DNA of 64,000 nucleotides, from positions 246,397-310,396 of IMG/VR virus record IMGVR_UViG_3300046542_000291. The stretch is one strand, 5' to 3'. A program made the translations under genes and the position numbers. Shown piece after piece: positions 1 through 64,000 of this stretch; the stretch's first letter is position 1, and each line of letters opens with the position of its first letter. The notes beneath the pieces are model-generated. The model did not search any database. It was not told the DNA's origin and worked only from the letters and a program-made list of their open reading frames with translations.

Positions 1-138
1 GCAGCTAATCGATTGTACTCGAGCTTCATCGGTCATACCGCTGACGGTGAAGAACGGAGACTGCTTACCGAACATGATGTTACACACCAGCACTCGGCGA
101 GACAGAACGCGTTCGACTACCTTTGGTGTGTTCTTCAT
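1..138 (-). CDS. hypothetical protein, truncated by the window edge (MKNTPKVVERVLSRR...)
   Basis: Read manually. ATG at 138 has a GAGGAG SD and an ATGA overlap with the stop of 135..314; the frame is open to position 1. Confidence 0.6.
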   Translation of the reverse strand, partial: MKNTPKVVERVLSRRVLVCNIMFGKQSPFFTVSGMTDEARVQSISC

Positions 139-314
139 ACGTTCTCCTCAACCACTACGTCAACGATGGCCGAAACGATGCAACGGATTGCAACAGTAGC
201 CACGACGTTGATGGCAACGACAGTGGCCGCGAACTTGACCGCGTCTTGCCAGCTCAGGTCAGTAGTGTCTTTCGAGTTCCGAGTTGGACGGGTGGATCTA
301 ACTACTGCAGTCAT
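135..314 (-). CDS. 59-aa small protein with a hydrophobic C-terminal half (not in the ORF track)
   Basis: Manual translation MTAVVRSTRPTRNSKDTTDLSWQDAVKFAATVVAINVVATVAIRCIVSAIVDVVVEENV; AAGGA SD upstream. Confidence 0.65.
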   Translation of the reverse strand: MTAVVRSTRPTRNSKDTTDLSWQDAVKFAATVVAINVVATVAIRCIVSAIVDVVVEENV

Positions 315-370
315 GACGATTTCCTTTTTTCTTGAATTGGAGTTTTACAGCGGGGTGGGTACAACCTGGG

Positions 371-562
371 TTATTCGCCCAGGATGGTGTCAGCGATCTT
401 GTTACCCAGGAAGCTGCCGAGAGCAGCACAGCCGTAGACAGCTGCACCGAACGCCAAGACAGTACCGCCAACAACAGCGATGCAGATCACTTTGTCTTTG
501 GTGGTGATTTCAGCTGGGGTGGGTTTGATTTCTTCAGCGGTTGCATTGTTTTCAGTAGCCAT
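371..562 (-). CDS. 63-aa small membrane protein (early)
   Basis: GGAG SD; directly downstream of a TATATTAC promoter; one C-terminal hydrophobic helix. Confidence 0.7.
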   Translation of the reverse strand: MATENNATAEEIKPTPAEITTKDKVICIAVVGGTVLAFGAAVYGCAALGSFLGNKIADTILGE

Positions 563-584
563 GGTAATTCTCCGATTTACTGGG

Positions 585-627
585 GTTTATTCATGAAAGT
601 AATATAGCGTTTAAAATGCTTTCAATC
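585..627 (-). promoter_or_regulatory. early (virion RNAP) promoter, extended TATATTAC motif
   Basis: Minus strand GATTGAAAGCATTTTAAACGCTATATTACTTTCATGAATAAAC. TATATTAC is the known phiKZ early consensus. Confidence 0.8.
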
Positions 628-1015
628 AGACTTCGTGTTTCCACCCATCGAACAACAGAGCATCATGGGTGATACTGCGGCTATCTACCGACAGACCGAA
701 GCCATCGAAGATACCCGCGAAGGTGACTTCCTGACCGAAGGCTCGGAAGCAGATGCGCTCGAAGATGAACTTATCCACTTCGGTGAGAAGAGGTTGGACC
801 AACTCTTCCTTTTCACCGTTCATGAACTCGACGATAATGTTGGCGTAGTCACCCTGATTCTGGACAGTCAGTTTCTGGATGATTACGTTGTGGTGTTTCA
901 TCTTGGCGAACACACAGCGTTCACCGAAGTAGTTACCGAGCTGACGCAGGCCAACAGTCAGGCCGCGCAGCTTGGTAGTATTGGGGGCTTTCGGATCGTA
1001 CGTGTTGTGGGACAT
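626..1015 (-). CDS. hypothetical protein (probable start MSHNTYD)
   Basis: ORF 626..1054; the ATG at 1015 abuts the stop of the upstream gene at 1017. Confidence 0.65.
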   Translation of the reverse strand: MSHNTYDPKAPNTTKLRGLTVGLRQLGNYFGERCVFAKMKHHNVIIQKLTVQNQGDYANIIVEFMNGEKEELVQPLLTEVDKFIFERICFRAFGQEVTFAGIFDGFGLSVDSRSITHDALLFDGWKHEV

Positions 1016-1016
1016 A

Positions 1017-1331
1017 TTACACCTGTGCTTTGAAGTTGTCGATAGAGTGAGCAATGCGTTTGTTGCATTCCTCGTTGAACCAGTTACGGTTAGCCCGAGT
1101 ACCAGCGATCAGCAGGTAGCCTGCCTTACGGGCACCGTTGGTGGCTTCGTGAACCTGGAAGGCTGCTGGAGCAACCGATTGCTTACCCATGAAGATACGC
1201 AGCTCGTCATCGAAGTTCTTCAGAGCGGTATCCAGCTTGTTGTTGGCACGGCTCTTCTGCCATTCGTCCAGAGCAACTTCGGCGGCAACACAAACAGCAA
1301 CAACCAGAGCTATTTTAACGAAAGAGTTCAT
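1017..1331 (-). CDS. hypothetical protein with N-terminal membrane anchor
   Basis: MNSFVKIALVVAVCVAA; N-terminus resembles that of 1374..1694. Confidence 0.7.
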   Translation of the reverse strand: MNSFVKIALVVAVCVAAEVALDEWQKSRANNKLDTALKNFDDELRIFMGKQSVAPAAFQVHEATNGARKAGYLLIAGTRANRNWFNEECNKRIAHSIDNFKAQV

Positions 1332-1373
1332 TTACACGTTTCCCTATTTTCTTTGGATTGGAGGTGGATCGAA

Positions 1374-1694
1374 TTACAGATCGATATCGTAGGTCAGGTA
1401 ATCGGCGTAAGTGCTGATTACCGCATTGCGATAGTCTTCGGCGAACGAGTAAGTGTCACCAAGATCGTTCATACCACAATCGATCAGATGAGCGGTGGCT
1501 GTAGCCCACTTGGCCGAGGATACTTCGGGGTGCTCGCGGCTCAGTGTAGTATCGCTATCCAGGATGTCGGAGAGACGGGCTGGGAGCTTCTTCATCAAAG
1601 CGCTGTGACGACGGTGAGTGTTAGCGAAGTCGATACCTTTCCAACCAGCAACCAGTACGGTAGCGCCAACAATCAGTTTAACGAATGCATTCAT
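1374..1694 (-). CDS. hypothetical protein with N-terminal membrane anchor (early)
   Basis: MNAFVKLIVGATVLVAG; AAGGA SD; downstream of a TATATTAC promoter. Confidence 0.7.
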   Translation of the reverse strand: MNAFVKLIVGATVLVAGWKGIDFANTHRRHSALMKKLPARLSDILDSDTTLSREHPEVSSAKWATATAHLIDCGMNDLGDTYSFAEDYRNAVISTYADYLTYDIDL

Positions 1695-1719
1695 GAGTGG
1701 TTTCCTTTGGAGTAAGTAG

Positions 1720-1762
1720 GTTTATTCACGGAAGTAATATAGCTGTTTAATTGCTTTCAATC
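1720..1762 (-). promoter_or_regulatory. early promoter, extended TATATTAC motif
   Basis: Minus strand GATTGAAAGCAATTAAACAGCTATATTACTTCCGTGAATAAAC. Confidence 0.8.
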
Positions 1763-1781
1763 TAGTTTAAGTAATGCGTCA

Positions 1782-1807
1782 TAAAGCCACTCCGAAGAGT
1801 GGCTTTA
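1782..1807 (-). terminator. intrinsic terminator, cUUCGg tetraloop
   Basis: taaagccactc-cgaa-gagtggcttta inverted repeat after 1815..2297. Confidence 0.8.
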
Positions 1808-1814
1808 GAACGAC

Positions 1815-2297
1815 TCACTCGACAACTTCTTCTTGCATCCATGGAGGGTAGATTACCACCATCTCGTTGGGCATCTGCTCAGAGGCCTGTTTGATCATTT
1901 CGGATACCAGAGGGAACTTCAGATTACCGTTACCGCAACCCAGAGGTGGAACAACGATCTTCCATTTCGGATTGATCTCACCGTCCTCTTCACCGACGTG
2001 CTCTGTCATCCAGTGCAGTCCTTCGGCGATGTAGTCGTAGCGAGAGTCATTCCGCCAGTTCTCTTTGGTGGGGAACATCATGTAATGCTTGCCATCTTCC
2101 GCTTGGTAGATGGCTGGATTACCGATGGTGATGATTTTCATTTTGCAGTCATGCTTGTAGCGTTTGAACAACTCTGGGAACTTGATCGCGAAATTCTCCG
2201 CCAATCCCTTGCCCATAGCACCGACTGTGTTAACTGTGATGAGGTAAAGATCACCTGACTCTTGAAAGATGTCCTTACCGATTACGAAATTAGCCAT
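1815..2297 (-). CDS. macrodomain ADP-ribosylhydrolase (DarG/TARG1/Poa1p-like)
   Basis: Motifs TVNTVGAMGKGLA, FPTKENWR and PPLGCGNGNL. Confidence 0.9.
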   Translation of the reverse strand: MANFVIGKDIFQESGDLYLITVNTVGAMGKGLAENFAIKFPELFKRYKHDCKMKIITIGNPAIYQAEDGKHYMMFPTKENWRNDSRYDYIAEGLHWMTEHVGEEDGEINPKWKIVVPPLGCGNGNLKFPLVSEMIKQASEQMPNEMVVIYPPWMQEEVVE

Positions 2298-2367
2298 GAT
2301 AATGGCTCCCTATGAAAGTGATCTAAAGAGAGAGTTTAAGGAACCCACTCATTAGATTGAACACGTT

Positions 2368-2535
2368 TCAAGACTTCAACGTGTCTTTCAATTTAATGCC
2401 GGCCAGAGTCAAACCAATAGCGGTTGTGACCAAGGCCAACCCCTGGGTGGCGTACTTCAACACCATCGTGTTATGGTGCATTTTCGCCTGTGCTGCCTTA
2501 CGTTCTTCGTCGGTTTTATACGAGCTATGGAACAT
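2368..2535 (-). CDS. 55-aa protein with C-terminal hydrophobic helix (probable start MFHSSYK)
   Basis: GGAG SD before the ATG at 2535; TQGLALVTTAIGLTLAGIK segment. Confidence 0.6.
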   Translation of the reverse strand: MFHSSYKTDEERKAAQAKMHHNTMVLKYATQGLALVTTAIGLTLAGIKLKDTLKS

Positions 2536-2626
2536 GGTTGAAACTCCGGGAAAAAGAAATCGTAATGCGGATAAAGGAAGATACCCGAGCCTCAAAAGAG
2601 GCAGGGGTATTAGGGGACTACTGCTG

Positions 2627-2668
2627 GTTATACACGAAAGTAATATACACTTTAAAAAGCTTTCAATC
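2627..2668 (-). promoter_or_regulatory. early promoter, extended TATATTAC motif
   Basis: Minus strand GATTGAAAGCTTTTTAAAGTGTATATTACTTTCGTGTATAAC. Confidence 0.8.
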
Positions 2669-2671
2669 GTG

Positions 2672-3118
2672 TTATCGACGTCCGCTGAACTCGCGGGGGA
2701 TCATCGACTTCAACCAACGGCGTTCAGATTTCTTTTTCTTTGGGGTGAAGGTCACGTAGTGATTACCGTACAGTGCGATGTGGGTATCGTGAATACGGCG
2801 CATTGATTGTGGCTTGATACCGTCGTTCAATGCAACGCTAATGCCCTGCTCCTTCAATACCTTCTTCCACTCATCCAGGTAGAGTGGTGGAACTGCATGG
2901 AATGCTTCGAAGTCGAACTCCACGATCTCGTGATCCCGGGCCAGAAAGCGAGCAGCCTGCATTTCATTCATCAGGTCAGGCATCATTCTACGGAACCTGG
3001 ATTCGGCGCGTGCGCTATTTACGATCACACTGATGAGCCAACCGAATAAGAACAAGAGCCATGGGACAGAAGCGTAACCCAATAATTGCATGATCATGTC
3101 AAAGTAGTTAAACGTCAT
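2672..3118 (-). CDS. membrane-anchored hypothetical protein
   Basis: N-terminal TM segment (LLGYASVPWLLFLFGWLISVIV); AAGGA SD. Confidence 0.7.
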   Translation of the reverse strand: MTFNYFDMIMQLLGYASVPWLLFLFGWLISVIVNSARAESRFRRMMPDLMNEMQAARFLARDHEIVEFDFEAFHAVPPLYLDEWKKVLKEQGISVALNDGIKPQSMRRIHDTHIALYGNHYVTFTPKKKKSERRWLKSMIPREFSGRR

Positions 3119-3153
3119 AAAAGCTTTTCCTTATTTTCAGCGTTTGAAGTGAA

Positions 3154-3324
3154 TTACAGCCCGTGGTAAGCGACTGTAAATACCAGAAAGATCAGAGTGA
3201 AAACCGTCAAGCCTCTAACGGTAATCCAACTCTTTGGTTGTTCAGGGGGATTCGGGTTGGAGCGCGGTTGTTGATCATCAGGTGTAGCTTGGCGTGGTGC
3301 GGGATCAATGTAACGAACAGCCAT
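3154..3324 (-). CDS. 56-aa tail-anchored membrane protein (not in the ORF track)
   Basis: Manual translation MAVRYIDPAPRQATPDDQQPRSNPNPPEQPKSWITVRGLTVFTLIFLVFTVAYHGL; AGAGGG SD; first ORF after an early promoter. Confidence 0.7.
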   Translation of the reverse strand: MAVRYIDPAPRQATPDDQQPRSNPNPPEQPKSWITVRGLTVFTLIFLVFTVAYHGL

Positions 3325-3346
3325 GGTCAAGCCCTCTTGTGTGTAT

Positions 3347-3388
3347 TAGATTCACAAAAGTAATATAGGCTTTTAAATGCTTTCAATC
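3347..3388 (-). promoter_or_regulatory. early promoter, extended TATATTAC motif (overlaps the 3' end of 3373..3747)
   Basis: Minus strand GATTGAAAGCATTTAAAAGCCTATATTACTTTTGTGAATCTA. Confidence 0.8.
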
Positions 3389-3747
3389 AACCCAAACACG
3401 ATACCGGTGATTTCTCCTTCAATGTCGTTGATCATGGTAAAGGTCTTAGCTTCCTTCGCCATGCAATCCAGAGCTCCCTTTAACAACCGGTACAGGTGAT
3501 CAAAGCTGTGAATGAAATACGTTGGATAAATTTCGAATTGGTGTAGGTACTTAGTGAACGCTTCATAGAAAGCGTTGTACGTTACGGCATCCTTGGTCAC
3601 ATGGAAGTTATGCCGGGCTACCAGGTAGCTACCAACAAGCGAGAAGATCTCACTGACGTTCTTGTAGTCCAAGGTCAGAGCTTCTTTCAGTCCCCCCAGG
3701 AAGTTGTACGTCCAGACGGGATCAACACGGATGAAAACATTTTCCAT
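3373..3747 (-). CDS. hypothetical protein
   Basis: 124-aa ORF filling the gap between a terminator and a promoter. Confidence 0.65.
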   Translation of the reverse strand: MENVFIRVDPVWTYNFLGGLKEALTLDYKNVSEIFSLVGSYLVARHNFHVTKDAVTYNAFYEAFTKYLHQFEIYPTYFIHSFDHLYRLLKGALDCMAKEAKTFTMINDIEGEITGIVFGLIESI

Positions 3748-3766
3748 TTATAGTAACCTAAATAAA

Positions 3767-3786
3767 GTCCTCCCCGAAGGGAGGAC
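3767..3786 (-). terminator. intrinsic terminator, cUUCGg
   Basis: gtcctccc-cgaa-gggaggac followed by TTTATTT on the minus strand. Confidence 0.8.
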
Positions 3787-3794
3787 ATATGTCG

Positions 3795-5189
3795 TCAAGT
3801 GACAGTTGGACCCAGATCCGTTTTGGGAACGTCTTCGCCATCCTTTCGGTTGATGAAGATAGCAAGCGTGACAATTCCGGGATATCTTGAAGCCTTAGCA
3901 CTGTTATCCGCCGGCTTACGCTGTTCGTCTACACCTAATAGCACACCGTAGTATATTTCTACTAGGTTCCCGTTCACCGACATGAACTTCACAGGCATGC
4001 CTGGATAGAGCAAGTCTGTATCGCCATGCCACCATTCCATCTTCACAAACTGTCCACGGCGTTTAGCCATTTCGGAGTAATGCTTGAATGGATTGGAAGT
4101 TGCTCTGTCTACTGCCCAACGGATGTTGTTGTAACCCGTCTGGAGAACTTCTGTCCCTACTTCGAAAAGATTGGATGCACGATCCACCAAGGTGCGGTTA
4201 TCCTTCTCCACACCGAATTCCCCTAAGAACTTCGTCACATCACTGAAGCGTAGCCCGTTACCCTGCGTCAGGCTTTGTGCAAGCCCTTTGTCGAGGCTCT
4301 TGGCGTCACCTGTGGCAATGACGGTGATATCGTTCTCTCGCACCTTATACGTGCGCTCAGCGCCTTGGTAGCGATCGTTCGGTACGTTGATGACCTTGAG
4401 GGTCTTCGCATTCTTTCGATAGCGCAACGTATCGTAGAGGGGATAGATGTACCAGTACTGGTCTTGTAGATACCGGCCGAGTCCAGTGGCGTAAACACCA
4501 CCTTCGTCATTCTGCAAGTAGGCTGGAATATCCTTGATCATGATCCCATCGGGGAAGTTGATTTGTTTTCTGATCTCAGTGTTAAAACCATCGACCGTAT
4601 TGATCCCGAGGATGCGTTGGTGTTCCGCACCTTTCTGGTTCTGTAGCGTTTCCGCAAGAGCCGACTGCATGGCCATCATGGTTGTGCACTGGCGCAGTGT
4701 TGTGCCGTACGACATCATGTTGACACGGTAAGCCGATTCTTCAATGAGCTGAAGAGCGACGGGAATCATTCCGACCTGGTTCATCGCTTCGCGCGATTTC
4801 AACTGAGAGCTCTTACCCGACAAAGACATGTCCTGTTGGGTGATGAGTACAGCTCTGTAACGAATCGTTTCAATCTGCCGTGTAGGGTCGGGAGAAGTGG
4901 TGTTGATCTTCAGGGGAACGTACTTCACTTCCATAACCAAGTTGTCTCGGTTAGGGACGATGTCGTACTGGTAGTCCCCCATTAGGTACATCACTTCAAC
5001 CATCCGGTGGTCGGCAAACTGTTTCCCTGCGTAATCACGGTTGAGGTGGTAGAAATCGGTGCGCATGGGCGTCAACCACTGGCCTTCCTTGACCATGAGG
5101 TTTAGATCGATACGCCAATTGGAGTTCGAATCCCCGGACGCTTTAATCTCATCCACTTCTCGCATGATTTGCGTGCTGTCAATGGACAT
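3795..5189 (-). CDS. virion structural protein (phiKZ gp101-like; probable start MSIDSTQ)
   Basis: Long ORF in the structural operon; ATG at 5189 abuts the upstream stop; assignment by synteny. Confidence 0.6.
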   Translation of the reverse strand: MSIDSTQIMREVDEIKASGDSNSNWRIDLNLMVKEGQWLTPMRTDFYHLNRDYAGKQFADHRMVEVMYLMGDYQYDIVPNRDNLVMEVKYVPLKINTTSPDPTRQIETIRYRAVLITQQDMSLSGKSSQLKSREAMNQVGMIPVALQLIEESAYRVNMMSYGTTLRQCTTMMAMQSALAETLQNQKGAEHQRILGINTVDGFNTEIRKQINFPDGIMIKDIPAYLQNDEGGVYATGLGRYLQDQYWYIYPLYDTLRYRKNAKTLKVINVPNDRYQGAERTYKVRENDITVIATGDAKSLDKGLAQSLTQGNGLRFSDVTKFLGEFGVEKDNRTLVDRASNLFEVGTEVLQTGYNNIRWAVDRATSNPFKHYSEMAKRRGQFVKMEWWHGDTDLLYPGMPVKFMSVNGNLVEIYYGVLLGVDEQRKPADNSAKASRYPGIVTLAIFINRKDGEDVPKTDLGPTVT

Positions 5190-5190
5190 C

Positions 5191-5772
5191 TCAATCCTCC
5201 AAGATGTAACGCTCGATGATATCAACCATCGACGTGTAAGGTTTAAGATGACCGGCAGCATCAGCAATACGTTTAGCAGCGTATCGTTCGGCGGCAGCCA
5301 GGTTACGACGGCGATTCAAATGCATGATCCGCTCAAAGATACCCGAGGGGTTTACATGATCCCCTGGTTTAATACGCATAGCCTCTGCGTAGATCTCGAG
5401 TGCGACCATCTCCAATAGACGAAGATCTTCAATTGGAGGGAACGCTCCAGGTGGTAACCCGGAGTATGTCAGATCCAGCCAATTCCGGAAGTGCTCCTGA
5501 ATGTCGCTGTACATCTGAACACAGTCTTCCCGATTCATGATGGCGAAAGGGTGGCCTTCGGACAGAATGATTGCCAAACCCGCCAACGTTTGTTTCACGT
5601 CGACTAGCTGGTTCATCCGTTCTCTGTCTACCTTTTTATCACCGGTGGCCGGGACACCGTTCTTACGAATGTAATCAGCACTGTACTGTGACAGGGTCGG
5701 AACCTTTACGTGATAACGCAAGTTCCAAATCCGCCACGCAGCAGTGTGCCGTGTAACTAATGGCTTTTCCAT
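5191..5772 (-). CDS. conserved hypothetical protein (phiKZ gp100-like)
   Basis: Tightly packed in the operon; assignment by synteny. Confidence 0.55.
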   Translation of the reverse strand: MEKPLVTRHTAAWRIWNLRYHVKVPTLSQYSADYIRKNGVPATGDKKVDRERMNQLVDVKQTLAGLAIILSEGHPFAIMNREDCVQMYSDIQEHFRNWLDLTYSGLPPGAFPPIEDLRLLEMVALEIYAEAMRIKPGDHVNPSGIFERIMHLNRRRNLAAAERYAAKRIADAAGHLKPYTSMVDIIERYILED

Positions 5773-5780
5773 GTTGATAC

Positions 5781-7202
5781 CTATTTGGCGTATTTGAGCA
5801 GGGCGATTACTGCAGGGTAGTAATAGAACCTTTCAAGATTGTCCCAATACAGAACATTCTCCAGCATTGCATCAAACTGCTGTAGGTTCAACTCTTCGCC
5901 TTTGATCATAGAAGTGATCAGCATCTCCAGCTTAGACTGCAAGTGCTTATCACAGCGGTAGAACGATTCAGTGAAGACGTAATAACAATCACGGTTCACT
6001 GGGTGGATATCAGCCGGTACCCGATAAGGGGTAGAGGCATTGAAACGTTCTTCCTCGGGAGGAATACGTTTGAACCACGGTGCATCCCGATCCATCTGTT
6101 TGATGTACGGACCAGGGAATGGCCGGCGAGGGCGACCCTCGTGAAAAGGGATACCCATAGGCCGTGCACGATCTTCACCATCGTACTGGCTATCCACATC
6201 AGTCGGTGCTTCCATCGGGAAGACCATTCGAGGGATACCGGTATAACCGATAGCTTGCATCTCAGGACGCCAGCGCGAGATCTGAGTCGACACCAAGTGT
6301 GCTCGCTCCGTAGAGTCAGCGATCTTGTACATGTCGTGGTAAAGGACAGCATCCCAAACGGTATTCTGTCGCATCACTGGTTCAGACTGAACGTTGAGTT
6401 GCTTGACCTTACGCATACGACCATGCATGTTCGTGTCAACCATAGCGATCATGGCGTTAGTCACGAAGTGGTCGTAGGTCTTGTAGAGCTGATCCGGAAC
6501 CAGGAAGGTGGAATGCTCAACCGAGAAGAAATCCGTTACATAGTTGTTGACCAACGTACGCAACAGTTTTGCATAACGATCCGAACGCTCTTTCTCTTCA
6601 CCAGAAATGAATGGACCGCATCCGCTTGCCAAGGAGGCAGCAGAGTACCACCACTCTTTGATCGTCTTACGTTTCAGGTCGTCCAGACGTTCTTTGGTCA
6701 GTTCACCAACCTGCTTCCATTCCACCGCGTAAGTGGAACCTTCCTGGATGGTCACCCGTTTAGCCGAGGTGATGGTAAACAAACCAGTACGACCGTCACC
6801 GATACCGGCAGCGAACATGTCATGCTTGTTCGGCGTCAGGTAACCGTAGGTGTGACCAGAACCTGTCCGTGCCCACGTGTTAATGGTGTCGTCTTGAGTT
6901 TGGTCAAGCGCGCTGTTCACTTTCAACAGGATGTTGTGCAACCAGCGGTACTGTTGGTAGGCCGGTTCACGGGCTACGTTCTGCACCATTGGCTGTTGGT
7001 TCTTGGTGAGTACTTGAGACCAGTAGTCCACCACCCAGTTGGAACCGTTCGTCCAGGCCATCATGTGCGAAGGCGCAGCGTACTCCAAATCGATGGTGAT
7101 GCCACGATAGACCTCAGGCTCCATCAGGACCGCATCGGGGAGAGGACCATCTCCTTCAACACAGGGTACATCCGGTTGTTTAGCTTTCTTGATAATTGCC
7201 AT
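5781..7202 (-). CDS. virion structural protein (phiKZ gp99-like; probable start MAIIKK)
   Basis: GAAGGA SD before 7202; assignment by synteny. Confidence 0.6.
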   Translation of the reverse strand: MAIIKKAKQPDVPCVEGDGPLPDAVLMEPEVYRGITIDLEYAAPSHMMAWTNGSNWVVDYWSQVLTKNQQPMVQNVAREPAYQQYRWLHNILLKVNSALDQTQDDTINTWARTGSGHTYGYLTPNKHDMFAAGIGDGRTGLFTITSAKRVTIQEGSTYAVEWKQVGELTKERLDDLKRKTIKEWWYSAASLASGCGPFISGEEKERSDRYAKLLRTLVNNYVTDFFSVEHSTFLVPDQLYKTYDHFVTNAMIAMVDTNMHGRMRKVKQLNVQSEPVMRQNTVWDAVLYHDMYKIADSTERAHLVSTQISRWRPEMQAIGYTGIPRMVFPMEAPTDVDSQYDGEDRARPMGIPFHEGRPRRPFPGPYIKQMDRDAPWFKRIPPEEERFNASTPYRVPADIHPVNRDCYYVFTESFYRCDKHLQSKLEMLITSMIKGEELNLQQFDAMLENVLYWDNLERFYYYPAVIALLKYAK

Positions 7203-8829
7203 CGTCTGTCCTTCTTGTTGCAATGATCCCTGAGTTGAGAATGTTGAAAGGACCGTAGAACTTTCCGTTCATGTAACGACCCACGTACTTGTCCATTTCC
7301 TTACGGGCAGTCGTGACGTCATTCTGGAAGATCACACCGGACTTATACGTGTCAACGTCTTTGGTCCAGTCGGTCGTCCCTTCACCCGGACATTCTGGGG
7401 AAGCATATCGTTCTTTCGCAGTAGCCCCCAGCAACTTCATTTCCGAGATAGGCTTACGCCCTACAGAAACGTTGAAGAGTCGGCACAGGTTCCAGAACAC
7501 CGTCGGGTAACGACGCAAACATTGGAACGTGCTATCCGGAACAGCCCACCAGTTCACATCCACAGAAATCTGCAGGTGATAGTAAAGTGTCGGGTCAAGA
7601 TCAGCTGGAGCACGAACAGCCAATGTGACCGGATCAATCTCCAGTGCTACACGCATCCGCTCATTGTTCTGGTAAAGCCAGAAGTTGAACAACCCACCTG
7701 GTCGTTGAATAGCCTTTGAACCCACGGTTGCAAAGTACTCCAGGAACCACTCAGTGAATTCCCAGTCGCCCAGATCGGTAAGGTGCAGCAGTGTCCGTAG
7801 ATCGGACTTCTCCAAGACACACAACCCACAGTAGAACGTAAACGATTCCCGGGGCTTGTCGTTGGTCGTCCAATCATTCACCGCTGGATACTGAACGTAC
7901 TCGATGCCGTGTGGTCGAGGCAGAATAACCGAATGGTCCAACGGGCCACGGATGGCAGTTGTCTTCCGATCGATCTGCTGGTAGTTCGAGTAAGGAGCCT
8001 TTGGCCAGAACATGTCATGCATCGGGTTCTGGTGAGCAACCAATGGATAACGGCAATACAGGTGGGTCGGACGATCGTAACGCATAGTGAAGGTTACAGT
8101 CGAGGTGTAGGCACCTGCCCCATCCGACGTCTGTACTGGAGCATCTGGACCCGCCGTAAAGTCAAACCAACCAACAATGTCCACCTGGTGCTCGCGGATA
8201 GCGGGTTCCTGGTGGGTGTTGATCAGTGTGGCGATCTCAGTGTTGTTTTGCCAGAAGCGTCCAGAGAAGTATTCCTCCCACGTTTCATCGATTGGCCACT
8301 CACTGCACTGGATCGTGTCGTAAACGCCTCTGATGATTGCCTGGAGAGGCTTAGGGACCATGTAGTGGTACTTAACGCCAAAGGTGTACTCCGCGCCACC
8401 ACGAGACAACCGAATACGCTGATCATCCAACCAACGCTTGGCATGAACCACGCCGCTGGCTTGATACTCAATGTCAACTCGGAAGTCTACGTAACGTCGA
8501 ACCGGTGTAACCGTTACGTCACGGATTGGGTCTTCCCACACCTTTAAGTTGAGGTGGGTATTAACAGCGGAGGTTAAGGTAAACCCTTCATCTGCAATCT
8601 CCGTGTAACGGACAACCATGCGTGCTTCTGGGTCATAATGAATCTTTGTTTTGCAGCAGCCTCCAAACGTGCCGTCATCCATTGGAACTTTGTCGGTTTC
8701 TCCTGGGAGATACACAACCGTGTCTTCTGGAATCGTCATGGCCCGGGACAGCTGGCTCATCACATCCACAGCCACACGTCGCTCGATGGACTCAGAGGTG
8801 TCTGGAAGGACTATTAATGCATGGGGCAT
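7180..8829 (-). CDS. virion structural protein (phiKZ gp98-like)
   Basis: 549-aa ORF with GAGGA SD; assignment by synteny. Confidence 0.6.
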   Translation of the reverse strand: MPHALIVLPDTSESIERRVAVDVMSQLSRAMTIPEDTVVYLPGETDKVPMDDGTFGGCCKTKIHYDPEARMVVRYTEIADEGFTLTSAVNTHLNLKVWEDPIRDVTVTPVRRYVDFRVDIEYQASGVVHAKRWLDDQRIRLSRGGAEYTFGVKYHYMVPKPLQAIIRGVYDTIQCSEWPIDETWEEYFSGRFWQNNTEIATLINTHQEPAIREHQVDIVGWFDFTAGPDAPVQTSDGAGAYTSTVTFTMRYDRPTHLYCRYPLVAHQNPMHDMFWPKAPYSNYQQIDRKTTAIRGPLDHSVILPRPHGIEYVQYPAVNDWTTNDKPRESFTFYCGLCVLEKSDLRTLLHLTDLGDWEFTEWFLEYFATVGSKAIQRPGGLFNFWLYQNNERMRVALEIDPVTLAVRAPADLDPTLYYHLQISVDVNWWAVPDSTFQCLRRYPTVFWNLCRLFNVSVGRKPISEMKLLGATAKERYASPECPGEGTTDWTKDVDTYKSGVIFQNDVTTARKEMDKYVGRYMNGKFYGPFNILNSGIIATRRTDDGNYQES

Positions 8830-8871
8830 GTCTAATCCTCATGTTAGTAAGTTCATAAGATCCGGCATAAA

Positions 8872-8889
8872 GCCTCCCCGAAGGGAGGC
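8872..8889 (-). terminator. intrinsic terminator, cUUCGg
   Basis: gcctccc-cgaa-gggaggc followed by TTTATGCCG on the minus strand. Confidence 0.8.
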
Positions 8890-8896
8890 CGTATGT

Positions 8897-11218
8897 TTAC
8901 TTGGCTACTCGACCAGTCACGCTCAGAACAGCGCGAACCAGATCGATGATGCGTTCCTGGAACAACCCGTAGGTTTCCAAGGAAGCCGAAGTGCACCACC
9001 AGGCTTGAGACATGAGCTCTTCCAAAGCCTTAGTGCCGCGCTTAACTTCAGCAGCTTCACCAGCCTTCTTGTTAGCCATGTCGCTTTCGGTGCCACTGCG
9101 GTTGATGCTGTCGATTGCAGCAACCAACTTCTTGCCCATTACGCTCGAGGTAGCGTTGGACAGACCGACCAGAACCTTACACAGTTGCAGAAGCTTGACC
9201 ACGTCAGCTTTCTTCAGCGAAGCCGAGGAGTGGCCGTTAGGGTTCTCCAGGTAATCGCACTGTGGCATCACCCGCTTACGCAGGGACTTCATGTCAGCAA
9301 CCAGATCACCAGTCGCTTTCAGTTCAGGCTTGACGATTTCGAAGCCGCCTTTGAAGGTCCACACAGACGCAGGGTACTTGGTGTATGGAGCAGCCAGCTT
9401 CAGTGCCTTGTTGGCAGCCGCGGCAGCTTTGGTACCGTCAGGAGCCGAGATACCTTCCTTCACACATGCGATGAGGCTTTCGATGTAAACCGAATCCGCC
9501 TTGAAGACAGAGCTACCCATCTCGGTCAACGCTTTCAGTTCACCAGTGATACCTTTGATCACGCCGTCGTTGAAGTGCAAGACAGCGGGCAGGAGTTTGA
9601 CTTCCAGTTCCGATTCCATCTTCGCTTCGCCGATCTTGGTGATCTGCAGGTCCAGCTTCTTGTTCAGCGCATCGATCTCGGCTTGTGGAGCCTTGAGGTG
9701 CATCTTGTCGTTCATTTTCTTGGCGAACGCATCGACCATGTTCTTACGAGCATGCTTCAGGCGTTTCCAGAACTCACCGAAGGATTCCAAGGAAGCCTTG
9801 TAGTGGTCTTCGATGTTGGCCGCGCTGTAGGATTCCACGGATGGAACCACTGGAGAATGGTTGCCCATTGCTTTGGCCAGGCTCAACATTTTCTCGGTGG
9901 CCAAGGCCATCGTTTGGTTGCTGAACTCTTTGTTACGGATGCCGTAACTCAGAACCCCCATGAAGTGCTCGACTGCGGCGGTTTCTTCGTCGACTTCGTT
10001 GATCGATTTGCTGGTGTCGATGATTTCATCTTCCAGCTTCTCGTCTTCTTCAACCTTGTCGTCCGCAGTGATCTCGGCGTCGGCTACGTCTTCGTCAGTG
10101 GTTTCGGTGTCCACATCGGGTACGTCGATATCGCCGTTTGCCAGATCTTCTTCGGCTTGGGCGTCTTCTTCAGGCGTGGTTTCTTCTTCGCCTTCCGTTT
10201 CACCTTCACCTTCACCCGCGTCTTCGCCGCCTTCGTCACCACCCTCGGCGTCACCAGCTTCTGCATCGCCGCCTGCATCAGCTCCGGCATCGCCATCAGC
10301 TGCATTGGCGTCGTCACCGGTAGCTTCACCGCCACTATCGGCACTTGCATCATCACCACCAAAGTCACCACCGGCATCAGCGCCGGTATCTACATCACCC
10401 GTTGCATCAGCGGCTGCATCGCCATCGGTACCCGCATCTGCGTCAGTACCAGCAGCGGTATCGTCAGCACCGGTATCGGTACCAGCGTCGTCACCGGCCG
10501 CAGCCGAGTCATCACCCGCAACGGCGTCAGCTGCTACATCAGGTTCAGCTTCGCCAGTAGTGCCTTCTGCGCCAGCATCGTCGGATGTACCTGCCGAATC
10601 ACCAGCGTCCCCGCCCACGCTATCGCCACCGCCAAAATCATCACTGCCGCCGTCACCCAGACCGCTATCGCTGCCAGTCCCAGTGTCATCAGCGCCAGAA
10701 GCATCTGCGCCCAGATCACCAGATGCTTCACCACCGGTGTCACCACCCAGATCCGCTCCATCATCGCCACCTTCGGCGCCTGCGCCGTTGTCGGTACCGC
10801 CTTCGGGAATAGCGTCGATGTCACCACCAACTGCTTCCGCATCAGCAGCATCACCTTCAGTAACACCTGCGTCAGCTGCAGCAGGGGCATCACCCTCGGT
10901 CGAACCCGGGGCCACGTCTGCCGTTTCAATAACAGCAGCTTGTTGTTCGGTCACTTGCTGGGCTTGTTGTTCAGCTTGAGCATGTGCCGGATCTTCCTGG
11001 GCTTGAGCAGCTTGCGCTTCGTCAGCCGAGGCAATCAGATCTGGAGCCGATTCAGTCGGAACTTCCATGGAGGTCGGAGCTTGTTCGGTTGGCAGGGCAG
11101 CAGGAACTGCGCCCGCTACTGGTGCTACGGCACCTTCGTTGTGAGCCAGCGGAGCACCAGCAGGTGCCTGGTCGACGTACTCTTCGAACGCAGGCAGATA
11201 CCGTGTAATATTCATCAT
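8897..11218 (-). CDS. internal head (inner-body) protein with a very long acidic propeptide
   Basis: D/E/G/A-rich region over residues 7-387; S/A/G-x-E sites (AFE, SME, SVE, SLE) match phiKZ prohead protease specificity. Confidence 0.75.
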   Translation of the reverse strand: MMNITRYLPAFEEYVDQAPAGAPLAHNEGAVAPVAGAVPAALPTEQAPTSMEVPTESAPDLIASADEAQAAQAQEDPAHAQAEQQAQQVTEQQAAVIETADVAPGSTEGDAPAAADAGVTEGDAADAEAVGGDIDAIPEGGTDNGAGAEGGDDGADLGGDTGGEASGDLGADASGADDTGTGSDSGLGDGGSDDFGGGDSVGGDAGDSAGTSDDAGAEGTTGEAEPDVAADAVAGDDSAAAGDDAGTDTGADDTAAGTDADAGTDGDAAADATGDVDTGADAGGDFGGDDASADSGGEATGDDANAADGDAGADAGGDAEAGDAEGGDEGGEDAGEGEGETEGEEETTPEEDAQAEEDLANGDIDVPDVDTETTDEDVADAEITADDKVEEDEKLEDEIIDTSKSINEVDEETAAVEHFMGVLSYGIRNKEFSNQTMALATEKMLSLAKAMGNHSPVVPSVESYSAANIEDHYKASLESFGEFWKRLKHARKNMVDAFAKKMNDKMHLKAPQAEIDALNKKLDLQITKIGEAKMESELEVKLLPAVLHFNDGVIKGITGELKALTEMGSSVFKADSVYIESLIACVKEGISAPDGTKAAAAANKALKLAAPYTKYPASVWTFKGGFEIVKPELKATGDLVADMKSLRKRVMPQCDYLENPNGHSSASLKKADVVKLLQLCKVLVGLSNATSSVMGKKLVAAIDSINRSGTESDMANKKAGEAAEVKRGTKALEELMSQAWWCTSASLETYGLFQERIIDLVRAVLSVTGRVAK

Positions 11219-11309
11219 TTTTTGTTACCTTCTGTACAGACGGAATTTCGGCTATGTCGTTCGTCCTTAACATAGCCTCGACAATTGGACGAAACGTCGT
11301 TTCAAAGGA

Positions 11310-12533
11310 TTACGTAAGATTACCTTCACAAACGTTAGTAGCCGCTTTCAGATCTCGGAGAACATACGAGTAGAAACCGATGTATGGATCAATGACCCAA
11401 CTAACGTAAGTTTCAATCACAGCTACCAATGCACGGCTCTCTTCTTCTGAACGCAGACCTGGTACCGGGTTCTGGATTTGGTCACGGATACGTTCAATAG
11501 CAGACAACAGGGAGTTCATGCGGTTACGTCGAGCATTACGCTTCGACATATTGTTCGAGTCCAGCAACAACCGACCGACTTGTTCGATACGTTGAACAAT
11601 GGTGTTCCACATGGAGTAGCTGAAGTACTCGAAGTGAATTTCTGCGGGCATGGGTTCAGGTTCTGGAATAGAAGGCATCAGTTCTACCGACATCCCACGA
11701 ATGCGTTCATCACTCGTACCGTTCTGTCCATCGTCATGGATAACCAACTTGTGGTTGCCCATCAGGTGCATGGATTCCTGGCGACCATTACGTTCACGCC
11801 AAACAGAACCTTGAACCATTTGCAGTGGATTAACGGCAAGGATCTGATCGGAAACTGTTTCCAACGTACCGTTGGAGTTAGCCAACGTTACGACGCTGTT
11901 CACCGGAACCAGTACGCCTTCTTGGTGCGTGGTGAAGTAGCACTTGGAAACGGCATACAAAACAGACAGGGAGTTCAGCAGTGTCGTTGCATCCTTAATA
12001 GGGCGGTATTTGACACACAGGTTAGGGATACGCGATTCGATGGAGAATTCACGGGCCGTAGAGCTACGCTTACCCCCACTGGATCGAGCGATCTCTTTCA
12101 ACTGTTCCAATTTGACAAACATCATGTCAGTGGATACCGACAGACGCAATTCAGAGTCGTTGAACAACTTCAACCAACGCTTGATCATGGCGATCAAACG
12201 GTTAAGCAATTGCAGCAGTGAATCCCCGAATCCTTCCAGACCAATGTTGGCATGGAGGTATTGCAACTCACGTTGAATAGGGGTGTACCATTCCAAACTA
12301 CCCAGCTCATCGGAAAGGATATCTGGGTCATCGGTACTTGCCAACAGATCAGCCAAAGCTTCCGCTGTGTCCTGTTGATCTTTCACTACACCTTCGTTGA
12401 GCATTTGTGTTGCGTTGCTGGCTTTCTCGGCAGCTAACGACGTAGCTACTTCTTCACGGTAGCGGGCCATCCATTGCTCACGGGTTTCTCCCCGCCGCTC
12501 TTCAGCGCGCTTCAAACGTTCTTCAAAATCCAT
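11310..12533 (-). CDS. virion/head protein (probable start MDFEERL)
   Basis: AGGAG SD; SLE and GLE sites followed by an amphipathic helix (LLNRLIAMIKRWLKLF) like neighbouring head paralogs. Confidence 0.65.
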   Translation of the reverse strand: MDFEERLKRAEERRGETREQWMARYREEVATSLAAEKASNATQMLNEGVVKDQQDTAEALADLLASTDDPDILSDELGSLEWYTPIQRELQYLHANIGLEGFGDSLLQLLNRLIAMIKRWLKLFNDSELRLSVSTDMMFVKLEQLKEIARSSGGKRSSTAREFSIESRIPNLCVKYRPIKDATTLLNSLSVLYAVSKCYFTTHQEGVLVPVNSVVTLANSNGTLETVSDQILAVNPLQMVQGSVWRERNGRQESMHLMGNHKLVIHDDGQNGTSDERIRGMSVELMPSIPEPEPMPAEIHFEYFSYSMWNTIVQRIEQVGRLLLDSNNMSKRNARRNRMNSLLSAIERIRDQIQNPVPGLRSEEESRALVAVIETYVSWVIDPYIGFYSYVLRDLKAATNVCEGNLT

Positions 12534-12550
12534 AGGAACTCCTAACATAA

Positions 12551-12574
12551 GACGGAGCTCTTTCGAGCCCCGTC
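12551..12574 (-). terminator. hairpin (GAAA loop) immediately followed by TATGTTA
   Basis: Minus strand GACGGGGCTC-GAAA-GAGCTCCGTC-TTATGTTAG. Confidence 0.6.
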
Positions 12575-12580
12575 CGATGA

Positions 12581-14113
12581 TTATGCCTTCGCGACTTGTT
12601 TGTCGTTCTGAGCACCGCTACCCATCTCAGCCAGGCACAGGTCAACGTAAGCCGACGTGGTACGAGCAACGTACTTCACGATCTCAGCATTACGTGGGTT
12701 GGTCTTGTGCAGGATGGACATGGCAGCCGAAACAACAGCGCCAGCTTCAGACTTGGACTTCTCGTCCAGTTCACCACTTTCAGCAGCCTTCTCGATCTTC
12801 TCGATAGCCTGGGAAACCTTCTCGGCCGAGGCAGCGATCTTGTCGCTTTCAGCTTTGACTTGTTTCAGGGTGTTGCAGACTTCACGCATGGTGCCCAGGT
12901 CAGCCTTGATGGTCGAACCAGAGCGAGCAGCCACTTCGGCGTCACCAGCTTCAGCGCTACCACCAGCTTGCTTCATGCCGTAGGTCATGCCATCGTTGGC
13001 CACGTCCAGCTGCATGTTGCCAGGGTAAACAGTAGCGTCACTGATCAGTTCGTCCAGAGGGCGAGCCGCAGTGGCGATGTGATCGATCACGTCAGCGGAG
13101 TTACCCGAGGACACGTCGTATTGACCCAGGGTCGAGGCCAGGGCGTCGTAGAACGAGATCATGGCTTTCGGGTAGACACTGGAACCAAAGGTCGCCATAC
13201 CAGCCAGAGCTTTCGGATAGGTCGGATTGATCTTGCCACCGACGTTGATCTTCTCAGGGCTCGGTACTTTCACCTTACCTGTAACGGCAGGTTTGGAACC
13301 CAGTTCGCCAGCGCGGGCTTCAGCTTTCTGCAGCTTCGATTCCAGGCCAGTGATACCTTGCATGAACTGCTCGGTGAACTCTTTAGCCTTGGCCCACATT
13401 TCTTTCAGCCAGGCAATGACCTTGGCACCTGCTTCTTTGATCTTGTCTTTCAAACCACCAGGCTTGACGTTGGACGGTTGGATAGCCGAACGAGGCTCAG
13501 CATCCATGTCTTCCAGGCCAACAGTCAGGTCGGACGTACCGAGTACGCGGTTGCAGTGTTCCAGGCCTACACGCATGAATGCGGCAGCTTGCTTGGAGAT
13601 ACCGTCACGACCGGCTTGTTTGATCAGAGCAACGTATTGCTCCATCGATTCACGGACTTCCAGAACTTGACCGATCTGGTTGTTGATGTGACTTTGCTCA
13701 GCCAACGGGGCACCCATCATTTCGAGGGTGTTGTCACTGTCGAGCGGAGCGTCGATGATCAGGCCCGATTGCTCAGGGGTAGGGATGACATCGGCAGCAG
13801 GAACTTCTGGTTCGCCTTCAGCACCAGCTGGGATGATCGCACCGGCGTCTGGAACTGGTGTAGGGATCGGCAATTCAGCAGGAGCGGCAATCACTGGAGC
13901 AGCAACTGCGGATGGAACGAAAGCTGGAGGCATCTCACCGTGTTCATCGGTAGGAACCATGGTACCTTGCACGCCATCGACGTTGGTAACGATTTGTGGA
14001 TCGACGACATCACCATCGACCGCGGCAGCTACTGCTGGAGCGATGGGGGCTTCTTCGTAATCTTCGAGGCCTTTCTTAAGGGCTCCGTAGCGGGACATGT
14101 TGAGACCGGCCAT
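12581..14113 (-). CDS. phiKZ-like internal head protein paralog (probable start MAGLNMSRY)
   Basis: AAGGA SD; acidic Pro-rich propeptide; shared motif SMEQYVALIKQAGRDGISKQAAAFM...GLED. Confidence 0.75.
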   Translation of the reverse strand: MAGLNMSRYGALKKGLEDYEEAPIAPAVAAAVDGDVVDPQIVTNVDGVQGTMVPTDEHGEMPPAFVPSAVAAPVIAAPAELPIPTPVPDAGAIIPAGAEGEPEVPAADVIPTPEQSGLIIDAPLDSDNTLEMMGAPLAEQSHINNQIGQVLEVRESMEQYVALIKQAGRDGISKQAAAFMRVGLEHCNRVLGTSDLTVGLEDMDAEPRSAIQPSNVKPGGLKDKIKEAGAKVIAWLKEMWAKAKEFTEQFMQGITGLESKLQKAEARAGELGSKPAVTGKVKVPSPEKINVGGKINPTYPKALAGMATFGSSVYPKAMISFYDALASTLGQYDVSSGNSADVIDHIATAARPLDELISDATVYPGNMQLDVANDGMTYGMKQAGGSAEAGDAEVAARSGSTIKADLGTMREVCNTLKQVKAESDKIAASAEKVSQAIEKIEKAAESGELDEKSKSEAGAVVSAAMSILHKTNPRNAEIVKYVARTTSAYVDLCLAEMGSGAQNDKQVAKA

Positions 14114-14186
14114 GTTGCATTTTCCTTCATGAAGGTGGAATTCGGAGTTAATTGCAATTAACATAGCATTACGTAAGAGACGGCAT

Positions 14187-14209
14187 AAGGGCCCCACACG
14201 GGGACCCTT
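14187..14209 (-). terminator. intrinsic terminator-like hairpin
   Basis: aagggcccc-acac-ggggaccctt followed by ATGCCG on the minus strand. Confidence 0.6.
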
Positions 14210-14226
14210 GTGTTTGAACAACCGAA

Positions 14227-15618
14227 TTACTCAGTGAGTTCTTTCCGCGACAGCATGGCACCAAACATGGCGAGCTGCTCATCTGCAACGTGGACGCAGT
14301 GATCGAAGACATGACGCAGGCCATTCGGGCTCAGTGCAGTCAACGCTTTACCCAGCGAAGAGATACCGTCAGTCAGTTCCTGAGGTGCGCGGTTCTCTTT
14401 ACCGAAACGCATGGTCAGTTCACCTTCCTTCTTGGCGAAGGCATCGCCCAGTTCTTTCAACATGGTGTTGATGAAACCGGTGGTGGAACGCGATTCACCA
14501 ACAGCCTTTACCAGGGCCTTGATTTTCTTGTTCGCAGCCAAGATCTCAGCGTGAGACAGAACAGCAATCTCGGAAGGACCTTGGTTGTAGTTATCCGTGT
14601 TGAGCGAGATACCTACGCCATTGACAAGTTCACCCAGGGTAAAACCACCACCCATGACATCACCTGGTACTTCACCCAGGCCAGCTGCCGAGACGGCTTT
14701 CTCGAGTGCCTCTTGACCGTACGAGGAATTGAGGTTATCGGCATTGGCTGCCATGATCGAGGACTTCAGCGAGTCACCGAACTTCTTCATTGCTGGCAGG
14801 TAGGTGCCACTCAACCAACCAACGACCGCGGTTTCACCGGCCATGTCACTGAGTTCATCACCCTTGGCAAACATGACGTTACGACCGTGTGCTGGAATGC
14901 TGGATGGTTTACCTTTGGCGCCTTCTTCTTCCGGTGCAGCTGCGGCTTTATCAACAGCCACTGCCTTCTGAAGAACGGCGTCGGTCTTCGAGAAGAACTT
15001 CTCGTACCAAGCAGCGAACTTCTCACGGAGAGCCTGAAAGATCTCAACGATTTTCTTACCGGCTTCGGCAAGCTTCTCTTTCAGGTCTTCCAGGGAAACG
15101 GTGGTATTGCTGGCAGCAGAGCGTGGAGTGGCATCGAATGCTTCCAGACCCAGTGACTTCTTGTCGCCCAGGATACGGTCAACGCGCTTCATGCCGACAG
15201 CCATGAATGCAGCCGATTGCTTGGAGATACCTTTACTACCCGCTTGCTTGAGCAGGCCGACGTACGCTTCCAGTGTGGACTGAGCTTCGCCCAGTTCTTC
15301 ACTGCGTTGTTCGTCTTCCAAGTAGGCTTCTTCTTCAGCCAGTTCTTCTTCGCTGTCTTGGCGTGGATCAACGAATGGGAAATCGTCTTGGCCTTCTGGT
15401 GGAACGCCCGCAGCCAATGGATCGCCTTCAGCAACACCAGCACCTTCCTGGATTACACCAGTGGTCTCGTTGCTTTGTTCGCCACCATCGGCATCGACGA
15501 TCAGGTTCTCTGGAATACCGAATGTAGCACCTACGCCATCGGCGGAAATGTCATTGGTCAGAGTATCAGGCAAACTGTCAAAAGACTCGTTGCCCAGGTA
15601 AGTTTTCAGGTTAAGCAT
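14227..15618 (-). CDS. phiKZ-like internal head protein paralog
   Basis: Motif TLEAYVGLLKQAGSKGISKQSAAFM...GLEAF...SLED. Confidence 0.75.
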   Translation of the reverse strand: MLNLKTYLGNESFDSLPDTLTNDISADGVGATFGIPENLIVDADGGEQSNETTGVIQEGAGVAEGDPLAAGVPPEGQDDFPFVDPRQDSEEELAEEEAYLEDEQRSEELGEAQSTLEAYVGLLKQAGSKGISKQSAAFMAVGMKRVDRILGDKKSLGLEAFDATPRSAASNTTVSLEDLKEKLAEAGKKIVEIFQALREKFAAWYEKFFSKTDAVLQKAVAVDKAAAAPEEEGAKGKPSSIPAHGRNVMFAKGDELSDMAGETAVVGWLSGTYLPAMKKFGDSLKSSIMAANADNLNSSYGQEALEKAVSAAGLGEVPGDVMGGGFTLGELVNGVGISLNTDNYNQGPSEIAVLSHAEILAANKKIKALVKAVGESRSTTGFINTMLKELGDAFAKKEGELTMRFGKENRAPQELTDGISSLGKALTALSPNGLRHVFDHCVHVADEQLAMFGAMLSRKELTE

Positions 15619-15685
15619 GTTGGAGCGCCTCGTAACAAAATTCTTGATAACATAAGATCAGGAACCGCAGCTCCTGACCGAATGT

Positions 15686-16906
15686 TTAATTGATTTCTTG
15701 CTGGCAGTACAGCACGTAAGCAGTCAAGACTTGCATGATGTAAGCGTACAGTTTCCGGTTCGCTTCGATCGCAGGCTTGAACTTAGTGATGGCTGCCGCT
15801 GACCCAGAATAGTCAACTGGTTGGCCGTTATCATCAACGACTTCGACCTTCTCGCCGAAACCATCAAGCAATTGAACGATGGCCTTTTCGATTGGCTCAC
15901 CATCCCACTGCAATTTACCCAACAGCTTCTCAACTTCATTGAGAGTCTTGTTGATTGCAGCGTTATCACGAACAGGGCACTCAGGCTCGACGCTGTCGTC
16001 GTCTTCGTAAGCCAGTACCAGGGCCACGCCATCCTGATCCAAACGCCAGTTACCTGGGAGAATGGTATTCAGATTGAAGCGGAAGTCGATACGCGCTTCA
16101 CTGCCATCGGCGGAAGCTTCAATAGCGCGGGTGACAGCTTCAGGATAACCTTTGTTAACAAAGGCAATAAGATTCTCGAGCGAGGTAAGATCCCCATCGA
16201 ACTTTCCTTTAATGCAGGTGAAGCGAGCGACTTTCTGGAATGGAACAATCCGGCGCTGGCCTTTAGGACCGTTTGGACCTTTCGAAGTCTTTACGGACTC
16301 GCGTGTCTGAGCGATGTTTTCTTTGAGGCGTTCTTTTTTATCGGTCAACCGATCCCACAACTTCTTGCCTTCTTCGATCAGTTTGTTGATCCAGGCTTTC
16401 AGTTGGTCGATGATCTTCTTCAGCATGCTGTCCGACTTACCTTGATCGACATTGACGGCAGACTTGTTCGACCGGTTGTCGATCTTGTCTACAGCGAAGT
16501 CTTCCAGGGCAGCCATCATTGAGGTAGTACCGATGAGCTTCTCGATACGTTCCAGCCCGATGCGCATCATGGCAGCCGATTGACCGGAGATACCATCGTG
16601 ACCCGCTTGACGGATCAGACTACGGTAGCCTTCCATGGTGACGATAGCGTCAGCCAGTTGGTCAACCTGATCGGACGCTTCTGCTTCAGCCAACTCAGGT
16701 TGGATAGCGAGGGAATCGTACAGTGGGTTGTTGGTTGGCAACATGCTGGTTGGAATCTGGGTAGCGCCGATCTGATCTTCAGGAAGCATCTGGCCAGTGC
16801 CTGCAGGTGTTTGTTGATACGCGGAGTGATCACTCGCAGCGATCTCTTCTTCGGTTGGGTAATGCAACCCACCGTCGAATGCGGGGAGTACTGGGTCCAT
16901 TGTCAT
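15686..16906 (-). CDS. phiKZ-like internal head protein paralog
   Basis: Motif TMEGYRSLIRQAGHDGISGQSAAMM...ALEDF. Confidence 0.75.
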   Translation of the reverse strand: MTMDPVLPAFDGGLHYPTEEEIAASDHSAYQQTPAGTGQMLPEDQIGATQIPTSMLPTNNPLYDSLAIQPELAEAEASDQVDQLADAIVTMEGYRSLIRQAGHDGISGQSAAMMRIGLERIEKLIGTTSMMAALEDFAVDKIDNRSNKSAVNVDQGKSDSMLKKIIDQLKAWINKLIEEGKKLWDRLTDKKERLKENIAQTRESVKTSKGPNGPKGQRRIVPFQKVARFTCIKGKFDGDLTSLENLIAFVNKGYPEAVTRAIEASADGSEARIDFRFNLNTILPGNWRLDQDGVALVLAYEDDDSVEPECPVRDNAAINKTLNEVEKLLGKLQWDGEPIEKAIVQLLDGFGEKVEVVDDNGQPVDYSGSAAAITKFKPAIEANRKLYAYIMQVLTAYVLYCQQEIN

Positions 16907-18012
16907 GCTCTCTGATGATTAGTAGCGGTTTCAACTTCGCGCTGGATAGCAGCGAGGTGAGTGTTCAACACACGGCCGACGTACTTGATGATTGATTTGT
17001 TACCAGGCTTGGCTTGTCGTGTAACAGCCATGGCCGCATTGATTACAGCTTCGGCATTACTCACAGAAGCTTGGTCTGCAGACTTCTGGGCCTTTTCTGA
17101 AAGCACGTCAGCTGCTTCAACGACCTTCTCGACCGCTGCGGAGATAGAGTCTTCTGCTGGAGCAATCTTCTCGACCACATCGATGATCGCACCGATCCCA
17201 CCCAACAGCTTCTCCAACTCCTGACGACTACGGACAGGAAGTTCCAAGTCTTCGCCATTGGTGTCAGCGTCAACCTGAGCAACCGAATACGACAGACCGT
17301 CATCGGAGATGGCCAGCTTCATGTTACCGGGGAAGGTCACATCACTCTCACCGAGTTGGTGCAAAGGACGAGTGGACTCTTCAATGGCACTAACCATTTC
17401 TTCAGGTCCGCCATCACTTGGGACGTACACCTTGATGATGGTAGCGAGTTCAGCGTAGAACTCTTCAACCACGCTTGGGTAAGTCACAGCGCCGAATTGC
17501 GCCAGACCACCGATGGATTTCAGATCACTACGTTCGAACTTGCCATTAATAGACAGTTGGTTAACAATAGCCCCTGGGAGATGAACAGTCATCTTAGCCC
17601 CATCTGGCATTGTCTTGACTTGTTCCTGCACGCCTTGCAGTCGAGTACGCAAACCGGTAAAGCTGGTGACCAGATGACTCACTTGCTGACGGGCAATCTC
17701 AAACAACTTCTTGATCCATTCCTGGAACTGCTTCAAGGCAGCGGTGATCCGCGAACCAATGCCTTCCAATGGAACAGTCGTTGGGCTATTGCTTCTGGCC
17801 GTAGCCACAGCGAAGTCTTCTACCGAAACAGTCGAAGTAAACCCGTAGATTTTGTCGAAGCGCTGAAGGTCGGTATAAAGGAACGCAGCAGCCTGGTTGG
17901 TCAGTCCATGTTTCAGGACTTTGGAGTAAGCCTCCAGTGACGCCAACTCGCCTTCCAGCGAGATAAGTTGGTACGTGAGCTCTGCTTCACGCTTCTCAAG
18001 TTGGTGGTACAT
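16903..18012 (-). CDS. phiKZ-like internal head protein paralog
   Basis: Motif SLEAYSKVLKHGLTNQAAAFL...SVEDF; C-terminal domain similar to 12581..14113 (TFPGNMKLAISDDGLSY vs VYPGNMQLDVANDGMTY). Confidence 0.75.
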   Translation of the reverse strand: MYHQLEKREAELTYQLISLEGELASLEAYSKVLKHGLTNQAAAFLYTDLQRFDKIYGFTSTVSVEDFAVATARSNSPTTVPLEGIGSRITAALKQFQEWIKKLFEIARQQVSHLVTSFTGLRTRLQGVQEQVKTMPDGAKMTVHLPGAIVNQLSINGKFERSDLKSIGGLAQFGAVTYPSVVEEFYAELATIIKVYVPSDGGPEEMVSAIEESTRPLHQLGESDVTFPGNMKLAISDDGLSYSVAQVDADTNGEDLELPVRSRQELEKLLGGIGAIIDVVEKIAPAEDSISAAVEKVVEAADVLSEKAQKSADQASVSNAEAVINAAMAVTRQAKPGNKSIIKYVGRVLNTHLAAIQREVETATNHQRA

Positions 18013-19312
18013 TTCCGTTGCCCTTCATTTCGTCTTGAGTTGGTTTTCTCAGCGGTGGTTGATAAGCCTTCAACTCAAGCTCAGCCATGTAGGTGAGCGA
18101 ACCCAACAGCCGAAGAATCCCAGCCATTGCGTTGTTGTAGTCCGTTACCATTCTCGCTACGTTATTGATCATCAGCGTAACGCTTTGGATGATGTCCGAT
18201 ACAGCAGGTCTCCCTTTAATCTGTTTCGGCTCTTCCGTTTGTTCGTCGGTCTCAACCTTAAAGGTGCCTGCCTTCGAACGAACTTTCTCTCCAGCCATTT
18301 GCATGCGCCGTAGGGACTGAGCCAACTTGGACTCGTAACCTTTCCGGGCCTGCATCCGTTTAGAGATAGCTTGTAATTGACCCAACCGCTGACGAATGTT
18401 CGACAATGGGTCAACTTGAATTACCAGCGCTTCAGAAGGAGCTGTCTTCATCCCCGGTACGGTGTACCAACGGAAAGAGAAGTCTCTAACTGTGTTCACC
18501 AGGAAAGCCCAGTTCTTCAGTTCGTCTGTCTTGGTCTCCGTTGGACCAGAAGCGTAGATGGCTTTGTTCCCCTGCACCATTGGAGTGCGGAAGATGGGAG
18601 CACTGACACGGAAACGATCATCCTTCTCAACGGGTTCTGCTTTGGCCATCCACGAGGTAGGGGCCAATGGCGAGAAGTCCATTGCGGCTTCGTCGGTGAA
18701 CTCGTCGTCAAACGACAACTTGCTCAGGATACCCGAAACAGAGTCGATGTATTTAACGAAGACTTTATCGAAGAAAGCAAAAGCGCTAGTGCTGACGGAT
18801 ACCAAACTAGCGACATCTTTAGGTTCGTACGTTCCATCACGGTTGAACTTCTTTGGAGACTTCAGCGTGAACTCAGTCTTGTAGGGTTTGTCTTTCAGGT
18901 TCTGTACCTGCCCATAAAGCATCTGAGTGCGCTCTACGATGCGATCGGCTCCAAGGTTAATCACCCTTGCATATTCGATCGATTCGGTCTGTAGCTTCTT
19001 CAGAGCGTCTGTGGTACGTTCCCACACCTTCTTGGAGGCGTTGGAAATATCCTCCATTGAAACTTCGTTAGGTGAGATGACATCGGCATATTTACTGAGG
19101 TCATATTGGAACACACCGGCGTCTGGCTCGTAACGATGGTTCTCCAAAGTTACACCCAAAGCGAGGCTCTGGGCAATTTGACGCAGGGTTGCTTCTGTCC
19201 GCTGCTCCATTGCTTCGAATTGGGCTTCGAGCGAGACGATCATATCGACGGGCTCACACCCGTCGACTGATTGAGAGGTCTCAGGAGCATGATGACGATG
19301 AACGTCAGTCAT
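17996..19312 (-). CDS. virion/head protein (phiKZ gp92-like)
   Basis: SLE, AME and SME sites near the N-terminus; assignment by synteny. Confidence 0.6.
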   Translation of the reverse strand: MTDVHRHHAPETSQSVDGCEPVDMIVSLEAQFEAMEQRTEATLRQIAQSLALGVTLENHRYEPDAGVFQYDLSKYADVISPNEVSMEDISNASKKVWERTTDALKKLQTESIEYARVINLGADRIVERTQMLYGQVQNLKDKPYKTEFTLKSPKKFNRDGTYEPKDVASLVSVSTSAFAFFDKVFVKYIDSVSGILSKLSFDDEFTDEAAMDFSPLAPTSWMAKAEPVEKDDRFRVSAPIFRTPMVQGNKAIYASGPTETKTDELKNWAFLVNTVRDFSFRWYTVPGMKTAPSEALVIQVDPLSNIRQRLGQLQAISKRMQARKGYESKLAQSLRRMQMAGEKVRSKAGTFKVETDEQTEEPKQIKGRPAVSDIIQSVTLMINNVARMVTDYNNAMAGILRLLGSLTYMAELELKAYQPPLRKPTQDEMKGNGNVPPT

Positions 19313-19322
19313 GTAAAACTCC

Positions 19323-19844
19323 TTACTTGATGCGGATGGTCGCTTTACCGAAGAGCAGATGCAGTGTGAACATCAGGTCATCAAAGCCCTTAGGTTGCAT
19401 GCACCATTTCTGGATCATGGCCTCGGTACTGGTTTGCAGTGCCAGGGTTTTGAAGAGATCAGCGATATCACGGCGACCACCTACCAGACTGAGTCCAGCT
19501 GGGGGTTCATCCGACAACAGCATCGGCCACTGGTGAATGCTAACTTGACGACGACCAGTAGCGATGAAACGAATGGTGTCCATCAGGAACTTGTAGTTCC
19601 AATCGACGACCTGCGCATTGTTGTCCTGTAGGATGAACCAGTTGTAGTTGCCACTCAGCAAGCGCACGGCTTCCTGGATAACACGACTACGGAATTCCCA
19701 GTAGGCTGTCCGTTGTGGAAAGTTGGTGTACTCGGTGAACAGGTCTTGTACTCGTGGGTCACGTACGCTTGTGACGTAACGACGACCAGCACGGGCTTGA
19801 CCACCGGAGTACTCGGAGTTCATCTTTACCGAGTTGGTACCCAT
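19323..19844 (-). CDS. conserved hypothetical/virion protein (phiKZ gp91-like)
   Basis: GGAGG SD; operon position. Confidence 0.6.
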   Translation of the reverse strand: MGTNSVKMNSEYSGGQARAGRRYVTSVRDPRVQDLFTEYTNFPQRTAYWEFRSRVIQEAVRLLSGNYNWFILQDNNAQVVDWNYKFLMDTIRFIATGRRQVSIHQWPMLLSDEPPAGLSLVGGRRDIADLFKTLALQTSTEAMIQKWCMQPKGFDDLMFTLHLLFGKATIRIK

Positions 19845-19854
19845 GGTGGCCTCC

Positions 19855-20751
19855 TTAGGCGACGTCTAGTGCTTCAGCTTCGACCTTGGCCAGATCGAAC
19901 TCGTAGTCCGATACGCGTTTCTCGTACATCTCGATCTGCTTTTGCAGAACCGGAGAAGCCGGGCTATCAGCCAGACGCTCACGCAGTTCCAGCAAACGAT
20001 GTTGAAGAGCGTAGTACTCTTCTTGTGCAGCCTTGTACCGAGCAACACGTGCTTCGGCCAGGTACTTGCCCAACATCATGAACGGGTTCTGGTTCGGACT
20101 GAAGCCCTGCATACGCAGAGGGTCCATCCGAGCATCACCGAGGGTACGGGAAGCGATATCGAAGGTTTCCGGGTTGATCTCAGCGTTAGACGCTTGACCC
20201 AGTTTCATCTTCAACTCAGCGGCGTTCAGCGACATGGCCGGGAACAAGGTAATGAACTGTTCCATATTGCTTTCGACCCAGCTGCGTTCTGCTGGAGTCC
20301 AGCGAGACGGAGCAGCCTTACCACGAGCAGCAGTTTCCTGCGCCAGGATAAAGAGGATCAGCTTACGGCCGTAGCGGACGTAGAAGTTCAGACCGTCAAC
20401 AAACTTCAGCATGTTGGCACGGTCAACAGTCAGGCCAGCACTGGTGAACTGCAACGAAAAGAGTTTGCGAACTTGGTCTTCAACAACCGAGATGTTGGCA
20501 CGTACGTTTTCGAGCGACTTGAACAGAAGCTCCAACATGTTGCCGCGATAGGAAACAGCACGACCCATGGACTGGCTGAAACGAATCGCCAGTTGGGACT
20601 TGGTTTCCATGGCCAGAAGCACTTCACGTACTTCCGGCAGGATTGGGGACAGTGTCGAGTCGAATTCGTCCTGCAGCTCACTGATGTGACGCAACAGTTC
20701 CCGACGCTCGGTGAATGGCGCCAAGGCGCGCACGTATTCCAGGAGATTCAT
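19855..20751 (-). CDS. virion head protein (phiKZ gp90-like)
   Basis: C-terminal coiled coil; assignment by synteny. Confidence 0.6.
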   Translation of the reverse strand: MNLLEYVRALAPFTERRELLRHISELQDEFDSTLSPILPEVREVLLAMETKSQLAIRFSQSMGRAVSYRGNMLELLFKSLENVRANISVVEDQVRKLFSLQFTSAGLTVDRANMLKFVDGLNFYVRYGRKLILFILAQETAARGKAAPSRWTPAERSWVESNMEQFITLFPAMSLNAAELKMKLGQASNAEINPETFDIASRTLGDARMDPLRMQGFSPNQNPFMMLGKYLAEARVARYKAAQEEYYALQHRLLELRERLADSPASPVLQKQIEMYEKRVSDYEFDLAKVEAEALDVA

Positions 20752-20766
20752 CGTGTGGGTCCTTGA

Positions 20767-21990
20767 TTAGACGTTGGTTTGCATGGACTTGTTGAACATC
20801 TTGAACAAGTCAGTGATGTCCGGCCCTTTGGATTTCTCGGATGCTTTAACGTCAGCCAGACGGTATTTGGACTCGAGGTCCAAACCACGGTGGTAAACCG
20901 TCACGCGGTCCCAACGCTCATCAACCACAATCAGCATCAGCAGGTAGCTGTTGTCGAAGATGGCTTTACGAACAGACAGCTGTTCGATTTTGCCGTGCAG
21001 CTTGTCGGTAGCCTTACGCAGAGTCTCAGCCGAAACGATGGAGATGTTCGAAGCATCAGCCAACGATACACGACCGGTCTGGATAGCTTTACCGGTGTTG
21101 TTGCGACGACGATCGGTCACAGCCTTCAGTACACCCGACTTATCGTTCATCAGGGCTTTGAAGTGTTCATCGATCATGTCCTGACCCAGGACGAAGTCTT
21201 TCCAGAAACCAATCTGGCCAGTCTGCACCATGAAGAAGCGGTGAGCCCAGGAATCGCGACCGCCAGCCCCAAACATATGAACCAAGGAGTTCGGTGGAAC
21301 TTCAGCTGGGATCAAACGGATCAGCACAGGCAGTTTGCCTTTGGCTCCGTCTTTACCAACCAGCTCGACGTTCAACAGCTTACCAACCACGAGACTTTCG
21401 TTCTCGTAGATCTTGGTATCACCAGACGACATGCCTGCTTGAACAGGGGTCTTGTCATCTTTACCACCAGCAGGTGGGTTCGGGGTGCGGGAAACAACTT
21501 CGCCTTGAATTTCTTTGGCGTCGTCAAACGATTCCATGGCAAACAGCAAACCTGGGCGGACGCGTTGTTCGAACGCTTCCATCGAAGGCAGGCCACGGGA
21601 GTAGACGTTCGAGTTGAACATCTCACCGGAGTACATGTTCTTGGTCGGATCAGATCCACCAATACCCAGACTACGGTCCGGGTTGAGTTGGTCCAGTACC
21701 TTCAGGGTATCGATACGACCGACACCGAGGATCAGGTTTACCGCTTGCAGGTAGTAACCCGCAAACTGCGAAGCCGCCATCTTCATCAGGTCGAGCATGT
21801 AGGGTTGGCCAACCAGAGTTTGGTCGATGATTACCAATGGTTCTACACGCGCCGGGCGGGTCAGATCAGCAAGCGAGTTGATCTGCATGGAGTTTTGTAC
21901 AACGTTGAAAACGGTCTTCATCAGCGTCGCGGCAGCTTTGCCCGACGAAGATGCGGCACTGGCTGCGCCGGCTGCGGCAATTGGCAACAT
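20767..21990 (-). CDS. inner-body/head protein (phiKZ gp89-like; probable start MLPIAAAG)
   Basis: GAGG SD; internal SME/AME sites; assignment by synteny. Confidence 0.6.
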   Translation of the reverse strand: MLPIAAAGAASAASSSGKAAATLMKTVFNVVQNSMQINSLADLTRPARVEPLVIIDQTLVGQPYMLDLMKMAASQFAGYYLQAVNLILGVGRIDTLKVLDQLNPDRSLGIGGSDPTKNMYSGEMFNSNVYSRGLPSMEAFEQRVRPGLLFAMESFDDAKEIQGEVVSRTPNPPAGGKDDKTPVQAGMSSGDTKIYENESLVVGKLLNVELVGKDGAKGKLPVLIRLIPAEVPPNSLVHMFGAGGRDSWAHRFFMVQTGQIGFWKDFVLGQDMIDEHFKALMNDKSGVLKAVTDRRRNNTGKAIQTGRVSLADASNISIVSAETLRKATDKLHGKIEQLSVRKAIFDNSYLLMLIVVDERWDRVTVYHRGLDLESKYRLADVKASEKSKGPDITDLFKMFNKSMQTNV

Positions 21991-22027
21991 CTTTCTCTTC
22001 CTCAATAATTAGCAGAGCATCTAGAAA

Positions 22028-23104
22028 ATGGCTATAAATGATTATATCAATCAAATCTCACAAAACATTGGGCAGTCTAGCCGCAATGATGCGTTTAAGA
22101 ACGCAAGCCTCGGCGTTAACATCCTAGGGCGAAATGCACCCCTAAGACTCAACACTGAGAACCATGGTTATACGTTCTTTACGAAGCCACTCCTCAATTT
22201 ATCATACGATAACTGCATGGTGGACCGTCCCATGTCGATGTTGCTTCGAGAAGACCCAGATTGCATCGAACGGATGGTTCGTTCTTACCTCGATCCATGG
22301 GCCCATCGGGCAGGTCTGCAATGCAACCTCGTGGACCCACTGAGTCCATTCATTCCGTTTCTTTCCAACAACCTGATCTCTTTGAACGGGTGGGAAGACT
22401 TCTCCATTAACATGACCACCACAACCGCTGGTGTGTATCGTGACGCGATGTCTTACGTCGATGACATCCCTTACCAGTACGGCACGTTCGATTTGAACGC
22501 GACTTACCGTAACGTGGAAGGTGACCCCATCACCATGATGCACTTCATGTGGGCTCGCATGGCGGCACTGGGTAAAGAAGGTCGGACCATGCCTTACCCA
22601 GAACTCCTGCTGATGAACGAGCGGGATTACGACACACGGATCTACCGGATCATCACTGATCAGACCCGTACCTTTGTTACACGGATCTTTGCTTGTGGTG
22701 CAGCGACTCCAGTGAATGCCCCGACTGGACAGATTGCCAACTTCACAGGTGACGGTTCGGAGACAGGCTCTTCGGTTATCAGTGAACAGCTGAACTTCAG
22801 CTACCGTTGCAATGGCATGATGTCTTACGACCACATCCTGATCTTTGAATTCAACGATCTGCAACAAGACTACAACCCGATGATGAAAGACGAAGCACGT
22901 GAGACGGCGATGCATTTGCTGTTCCCGTGGGAAAAGGCTTACTTCAACTACCGGGCGTACCCTCGAATCAATCCAACCAACATGGAGTTGGAATGGTGGG
23001 TACCGAAAGGCGACTACGAAGCAATCAAGGCGGGTAACTTCAAGACGGCTCCAAAGCCGACAACTACCCAAGACCCTAACCAACCTACCGAGGCGACTCA
23101 ATGA
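22028..23104 (+). CDS. virion structural protein (phiKZ gp88-like, tail/baseplate)
   Basis: Divergent + strand gene coupled by an ATGA overlap to 23101; assignment by synteny. Confidence 0.6.
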   Translation: MAINDYINQISQNIGQSSRNDAFKNASLGVNILGRNAPLRLNTENHGYTFFTKPLLNLSYDNCMVDRPMSMLLREDPDCIERMVRSYLDPWAHRAGLQCNLVDPLSPFIPFLSNNLISLNGWEDFSINMTTTTAGVYRDAMSYVDDIPYQYGTFDLNATYRNVEGDPITMMHFMWARMAALGKEGRTMPYPELLLMNERDYDTRIYRIITDQTRTFVTRIFACGAATPVNAPTGQIANFTGDGSETGSSVISEQLNFSYRCNGMMSYDHILIFEFNDLQQDYNPMMKDEARETAMHLLFPWEKAYFNYRAYPRINPTNMELEWWVPKGDYEAIKAGNFKTAPKPTTTQDPNQPTEATQ

Positions 23105-26001
23105 GTACGTTTAAGGAAAAGCTTTACAACGTCCGGCGCAACCCGGCATTGATGCAACAGATCGCCCTGGAAGAACTGGATCAACAACTCAACGGAAAAG
23201 GCACCTACGACGTACCCGACGCAACGATCCCATTCGTGGCCTCGATGGAATGCGGTACACTCGAAACAAGTATGGCTATCGGTGAGTTCGAAGCACAGAT
23301 GCGGATGCTCTACAGCTCCCTGGCTTTGACCCCCGATGAAGTCTACCGTCACATGACGGACGACGATTTCCTGGATCGCTTCGCTACGCCCGCACAGACG
23401 ACGTTCCTGCTTTACCTTGGCTACGACGAGGTTATCTCCAAAGCAGTCGCCTACGGCAACCAGGGACAACGTAAGCTGGTGATTCCACGCCTGACTGAGT
23501 TCAGTGCAGCGGGTATCCCGTTTACCATGCAATATCCGATCGAACTGCGGGTAATGCGCCATGGTGGTTTGCAAATCGTTTACGATGGCACTGACGTTTC
23601 TCCTGTAGAAACTTTGCGCACCAACATCGTCGATTGGGACATGGTTCTACTCGGTCGGAACAAAGTCATCCGGATGCGAATCCCAGTGAAGCAATTCCGT
23701 GTGGCTTCTCACACCGAAGCCCTGTCCCCAGGCACACTGTACGAAGCCTCGTTGCCATACGAGAACAACTTCTACTTCGCTCGGGCTTACCTGAGTACAG
23801 ATAACCCAGCTTCCCCTTGGCGAGAAGTCACGACCACGCACAGTGATCAAGTCTTCGACCCGATGGACATGACGGTTGTCTTTACAGTGGCTGGAGATCG
23901 TTTGCAGGTGTCTATCCCTACAATCTATACCAACACCGGTATGGCACGGGGAACGTTGCGTGTAGACGTTTATAGCACGCTTGGTGAGATCGATCGAGCA
24001 CTGGGGGATTACAAACCGGAGCAGTTCTCTGCTTTGTTCAATGCAACCGACGATGACACGACCTATGTGTCTCCATTGAACACCTTCTCCATCAAACAAG
24101 CGTTGAACACCAACCGGGTAACCGGCGGTAGCAACTCGATTGACTTTGGCGTACTGCGTCAACGGGTCATCGACAACACCTTGGGTGACGGCGACATCCC
24201 AATCACCGGTGTACAACTCGAAGCGCGTTTGGATAAGCGTGGCTATACCCTGGTGTCGAACATCGATAACATCACCGATCGTCAGTTCCTGGCTTCTCGT
24301 CGTTTGGGTACACCTCAAGCACTGGCCGTTACTTCGGGTGCTGGTTGCGTGATGTCTCAGCTGTTGATCAACATGGCCACTGTGGCTAGCTCGGCTCACG
24401 TAGCGGACAACGGTGATCGGATCACCATCAAGCCTTCCATGCTCTACACCTTCACCAATGGTAAGGTGACCATGTTGTCCGATGCAGAGATCCTTCAGAT
24501 CAACGCCATGAACTCGGAAGGTAAGGCACGCTGGGCCAACGAGAACCGTTCGGTCTATACGCCGTTCCACTACGTCATGGACGCAACGAACAACAACTTC
24601 GACTTCCGCCCTTATTACCTGGATAACCCGGCGATTACGGAGAAGACGTTTGTGGGTGAGAACGACACAGCTGGCTTCCAAGCGGCTGTCTCTTCTTACG
24701 ACATCTCCCGTATCGAAGACGGCTACCGTGTTCGTGTTCGTTTGGATACCGGTAAGTCGTTTAAAGATTTGGGCGATGATCAAGTGGTGGTTCAGCTGGG
24801 CTATCTGCCTTTGCATGAAGAAAGCTACGCTTCGATGAACGGTACGTTGATTGGTTTGGACAATGGCGAACGTGTGTATCAGTTCGACGTCAAGACCAAC
24901 TACGACATCGATGACCTGGGTGGGTTGTACACCACGAACATGTCGATCTTCAGTGCCGACCAGTTCAACTTCCGTGCCCCACTCAACACTCACTTTGATG
25001 TGAGTATCTGCATTGTGGATGCTATCACTCCGGGCTATCAAGAGAACGCTATCGACGCAATGGTTCAGGCTCACCTGATGCCGTTGAATTGGATGGTGGT
25101 AACTCGTGAGCGTTTGGAGACTACGCTTGGTTACGACATGTCGGCTATCTGGCGCCGTAACCGTACTGTGCTGAGTGAGGAATCCTACAAGAAGTGGGAG
25201 AACAACATTCCAGCGGTGTGGGCAGACAACATCTACGAAACGGATGAGACTGGTGCCACGGTTATCACCATCGGTCCTAACGGGGAAGTCATCACCAACC
25301 TGCTGCACGCAAAGGGTAGCCCTCAGTTGACTCCGAGTGGTGATCCGATCTACGCACACTTGGCGGGTGATCCGGTAATCGTGGATGACAAGCCTGTGTT
25401 GGTTGAAGCGCGTAAGCTGTTGCGTGAAGTAACCATGCTGATGATTGAGGGTCTGTTCTACTTCGCTACGGAGAAGAACGCTGTGGCTTACCGCACCGAG
25501 ATCCCGATGTCGTTTGTATCGTGGTTGGAGTCGGACTTGCAAGAGATCGCCGACCGGTTGCTGGAGAAAGGCAAGTTGTTCCTTTACCCAACACAAACCT
25601 TCGGTGACACAGTTGTTACTGTTCGGGAAGGACAACAGGCTACCATCCGTATCGATCAGGCATTTGCAATCAGCTTCTACCTGACCCCAGCGGATTACAC
25701 CAACACCACCCTGCGTCCAGCCTTGGTCAGTAATGGCAAGGCTAACATCGATGAACGCATCAGCCGTAAGACGGTATCGCGTTCGGACATCGTGACTCGC
25801 CTGGAAGATACTTCCGGTGATGGTGTGTTGGGTCTGGAGTTCAGTGGCTTGGGTGGCAAGGAGAACTACCCAGTCCTCACAGTTGAAGACGACGCGGTAA
25901 GCCTGTCGATCCGTAAGAAGATCACCGTACTGGCTAACCAAGAACTCACTGTGGAAGACGATGTCACTACCAACTTCCTGAAACACGAAGTTTTGGATTG
26001 A
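23101..26001 (+). CDS. large virion structural protein (phiKZ gp87-like, probable baseplate wedge)
   Basis: 966-aa ORF; VTGGSNSIDFGVLRQRVI resembles the baseplate J/wedge 'GG.D.E....LR.R' motif. Confidence 0.6.
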   Translation: MSTFKEKLYNVRRNPALMQQIALEELDQQLNGKGTYDVPDATIPFVASMECGTLETSMAIGEFEAQMRMLYSSLALTPDEVYRHMTDDDFLDRFATPAQTTFLLYLGYDEVISKAVAYGNQGQRKLVIPRLTEFSAAGIPFTMQYPIELRVMRHGGLQIVYDGTDVSPVETLRTNIVDWDMVLLGRNKVIRMRIPVKQFRVASHTEALSPGTLYEASLPYENNFYFARAYLSTDNPASPWREVTTTHSDQVFDPMDMTVVFTVAGDRLQVSIPTIYTNTGMARGTLRVDVYSTLGEIDRALGDYKPEQFSALFNATDDDTTYVSPLNTFSIKQALNTNRVTGGSNSIDFGVLRQRVIDNTLGDGDIPITGVQLEARLDKRGYTLVSNIDNITDRQFLASRRLGTPQALAVTSGAGCVMSQLLINMATVASSAHVADNGDRITIKPSMLYTFTNGKVTMLSDAEILQINAMNSEGKARWANENRSVYTPFHYVMDATNNNFDFRPYYLDNPAITEKTFVGENDTAGFQAAVSSYDISRIEDGYRVRVRLDTGKSFKDLGDDQVVVQLGYLPLHEESYASMNGTLIGLDNGERVYQFDVKTNYDIDDLGGLYTTNMSIFSADQFNFRAPLNTHFDVSICIVDAITPGYQENAIDAMVQAHLMPLNWMVVTRERLETTLGYDMSAIWRRNRTVLSEESYKKWENNIPAVWADNIYETDETGATVITIGPNGEVITNLLHAKGSPQLTPSGDPIYAHLAGDPVIVDDKPVLVEARKLLREVTMLMIEGLFYFATEKNAVAYRTEIPMSFVSWLESDLQEIADRLLEKGKLFLYPTQTFGDTVVTVREGQQATIRIDQAFAISFYLTPADYTNTTLRPALVSNGKANIDERISRKTVSRSDIVTRLEDTSGDGVLGLEFSGLGGKENYPVLTVEDDAVSLSIRKKITVLANQELTVEDDVTTNFLKHEVLD

Positions 26002-26038
26002 CGGCATAAAAGCCTCCCTTCGGGGAGGCCTTATGTTG
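26002..26038. terminator. bidirectional terminator between convergent genes
   Basis: cggcataaaa-gcctccc-ttcg-gggaggc-cttatgttg. Confidence 0.85.
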
Positions 26039-26040
26039 TT

Positions 26041-27246
26041 TCACACTTTCAGCTTGGAAATCAAGTTGACTTGTTCGTTGAAGGCTTGACGCACTTCAGC
26101 CGAGGCATTGGTCTTCTTGAACTCAGCCACGAGGCGAGTCGATGCTTCGGTGTAGAACGCGTAATGTACTTTCAATGCAGCTACCTGGGAAAGCGCAGCG
26201 GAGTTCATGAAAGTGATCATGCTGTTCAGTTGGTTAACCGAGCAAGTCACGCCATCGATGACAGCTTGAACGTGGGTAACGTCACCACCGTGGTTTTCGG
26301 TCAGCTTCACGCCTTGCAGTTTACGCAGTTCGTTAGCACATTCGCCGTAAGCCTTGAACAGTGGATCGTAGTTGATGACCGCAACGCTGGTCAACCGCTT
26401 GGTGTCGTCCCACCAACCATCGCCGAGGGCATCAGTGATATAGCTGGAGAAGTCTTTGATCTCACGCATCTTCTCGGCTTGGTTAACAACCGCAGCCAGA
26501 TCGTTCGAGCCATTGGAGGCATCGTCGGATACGTTCTCGTCTTTGTCCAGGGTTTCACGCAGTACTTTGACACGCTTACCGATTTCGTCGGCGGCATCCA
26601 GTGACTTGGTGTGGATAGCCTTGAGTGCACTGACTTGATCTTTCTGGTTGAAGCCGTAGAGAGTCAGATCGGTGTTTTCCAGCTTGGCGTCGAAGATGAC
26701 TTTGGCCGAACATTCCTTCTCTTCAGATTGGAAACGAACGGTGTGAGCCAGGACGACCATTTGGTTGTAGATGGTACGGTATTCCAGGATGACTGCACGA
26801 ACCTTCTCGAGCTTGGCTTCCAAGAGAGCATGCTTGTGCTTCAGCCCGGTAACCCAACGATAGCCATCGGCTACCAGGTCAACCAGCTTACGCAACCATG
26901 CTTTGATGGTGTCGGCAATAACCTTACCGATCGACTCCAAAGAAGCCTGTCGGTTGGTAAGAGAACGTTCTTCGGTGTAAAAGCCTTGGAAGCCTTCCAT
27001 CGAGGCGCTAGGGCTGAGCACAAGGCCAGCAGCAGCGCAACGGGACTGGACAGCTACCAAAGCTTTCATGTCCTGCTGACTCACGCCATGACGGCGTACA
27101 GTGGCGGACATATCCATGAGTTCGTTGATGGCTTCAGCAGCGATGGTCAGAGCATTCACGATCCCGTCATCCAGAATGGCTTCTGGGTTCGGTTCTTCCA
27201 TGGGGAGCTCTTCCAGGAGCTGGAGGTTTTCGAGTTCTTCAGACAT
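26041..27246 (-). CDS. virion/head protein, internal-head family-like
   Basis: HGVSQQDM..., SME and SLE sites, then a KAWLRKL amphipathic helix. Confidence 0.6.
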   Translation of the reverse strand: MSEELENLQLLEELPMEEPNPEAILDDGIVNALTIAAEAINELMDMSATVRRHGVSQQDMKALVAVQSRCAAAGLVLSPSASMEGFQGFYTEERSLTNRQASLESIGKVIADTIKAWLRKLVDLVADGYRWVTGLKHKHALLEAKLEKVRAVILEYRTIYNQMVVLAHTVRFQSEEKECSAKVIFDAKLENTDLTLYGFNQKDQVSALKAIHTKSLDAADEIGKRVKVLRETLDKDENVSDDASNGSNDLAAVVNQAEKMREIKDFSSYITDALGDGWWDDTKRLTSVAVINYDPLFKAYGECANELRKLQGVKLTENHGGDVTHVQAVIDGVTCSVNQLNSMITFMNSAALSQVAALKVHYAFYTEASTRLVAEFKKTNASAEVRQAFNEQVNLISKLKV

Positions 27247-27544
27247 GACTTATTTCCTTCGGGCAGTTGGCCTCGTAAATGCGCTGACAATGTAAGTACT
27301 GTTCATAATCGATGATCTTGTCCAAGACCTTCTTTCGAGCAACAGTCCTTCCTTTAATAGGGTCGAACTGTTTATCCCAACCACAAGTGGCCGTCTCGGT
27401 AACTGTGCGCCCGTTGACTAAGCGAACGGAACACACAGTGGTACGAGTCTCTACAATGTAGCGGACTTGTTCATCGATGATCAGGCTACTCACGTACGCT
27501 TTGGTAATCCTAGGGAAACCATCGTGCGTACTATGTTCAACCAT
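27239..27544 (-). CDS. Gp49/Gp66-family phage protein
   Basis: TTVCSVRLVNGRTVTETATC...FDPIKGRTVARKKVLDKI matches the family pattern. Confidence 0.7.
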   Translation of the reverse strand: MVEHSTHDGFPRITKAYVSSLIIDEQVRYIVETRTTVCSVRLVNGRTVTETATCGWDKQFDPIKGRTVARKKVLDKIIDYEQYLHCQRIYEANCPKEISHV

Positions 27545-27549
27545 TTAAC

Positions 27550-27990
27550 TCACCCTTCACGCTCGGTAGCAGCAAGGATTTCAGACACTTCGGTCTGTAC
27601 CTTGATGAATTCACTGCGGGAAGCCAGCCACTGAGCCATGGTGAATTCACCAGTGGTCATGTTGTCTTGCGAAGTCTGCGAGCAGAAGGCTGCTTGAACC
27701 AGCGAAGGATCAGCAATGCCCAGGACCAACTCGTAACGGATACGGGTCAGTGTCTTGAACAGCTCTTGTGCCATCTTGGTATCGACGGCAACGTTCTCGT
27801 TGACCGAGTTCAGAATGTCACGGAAGAACTTCATGTTCTGGTCAGCGAATTCTTCGTGGGTCATCTGCATGTTCAGGGGCAGATGGAAGGCGATAGCGTG
27901 GGCCACGAACATGGCACGCGCCAACCGGTCATTACCGGAAGGCGACTTGATTTCTTTCATGCGTTGAGCAATGAGGTAACCGGTTCTCAT
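27550..27990 (-). CDS. hypothetical (probable virion) protein
   Basis: 146-aa ORF in the late operon. Confidence 0.6.
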   Translation of the reverse strand: MRTGYLIAQRMKEIKSPSGNDRLARAMFVAHAIAFHLPLNMQMTHEEFADQNMKFFRDILNSVNENVAVDTKMAQELFKTLTRIRYELVLGIADPSLVQAAFCSQTSQDNMTTGEFTMAQWLASRSEFIKVQTEVSEILAATEREG

Positions 27991-28002
27991 GGTTCTGATC
28001 TC

Positions 28003-29232
28003 TTAGGCGTTCTTGTAGCGATACGCGTCTACAAAAAGTGGGTTGTTCATAAGGTCTTCCAGGTTCTCTTCGTGTTTCATGAGAGCCTGCTCACGTCGCA
28101 ATGACGGAGTGAAGAATTGCTGGAGCTTGTCGAAGAACGTTCGGTTGAGGTTGTACTCAGCCAGGATGTCTTCCACCGCCTTGATATCCTCCGCAATGCC
28201 ATCCTTCAGTGAGTTGTCACTGATGTGCTTCAGTTGGAAGATCAGGTCTTTACGAATCTTGTTGATTCGCTCCTGTGGATTGTCGTACAGGTCCATGCCA
28301 TTCATTTCAGAAGCGCCGGTCGAGAAGACCAGCCACAGAACGGTGAACGGGATGAAGGTGACTGCCAGCATAAGCTTAGCGATCAGACCCAACCAACTGG
28401 AACTGTTATCCAACTCGGCACCGAACGTCTTGTACAAGCGATGCAAACCCGAGGCCAGTGCCTTACCGTAACCCAGGCGCGTAGCGAACATGTCCGCCAT
28501 TTGCTCTTCACGTTTCAGTGCAGTAGCCGGGTTATCGAACAGGTAGTGGCGTGGAGCTTTCTTCCAAGCCGACAGGATAGCGCGCTTGACCACGTCCGGA
28601 GAGCGGTGGTTGGCGAACTGATCACGTTGGTCAACTGGAATGTTCTTGGCCAGCCAGGTAGCGTCCAAGACTTCCAATTGGAACTCGTTACGCTTGTTAC
28701 CCAGAACCACGTCGATGCCGTCAGCCAGCATGTAGTTCAGATAGATGTAGTCGCCGAGTGTGGTGAACACGTTGAATGCGTGACCACACTCATGCAGGAG
28801 AATACCGGTAACTTCTTTGGTGGTCCAGCCTTGAGCTTCATTATAGAAAGCTTGGCCGATGTTGCAAGTGAACTTGACCCGATCAACCATAGGCCCAGAG
28901 ACCGTGAGGTTCTTCAGGTCAACTTTGGCCACTTCTTTCAGACCGACCTTAGGGGTCATGTCTGCTCGCCAGTATTGGGAGAAACCGGTGCCTTGGTGGC
29001 CAGCGTAGTTCCAGGTCATCATCCAGGCGTCGACACCAGGAGTCGAGATGAACTTTACGTTGAGGCCGGTGTGTTTCACGATGTCGCTGAGTTCACGCAG
29101 CATGTCTGGATCGATGACACGATAGTCAGTCCAGCTCCGGCGAATCTTTTCGACCTGAGCTTCGATAAGCTTGCCGAACTCACGGGTCACATCAATCGAG
29201 ATGACCTCGTTGGAGATAGTGTTATTGCTCAT
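28003..29232 (-). CDS. probable virion protein with M48-like zinc metallopeptidase motifs and a TM hairpin
   Basis: ILLHECGH (HEXXH), EEQMADMFATRLGYG and a hydrophobic stretch WLGLIAKLMLAVTFIPFTVLWLVF. Confidence 0.65.
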   Translation of the reverse strand: MSNNTISNEVISIDVTREFGKLIEAQVEKIRRSWTDYRVIDPDMLRELSDIVKHTGLNVKFISTPGVDAWMMTWNYAGHQGTGFSQYWRADMTPKVGLKEVAKVDLKNLTVSGPMVDRVKFTCNIGQAFYNEAQGWTTKEVTGILLHECGHAFNVFTTLGDYIYLNYMLADGIDVVLGNKRNEFQLEVLDATWLAKNIPVDQRDQFANHRSPDVVKRAILSAWKKAPRHYLFDNPATALKREEQMADMFATRLGYGKALASGLHRLYKTFGAELDNSSSWLGLIAKLMLAVTFIPFTVLWLVFSTGASEMNGMDLYDNPQERINKIRKDLIFQLKHISDNSLKDGIAEDIKAVEDILAEYNLNRTFFDKLQQFFTPSLRREQALMKHEENLEDLMNNPLFVDAYRYKNA

Positions 29233-29343
29233 GGCATTGCCCTAGGGGGTGAATGTGATTAATCATAAAGATAAGGACAGGAGGAAATACTTGCGATGGT
29301 TATCCTACGTGTTTAACTGTAACTTGGCCTGGGGTGTTTTGTA

Positions 29344-31293
29344 ATGTCGGATATTTCTTTTACCAAGGAAGACATTAAAGGTTACGAAGCAAAGCACATC
29401 ACTTATGTCACGGACCAGTTCGGCAGACAGCATGATGCGCATTTTGTAAAAGAGATCATCCACCTTAAGGATGGTCGTAAGATCCCTCACTTACGTAAGT
29501 GGGAGGACTACCAACGTCCATACTGGATTACACAGAAGGGTCGTCAGAACCACCAAGAGAAGAAAGACTACGAAGTAGAGGAGAACCTCACTCGTTACAT
29601 GTCTTCGCAGATCATGATGCCTTCAGCGATTGCTAAGGCGTTGAATGATTACTCGATGGGTCCACGACCACGACTGAAACAGTTGGCGCGTTCTCCGTAC
29701 CTGTACGGTGCGGATGTGAGTTCGGCATGTTGCTTAAAGAACGCATACCAGACTCGATTCCCTGGCCTGATCTCCGGTAACACGGTAGCAGGTGGCGACA
29801 TTGAGACCAACGTCTACGAGTCAGATCGTGACGGTGAAATCATTTGTATGTCCGTTACACATAAAAGCAATGTCTATCTGGCGTATCTGAAACGTTGGGT
29901 GCATGACATTGACGATCCAGTAAAGGAAACTCTGGATGGTATTGATTCGATGCCTGAGTTGGCGGCATTGAAGAGAGCACGGGGATTGAACGTTGAAGTG
30001 GAAGTCTGTGAGACTCCTGCGGATATCGTGATCCAGTGTCTCAAGCGCCTGCACACATGGAAGCCTGACTTCTTTGCTTTCTGGAACATCGAGTTCGACA
30101 TGACTCGCATGCTGAAAGCGTTGAACGACTACGGTGTTGATCCGAAGGATGTATTCTCGGACGAATCGATTCCAACTAATTATCGCTACTTTCACTTCAA
30201 GAAAGATCAGGCGATGATGACCACGGCTTCGGGTGTCACGAAGTCACGTGGACCTGAGGATCAGTGGCATTGGATTACAGCTCCGGCTTCGTTCCAGTGC
30301 ATCGACATGATGGCGACCTACCGGGTAACGCGTCTGTCGAAAGGTAAGGAACCGAGTTATGCCCTGCAGCGGATTCTTCGTAAGGAGTTAGACGTTTCAG
30401 AGAAGGTAACGATTGTTGGTCCAGATGACTTGGCTAAGTTCCATGCAAAATGTGACAAGCTGATCGAAGGTTCCAACGGTGGGTATCCGTACTGGTTCTT
30501 GAATGACAAGCAAGTGGATTGCTTGACTGAAGGTAGTGTGAACGTCGGTGACAAGGTTCACATGTCGATTGACTTCGGTAAGTTGAACTTCCCAGAAGCC
30601 GACCACTTGACAGGGATCGAGTGGCACCGTTTCATGCAAACGAAGCACAAGATCAAATACGGTCTTTACAACATCATCGACAGTATGCGTCTGGAACAAC
30701 TGGACGAGAAGATCAACGACCTGGAACGCTCCGTGACGTTGTTCTCGAAATCTTCGGATTACAAGAACTTCTCCTCCAACCCTAAGCGTCTGGTTGACGA
30801 CATGCACTTCTGGTACTTGAAGCGTGGCCAAGTAATTGGTACGTCTTCGGATCAGATGGTTCACGATCTCGACAAGTACGTGGTGGATCACAAGGAATGG
30901 ATTGTTACTCTGCCCAGTTACATGGCGGGGCAGCATGGCATCAGGTGTATTAAGGATCTTCCTGACTACTGTACGTTAATCTTTGTTCACGTCGCCGACT
31001 TGGACATTGTATCGACTTATCCGAACGTTAGTCAGATCCTGAACATTGCTCGTGAAACAACCGTGATGGAATTCTCTGCTATCGAGGGGGTACCTGAACG
31101 GATCAGGCGTGCTGTCGGGGTGAACTTGACGGCAGGTCGTGTGAACTCAATTGAGATTACACAGCAAGTCATGGGTGCTCCACGTTTGGACAATCTGTTG
31201 GCCGCTTACGCTGCGAAACGTGCAGGTGTGGCAATCAACCCATCGTCGAACGAGGACTCCATCGAAAAGAAGTCGGTTCCGGTGGCAGCGTAG
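29344..31293 (+). CDS. family B DNA polymerase, split subunit with 3'-5' exonuclease and motif A (phiKZ gp82-like)
   Basis: GDIET (ExoI), FWNIEFD (ExoII), YNIIDS (ExoIII) and DLDIVSTYPN (motif A). Motifs B and C are absent. Confidence 0.85.
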   Translation: MSDISFTKEDIKGYEAKHITYVTDQFGRQHDAHFVKEIIHLKDGRKIPHLRKWEDYQRPYWITQKGRQNHQEKKDYEVEENLTRYMSSQIMMPSAIAKALNDYSMGPRPRLKQLARSPYLYGADVSSACCLKNAYQTRFPGLISGNTVAGGDIETNVYESDRDGEIICMSVTHKSNVYLAYLKRWVHDIDDPVKETLDGIDSMPELAALKRARGLNVEVEVCETPADIVIQCLKRLHTWKPDFFAFWNIEFDMTRMLKALNDYGVDPKDVFSDESIPTNYRYFHFKKDQAMMTTASGVTKSRGPEDQWHWITAPASFQCIDMMATYRVTRLSKGKEPSYALQRILRKELDVSEKVTIVGPDDLAKFHAKCDKLIEGSNGGYPYWFLNDKQVDCLTEGSVNVGDKVHMSIDFGKLNFPEADHLTGIEWHRFMQTKHKIKYGLYNIIDSMRLEQLDEKINDLERSVTLFSKSSDYKNFSSNPKRLVDDMHFWYLKRGQVIGTSSDQMVHDLDKYVVDHKEWIVTLPSYMAGQHGIRCIKDLPDYCTLIFVHVADLDIVSTYPNVSQILNIARETTVMEFSAIEGVPERIRRAVGVNLTAGRVNSIEITQQVMGAPRLDNLLAAYAAKRAGVAINPSSNEDSIEKKSVPVAA

Positions 31294-31639
31294 AGGTGGG
31301 TACGAGTGTAGCAGCGTAGGGGACACGAGGTTCTCAGCAATGTTCGCTCGTATGCCCGATGGGCGAACCATTGAAGCTCATTATCAGTGTGACATTAAAG
31401 GACATGCTCCTGGGTCCAGTGATTGGAGACTAGGGAAGGGTAAGCCGCCGTTAGATACATCCATAGACACCTGGGCTGCTTACAAGCAGCTTTGGGTAGA
31501 GTGGGCACGGCATAACCCAGAACTTATCTCGGAGCTGTCTATAGTGGCTTCGGCTAACGACAACGTGCTATCGGACGTCTTTGCGAATACGGACATCTCA
31601 CAAGCGAGAGCTTTGTGTGAAATCCTAAACGCGGCATAA
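31220..31639 (+). CDS. NADAR-like hypothetical protein overlapping the polymerase 3' end (start uncertain, GTG 31220/31226)
   Basis: YECSSVGDTRFSAMFARMPDGRTIEAHYQCDIKG...RLGKGK; resembles the NADAR 'S..F...T.E..YQ..K' core. Confidence 0.5.
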   Translation: MQVWQSTHRRTRTPSKRSRFRWQRRGGYECSSVGDTRFSAMFARMPDGRTIEAHYQCDIKGHAPGSSDWRLGKGKPPLDTSIDTWAAYKQLWVEWARHNPELISELSIVASANDNVLSDVFANTDISQARALCEILNAA

Positions 31640-31670
31640 TCGCCCCTCCTTCGGGAGGGGCTTTATGTCG
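31632..31670. terminator. bidirectional terminator
   Basis: cggcataatc-gcccctcc-ttcg-ggaggggc-tttatgtcg between convergent genes. Confidence 0.85.
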
Positions 31671-32882
31671 TTACGGAATGAGTTCCAGAATTGGACGCCA
31701 TGCGTAACCAGAAGTACCAGGGGAACCATCGTTGGTTGGCCAAGCGCTACCAATCGAAGTATAACCCCGAGTGCTACCGTCAAAAGTGTGTGCAAGACCG
31801 CCAGCAATTACGCCGCCAGTGCAAGTACCCAGTTGCGCATCTGTGTAAGCTGCCCAACCCAACGTGTTAACCGATACGTACGTGTTTCCGTACACGCCGT
31901 ACATGTAGCGGTTCCATTCCGCTTCCGTCAAGAGACGGCACTTGTATTGCTTACCAGCGATTGTAACCGTCTTACCCGCAGCCGTGTTGCCAAGACCAGC
32001 GGTGTTCAGACTCGCTCGTGTACACTTGTCTCGAATAGACTTCTGGGCAACGTATACCTCTTTGCCATTGTCCTCGATGAAGTGCATCCACGGTGTAGCG
32101 TCGTCCATCAATGTACCGAAGGAGTAGCTAACCAATGTGGAGAGAGCAGATGGAGTAATGAAGCTTGCGGCCGCCACAAGGCCTTTATACGGAGTTGGCG
32201 GCAGTGTTGATTTCTTAATCAGCATAGGACGCCAACCATACCAGACCTGAGGTGTATTTGGTTGGATGTACCAAAGACCCATAATGTTCGGGTCTTGGGA
32301 ATCTGTCCACGTATTACCCCGTGTAGCGTGACCCCCCTGTGAAACAGCTTCAGCCATAACCGAATGGGTGTAAGGGTCTTGTGAAACACGTGTATCCGAC
32401 AGCCCCAACATGTATTCAGTGTAAGGTCCCCAATTCTCAGTGCCGGCTGGCAATGAGCCTTTATGCTGGCCGCCGTAAACATTGTACATGTAACGGTTCC
32501 AGTCGCCCCCACGGTTACCCGGGGAAGCTGCTACCCCATCGGCTGTCATGCCCTTCATGAACCTAACGACGTACACTTCGCCATTGATGGTAAGTTCGGC
32601 AGCCTGCTGGCGGGTATTGATTTCTTCCCACGTGATGTTGTAGCGCAATGGCTTCTTAGCAATGTAAAGTTCTTGGCCGCCGGTTTCGATGAAGTGTAGC
32701 CAACCAGCATCGCTATTGACTCCAGTGCCTTGTGTTAAGTTGATAGCGGCCGCAAGAGCTGACCCTGTGATGAATTCACTCGACCTCACCACGCCCTTGA
32801 AAGGTGTTCCCGTGGGGTAGGGTAAGTCGGAGTTATCAGGTAGTCCAATGAAACTACCTGAACTTAACATGCATTCAAACAT
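31671..32882 (-). CDS. virion accessory/fibre-like protein with two tandem C-type-lectin-like repeats
   Basis: Two repeats starting TP(F/Y)KG.V....FIT and ending Y(G/A)WRP(M/I)L. Confidence 0.65.
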   Translation of the reverse strand: MFECMLSSGSFIGLPDNSDLPYPTGTPFKGVVRSSEFITGSALAAAINLTQGTGVNSDAGWLHFIETGGQELYIAKKPLRYNITWEEINTRQQAAELTINGEVYVVRFMKGMTADGVAASPGNRGGDWNRYMYNVYGGQHKGSLPAGTENWGPYTEYMLGLSDTRVSQDPYTHSVMAEAVSQGGHATRGNTWTDSQDPNIMGLWYIQPNTPQVWYGWRPMLIKKSTLPPTPYKGLVAAASFITPSALSTLVSYSFGTLMDDATPWMHFIEDNGKEVYVAQKSIRDKCTRASLNTAGLGNTAAGKTVTIAGKQYKCRLLTEAEWNRYMYGVYGNTYVSVNTLGWAAYTDAQLGTCTGGVIAGGLAHTFDGSTRGYTSIGSAWPTNDGSPGTSGYAWRPILELIP

Positions 32883-32894
32883 GATATCTCCAAG

Positions 32895-34448
32895 TTAAGG
32901 GGTATATTTCCAGCAGGCTGTGAAGTTGGTACCACCAGAGCCACCGAAGATATAGATGTCGTCACCCACACGTGCATAAGCCGAGTTATCAGCCATAGCC
33001 CATGGGATAGTACCCAGAGTTACCCAGGTATTACTGGATGGAACGTAACGCATAACTTTCGTTTGATCCGCAGCAACACCAGCCACACCACCAATGACGT
33101 AAACGCCTTGTTTGATGTAGAAGCTTACATGTCCGTAACGGGTACTTGGGACAGCTTGGCGAGCAGTCTGTACCGCGGTAGCTGTAACAATCGCGGTGTT
33201 GAGGGCGCTTGGAGAACCTGGGTAACCACCAGTGGCGTACAGCGTACCAAACGCGTCTGCCAAACCATAGAGCTGGTTACCGTAACTGCCGTAAGCTGTA
33301 CCCCAGGTCTTAGTGCCCAGATCGTAGCGTTGGAATGTGGTATTGTTACCGCCACCCGTTGTCAATCCACCGACAGCAATGAAGCCGTTTCCATCCACAA
33401 TGAGCTTATGTCTCGATCGAGCAGCAGCACTGCCCGTTGGCAATGTAGACCAACTATTCAAGACAGGATCGTACATGACAATGTCGTTTAGATAGGTCGC
33501 GCCGTTAACGCCACCGAAGGCATACATTTTCCCATCAATCGCAACTGCGTCATGCGATGCACGAGGGCTACCACTAACCAAAGCAGTAAACACTTTAGTT
33601 GCCGGGTCGAAGACGTGTAGTTGACCTTGGGTGGTGGTGTTCTGGTCGTACCCACCGTAGATATAAACCTTACCGTCAATCGCAACCGCACTCGCGCTTC
33701 GACGTTGAACAGGCATTACACCTTGATCTTCCCACGTGTCAGCGATCGTTGGTGGTGGAGGAACGTAGTCAAGGATTGGCCGCCAACCATAAGCGTTGCG
33801 ACCAAACCCGCCGTTACCTTCAGCTGCGTTGGCATCGTTGATAACCGTTTTACGTTGGATAACCGCGATACTCTGACCACCGCTGTAGTCACGTCCCCGG
33901 CCAGCATAAGCGTTTGCAATAGTGCTGTGTAGATCAGCACAAAGGGAAATAGTACCGAGTTGAGCTGCACCTTCTACCAAACCCAAATCGCGGTTAGTGT
34001 AGTAGGACCACTGAACACCAGCGGGCCTGTCTGCCCCACCGTAGATCGGATACATGTACTTATCCCATTCTCCACCAGATGGAACACTGATGATACTGCT
34101 GAATGGGTTTTGTGACATACCCGTCATCATACGGACTTTGTATTCTTTACCGGCGATGGTAACAGATTTACCGGCAACTTGTGCAGCAGCTGTCAGAGAA
34201 GCACCCGACATGCCGTAACGCACAGGTAAACGAGCGATGTAAAACTCATGCTCTCCATCGATGTAGTGTAACCAACCAGCATCGACGTTGAATGGTGTAC
34301 CCTCGGTAAGACCAACCAATGCAGCTAGGTCATCCCCTTTTACAAAAGAGGTTGAAGTAACAAAACCTTTGTAGGGTGTACCGGGTACAACAGCTGGGGG
34401 TTCAAAAACGTAACCTGTCGCCCCAGCAGTAATTAATTGTTCGAGCAT
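32895..34448 (-). CDS. virion accessory protein: the same repeat fused to a Kelch beta-propeller
   Basis: N-domain TPYKGFV...YGWRPIL; Kelch blades DGKVYIYGG, DGKMYAFGG, FIAVGG, LYATGG, VYVIGG, DIYIFGG. Confidence 0.8.
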   Translation of the reverse strand: MLEQLITAGATGYVFEPPAVVPGTPYKGFVTSTSFVKGDDLAALVGLTEGTPFNVDAGWLHYIDGEHEFYIARLPVRYGMSGASLTAAAQVAGKSVTIAGKEYKVRMMTGMSQNPFSSIISVPSGGEWDKYMYPIYGGADRPAGVQWSYYTNRDLGLVEGAAQLGTISLCADLHSTIANAYAGRGRDYSGGQSIAVIQRKTVINDANAAEGNGGFGRNAYGWRPILDYVPPPPTIADTWEDQGVMPVQRRSASAVAIDGKVYIYGGYDQNTTTQGQLHVFDPATKVFTALVSGSPRASHDAVAIDGKMYAFGGVNGATYLNDIVMYDPVLNSWSTLPTGSAAARSRHKLIVDGNGFIAVGGLTTGGGNNTTFQRYDLGTKTWGTAYGSYGNQLYGLADAFGTLYATGGYPGSPSALNTAIVTATAVQTARQAVPSTRYGHVSFYIKQGVYVIGGVAGVAADQTKVMRYVPSSNTWVTLGTIPWAMADNSAYARVGDDIYIFGGSGGTNFTACWKYTP

Positions 34449-34494
34449 AGTAACCTCGGTAATTGTTCAGATACACAGGATAAGACGGCATAAA

Positions 34495-34512
34495 GCCTCC
34501 CCTAGGGGAGGC
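34495..34512 (-). terminator. intrinsic terminator
   Basis: gcctccc-ctag-gggaggc followed by TTTATGCCG on the minus strand. Confidence 0.75.
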
Positions 34513-34518
34513 CGTATG

Positions 34519-36141
34519 TTAGCAGTACTTCTGGAAGAATTCCAGCAGCCAGTTCTGACGATCGTGAGGGAACTTACGCAGTTCGCTCGGCACGTCACAT
34601 TGCTTCTTGCTCAGACCGCTCGGGTCGGTATGAACCACGAACAGTTGCAGCAGAGTGATGTGGGTGTCCTGGATGTTGTTCTCGAGCTTCAGGCTACCCG
34701 TGAAGCGGTAGATGTAGGTGCCTTCGAACAGACCGGCACGGTTCGCGCCAACGAAGTCACGGACCTTGGCCATGGCCAGCATGAAGCCTTTCGGGTCTTC
34801 GAGTTTCAGGATGTAGCGGAACAGGTTGTCCAGCTGGCGTTGTTCAACAGCACCCTTTTCAGGGGAGCATGGTTGACCTGGTTTGCAGGCGTCGTAGTAG
34901 CGTTTCAGCTGACCGTCGATATAACTTACGTTCATTGCAGTGAGTCCATCTGGGATAGTCGATGCTGCGACCACAGGCGTCGCTTGAGCGAGCGTGTTGA
35001 CCGGAGCGGGTTCTGCGGTTTGGGGTTCGCCGACCAACTTCACGCCCGTGGCGTTTTGGCTATTCTTCCAGGAACGGATGATAGCTTGTGGGTCATTGGA
35101 TTGAACACCCAGGTTCAGTCGGGTGTTGAATTCCATTGCGACGGTAACGTCAGTGGCTTGACCACCAGCACGGATTTCACCTACAGCCCAGGCTTCGAGT
35201 TCCTGAGTGGTCCAGTCTTTGGCCGGACGCTGAGTACGGGTGACGTCGTTCTTCCAGGCGCCGTTGGTGGTCTTGGCCGGGACGATACCTTGCTTCAGGT
35301 TGTCGATCAGTTCACGAGCAGACCATGCCGCCGAGATTGGAACCAGCTGACGATACGCCTTGACGATGGCGCCGTAATGACTTTCGTCAATGCCATCCAG
35401 ACGATCTTCGATACCGTCAAGCAGTTCATCGGCTTGCCAGGAAACAATCGCACGGCCATCAGCCGGTTGGTTGATCAGTCCGGTACCACGGCCATTACCG
35501 GATTGGCGGGTGGGGTCAACAATGAAGCTACCACGTTCGGTCTTGCCGTCGATCGGGCCACCTGAGGCTACCCAGCTGTCGACGTCGGCATTGGTCCAGT
35601 GGCTGGGGATTCCGTGTTCGATTCCGAAAGCGGCGTAGTCGAATGCTGGTTCGCTCGGCGCTTCTTCCACGCCTGCAGCCCCTTCACCAATGGCTGGTTC
35701 CACAGCGACGACGTCATCGCCCCCTTTCGCATCTGCGTCATCTTCGCCTTCCTTCAGGATAGCGGTAGCTTCTTCGATCTTAGCGATCGTTTCGGCCGGG
35801 TTGTGTTCGATCATCCAGGCCACAGCCTGAGCGATGGTTTCGGACTCACCGGCTTCGGAGCGGAATTCGATTTCGGTGTAAGCCAGTGCTTCTTCACTGA
35901 AGACATCGTAGACAGGCTTGTCTTCGCTACCGTCCAGTGCGGCGAACCACTTGTCCAGGATTTCTTTGTCACCCTTCATGAAGAAGTCGATCGCCAGGTA
36001 AGCAGGCGAGTAACCACCAGGCTCGACTTGGTTCGTTGGGATGTCCTGGTTTTCTTCGAACTGTACCGGCTCAACGGCCGGGGTTTCACTGACGACAGGT
36101 GCAGGAGTGGAACGTTGGCGCAGTTTGCTGTTGTTACCCAT
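34519..36141 (-). CDS. conserved hypothetical protein with acidic N-terminus and internal W-repeats
   Basis: 540-aa ORF with strong phage codon usage and GAGG SD. Confidence 0.7.
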   Translation of the reverse strand: MGNNSKLRQRSTPAPVVSETPAVEPVQFEENQDIPTNQVEPGGYSPAYLAIDFFMKGDKEILDKWFAALDGSEDKPVYDVFSEEALAYTEIEFRSEAGESETIAQAVAWMIEHNPAETIAKIEEATAILKEGEDDADAKGGDDVVAVEPAIGEGAAGVEEAPSEPAFDYAAFGIEHGIPSHWTNADVDSWVASGGPIDGKTERGSFIVDPTRQSGNGRGTGLINQPADGRAIVSWQADELLDGIEDRLDGIDESHYGAIVKAYRQLVPISAAWSARELIDNLKQGIVPAKTTNGAWKNDVTRTQRPAKDWTTQELEAWAVGEIRAGGQATDVTVAMEFNTRLNLGVQSNDPQAIIRSWKNSQNATGVKLVGEPQTAEPAPVNTLAQATPVVAASTIPDGLTAMNVSYIDGQLKRYYDACKPGQPCSPEKGAVEQRQLDNLFRYILKLEDPKGFMLAMAKVRDFVGANRAGLFEGTYIYRFTGSLKLENNIQDTHITLLQLFVVHTDPSGLSKKQCDVPSELRKFPHDRQNWLLEFFQKYC

Positions 36142-36210
36142 TGTGGGAACCTCATTATTGAAACGGAAATAAGACGTAAGATTGGGGAACCCAGTAGATT
36201 CCCCTCTCCT

Positions 36211-37548
36211 TTAAGTGATACGGTTAGCCATGTCCCACTTGACTGTCTTCAGCGTAGAGGCGTGCATCTTCTTCATGAACAACGAGAGGAAGTTACCACC
36301 CACACCCGCAGCAGCAGCAGGAATACCGTTAGGGTTTTCAGCGAGGGATTGACCCGCGCAGACAGCACAGATGTTCTTTCCTTTACCCAAGATGCCTTTG
36401 TCAACATCTCGGCCCGATTTGCAGGACATAGGACCACGTACTTCGATCATCTTCCCAACAGACGCTTGAGCGATCTCGGGTGTGATGATGACTGTCTTAC
36501 CGTCGACAATCATGCCGTAACCGATAAGGCTATTGACACTGTAACCATGCACACGTGTTGGCATGCCGATGTGTGTGTTGCAGTCGTGTTCAGCAATCCG
36601 AACGTTACCCACCATCCGGTAAATCGTTTTAGTCGATTCACCACCGAGTGCTGTCTGTGCACCACGCCCGTAAGAACCTGCCCGTGTCGAGTTGTTCATT
36701 ACTGGTAGGTTGTCCATGTCAATCCCTTCTTCCAGGGATTTCTTAATGAACACCACCGAGGTACCGTCGGAGAATGGAGATTCACCACCGAACATGTAGA
36801 ACACTTTCTTACGGGAGCCTTCAGACTTGGACGAGGCTTTGTAGAACTCTTCAGCTCCATCACCAGCCAAGTGTTCGTCATCAAGCTTCTTCAGAACTTG
36901 CCCAAGCTCTGCAATCGCAGCTGGGTCAGTCAGACGGTCTTTGTTCTTCACCATCCATTCATCCCGAACCTTGTTACGGTCAGGGTGAGCCATCATTGAC
37001 TTCGGTGTAATAGAAGTCACCAGCTGATCTGCATATGCAGGGACCGCCAAGATGTGTTCAGCAAACATGTGGTATTGCCACACGTACACCTTGCCATCTG
37101 CAGCTGGGGTAACTGTATCACCGTCTTCCGGATCGTCGATCATGATGTCGAGCAGCCGACCTTCGATCTTGGTGATGTCGAAGTAACCAGCCTGGAACTC
37201 GAAGATGTCACCGAAAGGCAACACCAAACACAGGTGGTTTACAAAGACGTTGCCGTACGTGGTACGCAGTGGCTTGTCGCCTTTATAGTTGGCAATCTCA
37301 CCCGGTTGAAGAATGAACTCATCCCGGAAGTGCAGGGGAGCCCGATCAGGCTTGTAGTCTTCGATCTCATGGCGTTGACCAACGGGATCGTGGAAGTACA
37401 TCACACCGTCATCGATGACAGGCATGTACGGGTAATGCGCTGTGTTCCCACCGTCACTGTAAACGATGGTGAACAGCATGGTCATCCAATGTTGCTTCTT
37501 GTGAAGCCCATGCTGAATGCCGAGCATGAAATACTCACGGAGTTTCAT
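36211..37548 (-). CDS. virion RNA polymerase beta'-like subunit (phiKZ gp80-like)
   Basis: RAGSYGRGAQTALGGESTK (bridge-helix-like), EHDC, RGPMSCK and ICAVCAG zinc-site motifs of the beta' C-terminal part. Confidence 0.8.
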   Translation of the reverse strand: MKLREYFMLGIQHGLHKKQHWMTMLFTIVYSDGGNTAHYPYMPVIDDGVMYFHDPVGQRHEIEDYKPDRAPLHFRDEFILQPGEIANYKGDKPLRTTYGNVFVNHLCLVLPFGDIFEFQAGYFDITKIEGRLLDIMIDDPEDGDTVTPAADGKVYVWQYHMFAEHILAVPAYADQLVTSITPKSMMAHPDRNKVRDEWMVKNKDRLTDPAAIAELGQVLKKLDDEHLAGDGAEEFYKASSKSEGSRKKVFYMFGGESPFSDGTSVVFIKKSLEEGIDMDNLPVMNNSTRAGSYGRGAQTALGGESTKTIYRMVGNVRIAEHDCNTHIGMPTRVHGYSVNSLIGYGMIVDGKTVIITPEIAQASVGKMIEVRGPMSCKSGRDVDKGILGKGKNICAVCAGQSLAENPNGIPAAAAGVGGNFLSLFMKKMHASTLKTVKWDMANRIT

Positions 37549-38389
37549 TTACCGTCTCCAGCAATCGAGCGTAATACGGTTCGTTCGCTCGGTTCATTAC
37601 TTGGACAGTCCAATTGTCGTCGGAGTAGTCAGCAATGATTTCCTTTGTTTTACTGACAATCTCAGGAGCGGGTACGTTGGAGAACAATACCAACCCGAAG
37701 ATCTGTGCAGCTGCTTGTTCGGCATCGAGCTTATCCAGGGCTTGGATAGAGATCGTAACCAGGTTGTCGATGTTACCGCCGACACGTGTACCGGCATTGG
37801 CCAGCTCACGAACCATCGAGAAGGTTTCTTCCGGGGTGTTACGCAGGAAGTAGTTGATCAGCTTGATTCGCGATACAGGAGAGACAGCCTCTTCCGGAAT
37901 ACCACGGTACATGACTTGACGTTCCACTTCTTCTTTGATCGCCTTCATCAAGGCACGGTCTGCATCTTCGATCAAAGGCCACATCTCTTCAAAAGAAATG
38001 TCGGTGAACATCTGGCACATGTGGGCCAGGATCTCTTCGGGCATGTATTGCCCTTCGAACAACATCAGCAGCTGATCGGGGATGATGTAGTTGTTGAAGG
38101 TACTGAGTACTTCAACCATGGCTTGACGTTGGGCTTGGGTAGCCAAGTCACTCATGGTTACTCGGTGCTTCTTGAAGATATCGTTGTGGGCATACCAGAT
38201 GACGTCATCGATACGAGATAGTAACATCGCGTTATCTGAGATACCATCTTGGATCTCCACGACCTGTTGTAGTTCATCAAGGGCAGCTTGGTAGTCTAGT
38301 GACTCCAATGATGCTACACAGCTGAGGAGTACATCCTTACGCTCCTCAGTGATGAGAGGAGTCAGGATACTGTCCAGGATATATTGCAT
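37535..38389 (-). CDS. conserved hypothetical protein (phiKZ gp79-like)
   Basis: Overlaps the vRNAP subunit start; preceded by TATGTTA. Confidence 0.65.
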   Translation of the reverse strand: MQYILDSILTPLITEERKDVLLSCVASLESLDYQAALDELQQVVEIQDGISDNAMLLSRIDDVIWYAHNDIFKKHRVTMSDLATQAQRQAMVEVLSTFNNYIIPDQLLMLFEGQYMPEEILAHMCQMFTDISFEEMWPLIEDADRALMKAIKEEVERQVMYRGIPEEAVSPVSRIKLINYFLRNTPEETFSMVRELANAGTRVGGNIDNLVTISIQALDKLDAEQAAAQIFGLVLFSNVPAPEIVSKTKEIIADYSDDNWTVQVMNRANEPYYARLLETVNETP

Positions 38390-38419
38390 TTAAGCCCCCT
38401 AGGGGAAAGCGGTGATTAT

Positions 38420-38490
38420 TAACATACTGTTAAACGTTCAAGTACATGTTAAATTACAGTAAAAGTACTCTTGACTATCTAATTATGTTA
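38420..38490. promoter_or_regulatory. divergent candidate late promoters (TATGTTA on both strands)
   Basis: TATGTTA on minus at 38420-38426 and on plus at 38484-38490 in an AT-rich divergent gap. phiKZ late promoters have a TATG core. Confidence 0.55.
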
Positions 38491-38525
38491 ACTTATTCCC
38501 TCAAGCCCAAACTGGAGCTCGTATC

Positions 38526-39137
38526 ATGCAAGACCAAATCGCTGTTGCAACCAACGTCACCCGTACCGAAGAAGGCACCCTCGTCGTGGAACACACTACC
38601 CCTACCATTCAGGAAACTCTGTCTCCAGCAGAAGAGCTGAGCCTCATCACCCCGCTGTCTCCCGAATTCGAAACCCTGTCGATCGAAGACCAGTTCGCCA
38701 TCGCTGTCCAGGAAACCGGCATCGCCGCCGAGACCATGCTGCGTCTGACCGGCTGGGATATCCTGAACGGTTTGTTCAAAGCTTGCGCCAGCGGCCTGAA
38801 CAGTACCCAATTGTTTGTGCTACCCGTCCTGTCCGACTTGCCAAACATCCTGGCTAAGCTGGACGACCCACAGGCATTCGAATCTTCGTTCGACGCCCTG
38901 AAAGACGATATCGCGAACATGGCGCAAGCGCTTCGTATCGCATCGGCACAACACGTAGGTAAAGTCGGTATCCCAGAAGAAGGCGACCTCGAGAAGGTTA
39001 AGCTGCTCTCCCTGGAATACAGCAAAATCCAAACTCAAATCGAAAAGGCTGTACAGCCGCTGATGTTGGCTTTGATTGACACCCTGGAAGAAGCAGGTAT
39101 CAAAGACCTGTCGATCGGCGCTCCTGAACAGGCGTAA
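38526..39137 (+). CDS. hypothetical protein
   Basis: GGAG SD; highly biased codon usage. Confidence 0.7.
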   Translation: MQDQIAVATNVTRTEEGTLVVEHTTPTIQETLSPAEELSLITPLSPEFETLSIEDQFAIAVQETGIAAETMLRLTGWDILNGLFKACASGLNSTQLFVLPVLSDLPNILAKLDDPQAFESSFDALKDDIANMAQALRIASAQHVGKVGIPEEGDLEKVKLLSLEYSKIQTQIEKAVQPLMLALIDTLEEAGIKDLSIGAPEQA

Positions 39138-39149
39138 TGGAGTAACACG

Positions 39150-40892
39150 ATGTCCACTGTAATCCCTGATGATGACCAGTTCGCTGGTGAAACACCTAAT
39201 CCAGATTTGGCTGTTGCCATTGACTGGAACAATGTAGAAGAAGCCCCGACATACGAACTACCGACTGATGATCCTCAGTTCGTTGTTGATGATCGCCCTG
39301 TTGACTGGGACGCGATCAAGGATACACCTGAACTCCTCGAAGCTGCACCAGACAGCCGTACTCCGGCTGAAGTGCGTGGCTTCGAAAATGCACACGAAGT
39401 AGCCGAGCGTCTCGGCGGTGAAGACATCGGTGATGACGATGTCGACCAGGATAAAGAAGAACGCCCGGCGTTCGAACCTCAACAGAAGCGTGTGAACTTC
39501 ACCATCAAGCGTGCAGTGGATGGTCCAGCCATTCCAGCTGCCGCTGCCATCATCACGTTCATGCGTGAAAACCCAGAAACCTTCGAAGCGGTCATCGCTC
39601 ACCACGACGACGACATTGCTTCCATGGAAAACGGCGAGACCGTTACCACGGACAAGGACCTGGAATGGCTGGAACAATTGCGTCTGGCGATTGCCCACGC
39701 TGACATGAACGGTACGCCGCGTCGGGCTACCGAGCGTGAAGGTTCGCATTGGGTTCAATCGATGGAACACGAAGGCCGTTACGTAGGTCCTTCTCGTCCG
39801 AAGATGATCCTGGGTGATAAGCCTACCAAGGTTGAACTGCTGTCCTTCCTGACTCGTAAGTCGGGTATGGGTGCTACCCACGAATTCCCAATGCCGCACA
39901 CCGGTCTGTGGATTCGCATGCGTACGCCTACGAATGCTGAAGTTGTGTCGATGATCCAACGTCTGCAATACGTGGCTGTCCGTCTGGGTCGTGATACCAA
40001 AGGTCAAGGCTTCTCCAACCGTCAAGCTATCTACAACAACGCTCTGACTGACCTGGCTCTGTCGTGCATCACGCACTGCAGCTTCAAGTACAGCACACCG
40101 AGTGATATCGAAGATCGGCTGTCGGCACTGGACGAACCGCTACTGCACCACGGCCTGGCTACTACCATGTACCCAGGTGGCTTCAACTACAAGCACCCAT
40201 GTGTTGCTGACCCAACCAAGTGCAACCACGTTGAAGAAGCTAAGCTGGACATGTTCTCGCTTAGCTGGTACGACAACAGCTCGTTCAACCTGAAGCAGCG
40301 TCAACTGCTCAACGTTCGTTTCAGTCGTGAAGTCTTGGCTTCTGAACTGGCCGCGTACAAAGAGAACTCGGTTATTGGTCGGAGTCCCATCAAGTGGTTC
40401 GATCAGGTTGGTGTGCGCATGCGCGTACCTTCCATCGCTGAACGCCGTGAAGCTGGTCAACAGTGGATCGATGGTGTTGTTGAAATGACCCATGGTGCAT
40501 TCAACGAATCTCCGGGTGATGCCAACCGTGGTTCCTTCATTGACCGTCTGGGTCGTGTGACCAGTGCTCGTCAATACGCTCATTGGATCGACGCCATCTA
40601 CATCAAGGATGGGGACGATGAGTCCGAGAAGTTGCTCACCGAAGACCGTGAGGTTATCGATGAGTACCTGTCGACCATCATGTCCGATGCTCGCTTCGCC
40701 AAAGAGTTCGAGGAAGCGATTCTTCAGTTCATCGACGATAGCATCATCGCCATGGTTGCAATCCCATCCTTCAACTGCCGGGTGTGTTCATCGGAAGCAG
40801 CTCACAAGTTCCACGAGCGTTTCGATCACTTGATCCCACTTGATGTGATGTCGACGTTTTTTACGCTGGCGGGCCAGAAAGTCAACCAATAG
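39150..40892 (+). CDS. conserved protein, T4 gp26-like baseplate hub/tail assembly candidate
   Basis: Acidic N-terminus; two repeats of 'RxRxP(T/S)' plus Cys motifs (HPCVADPTKC, FNCRVC). Confidence 0.55.
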   Translation: MSTVIPDDDQFAGETPNPDLAVAIDWNNVEEAPTYELPTDDPQFVVDDRPVDWDAIKDTPELLEAAPDSRTPAEVRGFENAHEVAERLGGEDIGDDDVDQDKEERPAFEPQQKRVNFTIKRAVDGPAIPAAAAIITFMRENPETFEAVIAHHDDDIASMENGETVTTDKDLEWLEQLRLAIAHADMNGTPRRATEREGSHWVQSMEHEGRYVGPSRPKMILGDKPTKVELLSFLTRKSGMGATHEFPMPHTGLWIRMRTPTNAEVVSMIQRLQYVAVRLGRDTKGQGFSNRQAIYNNALTDLALSCITHCSFKYSTPSDIEDRLSALDEPLLHHGLATTMYPGGFNYKHPCVADPTKCNHVEEAKLDMFSLSWYDNSSFNLKQRQLLNVRFSREVLASELAAYKENSVIGRSPIKWFDQVGVRMRVPSIAERREAGQQWIDGVVEMTHGAFNESPGDANRGSFIDRLGRVTSARQYAHWIDAIYIKDGDDESEKLLTEDREVIDEYLSTIMSDARFAKEFEEAILQFIDDSIIAMVAIPSFNCRVCSSEAAHKFHERFDHLIPLDVMSTFFTLAGQKVNQ

Positions 40893-40915
40893 GTCATACT
40901 AACCATGACCCTAGG

Positions 40916-41383
40916 TTGAGCCGACTGTCCGTCGATCATAGCGACCCATCTGGGCATGCCACACTTTACAGCTTCGGCCGTGACTTGGGCAAGGCGGATG
41001 GGCACGTCATGAGGCTTCGTACAGAAGGTCCTGTCGTAAGACCAGCGATCGCTGAACGACTGCTCAGAACAGCGTATCAAACAGAGTACGGTATCTTCGA
41101 CCATCCTAACCATGGGAACTTCCCATTGGACTGTGTCAAGCTCCATCCGAAAGAAGACTTCATCGAAGGCGGCGCAGTGCGCAGCAACATGAGGAAGTTT
41201 GCACGGCTGGAGGTAGGTGACATCTTCAAAGTGTCCTGGAACGAGTTTAAGGATCTCCCCTTTGACGAAGCCCAGTTCATGTTGGAGTATGCTGAGTCAG
41301 CTTTCAACAGAAAGGCAAGCGACACCGGTACACTGACACGTCAGTTGGAACGAGACATGCGTCAGGCAGGTATCAAACCGTAA
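40916..41383 (+). CDS. conserved hypothetical ORF without a good start; probable -1 frameshift extension of 39150..40892
   Basis: TTG start lacks a spaced SD; the -1 frame is open from 40844 through the slippery site G_TTT_TTT at 40856-40862. Confidence 0.6.
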   Translation: MSRLSVDHSDPSGHATLYSFGRDLGKADGHVMRLRTEGPVVRPAIAERLLRTAYQTEYGIFDHPNHGNFPLDCVKLHPKEDFIEGGAVRSNMRKFARLEVGDIFKVSWNEFKDLPFDEAQFMLEYAESAFNRKASDTGTLTRQLERDMRQAGIKP

Positions 41384-41403
41384 CAAAAAAAATACGTCAT
41401 AAG

Positions 41404-41423
41404 GCCAGCCCCGAAGGGCTGGC
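41404..41423. terminator. bidirectional terminator
   Basis: gccagccc-cgaa-gggctggc flanked by cgtcataa / ttttatgtcg, between convergent genes. Confidence 0.85.
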
Positions 41424-41434
41424 TTTTATGTCGC

Positions 41435-41842
41435 TTAATGGATGTTGAAGAACTTACCGATACCCGCGATAGCCATGCTGATTCCTATTATCTCACCGAA
41501 GATTGTAGAAAAGGCGATAGCCATGCTTGTCTTCGACCCATAGACACCCTGCAGGTAGTTGAACATGCAACGTGCACTGTAACCGGTCAACGCGACACCA
41601 GCAAACATTAAAAGCAAGTACATGGTCTTTTCGGTGAATGGATTAGTGGGTGGACCGAGGATAACGATAGCTGCTGATACAAACGTACCAATGGCACCGA
41701 CCAGTGCAACCGAACCGTAGAAGATGGCTTTCTCGCGATAGCCTTGTTTCTTAGGTTGGGCTGCATACACGAGGGCGTTGACAAAACCACCACCCAACAT
41801 AAGGCAGAACAGCAGAGCGAGACAGCCAAAGAGAGATTCCAT
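41435..41842 (-). CDS. multi-pass membrane protein (about 4 TM)
   Basis: Four hydrophobic segments in 135 aa. Confidence 0.7.
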   Translation of the reverse strand: MESLFGCLALLFCLMLGGGFVNALVYAAQPKKQGYREKAIFYGSVALVGAIGTFVSAAIVILGPPTNPFTEKTMYLLLMFAGVALTGYSARCMFNYLQGVYGSKTSMAIAFSTIFGEIIGISMAIAGIGKFFNIH

Positions 41843-42085
41843 TTACATGATCCGGTAGCAGAATTGAATGGGGTGCATAAAGCACAAGATCGGTGTCAGA
41901 AGCAAGAAGACAACTAAGCCTAGCCATAGGCCACCGAAGACAAAGGTTATAAAGTCATAGCGTGGATCATTGTGGTCCATGTTGCTAACCACTAAAACCC
42001 AAATGCAGAAGAAAAGGATGATAGGCACCAGCAAACCAATGCCAGTACCCACCAGATAGTTACCGAGTGACAGACTAACCCCCAT
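41843..42085 (-). CDS. small 2-TM membrane protein
   Basis: Two hydrophobic helices; abuts its neighbours. Confidence 0.65.
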   Translation of the reverse strand: MGVSLSLGNYLVGTGIGLLVPIILFFCIWVLVVSNMDHNDPRYDFITFVFGGLWLGLVVFLLLTPILCFMHPIQFCYRIM

Positions 42086-42263
42086 GGAGATGCCTTAGGA
42101 GGCTTGTGACGCCACTTGTCAGAACAACGAGTACCAACGCACCGGCTAGCGGACACAGTATCCGAGAGAGGGCGGTGAGCTCTTTGTTGAACACGCTGAG
42201 AACCAAGATAAGGCCACACCCACCTACAGCGACGATGAGTAGGACTATGATTGCCCAAGTCAT
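42075..42263 (-). CDS. small 2-TM membrane protein (early)
   Basis: First ORF after a TATATTAC promoter; AGGTG SD. Confidence 0.65.
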   Translation of the reverse strand: MTWAIIVLLIVAVGGCGLILVLSVFNKELTALSRILCPLAGALVLVVLTSGVTSLLRHLHGG

Positions 42264-42281
42264 GATGCACCTATTTACTGT

Positions 42282-42325
42282 AGTGTATTCACAAAAGTAA
42301 TATAGGCCTTAAATCCACTTCAATT
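42282..42325 (-). promoter_or_regulatory. early promoter, extended TATATTAC motif
   Basis: Minus strand AATTGAAGTGGATTTAAGGCCTATATTACTTTTGTGAATACAC. Confidence 0.75.
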
Positions 42326-42545
42326 GTTCAACGATGATGGTAATGGCCAGCAGTACCACGGTGACGATGAACCATTTGAAACCTTTCTGAGCGCGCGTGT
42401 CCCACTTCTTCTTTTGCATGCGATTGATTTCTTCGTCTGCCCGGTTCCAACGCAACTCGTACTTGTCACGGTAGTGACAGCACACAAGGATGTAGATAAC
42501 GGCGATAACCATGAGTGTGAACGGATAGAAGGCGTACTGATACAT
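42309..42545 (-). CDS. small 2-TM membrane protein
   Basis: TM - basic loop - TM. Confidence 0.65.
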   Translation of the reverse strand: MYQYAFYPFTLMVIAVIYILVCCHYRDKYELRWNRADEEINRMQKKKWDTRAQKGFKWFIVTVVLLAITIIVEQLKWI

Positions 42546-42776
42546 TTAGATGTGTCCATTGATGGCGAGGATGATAAAGCATACACCGAAGCCCGCTAAG
42601 AAAGCAGCAGTGGCTACAGTGCATATGAGAGCGGTAAGGTACAACATGTAACGGTGAGCTACCCTGGGATCGTTTTCACCGTATAACTGCTCTAGCCGCA
42701 GTTGAGTGAACGCAGACCACACCAGGATACACAGGCTGATAGCAAACACAACTCCGACTACGATAAGCAGGTACAT
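42546..42776 (-). CDS. small 2-TM membrane protein (probable start MYLLIVV)
   Basis: AGGAG SD before the ATG at 42776. Confidence 0.65.
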   Translation of the reverse strand: MYLLIVVGVVFAISLCILVWSAFTQLRLEQLYGENDPRVAHRYMLYLTALICTVATAAFLAGFGVCFIILAINGHI

Positions 42777-42787
42777 TGGTTTAACTC

Positions 42788-43477
42788 CTATAGGTAGAAC
42801 CACTCCTTCCATTGAGGGAGATGGCTTCGAACTCGATGACGGATTACCTGACGCTCAGTGCCATAGGCCTTCGCTGCTTCACGCAATCCATGATAAACAT
42901 TGCCTTCGCAACTAATCTGTTTCTTGAGATGATCCTTTACTTCACTGGCTTTCTGTTTCAAGTCGTCTGGCACTGGACGACCCCGTCGTTTGGCTGCGCC
43001 CTTTTCAATTGACTCCCGACTACGCTTTATACCCATTAAAGCTTGGCTTATTTTAGAGCGGTGTTCAGGGGAACTTTTCGTTCCGGATCGCAATGTCCTT
43101 AGTTTAGCGAGTCTCTCTGGTGACATCTCCTCGGCATTACCGCCACCACCCCTCACATTAGAAGCCACGTTGTTAAGCAAGATTCCCTCAGCCTTGTACT
43201 TATCCGCTAACGCTTGCTCAAGATCGTAGGCGGTTTCTCGGTCGCTAACCTCGTAAACAACAGCGTACCAGTTAGGGCTTTCATCCACTAAACGTTGTAA
43301 CTCGGCAACATGGTGTCGACGATGTTTCAGCATCGATTTATGGACTGCTAAACGGTGCCCAACTTGCGATGAGCTACCCACGTACTTCATTCCGGAATCA
43401 CGATGAGTAATAATGTACGCTCCACAGAAATGTACAGTTGTGAGGAGTGGACCCTCGTATGGAATTAGATCATTCAT
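42788..43477 (-). mobile_element. free-standing GIY-YIG homing endonuclease with NUMOD3/NUMOD1-like DNA-binding repeats (probable start MNDLIP)
   Basis: GAYIITHRDSGMKYVGSS...RLAVH, a catalytic-type LEQ, SPEHRSKISQALMG and GNVYHGLREAAK; GAGGA SD. Confidence 0.85.
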
Positions 43478-43498
43478 TTCATCCTCTGACGACATAAA

Positions 43499-43514
43499 GT
43501 GGCCCGAAGGCCAC
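43499..43514 (-). terminator. terminator hairpin, cUUCGg
   Basis: gtggcc-cgaa-ggccac followed by TTTATGTCG on the minus strand. Confidence 0.7.
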
Positions 43515-43520
43515 CTTAAG

Positions 43521-45056
43521 TTAAGACACACGGCGCACCACGGTTTTGTTGCATTTTCCTTCGAAGTGCTCGCTCTTTCGGTGATGGTACTTCACTTGCT
43601 GGGGGATGTTGATGCAGTACGTGTAGGTGAATCGAGGAGTGATGTCAGGGTACAACTTCAACTTCCTCAAACGCCCAGCGATCTGAATGTTGTCCTTCTT
43701 CGAGTCCGTGCTATGTAGCAGCAAGCACTCACGCAAGTTGGGAATGTCCACCCCGGTACCAGACGACTTCATTGTCGAAACAGTGATGTTGTTCGTCAGG
43801 AGTCTTTCATATGGACATCCCGAGACGTGCTCGTTAATGACCAGGTCTGGAAGATGTTCCTTCAGATACTTCACCAACTGTTGAATGAACACAACCGTCG
43901 CACACAGCGTTAAGCATTTCTGCTCGGGCAGCATGTCATTGACGAATATGCCATTCAAGATCCGAAGCACCATGGTGTTGTAGATTGCCAGGCGCTTCTT
44001 GTTCTTCATCATCTCCGTTTCGTAACGCATGTGGTTATACGTGTTCTTGTACGGAGTGAGGTAATCTTTCGGTGTGACTGTGGGGTCACTGTACATTAAC
44101 GCCATGACGTCGATGTACACGTCGTAGTTCGGGAGACGACACGCGGTGATCGGAGGCAACATCACCTCAATCATTTTGGTCACGTATGCGTTGCCCGTGT
44201 ACGGCGTTGCCGACAGGTAGATCTGTTTTGCCACGTTGGTGTAGATGTCAATCCGGAACACCAACCCAGGGTCTTCCTGGATCTCATCGTTGATCTGCAG
44301 GCCAACCTTCAACACCTCGTGGAAACGCGGTGGTGGAACGTTATAGCCTACGGTGTGGAGATTACCGCCCAGTCGCTCGAAAGCTTCTATATAGCCACGG
44401 TACGTCACCTGAGACATGATGATAACGTCGATCCCATCAAGATCGTCATTCATGCCTCGATCAATCAACTTCTGCAGTTCAGCCGAACCAGAGCAGGTCA
44501 TGAAACGACCGTAGATGTCTTCGTAGACATCCTGCAACGCCTCTTCCCAGATACCGAAGTACTTAGGTGGAACCATCACGAGCGTTCGACAACTTAATCC
44601 AGGATCAGCAGCAGACGCCAGAGATGTCAGCGTCTTACCTTTACCAGTTTGCAAGTCCACCCGAGCAGAACGAACCAGAGGTCTCAGGATATCTTCTTTA
44701 ATGATTTCCTGATAGTCATGCAGCGTGAACTTCTCTTTGACCCTGAACAGTGCTGGCTTTGCAGCAGGTACCGCAATGTCTGTGACTTCGATGTATTCCT
44801 TCGAGATACCGTTGTTCGCCAGATGGTTAACCAACGCATCATAGCAGTTCCGGTGAATGAACACCTGTCGGTGGTCATCCGTAATCCCGTAGTACTTCTT
44901 CTTAAGTTCCATGATCATTCGACCACGTTCCTTACGGGGTTCCTTCAACATTAAAGTTTCTAGGTACCCTTGCATCTTGTACAGTGTGTCGCGGTTGTAA
45001 CCAGATAGTCTTACGCCATGCGAATAACGCTCTGCTTTTATTAACGGTTGAACCAT
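43521..45056 (-). CDS. SF2 (RAD25/UvsW-like) helicase (phiKZ gp75-like)
   Basis: LQTGKGKT (Walker A), DEIQ, LSATP, GTGVDIPNL and QIAGRLR. Confidence 0.9.
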   Translation of the reverse strand: MVQPLIKAERYSHGVRLSGYNRDTLYKMQGYLETLMLKEPRKERGRMIMELKKKYYGITDDHRQVFIHRNCYDALVNHLANNGISKEYIEVTDIAVPAAKPALFRVKEKFTLHDYQEIIKEDILRPLVRSARVDLQTGKGKTLTSLASAADPGLSCRTLVMVPPKYFGIWEEALQDVYEDIYGRFMTCSGSAELQKLIDRGMNDDLDGIDVIIMSQVTYRGYIEAFERLGGNLHTVGYNVPPPRFHEVLKVGLQINDEIQEDPGLVFRIDIYTNVAKQIYLSATPYTGNAYVTKMIEVMLPPITACRLPNYDVYIDVMALMYSDPTVTPKDYLTPYKNTYNHMRYETEMMKNKKRLAIYNTMVLRILNGIFVNDMLPEQKCLTLCATVVFIQQLVKYLKEHLPDLVINEHVSGCPYERLLTNNITVSTMKSSGTGVDIPNLRECLLLHSTDSKKDNIQIAGRLRKLKLYPDITPRFTYTYCINIPQQVKYHHRKSEHFEGKCNKTVVRRVS

Positions 45057-45111
45057 ATAAAAATTAACGTGTTGCCAGGGACCCGAAGGTCCCCGACGCT
45101 ACGCCCTCCGC

Positions 45112-47085
45112 TTAGGCCATGACGCCCCCCAATACGGCCGAGTCGTACGGGTGGTCGTTCCTGTCTTGGTACAGGAAACTGCCTGGGTTGTTTAGTGGTT
45201 CGTGCTGCTTCTCAAACGCCATTGCACCGGCCAGAGAACGGTTCATCATCAGCTTGTTATACTTCTCAAACTGACCACTGATTCCTGGCTTCGGCAGACG
45301 ATAATCTTTGTTCGCAGCCGAACGGATCATCATAGCGTATACCAGAACTTCACAGTGAACCACATTCAGCTTGATCTTTTCATTGATCAGGCTAACAAAG
45401 GCAGCGAGCGCATCCACTGGGTTCTTGTAGTTCTTCAGGTAGGTTTTGCTAGTGAAGCCAACCTTATCTGTCGACAGTTTAGAACCATCTCCGTTGTCGC
45501 CGGAGTGAAGGAACGATTGAACCCGCTTCATCACTTCGTACATGTTCACGTGCTTATAAGGCAACGTGAGGAACGGCTCATCAAAGTCGAACCCATGGAG
45601 ATCGATGGTGATCCGGGAATCATCGAAGTCCCAACGTCCTTGCTTCTGAATGTGCTGAAGCATTTCTGTCGAAAGACTCGCCTTACGGTTGTACAGCGAG
45701 ACCGAAAGGATATCCCCTTGCTCTTGACCATCTACAGTTTTCACCAAGCCGATGTGAGTCAGCTCGGAGGCGCTAGTCGCTGGGTAAGCCGACAAGTCCT
45801 GGATCATCAAAATGTCAGCGAGGTTCTGTGCTTCCGCTCGCTTGATGATGAGTCTATATCCTTGCTCTGCCAGGTCTTTCTTTAAGTACAGCGTTTCAGC
45901 TGTTGCGCCTTCACGCAGGTAGTTCCGTTCTACACCGGTGATTTTGTATTGCTCAACCGCGGAGGTTGCATCGGTATGCTTGGTCGACAATACAGACGAG
46001 GTGATTTTGTCACCCATCGATACGGCCGACACTTGACCGATGTTGGTACCACGTGGAATGGAAAAACTCAGACGTCCGTAACAACGTGAGCAGACACCTG
46101 CCGGATCTGGATGTACGCAGCCCAAGATGGACCGCATCCGGATCTTAGTGTTAACCAAGTGCTCCTCGTTGCCACGAATCCAATCTTCCACACCGTCAGC
46201 GCGAAGGTAGTACTTACCCTTCAAGGCTTTGAGTGTCGACTTCAGAACAGGGAAGTCAACGTAGTGTGGAGTATGGCAGTCGCCTTTATGCAGGCGTTGA
46301 ACGTACTGTGCGATCAGCTGAGACTTACGGTTGAAGTACTCAGTAACACGAAGCAACTCTTTGTTGTACAGCAGTGCCTTCGTACCCGAACGCGATTCCA
46401 CCATGGAACCGTACAGATCCCAGATACCGTCGATGTAACCAACGGTTACCGGGTGTGCGAAAATGTCGGAGTTGATGTCGGTTGGATAACCACGAGGACC
46501 GAACGCTTGAAGCAACTGCTCCAGCTTCTGAGTACCCGAGCGATAACCTTCAATGATGGAGTTACCACGGAAGTTGTTGTCATCGTCAAACGCATCACGA
46601 ATCTTGGCGTAAGAGATCTTCTCGATCCCGTACGTGGACTCTTCTACGTTGGTGTTCGCTTCCCGAATCAACGGATGGTTGTACACCTCGGCAATGTCGA
46701 AGATCGACAGCGTGGCTACGTATGCCGACAGTTTCGTCGTACACTCGTTATACAACCAGTTCTTACCTTCGATAGCAAGCTTAGCCAGAACCTCCGGATC
46801 GACCGTTTCATTACTGTGAGCATGAATGCCCCAGATGACGTCATTGATATACGACACCAACGATTTCGAAGTCACCCGTGTATGGTTCAGGTGATACCCC
46901 GAAAGAATCGGTGTATCTGGGTATGCCTTGAGTGGGTACCAAAGCAGCACCGACAACTTGGTAATCCGATCTTTCACGATCAGTTCTTTCCCGTCGTCGA
47001 ATACTACTTTGTGCCACTCGCTCGGCATTGCCCAGAGTTGATCGTAGCTCAGGTTCAACAGATCCCTGGCCTTGTACGTATTCAT
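45112..47085 (-). CDS. non-virion RNA polymerase beta' C-terminal subunit (phiKZ gp74-like)
   Basis: EYFNRKSQL bridge-helix end, RSILGC...GVCSRCYG zinc site and VLSTKHT trigger loop. Confidence 0.85.
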   Translation of the reverse strand: MNTYKARDLLNLSYDQLWAMPSEWHKVVFDDGKELIVKDRITKLSVLLWYPLKAYPDTPILSGYHLNHTRVTSKSLVSYINDVIWGIHAHSNETVDPEVLAKLAIEGKNWLYNECTTKLSAYVATLSIFDIAEVYNHPLIREANTNVEESTYGIEKISYAKIRDAFDDDNNFRGNSIIEGYRSGTQKLEQLLQAFGPRGYPTDINSDIFAHPVTVGYIDGIWDLYGSMVESRSGTKALLYNKELLRVTEYFNRKSQLIAQYVQRLHKGDCHTPHYVDFPVLKSTLKALKGKYYLRADGVEDWIRGNEEHLVNTKIRMRSILGCVHPDPAGVCSRCYGRLSFSIPRGTNIGQVSAVSMGDKITSSVLSTKHTDATSAVEQYKITGVERNYLREGATAETLYLKKDLAEQGYRLIIKRAEAQNLADILMIQDLSAYPATSASELTHIGLVKTVDGQEQGDILSVSLYNRKASLSTEMLQHIQKQGRWDFDDSRITIDLHGFDFDEPFLTLPYKHVNMYEVMKRVQSFLHSGDNGDGSKLSTDKVGFTSKTYLKNYKNPVDALAAFVSLINEKIKLNVVHCEVLVYAMMIRSAANKDYRLPKPGISGQFEKYNKLMMNRSLAGAMAFEKQHEPLNNPGSFLYQDRNDHPYDSAVLGGVMA

Positions 47086-47094
47086 TCAGTCACC

Positions 47095-49224
47095 TCAGGC
47101 TGCTTGTTGAAGGTATTGGTCTGCACGGTACCGGAAACGGAGACCACGACATTCCAGCAGGTGATTCAATAACCCAACCGGACGGCTATTGCCATACGGT
47201 ACAGCTTTCCGATCTACAGCACGTGCAATATCGGTTGGTCGCTTCGCGGTAAGAATCGAGTGAACCACTGCAATGTGAGCCAGCGGGTTGTTCGTTTGAT
47301 CGAGCAGCTCGGTAGTTGGTTCTGGACCCACCACGGAGTTGTACGAACGCGTTTCCGATTCACCGAACGAACGGATAGCCGATTCACGACCAGGAGTACT
47401 GGCGCGGTCAGCGTTGTTCAGTTTCGAAGGAAGACCAAACTGTTGGGTTTTAACAGAAGCTACAGCCGACCAGTCTTCACCGATCTTCTCAAGCAGCATC
47501 ATGTACAGCGGACCAACGAGTACCGGATCGTTGGTTACTACAGTTTTGCCCACCTGATCCACGTAGGTAACCGGAGCGTACAGCGGCTTAAAGCGGCTGT
47601 TGATGATCTGGTTAACAGCAGCCATCAGATCAACTTGATCGTCAACTGGACTGTACAGGTAATATTGATCACGCAGTGTTGCACGCAGGTGGCGAGTACG
47701 ATCCGTGTCATCGATCAGCAACGACCGTTGGGTCGGAGTTACGATAGCATAGAAGTCCATGAGTTCCATGAACGCGTAGTCAACCCAATCCTTGTTAGAC
47801 AAGGCTGCATTCAGCTGGGCATCGGTTGGAGTTTCATGACGATCCATCCCGGCTTCAACACGCAAGCGTTGAACCAGGTCACGAGCGGCAGCGCCAAACC
47901 CGTGCTCGTACATCCGACCGTAGTTGGAACGACGCATGGTCGAACCGCCGAAGATGACGATGTCTACCCGATTACCATGTTGGTCAATCGGCATGTCCTT
48001 CTCAGGCTTCTCTTCGCAGACTACACCTTTACCGCCGTGGAAGTCAGTTGCCTTATAGGCACCCGATGGCTTCTTCAGAGCTTCGTAGGTAATTGCTACC
48101 CGCCACTCGTCCAAAGGTTCCAGACGATACATCCGACTCAGCTTACGCTGATCCTGTTTCACAGGCAGATGGATTTGTGCTTCTACGACCAGCTGGTGGA
48201 ACGTTTGACTGATCTTCAGGGTGTCTTTGCGACGACCCCACAGGCCAGCGTACACCTTCATGATCTCGCGATAGTAGTTCGCCAGTGCAGTGTGGTACTT
48301 AACCAACTGCTCATCCATACCCAGAGGAGTATGCGATGGGTTTACCCGATCATCACGGTACACGTTGATGTCTGTAACAGTTGCACCCGGTTCACCGATA
48401 ACTGCTCGGTCGAACGTCCGGTCCAGCATCATCAATGCTCTCGCCGTCATTTCGGCAGGAGCTAGATCTGGATCGAGATCCCGCAGTGCAAAGATCACAC
48501 CATCTTCACGGATCTTCTGGCCGATGTCCGGGAACGGTTGATAGCGAGTTTCATCGCCATACATGTTCAGGAAGAACGCTTTACGACCAGCGTTACCGAC
48601 TGCTTCGTTATATGTCCGTGGACTCAGACGTTGCAGGAACTCCGTTGAGATGATGAAACCATCTTCAATGGTGCCTGGCATGGACATGAACGCTACGTTA
48701 GCGTTGATACCCATTCCGTACAGACCGTTATCCTTCACTGCACGAGACTTAGCGATCACAGTGTTCTTGGAGAACATCGCCCCCACCGCCAAGTTCTCCC
48801 ACACTACCGGGTTACGCTCAAGGCGATACCCGAAGTCCTGGTGAAGCGAGATGTAGTCAGGTACGTGGATGATGTCAACCGTCTTGTGTTGGTCATCCCA
48901 GTGTTCGAAGACAATGGTAGTCAGTGGGTTGTGGCGAATGCCAGACCCAGACATACCACCGGTTGGGTATTTCCGAATGATGCCGATGACCATGCAGTCT
49001 TCAGGGAACCGCACGTCAAACGTGTATTCACCGTAACGCATTTCCATACCGGTTTGCACCCGGCGTGGCTCATTACCCTCACTTTGTGGAGACTGACCAA
49101 TGTGCGACAGAAACATCGCACCCCGTGCAGCAGAGGTTGTGCCGTAATAGGGGTCGAGGCAGGCGTTACCCAAAAGGGTCGCATCCAGCTCACGTCTCCG
49201 AAACGGTGGGGGTGTGCTAATCAT
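47095..49224 (-). CDS. non-virion RNA polymerase beta C-terminal subunit (phiKZ gp71-73-like), intron-less
   Basis: EDGFIIS, KATDFHGGKGVV, RSNYGR, GPLYMMLLEK and RSFGESE. Confidence 0.9.
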   Translation of the reverse strand: MISTPPPFRRRELDATLLGNACLDPYYGTTSAARGAMFLSHIGQSPQSEGNEPRRVQTGMEMRYGEYTFDVRFPEDCMVIGIIRKYPTGGMSGSGIRHNPLTTIVFEHWDDQHKTVDIIHVPDYISLHQDFGYRLERNPVVWENLAVGAMFSKNTVIAKSRAVKDNGLYGMGINANVAFMSMPGTIEDGFIISTEFLQRLSPRTYNEAVGNAGRKAFFLNMYGDETRYQPFPDIGQKIREDGVIFALRDLDPDLAPAEMTARALMMLDRTFDRAVIGEPGATVTDINVYRDDRVNPSHTPLGMDEQLVKYHTALANYYREIMKVYAGLWGRRKDTLKISQTFHQLVVEAQIHLPVKQDQRKLSRMYRLEPLDEWRVAITYEALKKPSGAYKATDFHGGKGVVCEEKPEKDMPIDQHGNRVDIVIFGGSTMRRSNYGRMYEHGFGAAARDLVQRLRVEAGMDRHETPTDAQLNAALSNKDWVDYAFMELMDFYAIVTPTQRSLLIDDTDRTRHLRATLRDQYYLYSPVDDQVDLMAAVNQIINSRFKPLYAPVTYVDQVGKTVVTNDPVLVGPLYMMLLEKIGEDWSAVASVKTQQFGLPSKLNNADRASTPGRESAIRSFGESETRSYNSVVGPEPTTELLDQTNNPLAHIAVVHSILTAKRPTDIARAVDRKAVPYGNSRPVGLLNHLLECRGLRFRYRADQYLQQAA

Positions 49225-49369
49225 TCTTTTTGTTCTCCTTCACGGGAATATCCTGGACCGACGGAATATTCCCAACGAACATTACTGCACGGCTATAAGT
49301 AACACAGCCATGCATTGGGCTAAGATTACTCGTGCCCAACAGTTCCGGACAGATCTTTTCTTTTTGCAT
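49217..49369 (-). CDS. 50-aa mini-protein homologous to the N-terminus of the adjacent nvRNAP beta subunit
   Basis: GGAG SD plus ATG at 49369; LLG..xL.P..G.....R..MF...I matches the downstream subunit without gaps; 8-bp overlap with it. Confidence 0.7.
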   Translation of the reverse strand: MQKEKICPELLGTSNLSPMHGCVTYSRAVMFVGNIPSVQDIPVKENKKND

Positions 49370-49400
49370 TGCTACTCCCATGGCCCTATCACTTGCAACA

Positions 49401-49424
49401 ATGTTATATAGATCTGAGATAAAA
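49401..49424 (-). promoter_or_regulatory. promoter, TCTCAGATCTATATAACA subclass
   Basis: Near-identical motif to 54526-54550 and 63981-64000. Confidence 0.7.
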
Positions 49425-49444
49425 TGCACTTAAAAGGTGAAGAT

Positions 49445-49810
49445 ATGGCATTTACAATTCTGACCGATATGGCGCAACCAGGAGACGACGTTTACTACGA
49501 CCCCAAATTTCGCCTGATTGCAGAAACTCACATGGTGATTCTTCGACAGGAAGATATCTCCCGGCAACAAATCGACTTAGACCTTTTCTATCAATACGAA
49601 GGTAACTTCTACGGTTACTTGGTAGAGATTGGAGTTCAGCCAGAACTCCATTGGTTGTACATGCGGGTTAACGGCATGACCAACCCAAACCAATTCGCCA
49701 AGGAAGTACGCGATCCTTACGGACGTGCGTATTCACCTGTGCTGATTCGTCCCAATGACAACATCATCAGTGGGCTTGTCCAGTACTACATGAGTCGAAA
49801 ATTTAAATGA
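49445..49810 (+). CDS. LysM-like / T4 gp53-like baseplate protein candidate (probable start MAFTILT)
   Basis: YGYLVEIGVQPELHWLYMRVNGMTNP resembles the gp53/LysM 'YG...LW.I...N...P' pattern; AAGGTG SD. Confidence 0.55.
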   Translation: MAFTILTDMAQPGDDVYYDPKFRLIAETHMVILRQEDISRQQIDLDLFYQYEGNFYGYLVEIGVQPELHWLYMRVNGMTNPNQFAKEVRDPYGRAYSPVLIRPNDNIISGLVQYYMSRKFK

Positions 49811-49812
49811 CA

Positions 49813-49838
49813 ATTGGGGAACCCGAAGGTTCCCCAAT
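49813..49838. terminator. bidirectional terminator
   Basis: attggggaacc-cgaa-ggttccccaat between convergent genes. Confidence 0.8.
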
Positions 49839-49849
49839 ATGCCGTCTTG

Positions 49850-51235
49850 TTACAGCGAGCTACCTTGCTGCGGGAATCCACCGTACTGCGGCTGCTGAGG
49901 CATCATCATTGGTTGAGGCATCATTTGCTGCGGTTGAGCGAAGATCTGCATGAACGGGTTCTGCTGCATTTGTTGCTGGTACTGCATGGCTTGTACCTGA
50001 GGCTGCAGCCATGGCAATTGAATGCCTTGGTTCTGCGGTTGTTGGAAGCCAGGCATGTTTTGCATCGGAGTAGCCATGGATGGTTGCAGCATTACCGGCT
50101 GGCCGTACTGGTTGTAAACCATCTGCGGTTGTTGTGACATCATCGGAGCAGGCTGCTGTTGGAACTGCGGCTGCTGGGATTTGAGGAAGTCACTTACCGA
50201 AATGGTGTCGCCAGGTTTGCTTGCTGTGGTTGGAGCGGCTGCATTCAAGCCAGCGCCCATCTGCGGCATCTGGCCGACCATTTGTGGAACGTACTGGTTG
50301 GCTGGTTGAGCTGCAGGTTGCTGCTGTTGTGCTTGCGCTGCGGCTGGAGCACCGGCTTCGTCGGTTTCATTCACACCACCGTCGTTACCGTTCAGTGGTG
50401 GGATCTCGTTGTAAACTTCCGGGAAGGATTCCCAGATGTTCTCGTCGTACAGAGGGAACGGTTTGATCCCCAGGTGCAACGGTTCATTGAAACGAATGAT
50501 CGACTTGTTCAGCTGGTTGCAGATTTTCCAGTACGCTTTGATCAGCGCAGTGAAGAACGGTGCAACGCGAGTAGTGGTACCCGCTGCGTACTCTTCCGGC
50601 GAATCGCCGAATGGAACGACCAGCTTGAACAGCTCCAGGATGACCTTGCCGTGTTTCTTGCCCAGGTCTACGCCCAGCACTTCCTTCTCACCGCTGTTCA
50701 GCTCGTCGATGATTGGGAAACGAATCACAGCCATGCGATTCACTTTGGTACCGTCGATGGTACCGCCATGTTTCAAGAAGACCGATACGATCTTGTTCTT
50801 CTTGTTCGCACTGGACATCAGCTTGTTGTAAGCCACCAGCGTGTTCTTGTCCGCGTTGGCCAGCTTGGCCAGTACGGTTGCCATTTCTGGCGGCAGGTCT
50901 TTGTGCAGGCTGGTATCGACAGCGACGCGCAACAGCGCATCGGTCAGGTAACCGACCATGAATGCAATGTTGGCTTTCGCCGCACGCTGCATGTGTTGCA
51001 ACACCGGTGACGTGCCTTTACGCGCCAGGTTTTCTGACAGTGGGTGGAACGGCTGATAATCTTCACCGAACCCATCACGCAGGAACTTGTTGGATGGGAA
51101 GGCCAGACGCTTACCGTCTACCTTCGCTGGTTCCAACGTACCGGTCGGAGTCAGGATACTGAACAAGTCATCCTCACCGATCGAGTAGTTGAATGCCGGG
51201 GCGATTGCCTTATAGACCTTCGAAAGGGATTGCAT
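49850..51235 (-). CDS. conserved nucleus-block protein (phiKZ gp70-like) with a Q/P/M-rich C-terminal tail
   Basis: Position between PicA and the beta subunit; last ~150 aa are low complexity. Confidence 0.65.
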   Translation of the reverse strand: MQSLSKVYKAIAPAFNYSIGEDDLFSILTPTGTLEPAKVDGKRLAFPSNKFLRDGFGEDYQPFHPLSENLARKGTSPVLQHMQRAAKANIAFMVGYLTDALLRVAVDTSLHKDLPPEMATVLAKLANADKNTLVAYNKLMSSANKKNKIVSVFLKHGGTIDGTKVNRMAVIRFPIIDELNSGEKEVLGVDLGKKHGKVILELFKLVVPFGDSPEEYAAGTTTRVAPFFTALIKAYWKICNQLNKSIIRFNEPLHLGIKPFPLYDENIWESFPEVYNEIPPLNGNDGGVNETDEAGAPAAAQAQQQQPAAQPANQYVPQMVGQMPQMGAGLNAAAPTTASKPGDTISVSDFLKSQQPQFQQQPAPMMSQQPQMVYNQYGQPVMLQPSMATPMQNMPGFQQPQNQGIQLPWLQPQVQAMQYQQQMQQNPFMQIFAQPQQMMPQPMMMPQQPQYGGFPQQGSSL

Positions 51236-52889
51236 TTACGTCACCTTGTGCGTATTGAGGGTTGTATGGGGCGGCCGATGCAACTGGATGCTGGTACGGC
51301 TGGACCATGTACTGATTGTGTTGTTGTGGAGCGGCACTGCTCAGCGAACCGCCTTGAACCGTGGTATTGGAGCCACTGTTGAAGTTGTTCGGGATCACGT
51401 TCTGAACAAGCCAGATCATGTCCGTCGAGATCTTGTTCGCCTTCGCGCCATCACGGGTGATGACTGGCGAGAACAGACCGTCCGAGAATGTCGGAGCCAC
51501 GAAGCGAGTTGGTGCTTCACCACCCAGGCTGATATCGATTACCGAATCACCGGCCAAGTCAGACGTGAGACTGATCTGGAACGGAATGCCGTTGTTGTGA
51601 GTGAGTGCGTTCAGGCAGTCTGTGCCCAAGCGACGCTCAAATTCCAGCAGGTAAGGCCGAGCATCGATACCCTCCATTACGAGCTTGGTACCTTCACCAC
51701 TGATTTGGAACGCGTAGGTACCCGGCATGTTGCCATTCGTTACTGCAATGGTCACCAGACGCAGGTAGTTGTCCATCATGATCGATGGGATGGTTTGGGC
51801 CAGCATCGACGCTGCGATCGAAGTTGGGTCCGCGCCTTTGAAGTGGCAGGACTGTTCCGCATAGTTTACCTTGCGGATCGACTGGCCGTTGTCCATGGAG
51901 TACTTGGTGACTTCACCGTAGCGGAGCGTGTCCGGGAATTCCCGGTTCAGATCCGACAGCGTGATGAAACCACGTTCCATGTAACCACAGCGTTCCTTCA
52001 AGATAGCCAGGAAGGTGTTCTTGTGGATGTCGTCGTTTTGTACGTGAGCCTGTGCTTCGCCCAACAACAGTTCCATGTTGGAAGCTGTGTCATCGAAACC
52101 TTCAGCCGCCATGGCTGCTTCCTTCACGGAATGCTGGAAAGCGTTCAGCGAGTTGGAAACGTAGCGAGTCGGAGAAGTGTCCTGACGATGGGAGTACTGA
52201 TACGCACCACACTCACCAACCATTGTACGGTAGTCGTACGCACGGTTGACTGTGCCCGGGAATGCCCCGGACTGTTGCAGACGGTTTACGGTCTGCAGAG
52301 TTTGGCCGATCGAGAAGACGTCTTCAGGACGGACCAGGTGAGATGCTGCTGTCGAGTAGTAACCATTCGCACCGGCGTTCATGTCGAGCGGCGTTACGAT
52401 CTGGTTGGACGAAACGATTTGTGCATGCTTCTGCATGCCCATCGGTGTGTGCTTCATCGCTTCCGTGATCACAGTCTCGGAGTTGAAGTAGATCCGCATG
52501 TTCGGATCAAGGTAGTTCATCGACGCATCACACTGGTCGGTGTAAACGAAGAAGATCCGTTGGGTAGTGGTACCCTTGTAGATTGGATGCTCTTCACGAA
52601 CACGCAGCATGCCACGGAAACGGCGGGAGTTCCAACCGTTAGCGATACCAACTGCACCTTCGGTCATTGCAGAAGGTTTTACGATTTCACCCGCGAGCGA
52701 CTGTACAGCGGACACGCCAAGGTTAGCGCCCCCACGAGTTGCCCGCGCCAGATTTTCGATAACGCTTTCGTTGACGTGGACCTGGAACGGCCGAAGCTGT
52801 TGTTCCTGATAGGTCCCTGTCTGGGTCAGAAGGAACATGTCAACGCGAACGTTGGCATTACCCAGACCTGGCATGGAGAAATTGGACAT
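51210..52889 (-). CDS. picA: phage-nucleus protein import factor PicA/Imp1 (phiKZ gp69-like)
   Basis: Synteny directly after the gp68 homolog; size; motifs TGTYQEQQLRPF, IANGWNSRRFR and RPEDVF. Identification is inferred. Confidence 0.7.
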   Translation of the reverse strand: MSNFSMPGLGNANVRVDMFLLTQTGTYQEQQLRPFQVHVNESVIENLARATRGGANLGVSAVQSLAGEIVKPSAMTEGAVGIANGWNSRRFRGMLRVREEHPIYKGTTTQRIFFVYTDQCDASMNYLDPNMRIYFNSETVITEAMKHTPMGMQKHAQIVSSNQIVTPLDMNAGANGYYSTAASHLVRPEDVFSIGQTLQTVNRLQQSGAFPGTVNRAYDYRTMVGECGAYQYSHRQDTSPTRYVSNSLNAFQHSVKEAAMAAEGFDDTASNMELLLGEAQAHVQNDDIHKNTFLAILKERCGYMERGFITLSDLNREFPDTLRYGEVTKYSMDNGQSIRKVNYAEQSCHFKGADPTSIAASMLAQTIPSIMMDNYLRLVTIAVTNGNMPGTYAFQISGEGTKLVMEGIDARPYLLEFERRLGTDCLNALTHNNGIPFQISLTSDLAGDSVIDISLGGEAPTRFVAPTFSDGLFSPVITRDGAKANKISTDMIWLVQNVIPNNFNSGSNTTVQGGSLSSAAPQQHNQYMVQPYQHPVASAAPYNPQYAQGDVNAIPFEGL

Positions 52890-52915
52890 GGTGATACCTC
52901 TTGTGGATTGTGCAG

Positions 52916-54496
52916 TTACTTATTGAGATTACCGAGGTGAATAACCAGCTCAGTGATTGTTGCTTTGATCGTCGGTGGAACGATCAGTACGTTCGTGCCG
53001 GACACTTGACCGGCATCCTTGAACAACTGGTCTGGACCTCGATACACCCAGTGACTGGAGTGGATGGAGGCGTTCACGTTGTTAATCGCAATGCCTGCCA
53101 TGTTATCCGTCTTGAGTGCGGTACCGTTGTTCATGTACTGAGGAGCTTTCTGATGCGGAAACAACCGAATCATGTCTTCTTTGTACTTGATTGGGATACG
53201 CGCGTTAGAACGCGGTTGGCTGAGTTGGTTCTGAGACTGGTAGTCGCCGTACGTCACCAAGTCCACTTGCATGAACACCGCGATGTCTTTGAAACCCCAA
53301 TGCCAGATCAACGCTTGCGCTGCAGCCAACATGTTGTTCACTGCCACCTTGTTGATGTGGTAGAACGCTCGTGCTGGGAATGACCGAGCCATGACCCATT
53401 GCGCCAGTTTGATCTGGTGCGGGTAGATCGGAGTAGAAGCCACATTACTGATAGCATCCACACACAGCTTGAGTTTACCCAGATCGATTGTTGGATCAAC
53501 CTTTCGTGCCAACTTCAGCACGTTCAGCGCATCGACGTTGAATGCTTCGATGTCTCCAGGGGAAACACGATGCTTAGTCTTGTGCGCTTCGATGAACGAA
53601 GTCTTATCGTCATCGTCCCCACCGGACTCAGGCCGCTTTTCGTTTACACGATCAGCAGTCGTACGCTCGGCTGGGTTAAGGTTCGACTTCACGTAGCGAT
53701 ACGTGTTTGCCACGATCGAGTGAGAGGTCGGATCATCCAGTGGAACAATCGTCAAACGACGGACCAGGACTTTGGATTGGAGATGCACCGGTACTTCGAC
53801 CGACGACATGCCACGCCACAGCTGACCCAGAGTTGTTGCTTCGGCTTCCACGCAGAACCTGACGTAGCCAGCCAACTTTTCAAACGCGGTGTCAACATCC
53901 TCACCATGAGGACCTTTCTCACCGACTGGCCAGTGTGCGATTTCGCAGTCACTGATCAGGCCGACTACTTCGTTCTCCTTATGGAGTTCGTTCTCAGTAC
54001 CGGCTTCGATGTACTCACCCCAAATAGGGATCATTGGTCGAACAGCCAGTGCCACAGTAGCCAGGTTGATGTATTCGTGTTCCAGATACGTCTGGTCCAC
54101 TTTGTTGTAACGGGACTCGGCAGTAATCTTCTTCTCGACTTCTACCGGGATGTGCAAGTTCCCAACCGTCATCAACCAACGACGCATGTCATTCATCGAC
54201 AACCGTTCGTACAGCTCACGGATGTAGTAGCGCAAAGACATCGCAACCCGCATGCTATCCAACGGCATATCCAAGATATCCCGAATTCGCGAGTAGCAAT
54301 TCCAGATATGGTCCTTGTCTTCCTCGCTAACAAAGCTGCTATTAAGGAAGCCATTGAACTCTTTGAACACACGCTGCTGGTCTGGCAGTTTTACTTTGGC
54401 GTATGCCTTCGTTGAGAAGGCGATCTGTTGCATTTTGTGCTCTACGGTGACCTGAGTAAAGCCGTTACCCTGAACACCAGTGACGGTAAGCTGCAT
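52916..54496 (-). CDS. nvRNAP promoter-specificity subunit (phiKZ gp68-like)
   Basis: 526 aa; TYLEHEYINL...RPMIPIWGEYI; synteny. Confidence 0.75.
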   Translation of the reverse strand: MQLTVTGVQGNGFTQVTVEHKMQQIAFSTKAYAKVKLPDQQRVFKEFNGFLNSSFVSEEDKDHIWNCYSRIRDILDMPLDSMRVAMSLRYYIRELYERLSMNDMRRWLMTVGNLHIPVEVEKKITAESRYNKVDQTYLEHEYINLATVALAVRPMIPIWGEYIEAGTENELHKENEVVGLISDCEIAHWPVGEKGPHGEDVDTAFEKLAGYVRFCVEAEATTLGQLWRGMSSVEVPVHLQSKVLVRRLTIVPLDDPTSHSIVANTYRYVKSNLNPAERTTADRVNEKRPESGGDDDDKTSFIEAHKTKHRVSPGDIEAFNVDALNVLKLARKVDPTIDLGKLKLCVDAISNVASTPIYPHQIKLAQWVMARSFPARAFYHINKVAVNNMLAAAQALIWHWGFKDIAVFMQVDLVTYGDYQSQNQLSQPRSNARIPIKYKEDMIRLFPHQKAPQYMNNGTALKTDNMAGIAINNVNASIHSSHWVYRGPDQLFKDAGQVSGTNVLIVPPTIKATITELVIHLGNLNK

Positions 54497-54525
54497 GGGT
54501 TCTCCTCTTGCAGGTGGATCTACAA

Positions 54526-54550
54526 ATGTAATATAGATCTGAGATTTTTT
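54526..54550 (-). promoter_or_regulatory. promoter AAAAAATCTCAGATCTATATTACAT
   Basis: Contains TATATTAC about 30 bp upstream of the gp68-like start. Confidence 0.8.
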
Positions 54551-54615
54551 GCAGTCTCTCAGCTACGAGAGGGCATAGAGCATCCTTCATACGAAGGACA
54601 CTCTTAGGCGTTCAA

Positions 54616-55392
54616 TCAGAAATCAGGGATGTCTTCGAAAGTTGCTTCAAAGTTGGTCTTGGCTGGAGCGCCGCCACCGTACGAGTTACCGCCGCCGCCA
54701 CCATTACCACCGCGGTTGAAGTTGTTACCGCCACCGCCCTGGCCACCGCGGTTGAAACCACCACCACCTTGACCGCCACCACCACCGCCAGCGAAGTTAG
54801 CCGGGTTGGCCACGTTCTTGGCGTTCGGATCGAACTGGGAAACCATCAGGTTGTAGACCACTGCTTCCGCAGGAACCACGAAACCGTAAGCGTAGGCTTC
54901 CGACATTTCTTTCGGGCTGATGGTCGAGCCGTCAGCGTTGGTGATGTTGTGGTATTTCGCTGGACCGAAGAAGAAGCGAATACGTGGACGGTTTGGCTGC
55001 GTGGAGATGATCGCGATGTAGATGCGACCACTTTCAGCTTCACGACCAACCATCAGTTTGGCCAAGACCATCGGCTTGTCCAGTTTCTTGCCAGCGACGA
55101 AGTCATCTTCGTAAGTGAAGATACGTTCGGCTGGAACATCTTTGCCGTCCAGAAGTTGACGGACGTAGTGCACCATCGCACCGAAGGTCGGCAGATCGCA
55201 CCGGAAATCAATCTTGCCGTGGTTCATGTCGCCTTCTACACCGGTCTTGACGACCATGCGTGGAACGTTCCCGATGACTTGGAAACGGAAGGACGGACGC
55301 TTGCTCCCACCCGAGACAGGTGCTGCGAACAACCAGTTGGACATTACTGCAAAGGCGTTCAGGGTAGGGGCTGGAATGTTGTTTTGGGACAT
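54616..55392 (-). CDS. chmC: nucleus-associated RNA-binding protein ChmC-like (phiKZ gp67-like; probable start MSQNNIP)
   Basis: Immediately upstream of the gp68-like gene; beta-rich core plus a Gly/Asn/RGG-rich tail and acidic DIPDF end. Confidence 0.65.
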   Translation of the reverse strand: MSQNNIPAPTLNAFAVMSNWLFAAPVSGGSKRPSFRFQVIGNVPRMVVKTGVEGDMNHGKIDFRCDLPTFGAMVHYVRQLLDGKDVPAERIFTYEDDFVAGKKLDKPMVLAKLMVGREAESGRIYIAIISTQPNRPRIRFFFGPAKYHNITNADGSTISPKEMSEAYAYGFVVPAEAVVYNLMVSQFDPNAKNVANPANFAGGGGGGQGGGGFNRGGQGGGGNNFNRGGNGGGGGNSYGGGAPAKTNFEATFEDIPDF

Positions 55393-55483
55393 GCGAAAAA
55401 ACTCCGGATATATTTTTCCATTTGCCGTTAGCAATGCGGCAATTCGGTCTTGTGGTGATCACGTACTATAGGGCTGGTGAGTA

Positions 55484-56311
55484 TTATTTCCTCAGCAGCT
55501 TATAGCAATTTCTTAGTTCTTGACTGGCACCCATGACATCGTGATAAACTTTGTCTTGGCTGGTGATACCTGTCCATTTTTTGGTCTTCGCGAGTTCTTT
55601 CAGTTCGTCGCAGATCGCCTTTGGTTGTTTATCGATCATTACCGAATCACCGAACACCTGGAGTGTGAACTCCGTGAATGGCATTGGTGTATCCTCCTTT
55701 ATACCGTTCAGCTTGGTGTACCAAGTTTGATAGGTCTTTAGCTTCCCCGTGTGGGATTCCAGCAGGAGCAATCGAGTGAACTGTGGTTTCCACAATAGCT
55801 CGTGTGGGTAATGCGTAAGAAGGGTTACCACCCCTTCACCGCCTTTCGGCTTTTGGTCAATCTCCATGATATCCATATCTTCAGCTTTCATCCTTGCGGC
55901 CAGCTCAATCGCTACAAAGCGTTCGAACATGTCGTAAGTCAGTTGCTTCGGTGTTTTGGCTTCTTTAAAGTTAGCCTTGGGGAAGTTCCATCTAACCCCA
56001 TCTTTGGTAGCCAGATAGAATCGCACCTTTGCGGTGAACCCTTTCTGTAGTAGTGCTGCCGGAATCGTCTCTACTTCTTTCAGCAAGACTTCCACGGCCT
56101 GCTCGTAGTTGAGCGAGTCGCGTTTATCCGTTTTGACCGCTTCGAAAAGATTTCGGGCCAACGTTCTAATGTTGACCCAGATCTCCTTAACGGTTTTTAC
56201 ATCTACTGGTTGCCTGGGTGGATTCGGGTGTGTACCCAACAAACCCTCGAAAGCATAAGAAGTACCGATGCTAACCGGTATCGAGCCCACGTCTCTCTCG
56301 ATGATATCCAT
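55484..56311 (-). CDS. conserved hypothetical protein (phiKZ gp66-like)
   Basis: Operon position; WVNIRTLARN and LLESHTG motifs. Confidence 0.6.
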   Translation of the reverse strand: MDIIERDVGSIPVSIGTSYAFEGLLGTHPNPPRQPVDVKTVKEIWVNIRTLARNLFEAVKTDKRDSLNYEQAVEVLLKEVETIPAALLQKGFTAKVRFYLATKDGVRWNFPKANFKEAKTPKQLTYDMFERFVAIELAARMKAEDMDIMEIDQKPKGGEGVVTLLTHYPHELLWKPQFTRLLLLESHTGKLKTYQTWYTKLNGIKEDTPMPFTEFTLQVFGDSVMIDKQPKAICDELKELAKTKKWTGITSQDKVYHDVMGASQELRNCYKLLRK

Positions 56312-56315
56312 GCTA

Positions 56316-57461
56316 TTACCTTTTGGCGATGTCTTCTAACCGCTTAAGACACCGTTGTGCTGTGGTCTGTTCGACTAATTGACGATCCATTTCTTCCGCC
56401 AATAAGTCCATGAGGGAATCAAAGGTGATTGCTTTAAACTTTGACATGTCGAAAGCTTTATAAGTTTCCGCTACATTATTCTTCTTCTTGGTGGTTTTCT
56501 CCACCAAGACAGACCACTCATAGCTCGGGTACTCAAAACGAAACGTCTCGATGTCTCCGTTGGCAACGTCATGGGGATCGCAGCGCAACCGAATGGCTGA
56601 ACCCTTCTTCAACGTAGCGAGCAGTTCCTTGATGGCGAACTGAAGTTGCTTGGTGTCAAAACCATGGCACTCCAGTGTGACATACTTCTTGGCCCATCGG
56701 TTCTCAATGAACCGACGGTTCCAGGTGCCGTCCTCTTCAACGGTCACGTAGAACATACCCTTTGGATCTTCATCACCATGGCAGATCCGGTCAGTAGACC
56801 CGGCTGCTAGGATTCGTTCGTTCACCGTCATCAAGTGAACGTGACCAATGAGGATTTGATACTTGACCAAGGCCAGGTACTCTTCTTCATTATGGGTAGG
56901 TTCTGGAACAATGGCAGGGAGCTGATAACTGAATGCCCCGTGCATGATTGCAAAGTCAACCTGTGCCAAGCCCATTGATGCCATCTTTGCTTTCACCTCT
57001 TTCAAGGTTACTTCCGTTGATGGGTTGTGCTTGTCAGGGACATAAAGGAAATGTGCATCGAGCTTTTCAATGTACTCGATGTTCAGACCTTTGGAGTAAA
57101 ACAGATCAACGTCAATTTCGGCGTTCTCTTTCTGTTCTACAAAGAACCGAGATTGCTCACGGTCGTGGCTTGGCGTTCCTTCTACGATGCGGATCATCAC
57201 GTTGTATTTTGCACAACGACGCATGAAGAGCGTGATCCAACGGTTAATCTGGTGAACTACATCGTCGCCATTATTCAGTTGCCGATCATACAGGTCGCCC
57301 GTGATGATCACCATATCAATCTTTTCCAAGATCTCATCCGTGATCAACCGATCCAGGTTTAGCAGAATGAGACTCGTTGGAGTAGAGCGATGCCCGAGGT
57401 GGACATCGCCTAAACTGATGTACTGAAAGCAACCAGGTTTCTTGGTTTTATCAGTCTTCAT
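56316..57461 (-). CDS. Mre11/SbcD-like metallophosphoesterase nuclease
   Basis: GDVHLGH, TGDLYD, EGTPSHD, MHG and GHVH motifs. Confidence 0.9.
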   Translation of the reverse strand: MKTDKTKKPGCFQYISLGDVHLGHRSTPTSLILLNLDRLITDEILEKIDMVIITGDLYDRQLNNGDDVVHQINRWITLFMRRCAKYNVMIRIVEGTPSHDREQSRFFVEQKENAEIDVDLFYSKGLNIEYIEKLDAHFLYVPDKHNPSTEVTLKEVKAKMASMGLAQVDFAIMHGAFSYQLPAIVPEPTHNEEEYLALVKYQILIGHVHLMTVNERILAAGSTDRICHGDEDPKGMFYVTVEEDGTWNRRFIENRWAKKYVTLECHGFDTKQLQFAIKELLATLKKGSAIRLRCDPHDVANGDIETFRFEYPSYEWSVLVEKTTKKKNNVAETYKAFDMSKFKAITFDSLMDLLAEEMDRQLVEQTTAQRCLKRLEDIAKR

Positions 57462-58071
57462 CTTCTTCTTCAGTAAAACAGTTCGAGGTGGGGGAAACTG
57501 TCTGCATGGTCATCGCAGGTTTGCCCTCCATTCTCAGCTGCTCCGCTGGAGTGCCGTTCGGGTTTTCTGCGGTCGCATACAGATCGATCTTGGTACCGTA
57601 CTTACGTAGGATATTGTCGATCGGTATAATGATTGTTTCATCCTTGTCCGGAACAATCGTGATGTCATCCAGAAAGCTCTGCATGGTGTCATCAATAACC
57701 GCAGACTGGTTCAAGTCACGGTAACGACCCATGTTGGCAATGACGTCAGCCACTGTCAAACCACCTTCCATCTGAGGGATAGTGGTCAGGGGGATCTGGA
57801 AGACCGCTGGAACAGTGAACAAGATGTTATTCTTGTCGTTGTCAGCGTGTACCCGCAACGGGTTACTGAGGTCACCACAGAAGCGCTTGTACTTCTGAAT
57901 GGAATCAGGTACGAACAACTTTTCCAACAAAGGGATCACGTAAGCACGAAATCCCGTTTCGTTGATGGTCGGCATGTTCGCCTCGATCCCAGCCAGAATC
58001 TTGGATGAGAAGTCATCGACCTCTGCACCCAAGTACGCCGCACGTTGGCGACGCATTTCTAGTGGGTCCAT
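57451..58071 (-). CDS. conserved hypothetical protein
   Basis: 206-aa ORF overlapping the nuclease start. Confidence 0.65.
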   Translation of the reverse strand: MDPLEMRRQRAAYLGAEVDDFSSKILAGIEANMPTINETGFRAYVIPLLEKLFVPDSIQKYKRFCGDLSNPLRVHADNDKNNILFTVPAVFQIPLTTIPQMEGGLTVADVIANMGRYRDLNQSAVIDDTMQSFLDDITIVPDKDETIIIPIDNILRKYGTKIDLYATAENPNGTPAEQLRMEGKPAMTMQTVSPTSNCFTEEEDED

Positions 58072-58076
58072 GAGAC

Positions 58077-58631
58077 TTACTCCGGAGTGACACCGTTCAG
58101 GTCGTATTCACCAGGCGCTACGGCAGTGGTGACTTCTTCCACGGTGGGTGCAGCACCAGGACCGTCAATGAAGAACCAACCGGCTTTGCCGTCTTCAACC
58201 AGATTACGTTTGATGACTTCGGCCGCAATCGGGCCGGTGCCTTCGTTTTCTGGTTCGTCCAGATTGCCGATGGTGTAAAAGTCGACGGTGTCACCAGTGC
58301 GCTTGACCAGGATCGAACGGCGATCAGTCGCGTCGGTTGGTTTGTCGACCGGAATGAAGGTCAGGTCTTCAGCACGAGTTGGGGTACCCGACATGCCTTG
58401 TGCACGGCCCAGCAGGCCGTCGGACAGTTCGTGGTAGATCTGACCCATGGCACCGACGATTTGTTGTGGCAGCATCAGCTGAGCTTTCTTCACCTGAGCA
58501 ACCAGGCTAGTGAAGGAGCTTTCCAGCAAAGCGCACCGCTTTTCCAGAATACCCAGGCGTGCAGCCATACCTTCCAGGTTCATAGGTGCAGCTTCTTCGG
58601 TAGCGACTTGAGTGTTAACTTCTTGTGGCAT
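58077..58631 (-). CDS. hypothetical protein with N-terminal coiled coil
   Basis: Tightly packed; GGAG SD. Confidence 0.65.
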   Translation of the reverse strand: MPQEVNTQVATEEAAPMNLEGMAARLGILEKRCALLESSFTSLVAQVKKAQLMLPQQIVGAMGQIYHELSDGLLGRAQGMSGTPTRAEDLTFIPVDKPTDATDRRSILVKRTGDTVDFYTIGNLDEPENEGTGPIAAEVIKRNLVEDGKAGWFFIDGPGAAPTVEEVTTAVAPGEYDLNGVTPE

Positions 58632-58632
58632 G

Positions 58633-59037
58633 TTACTCTCCGTTGTTTATCTTGGCGATGTTGATAATGCGTGAGTCTTGGAACTGTACAAGCTTCCCTA
58701 CGGTGATTGCTCGACCATTGGTATAGACTGTACCCAGGAACTCGATTGAGAACTTAGCAGGATCTTCTGGATCTGCAGTCACGTTGACATCGGCGGTTGC
58801 CTCTGGATCAAACGCATCTTGCATTTTCTTGTTCAAGACCGTACGAAGGTCCTGTTCAAGATCGTACATCCGTCCAGCATTCTGCTTCAAGATATATTGC
58901 AACGAGGTATTTTGTGTGCGGTGACTAACGCTTTGTGATTGGTTAGTTGCCAGGAAGCAGGAGATAATGTAGTCAGCTACTTCCTCCGGTGTGTCGGTCC
59001 ACCCTTTGACTCCCATTGTGGGAATAAACTTAGCCAT
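58633..59037 (-). CDS. conserved hypothetical protein (possibly T4 gp25-like; probable start MAKFIPT)
   Basis: GGAG SD; alpha/beta pattern. The fold is inferred. Confidence 0.55.
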   Translation of the reverse strand: MAKFIPTMGVKGWTDTPEEVADYIISCFLATNQSQSVSHRTQNTSLQYILKQNAGRMYDLEQDLRTVLNKKMQDAFDPEATADVNVTADPEDPAKFSIEFLGTVYTNGRAITVGKLVQFQDSRIINIAKINNGE

Positions 59038-59092
59038 TACAATCTCCATTTTGCTAGGTTGATCATAGGGTGAGGCAAAAAAAAATAAGAAG

Positions 59093-59112
59093 CGAGGACC
59101 CGAAGGTCCCCG
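59093..59112 (-). terminator. intrinsic terminator, cUUCGg
   Basis: cgaggacc-cgaa-ggtccccg followed by a long T run on the minus strand. Confidence 0.8.
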
Positions 59113-59118
59113 TCACTT

Positions 59119-59718
59119 TTATACCTTTGGTTTGCTTTGAGCTCGGTGAGGAACAGAGTTCACCACCATCACGTCATCGCCGACACTGACGAAGGGAACA
59201 TCGATATCAAACACGTCGGACAGGTTGATTGCCATATCGTCCACTATCCCTTGTTTGATGTAGACCGTCAATTCCTGGCCGTCACCCAGAATAAGGATGC
59301 GTTTTTCAGACTCCACCAGGTTACCGGCACTACCGAACTGAAGGGAGCCGTACGGAACACCCCGCGCGTCGCACGCACACCAGACGTCATTGATCAAACG
59401 CCAGTAGGCGTACTCGACTTGGCAGGGATCGCCAAAGAGAATACCTTCTGGTAACCGACCGCGGCGGACCGTGAGTTCACCCACTTCTTCACCGTCGAAG
59501 TCGGCCGATTGCAAACGACCTTGACGGAAGACAAGGCCATAGCGTTTATCTTCGATGCCTGACAAACAGTTGATCGTGTATGCCAGTTCTGGGTATTTGC
59601 GAGGCATGTAGACCTCACCAATGTTTTGGCTGAATGGCGAACTGAAGCCGTACCATTTGCCATCCACCCACCGTAAGGTGATCAGGCTTAAATCGAGGGT
59701 GCTATCGTTCGTTTCCAT
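59119..59718 (-). CDS. hypothetical protein
   Basis: GAGG SD; flanked by terminators. Confidence 0.65.
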   Translation of the reverse strand: METNDSTLDLSLITLRWVDGKWYGFSSPFSQNIGEVYMPRKYPELAYTINCLSGIEDKRYGLVFRQGRLQSADFDGEEVGELTVRRGRLPEGILFGDPCQVEYAYWRLINDVWCACDARGVPYGSLQFGSAGNLVESEKRILILGDGQELTVYIKQGIVDDMAINLSDVFDIDVPFVSVGDDVMVVNSVPHRAQSKPKV

Positions 59719-59743
59719 GTAAACCTCTTATGACGTTATAAAG

Positions 59744-59763
59744 GGAGCTCCCGAAGGAGCTCC
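59744..59763 (-). terminator. intrinsic terminator, cUUCGg
   Basis: ggagctcc-cgaa-ggagctcc. Confidence 0.75.
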
Positions 59764-59773
59764 TCTTATGGGG

Positions 59774-60385
59774 TTAACCCAGTTGCAGCCCGTAGGGCGA
59801 CGATGGATCTTCTTCACCGGCATCCAATGCATCGTTGACGGCATTCCAGGTGCGGAGGATATCCACACGCTGAGATACGGACAACTCATCGTTACCGTAA
59901 AGCTCTTCGTGGTAGTTGGTGAAGTAAGCTTCGTCTTCTTTGAACTTCACGATACCTGTGTTGACTTGACGCCAGTCGAATTGCTTCGCACCGATGTTAT
60001 CGCCTTGCAGGTTAGTGTAGGTCTCAGAGAACCCGTCTACTTCGTTGTTGACGTACATCTGCCGGAGTCTTGGCTCAGCCATGATCCAGCGTTGCATTAC
60101 CGGTGCAGCTGTCTGTAGACCTGCGATCGTACTGATTGCATGGATGGTGTTCGTATCCCATGCATTATCATTCTTCACAGTCAGGTTACGGAGAGCCTGG
60201 ATCGCATCGTTGGACGAGATCATTTGGTACATCGATCGCGCTTGGTCAAAGAAGGCCGAGGCTGTTGCACTCACCGTGTTGCGCAATGCATCCGTACGCT
60301 CACCCAACCAACCCATCGTGCCTTGATCGAGGTGTCCACCGGCACAGATGTCCATCAAATCAACACCGTGTGCTTGATGTAGCAT
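59774..60385 (-). CDS. conserved nucleus-block protein (phiKZ gp59-like, possibly Imp3)
   Basis: Coupled (TAATG) to the beta' subunit; AAPVMQRWIMAEP and EDPSS motifs. Assignment inferred from synteny. Confidence 0.55.
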   Translation of the reverse strand: MLHQAHGVDLMDICAGGHLDQGTMGWLGERTDALRNTVSATASAFFDQARSMYQMISSNDAIQALRNLTVKNDNAWDTNTIHAISTIAGLQTAAPVMQRWIMAEPRLRQMYVNNEVDGFSETYTNLQGDNIGAKQFDWRQVNTGIVKFKEDEAYFTNYHEELYGNDELSVSQRVDILRTWNAVNDALDAGEEDPSSPYGLQLG

Positions 60386-61842
60386 TAGCTAAACTCCTCT
60401 AATGGGGGTAGATAATCTTCGTGCGCCCAGTTGATGATCGTTTCCAACGCCGGGCCTTGAAGTTCAAGGTTACCCGAGATTTCATGCGGATCGTCAATCG
60501 ACAGTACCCAGGTGTGCGGTGCAATTCGCTCCGTTGCTTCAGTCAGATAGTTATCCGGCATCAGCGTCAGGTTGAGTTGGTCACCGTCGAAGTCGGCGTT
60601 AGGTGCTTTCAACACCAGTACAGACATCGAGATTGAGTTGTCGTTAATGTTGTCCTTCACACGAGTGATGAAGAACTGCTGTGTCGAACCACGCTGCAAC
60701 GTAGGGTTACGGTGGAACGTACAGGCTGGGCCTTTGTTCGGTGCTTCCTCAATCAACTCTTTGAACAGAGCATCGAGGACTGGGTTGTATTGCAGCACGT
60801 TCGAATAGATGAACCCTAAAGCTTCTTGGGTTGTCATGTCGTAACGTGGTCCGGTCAACTTGTTGATCAAGTGATACTTGAACAACTGGCAAGCAACGCC
60901 CCACGGGATGTGGAGTTCGTCATACCAGTGAATCCCGGAGATCGATGTGATTACCGCACGAGCGGTGAAGTTCAATCGACCACCCAGTACGTGGCGGCGT
61001 GCCAGTCCTGGTTTTTGTGCGATACGCTGTTTGTCGTAGTTCTCGTGGAACGTTGCCATCAACAGCAAAGCTTTCGCTGTACGGTTTTGCACCGTGATGG
61101 TCTTCAATGGGATCGGACTGTGTTTGATCGTACCCATTGTCAGAGCAGCATCGATTGCTGCGCCGATTGGCTTATCGATGTAGACGCCGGAGGTGGTACT
61201 TTCTACAACGAAGCACAACTTCGAAGGAACAGGGATTACCTGGGGGAACAGGTGTGCCTTGTTCTGAAACAGGAACTGAGCGAACTCTTGCTTGCCCAGA
61301 CTGATGATGTTCGACTCCATGCAGAAGCGCATGATGTCATCGAAGTTCATAATGAAGTTGTTCAGCCCCCGATCGAAACTACGTTGCATCAAGCGATTAG
61401 CCTTACGCGCAGTTTCCTTGGAGCTGATGGCATCGAGATCGAACTGATAACTGGCGTCCATGAAGTAGGCCAGGAAGTCAAACTCTTTACCGGACATGTG
61501 ACCAGACAGCATGATCAACAGTTCTGGACTGATCAGGCTGAGTACACCTTCCGGTGCACGAATCCACATGGATGGAACAATTGGACGATTAGAGGTAGAT
61601 ACAACAGGTGTGTTACAGATCTCGCAGATAACACCGATTTGGTGAGCGGTATCGAGATGTTCACACTCACACGACGCAGAGTTCTCAATCGCATCAGCAT
61701 CCTCGTAGTGAGAATACAGAGCACGGTTAAATTCCTCCTTATCGTCGGCATTGCTGGTGTTGAAGTCGTTCGCAAACACGATCTTGCCGGTGTGTGCCGC
61801 CAGCATTTCATCATGGTCTACGACCTCTGCGTATACGCCCAT
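60385..61842 (-). CDS. non-virion RNA polymerase beta' N-terminal catalytic subunit (phiKZ gp55-56.1-like), intron-less
   Basis: NADFDGD catalytic motif, RLNFTARAVI, RNPTL and a zinc finger CEC...CEIC. Confidence 0.92.
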   Translation of the reverse strand: MGVYAEVVDHDEMLAAHTGKIVFANDFNTSNADDKEEFNRALYSHYEDADAIENSASCECEHLDTAHQIGVICEICNTPVVSTSNRPIVPSMWIRAPEGVLSLISPELLIMLSGHMSGKEFDFLAYFMDASYQFDLDAISSKETARKANRLMQRSFDRGLNNFIMNFDDIMRFCMESNIISLGKQEFAQFLFQNKAHLFPQVIPVPSKLCFVVESTTSGVYIDKPIGAAIDAALTMGTIKHSPIPLKTITVQNRTAKALLLMATFHENYDKQRIAQKPGLARRHVLGGRLNFTARAVITSISGIHWYDELHIPWGVACQLFKYHLINKLTGPRYDMTTQEALGFIYSNVLQYNPVLDALFKELIEEAPNKGPACTFHRNPTLQRGSTQQFFITRVKDNINDNSISMSVLVLKAPNADFDGDQLNLTLMPDNYLTEATERIAPHTWVLSIDDPHEISGNLELQGPALETIINWAHEDYLPPLEEFS

Positions 61843-61882
61843 GGTTTCCCCTTCGCTGTGTAGCGGACAAAAAAAGAGAATA

Positions 61883-61909
61883 GACCGACTCCCCGAAGGG
61901 AGCCGATCC
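61883..61909 (-). terminator. strong terminator after chimallin
   Basis: Minus strand GGATCGGCTCCC-TTCG-GGGAGTCGGTC, then TATTCTC and a T run. Confidence 0.85.
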
Positions 61910-62029
61910 GTCTCTGTATTGCGAGGTTGTTTGCTCGGTTGGTCTAGCTTTATCCATTACTGGGTGCGCGATCCAACCGCAACCTCTGGCTAGGACTGTA
62001 GTTATCAGTCAGTTAGCCGGAGTGCACGA

Positions 62030-63913
62030 TTAGTACACGGTACCAGTGGTGGAACCCATCGGCATTGCGAAGCCCTGCTGATTGTTCATCAGCGGAGCAA
62101 CTTGTGCCATGCCAGTCACGGCGAAGCCGGTCAGGTTGGCGTTGCCGGTGAAGCGTTGACCACCGAATACCGAACCGACGTTCTCCATGCCGATGCTGAT
62201 GCCAGCGTTGATCGCAGCAGCGTTGCAGGCCTGGATGAATTTCGGGTTGAACATGCCACGGTGTACACGACCGGTGTAGGTCACGTTGCCCAGGTATTGC
62301 TTGTCGTAGGAGTCCGATTTCTTCAGACGCACTTCGCTGTGAACGTTGGTGTTCGCACGAGTTGCGTAGAAGTCCATGAACTCGTCCTTCAAGCCTTCGG
62401 AGGCGTTCAGGGCAGCCAGGGTGTCGAGGTCGCGGATGTCGCGCAGCTCGCCGTCTTCGTCAGCGTAGTAGCCGAGGTGGAAGTCCGCACCGTACGGGGT
62501 GATGATCGGCTCTTTGTTGTGGTCGAACAGCGCCATGAAGTTCTCACGGCCGTACAGGTTGTGGGCTGCACGGATGATGGCTTCTTGAGCTTGTTGACGA
62601 CGAGGGCCGCCCATCGCGTCGATGTAGATGGCGTCGATGTGTGCGTTGTCGCCCAGGCGGTCCAGGTCGATCATGAAGATCGGGTTCTGTTGCACTTGGG
62701 TGTACATCAGACCGGCGAATTCCTGCTCGGTGAAGGTAGCCGATTTGGTTTCGACTTTCTTACCGGCAACCAGGTAGCCGATCGCACCGATGTCGCGTGG
62801 ATCTTTCTTCTTGCCGATCGACGGAACGAAGGCACGAGCCCACGATTGACCGACGGTAACCAGGAAGGAGTTGGCCATTGCGAACAGGTGCATTTCCAGG
62901 GTGTTGGCCATGATCCAGTTCGCTTGACGAACTGCGGTGATCACGATCGCTGGAACGAACGGCGGAGCCGGTGGCATCGGAGGCATGCCGTACACTTGCT
63001 GCTGTGGAACTTGCTGCGGCGGGATTTCCAGGTTGACGAACAGCGACACTTGGTTGAAGTTGCTGTCGGCGTCGAAGTATTCGTTTTCCTGGACTTGACC
63101 TTGGCCGGGCTTCTTCACACGGTTCAGGCTGACGCAGATGTCGTTACGAACCGGAACACCGGTGGTGGTGTGAACAGGCAGGGCGCTGTAGTCGATACGA
63201 GCGGCCAGTTGTTCGTCGCTGCCTTTGACGTCGGTAGCCAGGCTGAACGGACGCTCGTTACCCAGACGGGCAACCATGTCGTCGCAACGGTTGACCGAAG
63301 TGATCAGGACGTTGCGGACCAGAGCGTTGTCTTCCAGATCGAAATCGCCATGCAGGCTCAGAGGACCGGCGGAACGAACGTCAGCAGTCGGGTGACCAGC
63401 AGCCACTTGCACGTAGGCAGCCAGACGGGCCCAGTACAGAGGAGTGAACACGTCGACGGCGTCGGGCTTGACTTCGAAGTTGTCTACGTTGTAACCGTTC
63501 GGGATCTGGAAGACCTTCGGCTTCAGAACGGCGTGATTGTCGACCACGATCAGCGGACGCACGACGATGACGGTTTTGCCTTGGGCGTCACGAGCCACCT
63601 TGGTGACCAGGATCGCCGACATGCCAACGCGGTGTTGGTTGCGGTCGAAACGGTACAGGGTGAAGTCGTCCAGCAGGTCTTGAGTGGCGATGCACTGTTT
63701 GGCCTGTTCGGCGAAGACGGTGAGAGCTTTGGTGGAACGGGCGTCGCTACCTTCAGCGCGGCCAGTACGACCGAAGCGTTCGTTGATTTGCGAGATGCCG
63801 CCAGTGACCGGACGCTGAGCTTGTGCTGCTGGCTGACCCTGTTGAGGAGTTGCTTGAGCGGCTGGAGCTGCTTGCGATTGGTTCTGACCGGTTGGACCTT
63901 GGTTAACTGCCAT
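62030..63913 (-). CDS. chmA: chimallin, major phage-nucleus shell protein
   Basis: 627 aa with extreme codon bias; directly upstream of nvRNAP beta'; motifs PRDIGAIGY, GYYADEDGELRDIRDLD and FNPKFI; disordered termini. Confidence 0.88.
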   Translation of the reverse strand: MAVNQGPTGQNQSQAAPAAQATPQQGQPAAQAQRPVTGGISQINERFGRTGRAEGSDARSTKALTVFAEQAKQCIATQDLLDDFTLYRFDRNQHRVGMSAILVTKVARDAQGKTVIVVRPLIVVDNHAVLKPKVFQIPNGYNVDNFEVKPDAVDVFTPLYWARLAAYVQVAAGHPTADVRSAGPLSLHGDFDLEDNALVRNVLITSVNRCDDMVARLGNERPFSLATDVKGSDEQLAARIDYSALPVHTTTGVPVRNDICVSLNRVKKPGQGQVQENEYFDADSNFNQVSLFVNLEIPPQQVPQQQVYGMPPMPPAPPFVPAIVITAVRQANWIMANTLEMHLFAMANSFLVTVGQSWARAFVPSIGKKKDPRDIGAIGYLVAGKKVETKSATFTEQEFAGLMYTQVQQNPIFMIDLDRLGDNAHIDAIYIDAMGGPRRQQAQEAIIRAAHNLYGRENFMALFDHNKEPIITPYGADFHLGYYADEDGELRDIRDLDTLAALNASEGLKDEFMDFYATRANTNVHSEVRLKKSDSYDKQYLGNVTYTGRVHRGMFNPKFIQACNAAAINAGISIGMENVGSVFGGQRFTGNANLTGFAVTGMAQVAPLMNNQQGFAMPMGSTTGTVY

Positions 63914-63980
63914 GATGCTTTTTCCTTTACGATGTTACGATTCTTGATCAAGAGTCCTGATATCTCTATCAGGTTGCATA

Positions 63981-64000
63981 ATTGTGATATAGACTTGAGA
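63981..64000 (-). promoter_or_regulatory. chimallin promoter TCTCAAGTCTATATCACAAT (may extend beyond the window)
   Basis: Matches the TCTCA..TCTATAT.ACA motif at 49401 and 54526. Confidence 0.65.

What the first reader, a model, noticed from the sequence alone, without database searches (positions are those of the whole stretch)
49401..64000. A dedicated promoter subclass (TCTCAGATCTATAT[T/A/C]ACA) for chimallin and nvRNAP genes
Seen: three minus-strand sites, TCTCAGATCTATATAACAT (49401-49419), TCTCAGATCTATATTACAT (54526-54544) and TCTCAAGTCTATATCACAA (63982-64000). They precede the mini-gene/beta subunit, the gp68-PicA-gp70 operon and chimallin. They share the TATATTAC-like core with the accessory early promoters but replace the upstream TTGAAAG...TTAAA with TCTCAGATC. 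Inference: the nucleus-building regulon is co-regulated separately, through different vRNAP strength, dual vRNAP/nvRNAP recognition, or a factor binding the AGATCT palindrome.
Basis: partly seen in the sequence, partly recalled or inferred. Interest (0 to 1): 0.6.

Follow-up and report, generated by a model that had tools for sequence, protein, structure and literature searches.

The report
Second class of jumbo-phage early promoters
The three sites are real early promoters of a nucleus-forming jumbo phage, and they belong to one of two promoter classes conserved across seven related phages; this class drives chimallin, all parts of the phage's second RNA polymerase and other core genes, and in phiKZ its transcripts keep accumulating while those of the other class fade.

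Summary
In detail: three minus-strand sites match TCTCARRTCTATATNAC, against 0.09 expected by chance. The window is the last 64 kb of a 310-kb chimallivirus genome from a rhizosphere metagenome. Its nearest relatives are Psa21, D6 and RVTF4.

Genome-wide, TATATTAC-type early promoters fall into two classes:
- **Class A** has TTGAAAGC..TTTAAAGCC upstream and GTGAAT downstream. There are 13 in this genome.
- **Class B** has an A/T tract plus TCTCAGATC upstream. There are 9, including the three sites.

The same split occurs in Psa21, RVTF4, PhiPA3, phiKZ, 201phi2-1 and Phabio. Class is kept at orthologous genes (B→B 162, B→A 9; A→A 83, A→B 14), although the flanking DNA is randomised. In six genomes the nearest upstream early promoter of chimallin, all five nvRNAP genes, PicA, gp70 and PhuZ is class B. 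In Phabio this holds for the four units checked.

Published phiKZ RNA-seq separates the classes. With infection frozen before nucleus formation, class B transcripts rise (median 35/10-min ratio 1.95) and class A transcripts fall (0.49; p = 9e-5). After normal nucleus formation both fall alike, which argues against nvRNAP reading class B.

The class is not dedicated to these genes, and the AGATCT palindrome is not its conserved feature. There are no RNA data for this phage.

The parts
63984..64000 (-). Chimallin promoter, class B. It comprises the proximal box TCTCAAGTC and the core TATATCAC (63984-63991). The distal box and A-tract lie beyond the window end. The predicted start is near 63977.
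   Evidence: Orthologous class B promoters lie upstream of chimallin in 7 other phages.
62030..63913 (-). Chimallin (nuclear shell protein) gene.
   Evidence: phrog_4795, E = 3e-163. tblastn gives 57% identity to Psa21 and 43% to phiKZ gp54.
61882..61909 (-). Strong hairpin terminator between chimallin and the gp55-like gene.
   Evidence: The same hairpin plus T-rich tract occurs in most relatives.
60385..61842 (-). nvRNAP subunit gene, homologue of phiKZ gp55. It has no early motif of its own; the nearest upstream early promoter is the chimallin one.
   Evidence: phrog_2987, E = 1.5e-173.
54528..54555 (-). Promoter of the gp68-PicA-gp70 unit, class B. It comprises the distal ACTGCA, an A-tract, TCTCAGATC and the core TATATTAC (54528-54535). 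The predicted start is near 54521-54523.
   Evidence: The sequence is almost identical in Psa21, D6 and RVTF4 and is class B in all relatives.
49850..54496 (-). Three-gene unit: gp68-like nvRNAP subunit (52916-54496), PicA-like (51210-52889) and gp70-like (49850-51235).
   Evidence: phrog_3209, phrog_3141 and phrog_3520. tblastn with phiKZ gp68, gp69 and gp70 gives 60%, 51% and 51% identity.
49813..49838 (-). Hairpin terminator ending the gp68 unit. It lies between convergent genes.
49403..49430 (-). Promoter of the nvRNAP beta/beta' unit, class B, T-tract variant. It comprises GTGCA, TTTTA, TCTCAGATC and the non-consensus core TATATAAC (49403-49410). The predicted start is near 49396.
   Evidence: Orthologous class B promoters occur in all relatives, and 6 of 7 phages have a non-consensus core.
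49220..49381 (-). Small ORF (54 aa) between the promoter and the beta gene. It resembles the N-terminus of the beta subunit.
   Evidence: BLASTP against the beta N-terminus gives E = 3e-6.
45112..49224 (-). nvRNAP beta (47095-49224) and beta' C-terminal-type subunit (45112-47085).
   Evidence: phrog_3295, E = 5e-231; phrog_3015, E = 1e-233.
599..3367 (-). Four class A promoters, given for contrast, with cores at 599-606, 1734-1741, 2640-2647 and 3360-3367. A fifth lies at 42297-42304.

Best explanation
The three sites are early promoters read by the RNA polymerase that the phage injects with its DNA (vRNAP).

**Shared architecture (shown in the sequences).** All early promoters in this phage group share a -10-like element, TATATTAC. 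They also share a conserved TG about 7 nt downstream, which is the likely start. The start position is inferred from the published statement that the element is centred near -10.

**Two classes (shown).** The promoters come in two conserved classes. The classes differ in the roughly 10 bp directly upstream of the -10-like element, in the tract before that, and in the first transcribed bases. The three sites belong to class B: an A/T tract plus T[C/T]T[C/G/A]A[G/A]AT[C/T].

**What class B does (shown in phiKZ, inferred here by orthology).** Class B marks a sustained or delayed-early sub-programme. It keeps producing mRNA for as long as the genome stays with the vRNAP, that is, before it moves into the phage nucleus. 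Class A gives an early burst that fades. This lets the phage accumulate mRNA for chimallin, the second polymerase (nvRNAP), PicA and PhuZ on a different schedule from the small, mostly lineage-specific class A genes.

**Mechanism (inferred, not shown).** The class-specific box changes how the vRNAP uses the promoter, or how a factor that travels with it or is made early does so. The available data cannot say whether B is switched on late or A is switched off.
For: **Promoter identity**
- The motif is at the stated sites and is far above chance.
- The sites are intergenic, co-oriented with their genes, and 29-78 nt upstream of start codons.
- They are orthologous to phiKZ and 201phi2-1 sites where early promoters or start sites have been mapped: PHIKZ054 in PMC8244752 and gp124 in PMC11512511.

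**Two classes**
- A mixture model separates A from B in seven genomes.
- Classifying by upstream bases alone still predicts core variants (p = 0.0018) and the downstream GTG (p = 2.6e-7).

**Selection**
- Class is kept between orthologous promoters: B→B 162 against B→A 9, and A→A 83 against A→B 14. Of 20 orthologous groups, 17 are pure.
- Identity between orthologous promoters is 0.73 in the proximal box, 0.27 at -70..-36 and 0.30 at +23..+40.

**Gene content**
- Chimallin, all five nvRNAP genes, PicA, gp70 and PhuZ lie behind class B in six genomes. In Phabio the four units checked do too.
- Class B units more often hold genes shared with the distant Erwinia phage RAY: 39 of 115 against 9 of 95, p = 2.7e-5.

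**Behaviour (phiKZ RNA-seq from PMC12571901, 11 class A and 12 class B first genes)**
- Control 15/10-min ratio: 0.89 for A, 1.31 for B (p = 3e-4).
- chmA knock-down 35/10-min ratio: 0.49 for A, 1.95 for B (p = 9e-5). A falls in 10 of 11 genes; B rises in 11 of 12.
- Neighbouring promoters of different class, gp241 and gp242, are 430 bp apart and still differ. Genome position is therefore not the cause.
Against: - There are no RNA data for this phage, so no start site has been mapped here.
- The kinetic evidence comes from one published phiKZ data set. I read it for 23 of about 33 units.
- Those values are normalised read counts. An apparent fall of class A may partly be a share effect. What is robust is the difference between the classes.
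- RNA levels mix synthesis and decay. The classes also differ in their first transcribed bases, so different mRNA stability could give the same picture.
- There are two exceptions: gp216 has an A motif but behaves like B, and gp166 has a B motif but behaves like A.
- Pairs of orthologous promoters are not phylogenetically independent.
- Noxifer shows no clean two-class pattern. In Erwinia RAY the pattern is only suggestive.
Confidence: 0.65

Rival explanations
1. The promoters fire alike and the difference lies in the RNA. Class A transcripts begin with a conserved GTGAAT(C)TAA-like leader that makes them short-lived or differently handled, while class B transcripts lack it. The upstream boxes would then be two interchangeable flavours of the same promoter.
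For: - Class A has a conserved element just downstream of the core. It would lie at the 5' end of the RNA.
- The phiKZ data measure RNA abundance only.
Against: - The upstream proximal box is the most conserved class-specific part: identity 0.73 between orthologues against 0.47 for +9..+22.
- Chimallin promoters in four relatives (Psa21, RVTF4, phiKZ, 201phi2-1) combine a class B upstream half with an A-like TGAATC downstream. In phiKZ, chimallin still behaves as class B.
Confidence: 0.15
2. The two classes are only two old promoter lineages copied along with their genes, and the class has no functional meaning.
For: - Orthologous pairs share ancestry, so some class conservation is expected.
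- With only the five closest genomes, gene conservation did not differ between the classes (p = 0.11).
Against: - Flanking intergenic DNA has decayed to random identity (0.27) while the class boxes are kept.
- Within each genome, non-orthologous promoters of a class share that genome's own variant of the box. Examples are TTTGAGATT in 201phi2-1 and TTTCAAATC in PhiPA3. That pattern points to recognition by a co-evolving protein.
- The classes differ in kinetics in phiKZ.
Confidence: 0.1
3. One reading: class B promoters are read by both polymerases, vRNAP early and nvRNAP later. This would keep chimallin and nvRNAP expressed once the genome is in the nucleus.
For: - phiKZ chimallin mRNA keeps rising in a normal infection (35/10-min ratio 2.04).
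- A secondary start with a middle-type motif is reported for PHIKZ054 (PMC8244752).
- In this window, the predicted chimallin start lies in TATG, the 4-nt core of phiKZ late promoters.
Against: - In a normal phiKZ infection, class B transcripts as a group fall after nucleus formation just like class A (0.14 against 0.16, p = 0.88). This includes gp68 (0.12) and gp71 (0.25).
- They persist only when nucleus formation is blocked. According to PMC12571901, middle and late (nvRNAP-dependent) reads are almost absent in that condition.
- The TATG is not conserved in the seven relatives.
Confidence: 0.06
4. One reading: a dimeric factor binds the AGATCT palindrome.
For: AGATCT is present at two of the three sites and in 5 of the 9 class B promoters of this genome.
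Against: - It is present in only 46 of 115 class B promoters across seven genomes, and rare in 201phi2-1 (2 of 18), PhiPA3 (3 of 15) and Phabio (4 of 18).
- The chimallin site here reads AAGTCT.
- The final T belongs to the shared TATAT core.
- Conservation is asymmetric: T[C/T]T.A[G/A]AT[C/T].
Confidence: 0.04

Closest known systems
phiKZ early (vRNAP) promoters, described as 28-32 promoters with one AT-rich consensus (PMC8244752, PMC10914365, PMC7598289, which cite Ceyssens et al. 2014)
   Same: - They share the TATATTAC-like element centred near -10.
- They lie on the same strand as the early genes and in the same positions before orthologous genes (chimallin, gp68).
- The phage family is the same.
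   Different: The papers I could read treat them as a single motif. Here they resolve into two conserved classes with different upstream boxes, different tolerance of core variants, different downstream bases and different transcript kinetics. The 201phi2-1 study reported the beta/beta' genes as transcribed from a middle promoter, and found the nearest early promoter about 5.5 kb upstream of the gp123 homologue (PMC11512511). Class B sites lie directly upstream of the beta unit and about 1.6 kb upstream of the gp123 homologue.
Expression clusters 'A' and 'B' of early phiKZ transcripts in the chmA knock-down time course (PMC12571901, Extended Data Fig. 6)
   Same: That study saw that early transcripts are prolonged when the nucleus cannot form, and it placed them in more than one cluster.
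   Different: In the text I could read, no link to promoter sequence is made. I made the link here from their source data. Their cluster letters are not my class letters.
T4 middle promoters (MotA box), from my own knowledge
   Same: The design is alike. They keep the same -10 element as early promoters but replace the upstream element, and this gives a later sub-programme with the same core polymerase.
   Different: T4 uses the host polymerase, sigma-70, AsiA and MotA. Here the polymerase is a phage multisubunit enzyme with no known sigma, and no factor is known. This is a resemblance in how it works, not membership.
T7 class II and class III promoters, from my own knowledge
   Same: One phage polymerase reads two promoter subclasses that differ at a few positions and are tied to different gene sets and timing.
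   Different: T7 uses a single-subunit polymerase, and the differences lie within one 23-bp consensus. The mechanism, involving lysozyme sensitivity and DNA entry, is unlikely to apply.

Membership tests
phiKZ-type vRNAP early promoter | A conserved AT-rich element of TATATTAC type. | tested here: met
   The cores are TATATAAC, TATATTAC and TATATCAC at 49403-49410, 54528-54535 and 63984-63991. In the genome there are 28 such sites on the gene strand and 4 on the other; one is an assembly duplicate.
phiKZ-type vRNAP early promoter | An intergenic position, co-oriented with and shortly upstream of an early-type gene. | tested here: met
   The start codon lies 29-78 nt after the first base of the core. 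The genes were identified.
phiKZ-type vRNAP early promoter | Orthology to experimentally mapped early promoters. | tested here: met
   The sites occupy the same positions as the phiKZ gp54 and gp68 sites and the 201phi2-1 gp124 site. Mapping is reported in PMC8244752 and PMC11512511.
phiKZ-type vRNAP early promoter | Transcripts start just downstream and are made by vRNAP without new protein synthesis. | not testable with these tools
   No RNA run holds this phage; only two DNA runs do.
Class B (sustained) early promoter, as defined in this report | The proximal box T[C/T]T[C/G/A]A[G/A]AT[C/T] abuts the core. It is preceded by an A- or T-tract and a distal A[C/T]TG[C/A]A-like box. | tested here: met
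   All three sites are assigned to class B with posterior 1.0, and again from upstream bases only.
Class B (sustained) early promoter, as defined in this report | Transcripts still accumulate between 10 and 15 min and keep rising when the infection is held before nucleus formation. | not testable with these tools
   This is shown only for the phiKZ orthologues gp54, gp68 and gp71 and nine other class B units.
phiKZ middle promoter | A TACT motif about 22 nt upstream of the start, preceded by an A-rich repeat (PMC8244752). | not tested
   No position matrix or start-site list was available; the supplements are not held. Indirect evidence argues against general nvRNAP use of class B.
phiKZ late promoter | TATG with G as the start (PMC7598289). 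| tested here: inconclusive
   The chimallin site has TATG at 63977-63980, exactly at the predicted start. The other two sites do not, and the seven relatives lack it at chimallin.
Bacterial sigma-70 promoter | TTGACA, then 16-18 nt, then TATAAT. | tested here: not met
   There is no match at any of the three sites. The region has fewer matches than shuffles (7 against 13.9).

The most novel reading that the evidence does not exclude
Nucleus-forming jumbo phages carry a conserved two-tier promoter code for the injected polymerase. One box type gives a burst of mostly lineage-specific takeover genes. The other gives sustained expression of the genes that build the nucleus, the spindle and the second polymerase. 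This would imply a second, still unknown specificity determinant acting inside the early infection vesicle. It could be a co-injected or early-made factor, or a second binding mode of the vRNAP.
Probability: 0.45. Interest if true: 0.75.

Novelty: new variant of a known kind. Interest (0 to 1): 0.62.

Why it matters
How chimalliviruses order gene expression during the first minutes, inside the early infection vesicle, is largely unknown. The early promoters are treated as one class, and no factor that guides the virion polymerase is known.

A conserved split that tracks both gene function and transcript kinetics gives a concrete handle on this. A 10-bp box can be swapped, used as bait for a binding factor, or used to predict timing in uncultured jumbo phages from sequence alone.

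It also appears to explain why earlier motif searches missed early promoters before some nvRNAP genes, as in 201phi2-1. It would also give phage engineers two kinds of early promoter to choose from.

Tried and rejected
- **DNA similarity.** Megablast of the region against phage records found only a 76-bp match, so I found relatives with the chimallin protein instead.
- **RNA evidence for this phage.** Only two DNA runs hold this sequence, one of them a rhizosphere metagenome. I therefore did not use read laying, and no start site could be mapped.
- **Hand-written motif rules.** The rules for the two classes left many clear promoters unassigned. I replaced them with a mixture model.
- **Class B as the more conserved genes.** With only the five closest genomes this was not significant (p = 0.11). 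It became clear only when the distant phage RAY served as the yardstick.
- **Papers and supplements.** The original phiKZ transcription paper is not held. The supplementary start-site tables of three papers are not held either. A full-text search for the core motif gave nothing relevant. A search for immediate-early or delayed-early classes in phiKZ gave nothing.
- **More distant phages.** Noxifer shows no clean two-class pattern. RAY shows only a hint of one.
- **Gene function.** A PHROG scan of class A first genes gave almost no families, 1 of 8.
- **Genome position as the cause of the kinetics.** Rejected, because the classes are interspersed and neighbours differ.
- **The small ORF as a split-off N-terminus of beta.** Rejected, because the beta ORF has its own complete N-terminus.

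Full report
**The observation.** The pattern TCTCARRTCTATATNAC, with up to two mismatches allowed, hits only these three places in 64 kb. Shuffles give 0.09 on average, and none of 100 shuffles reaches three. PHROG scans confirm the downstream genes:
- chimallin (62030-63913)
- a gp55-like nvRNAP subunit (60385-61842)
- the gp68-like, PicA-like and gp70-like genes (52916-54496, 51210-52889, 49850-51235)
- nvRNAP beta and beta' (47095-49224, 45112-47085)

**The genome.** The window is the last 64 kb of a single 310,396-bp contig with 51% G+C. Its last 127 bp repeat its first 127 bp, which is an assembly overlap. The chimallin promoter is therefore seen twice, and its upstream half lies outside the window. 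Only DNA runs, one of them a rhizosphere metagenome, hold the sequence. By chimallin, the nearest phages are Psa21, D6 and RVTF4 (55-57% identity), then the PhiPA3 group (48%), then phiKZ and 201phi2-1 (43-44%).

**Two classes of early promoter.** On the gene strand the genome has 28 TATATNAC sites, one of them the assembly duplicate; the other strand has 4. I fitted a mixture model with two motif classes plus a background class. It splits the real promoters into 13 of class A and 9 of class B.
- Class A has the consensus ATTgAAAGc.TTTtAAagcC, then TATATTAC, then Ttt.GTGaATctAa.
- Class B has the consensus A.TgcAaaaaATcTcAgATC, then TATATtAC.

The three sites are class B. I fetched the whole genomes of Psa21, RVTF4, PhiPA3, phiKZ, 201phi2-1 and Phabio. 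The same split appears in each, with 11-16 class A and 15-21 class B promoters.

The split is not an artefact of the model's starting assignments. When promoters are classified from the 24 upstream bases alone, class still predicts two other features:
- whether the core is exactly TATATTAC (79 of 95 in A, 73 of 115 in B; p = 0.0018)
- whether GTG lies at +5..+7 after the core (57 of 95 against 28 of 115; p = 2.6e-7)

**Class is conserved and under selection.**
- For each promoter I searched the other genomes with the genes within 1.5 kb downstream, then read the class of the promoter in front of the homologue. The counts are B→B 162, B→A 9, A→A 83 and A→B 14.
- Of 20 orthologous promoter groups present in three or more genomes, 17 are of one class. 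The impure ones include a merged paralogue family.
- These pairs share ancestry, so the counts are not independent. The surrounding DNA has randomised, however. Identity between orthologous promoters is 0.27 at -70..-36 and 0.30 at +23..+40. It is 0.61 in the distal box and tract, 0.73 in the proximal box and 0.93 in the core.
- Within a genome, unrelated promoters of a class share that genome's own spelling of the box. Examples are TTTGAGATT in 201phi2-1, TTTCAAATC or TCTCACATC in PhiPA3, and AAACAG against AAAGCC for class A. This is what co-evolution with a recognising protein would give.

**Gene content.**
- In six genomes, the nearest upstream early promoter is class B for chimallin, all five nvRNAP genes (homologues of gp55, gp68, gp71/73, gp74 and gp123), PicA, gp70 and PhuZ. 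In Phabio the chimallin, gp68, beta and gp123 units have class B promoters too.
- In this genome the other class B units lead to the gp123-like subunit, the PhuZ region, a gp43-like gene, a PRPP synthetase and some genes of unknown function.
- Class B units more often contain a gene with a homologue in the distant Erwinia phage RAY: 39 of 115 against 9 of 95 (p = 2.7e-5), and the direction is the same in every genome.
- Class A first genes are mostly small and have no PHROG family.
- Class A is not only accessory, because three class A groups are conserved in all six genomes.
- Class B is not dedicated to the nucleus and polymerase genes.

**What the literature says.** The papers I could read treat phiKZ early promoters as one AT-rich consensus of 28-32 promoters centred near -10 (PMC8244752, PMC10914365, PMC7598289, PMC13282480). 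The vRNAP is injected, stays with the DNA before the nucleus forms, and is excluded from the nucleus (PMC10612078). The 201phi2-1 study reports the beta/beta' genes as transcribed from a middle promoter, and its nearest early promoter for the gp123 homologue lay about 5.5 kb upstream (PMC11512511). Class B sites lie directly before the beta unit and about 1.6 kb before the gp123 homologue. Their cores are TATATTAC and TATATCAT respectively.

**Do the two classes behave differently?** There are no RNA data for this phage, so I used the phiKZ time course in the source data of PMC12571901. It samples 10, 15, 20, 25 and 35 min, in a control and in a chmA knock-down, with two replicates each. I read the rows for the first genes of 11 class A and 12 class B units. 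Apart from the four genes read first to learn the table's layout, these genes were picked before I saw their data. All class labels agree with the upstream-only classification. One search gives the following.

| Measure | Class A median | Class B median | p |
|---|---|---|---|
| Control, 15/10 min | 0.89 | 1.31 | 3e-4 |
| chmA knock-down, 35/10 min | 0.49 | 1.95 | 9e-5 |
| Control, 35/10 min | 0.16 | 0.14 | 0.88 |

- According to that paper, the knock-down freezes the infection at the early vesicle and almost abolishes middle and late transcription. In that condition A falls in 10 of 11 genes and B rises in 11 of 12 (Fisher p = 1e-4).
- In the control at 35 min both classes have fallen alike. 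Both are therefore early promoters that stop once the genome is in the nucleus, and class B is not generally read by the nvRNAP.
- Four genes stay higher in the control: gp54 (2.04), gp43, gp59 and gp103. For gp54 a secondary start with a middle-type motif is published (PMC8244752).
- Two genes go against their class: gp216 and gp166.
- The classes are interspersed along the genome. The neighbours gp241 (A) and gp242 (B), 430 bp apart, differ in the expected direction. Entry order of the DNA therefore does not explain the result.

**Caveats.**
- The counts are normalised, so the absolute fall of class A may partly be a share effect. The difference between the classes is what is robust.
- RNA level is synthesis minus decay. 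Class A also has a conserved leader-like element, so different mRNA stability remains a rival.
- The evidence is from one data set in one relative.
- Transfer to this phage rests on orthology of the promoters.

- The AGATCT palindrome occurs in only 46 of 115 class B promoters and is missing from the chimallin site here. The conserved pattern is asymmetric.
- Dual recognition by both polymerases is disfavoured by the control time course.
- 'Different vRNAP strength', or a factor acting on the box, remains open. It is the core of my preferred explanation.

**Transcription units in the window.**
- A strong hairpin (61882-61909) separates chimallin from the gp55-like gene. That gene has no early motif of its own in this phage or in any relative.
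- A hairpin at 49813-49838 ends the gp68 unit.
- The beta-unit promoter fills the 35 nt between its core and the start codon of a divergent gene.
- Predicted starts, taking the conserved TG about 7 nt after the core, are near 63977, 54521-54523 and 49396. These are inferences.

**Verdict.** In the literature available to me I found no description of this split or of its link to kinetics. The mechanism remains inferred.

Noticed in passing
window 63874-64000 and genome 1-127: The contig's last 127 bp repeat its first 127 bp, an assembly overlap of a circular or permuted genome. The true length is 310,269 bp. The chimallin promoter and the 5' end of the chimallin gene therefore appear twice.
   Followed up: yes
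window 63943-63952 (minus strand): The chimallin 5' leader holds the perfect palindrome CTTGATCAAG, about 40 nt after the promoter core. The same ten bases sit in the chimallin leader of all seven phages compared. Each genome has only 1-3 copies, against 0.3 expected. It could be a protein-binding site or a small RNA hairpin.
   Followed up: partly
window 49220-49381 (minus strand): The small ORF before the beta gene resembles the N-terminus of the beta subunit encoded just downstream (29% identity over 35 collinear residues, E = 3e-6). It looks like a decayed duplicate of the gene's 5' end. For phiKZ gp70.1 against gp71 the resemblance is weak (E = 0.11).
   Followed up: partly
window 49445-49810 (plus strand): A divergent gene starts with ATGGCATTTACAAT only about 35 nt from the beta-unit promoter core, so the promoter fills the whole intergenic gap. 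The arrangement, with a near-identical start sequence, is kept in all six relatives compared.
   Followed up: partly
window 61843-61909: The gp55-like nvRNAP gene begins right after a strong terminator and a T-rich tract and has no early motif. The same holds in most relatives. Either terminator read-through or an unrecognised promoter must supply it.
   Followed up: no
window 63977-63980 (minus strand): The predicted chimallin start lies in TATG, the four-base core of phiKZ late promoters. The seven relatives lack it at this place, so it may be chance.
   Followed up: partly
genome-wide; window 49403-49430: Class B has an A-tract form (chimallin, gp68 and gp123 units) and a T-tract form (beta unit and others). 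The beta-unit promoter has a non-consensus core in 6 of 7 phages: TATATCAT, TATATAAC, TATATCAC or TATATTAT.
   Followed up: partly
window 599-3400 and genome-wide: The two upstream boxes of class A read like a direct repeat, TTGAAAGC then TTTAAAGC, about 10-11 bp apart, which is one helical turn.
   Followed up: no
L001 30366-30947 (Psa21): In Psa21 an endonuclease gene sits between the class B promoter and the gp68 homologue. The promoter stayed in place upstream of the insert.
   Followed up: no
Erwinia phage RAY, loci L090-L103: In this distant phage the sites before chimallin, gp68 and beta share [A/C]AAG[T/C]C plus TA[T/C]ATTA[C/T]. Eight other early-like sites share TCTCAGACC-type boxes and a downstream GTGA. 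This hints at a similar split with different spelling.
   Followed up: partly
genome 176429 (minus strand): One promoter looks like a hybrid, with a class A-like distal half (AATGAAAGG) and a class B-like end (TTTTAAGTC). The model assigns it to class B.
   Followed up: no
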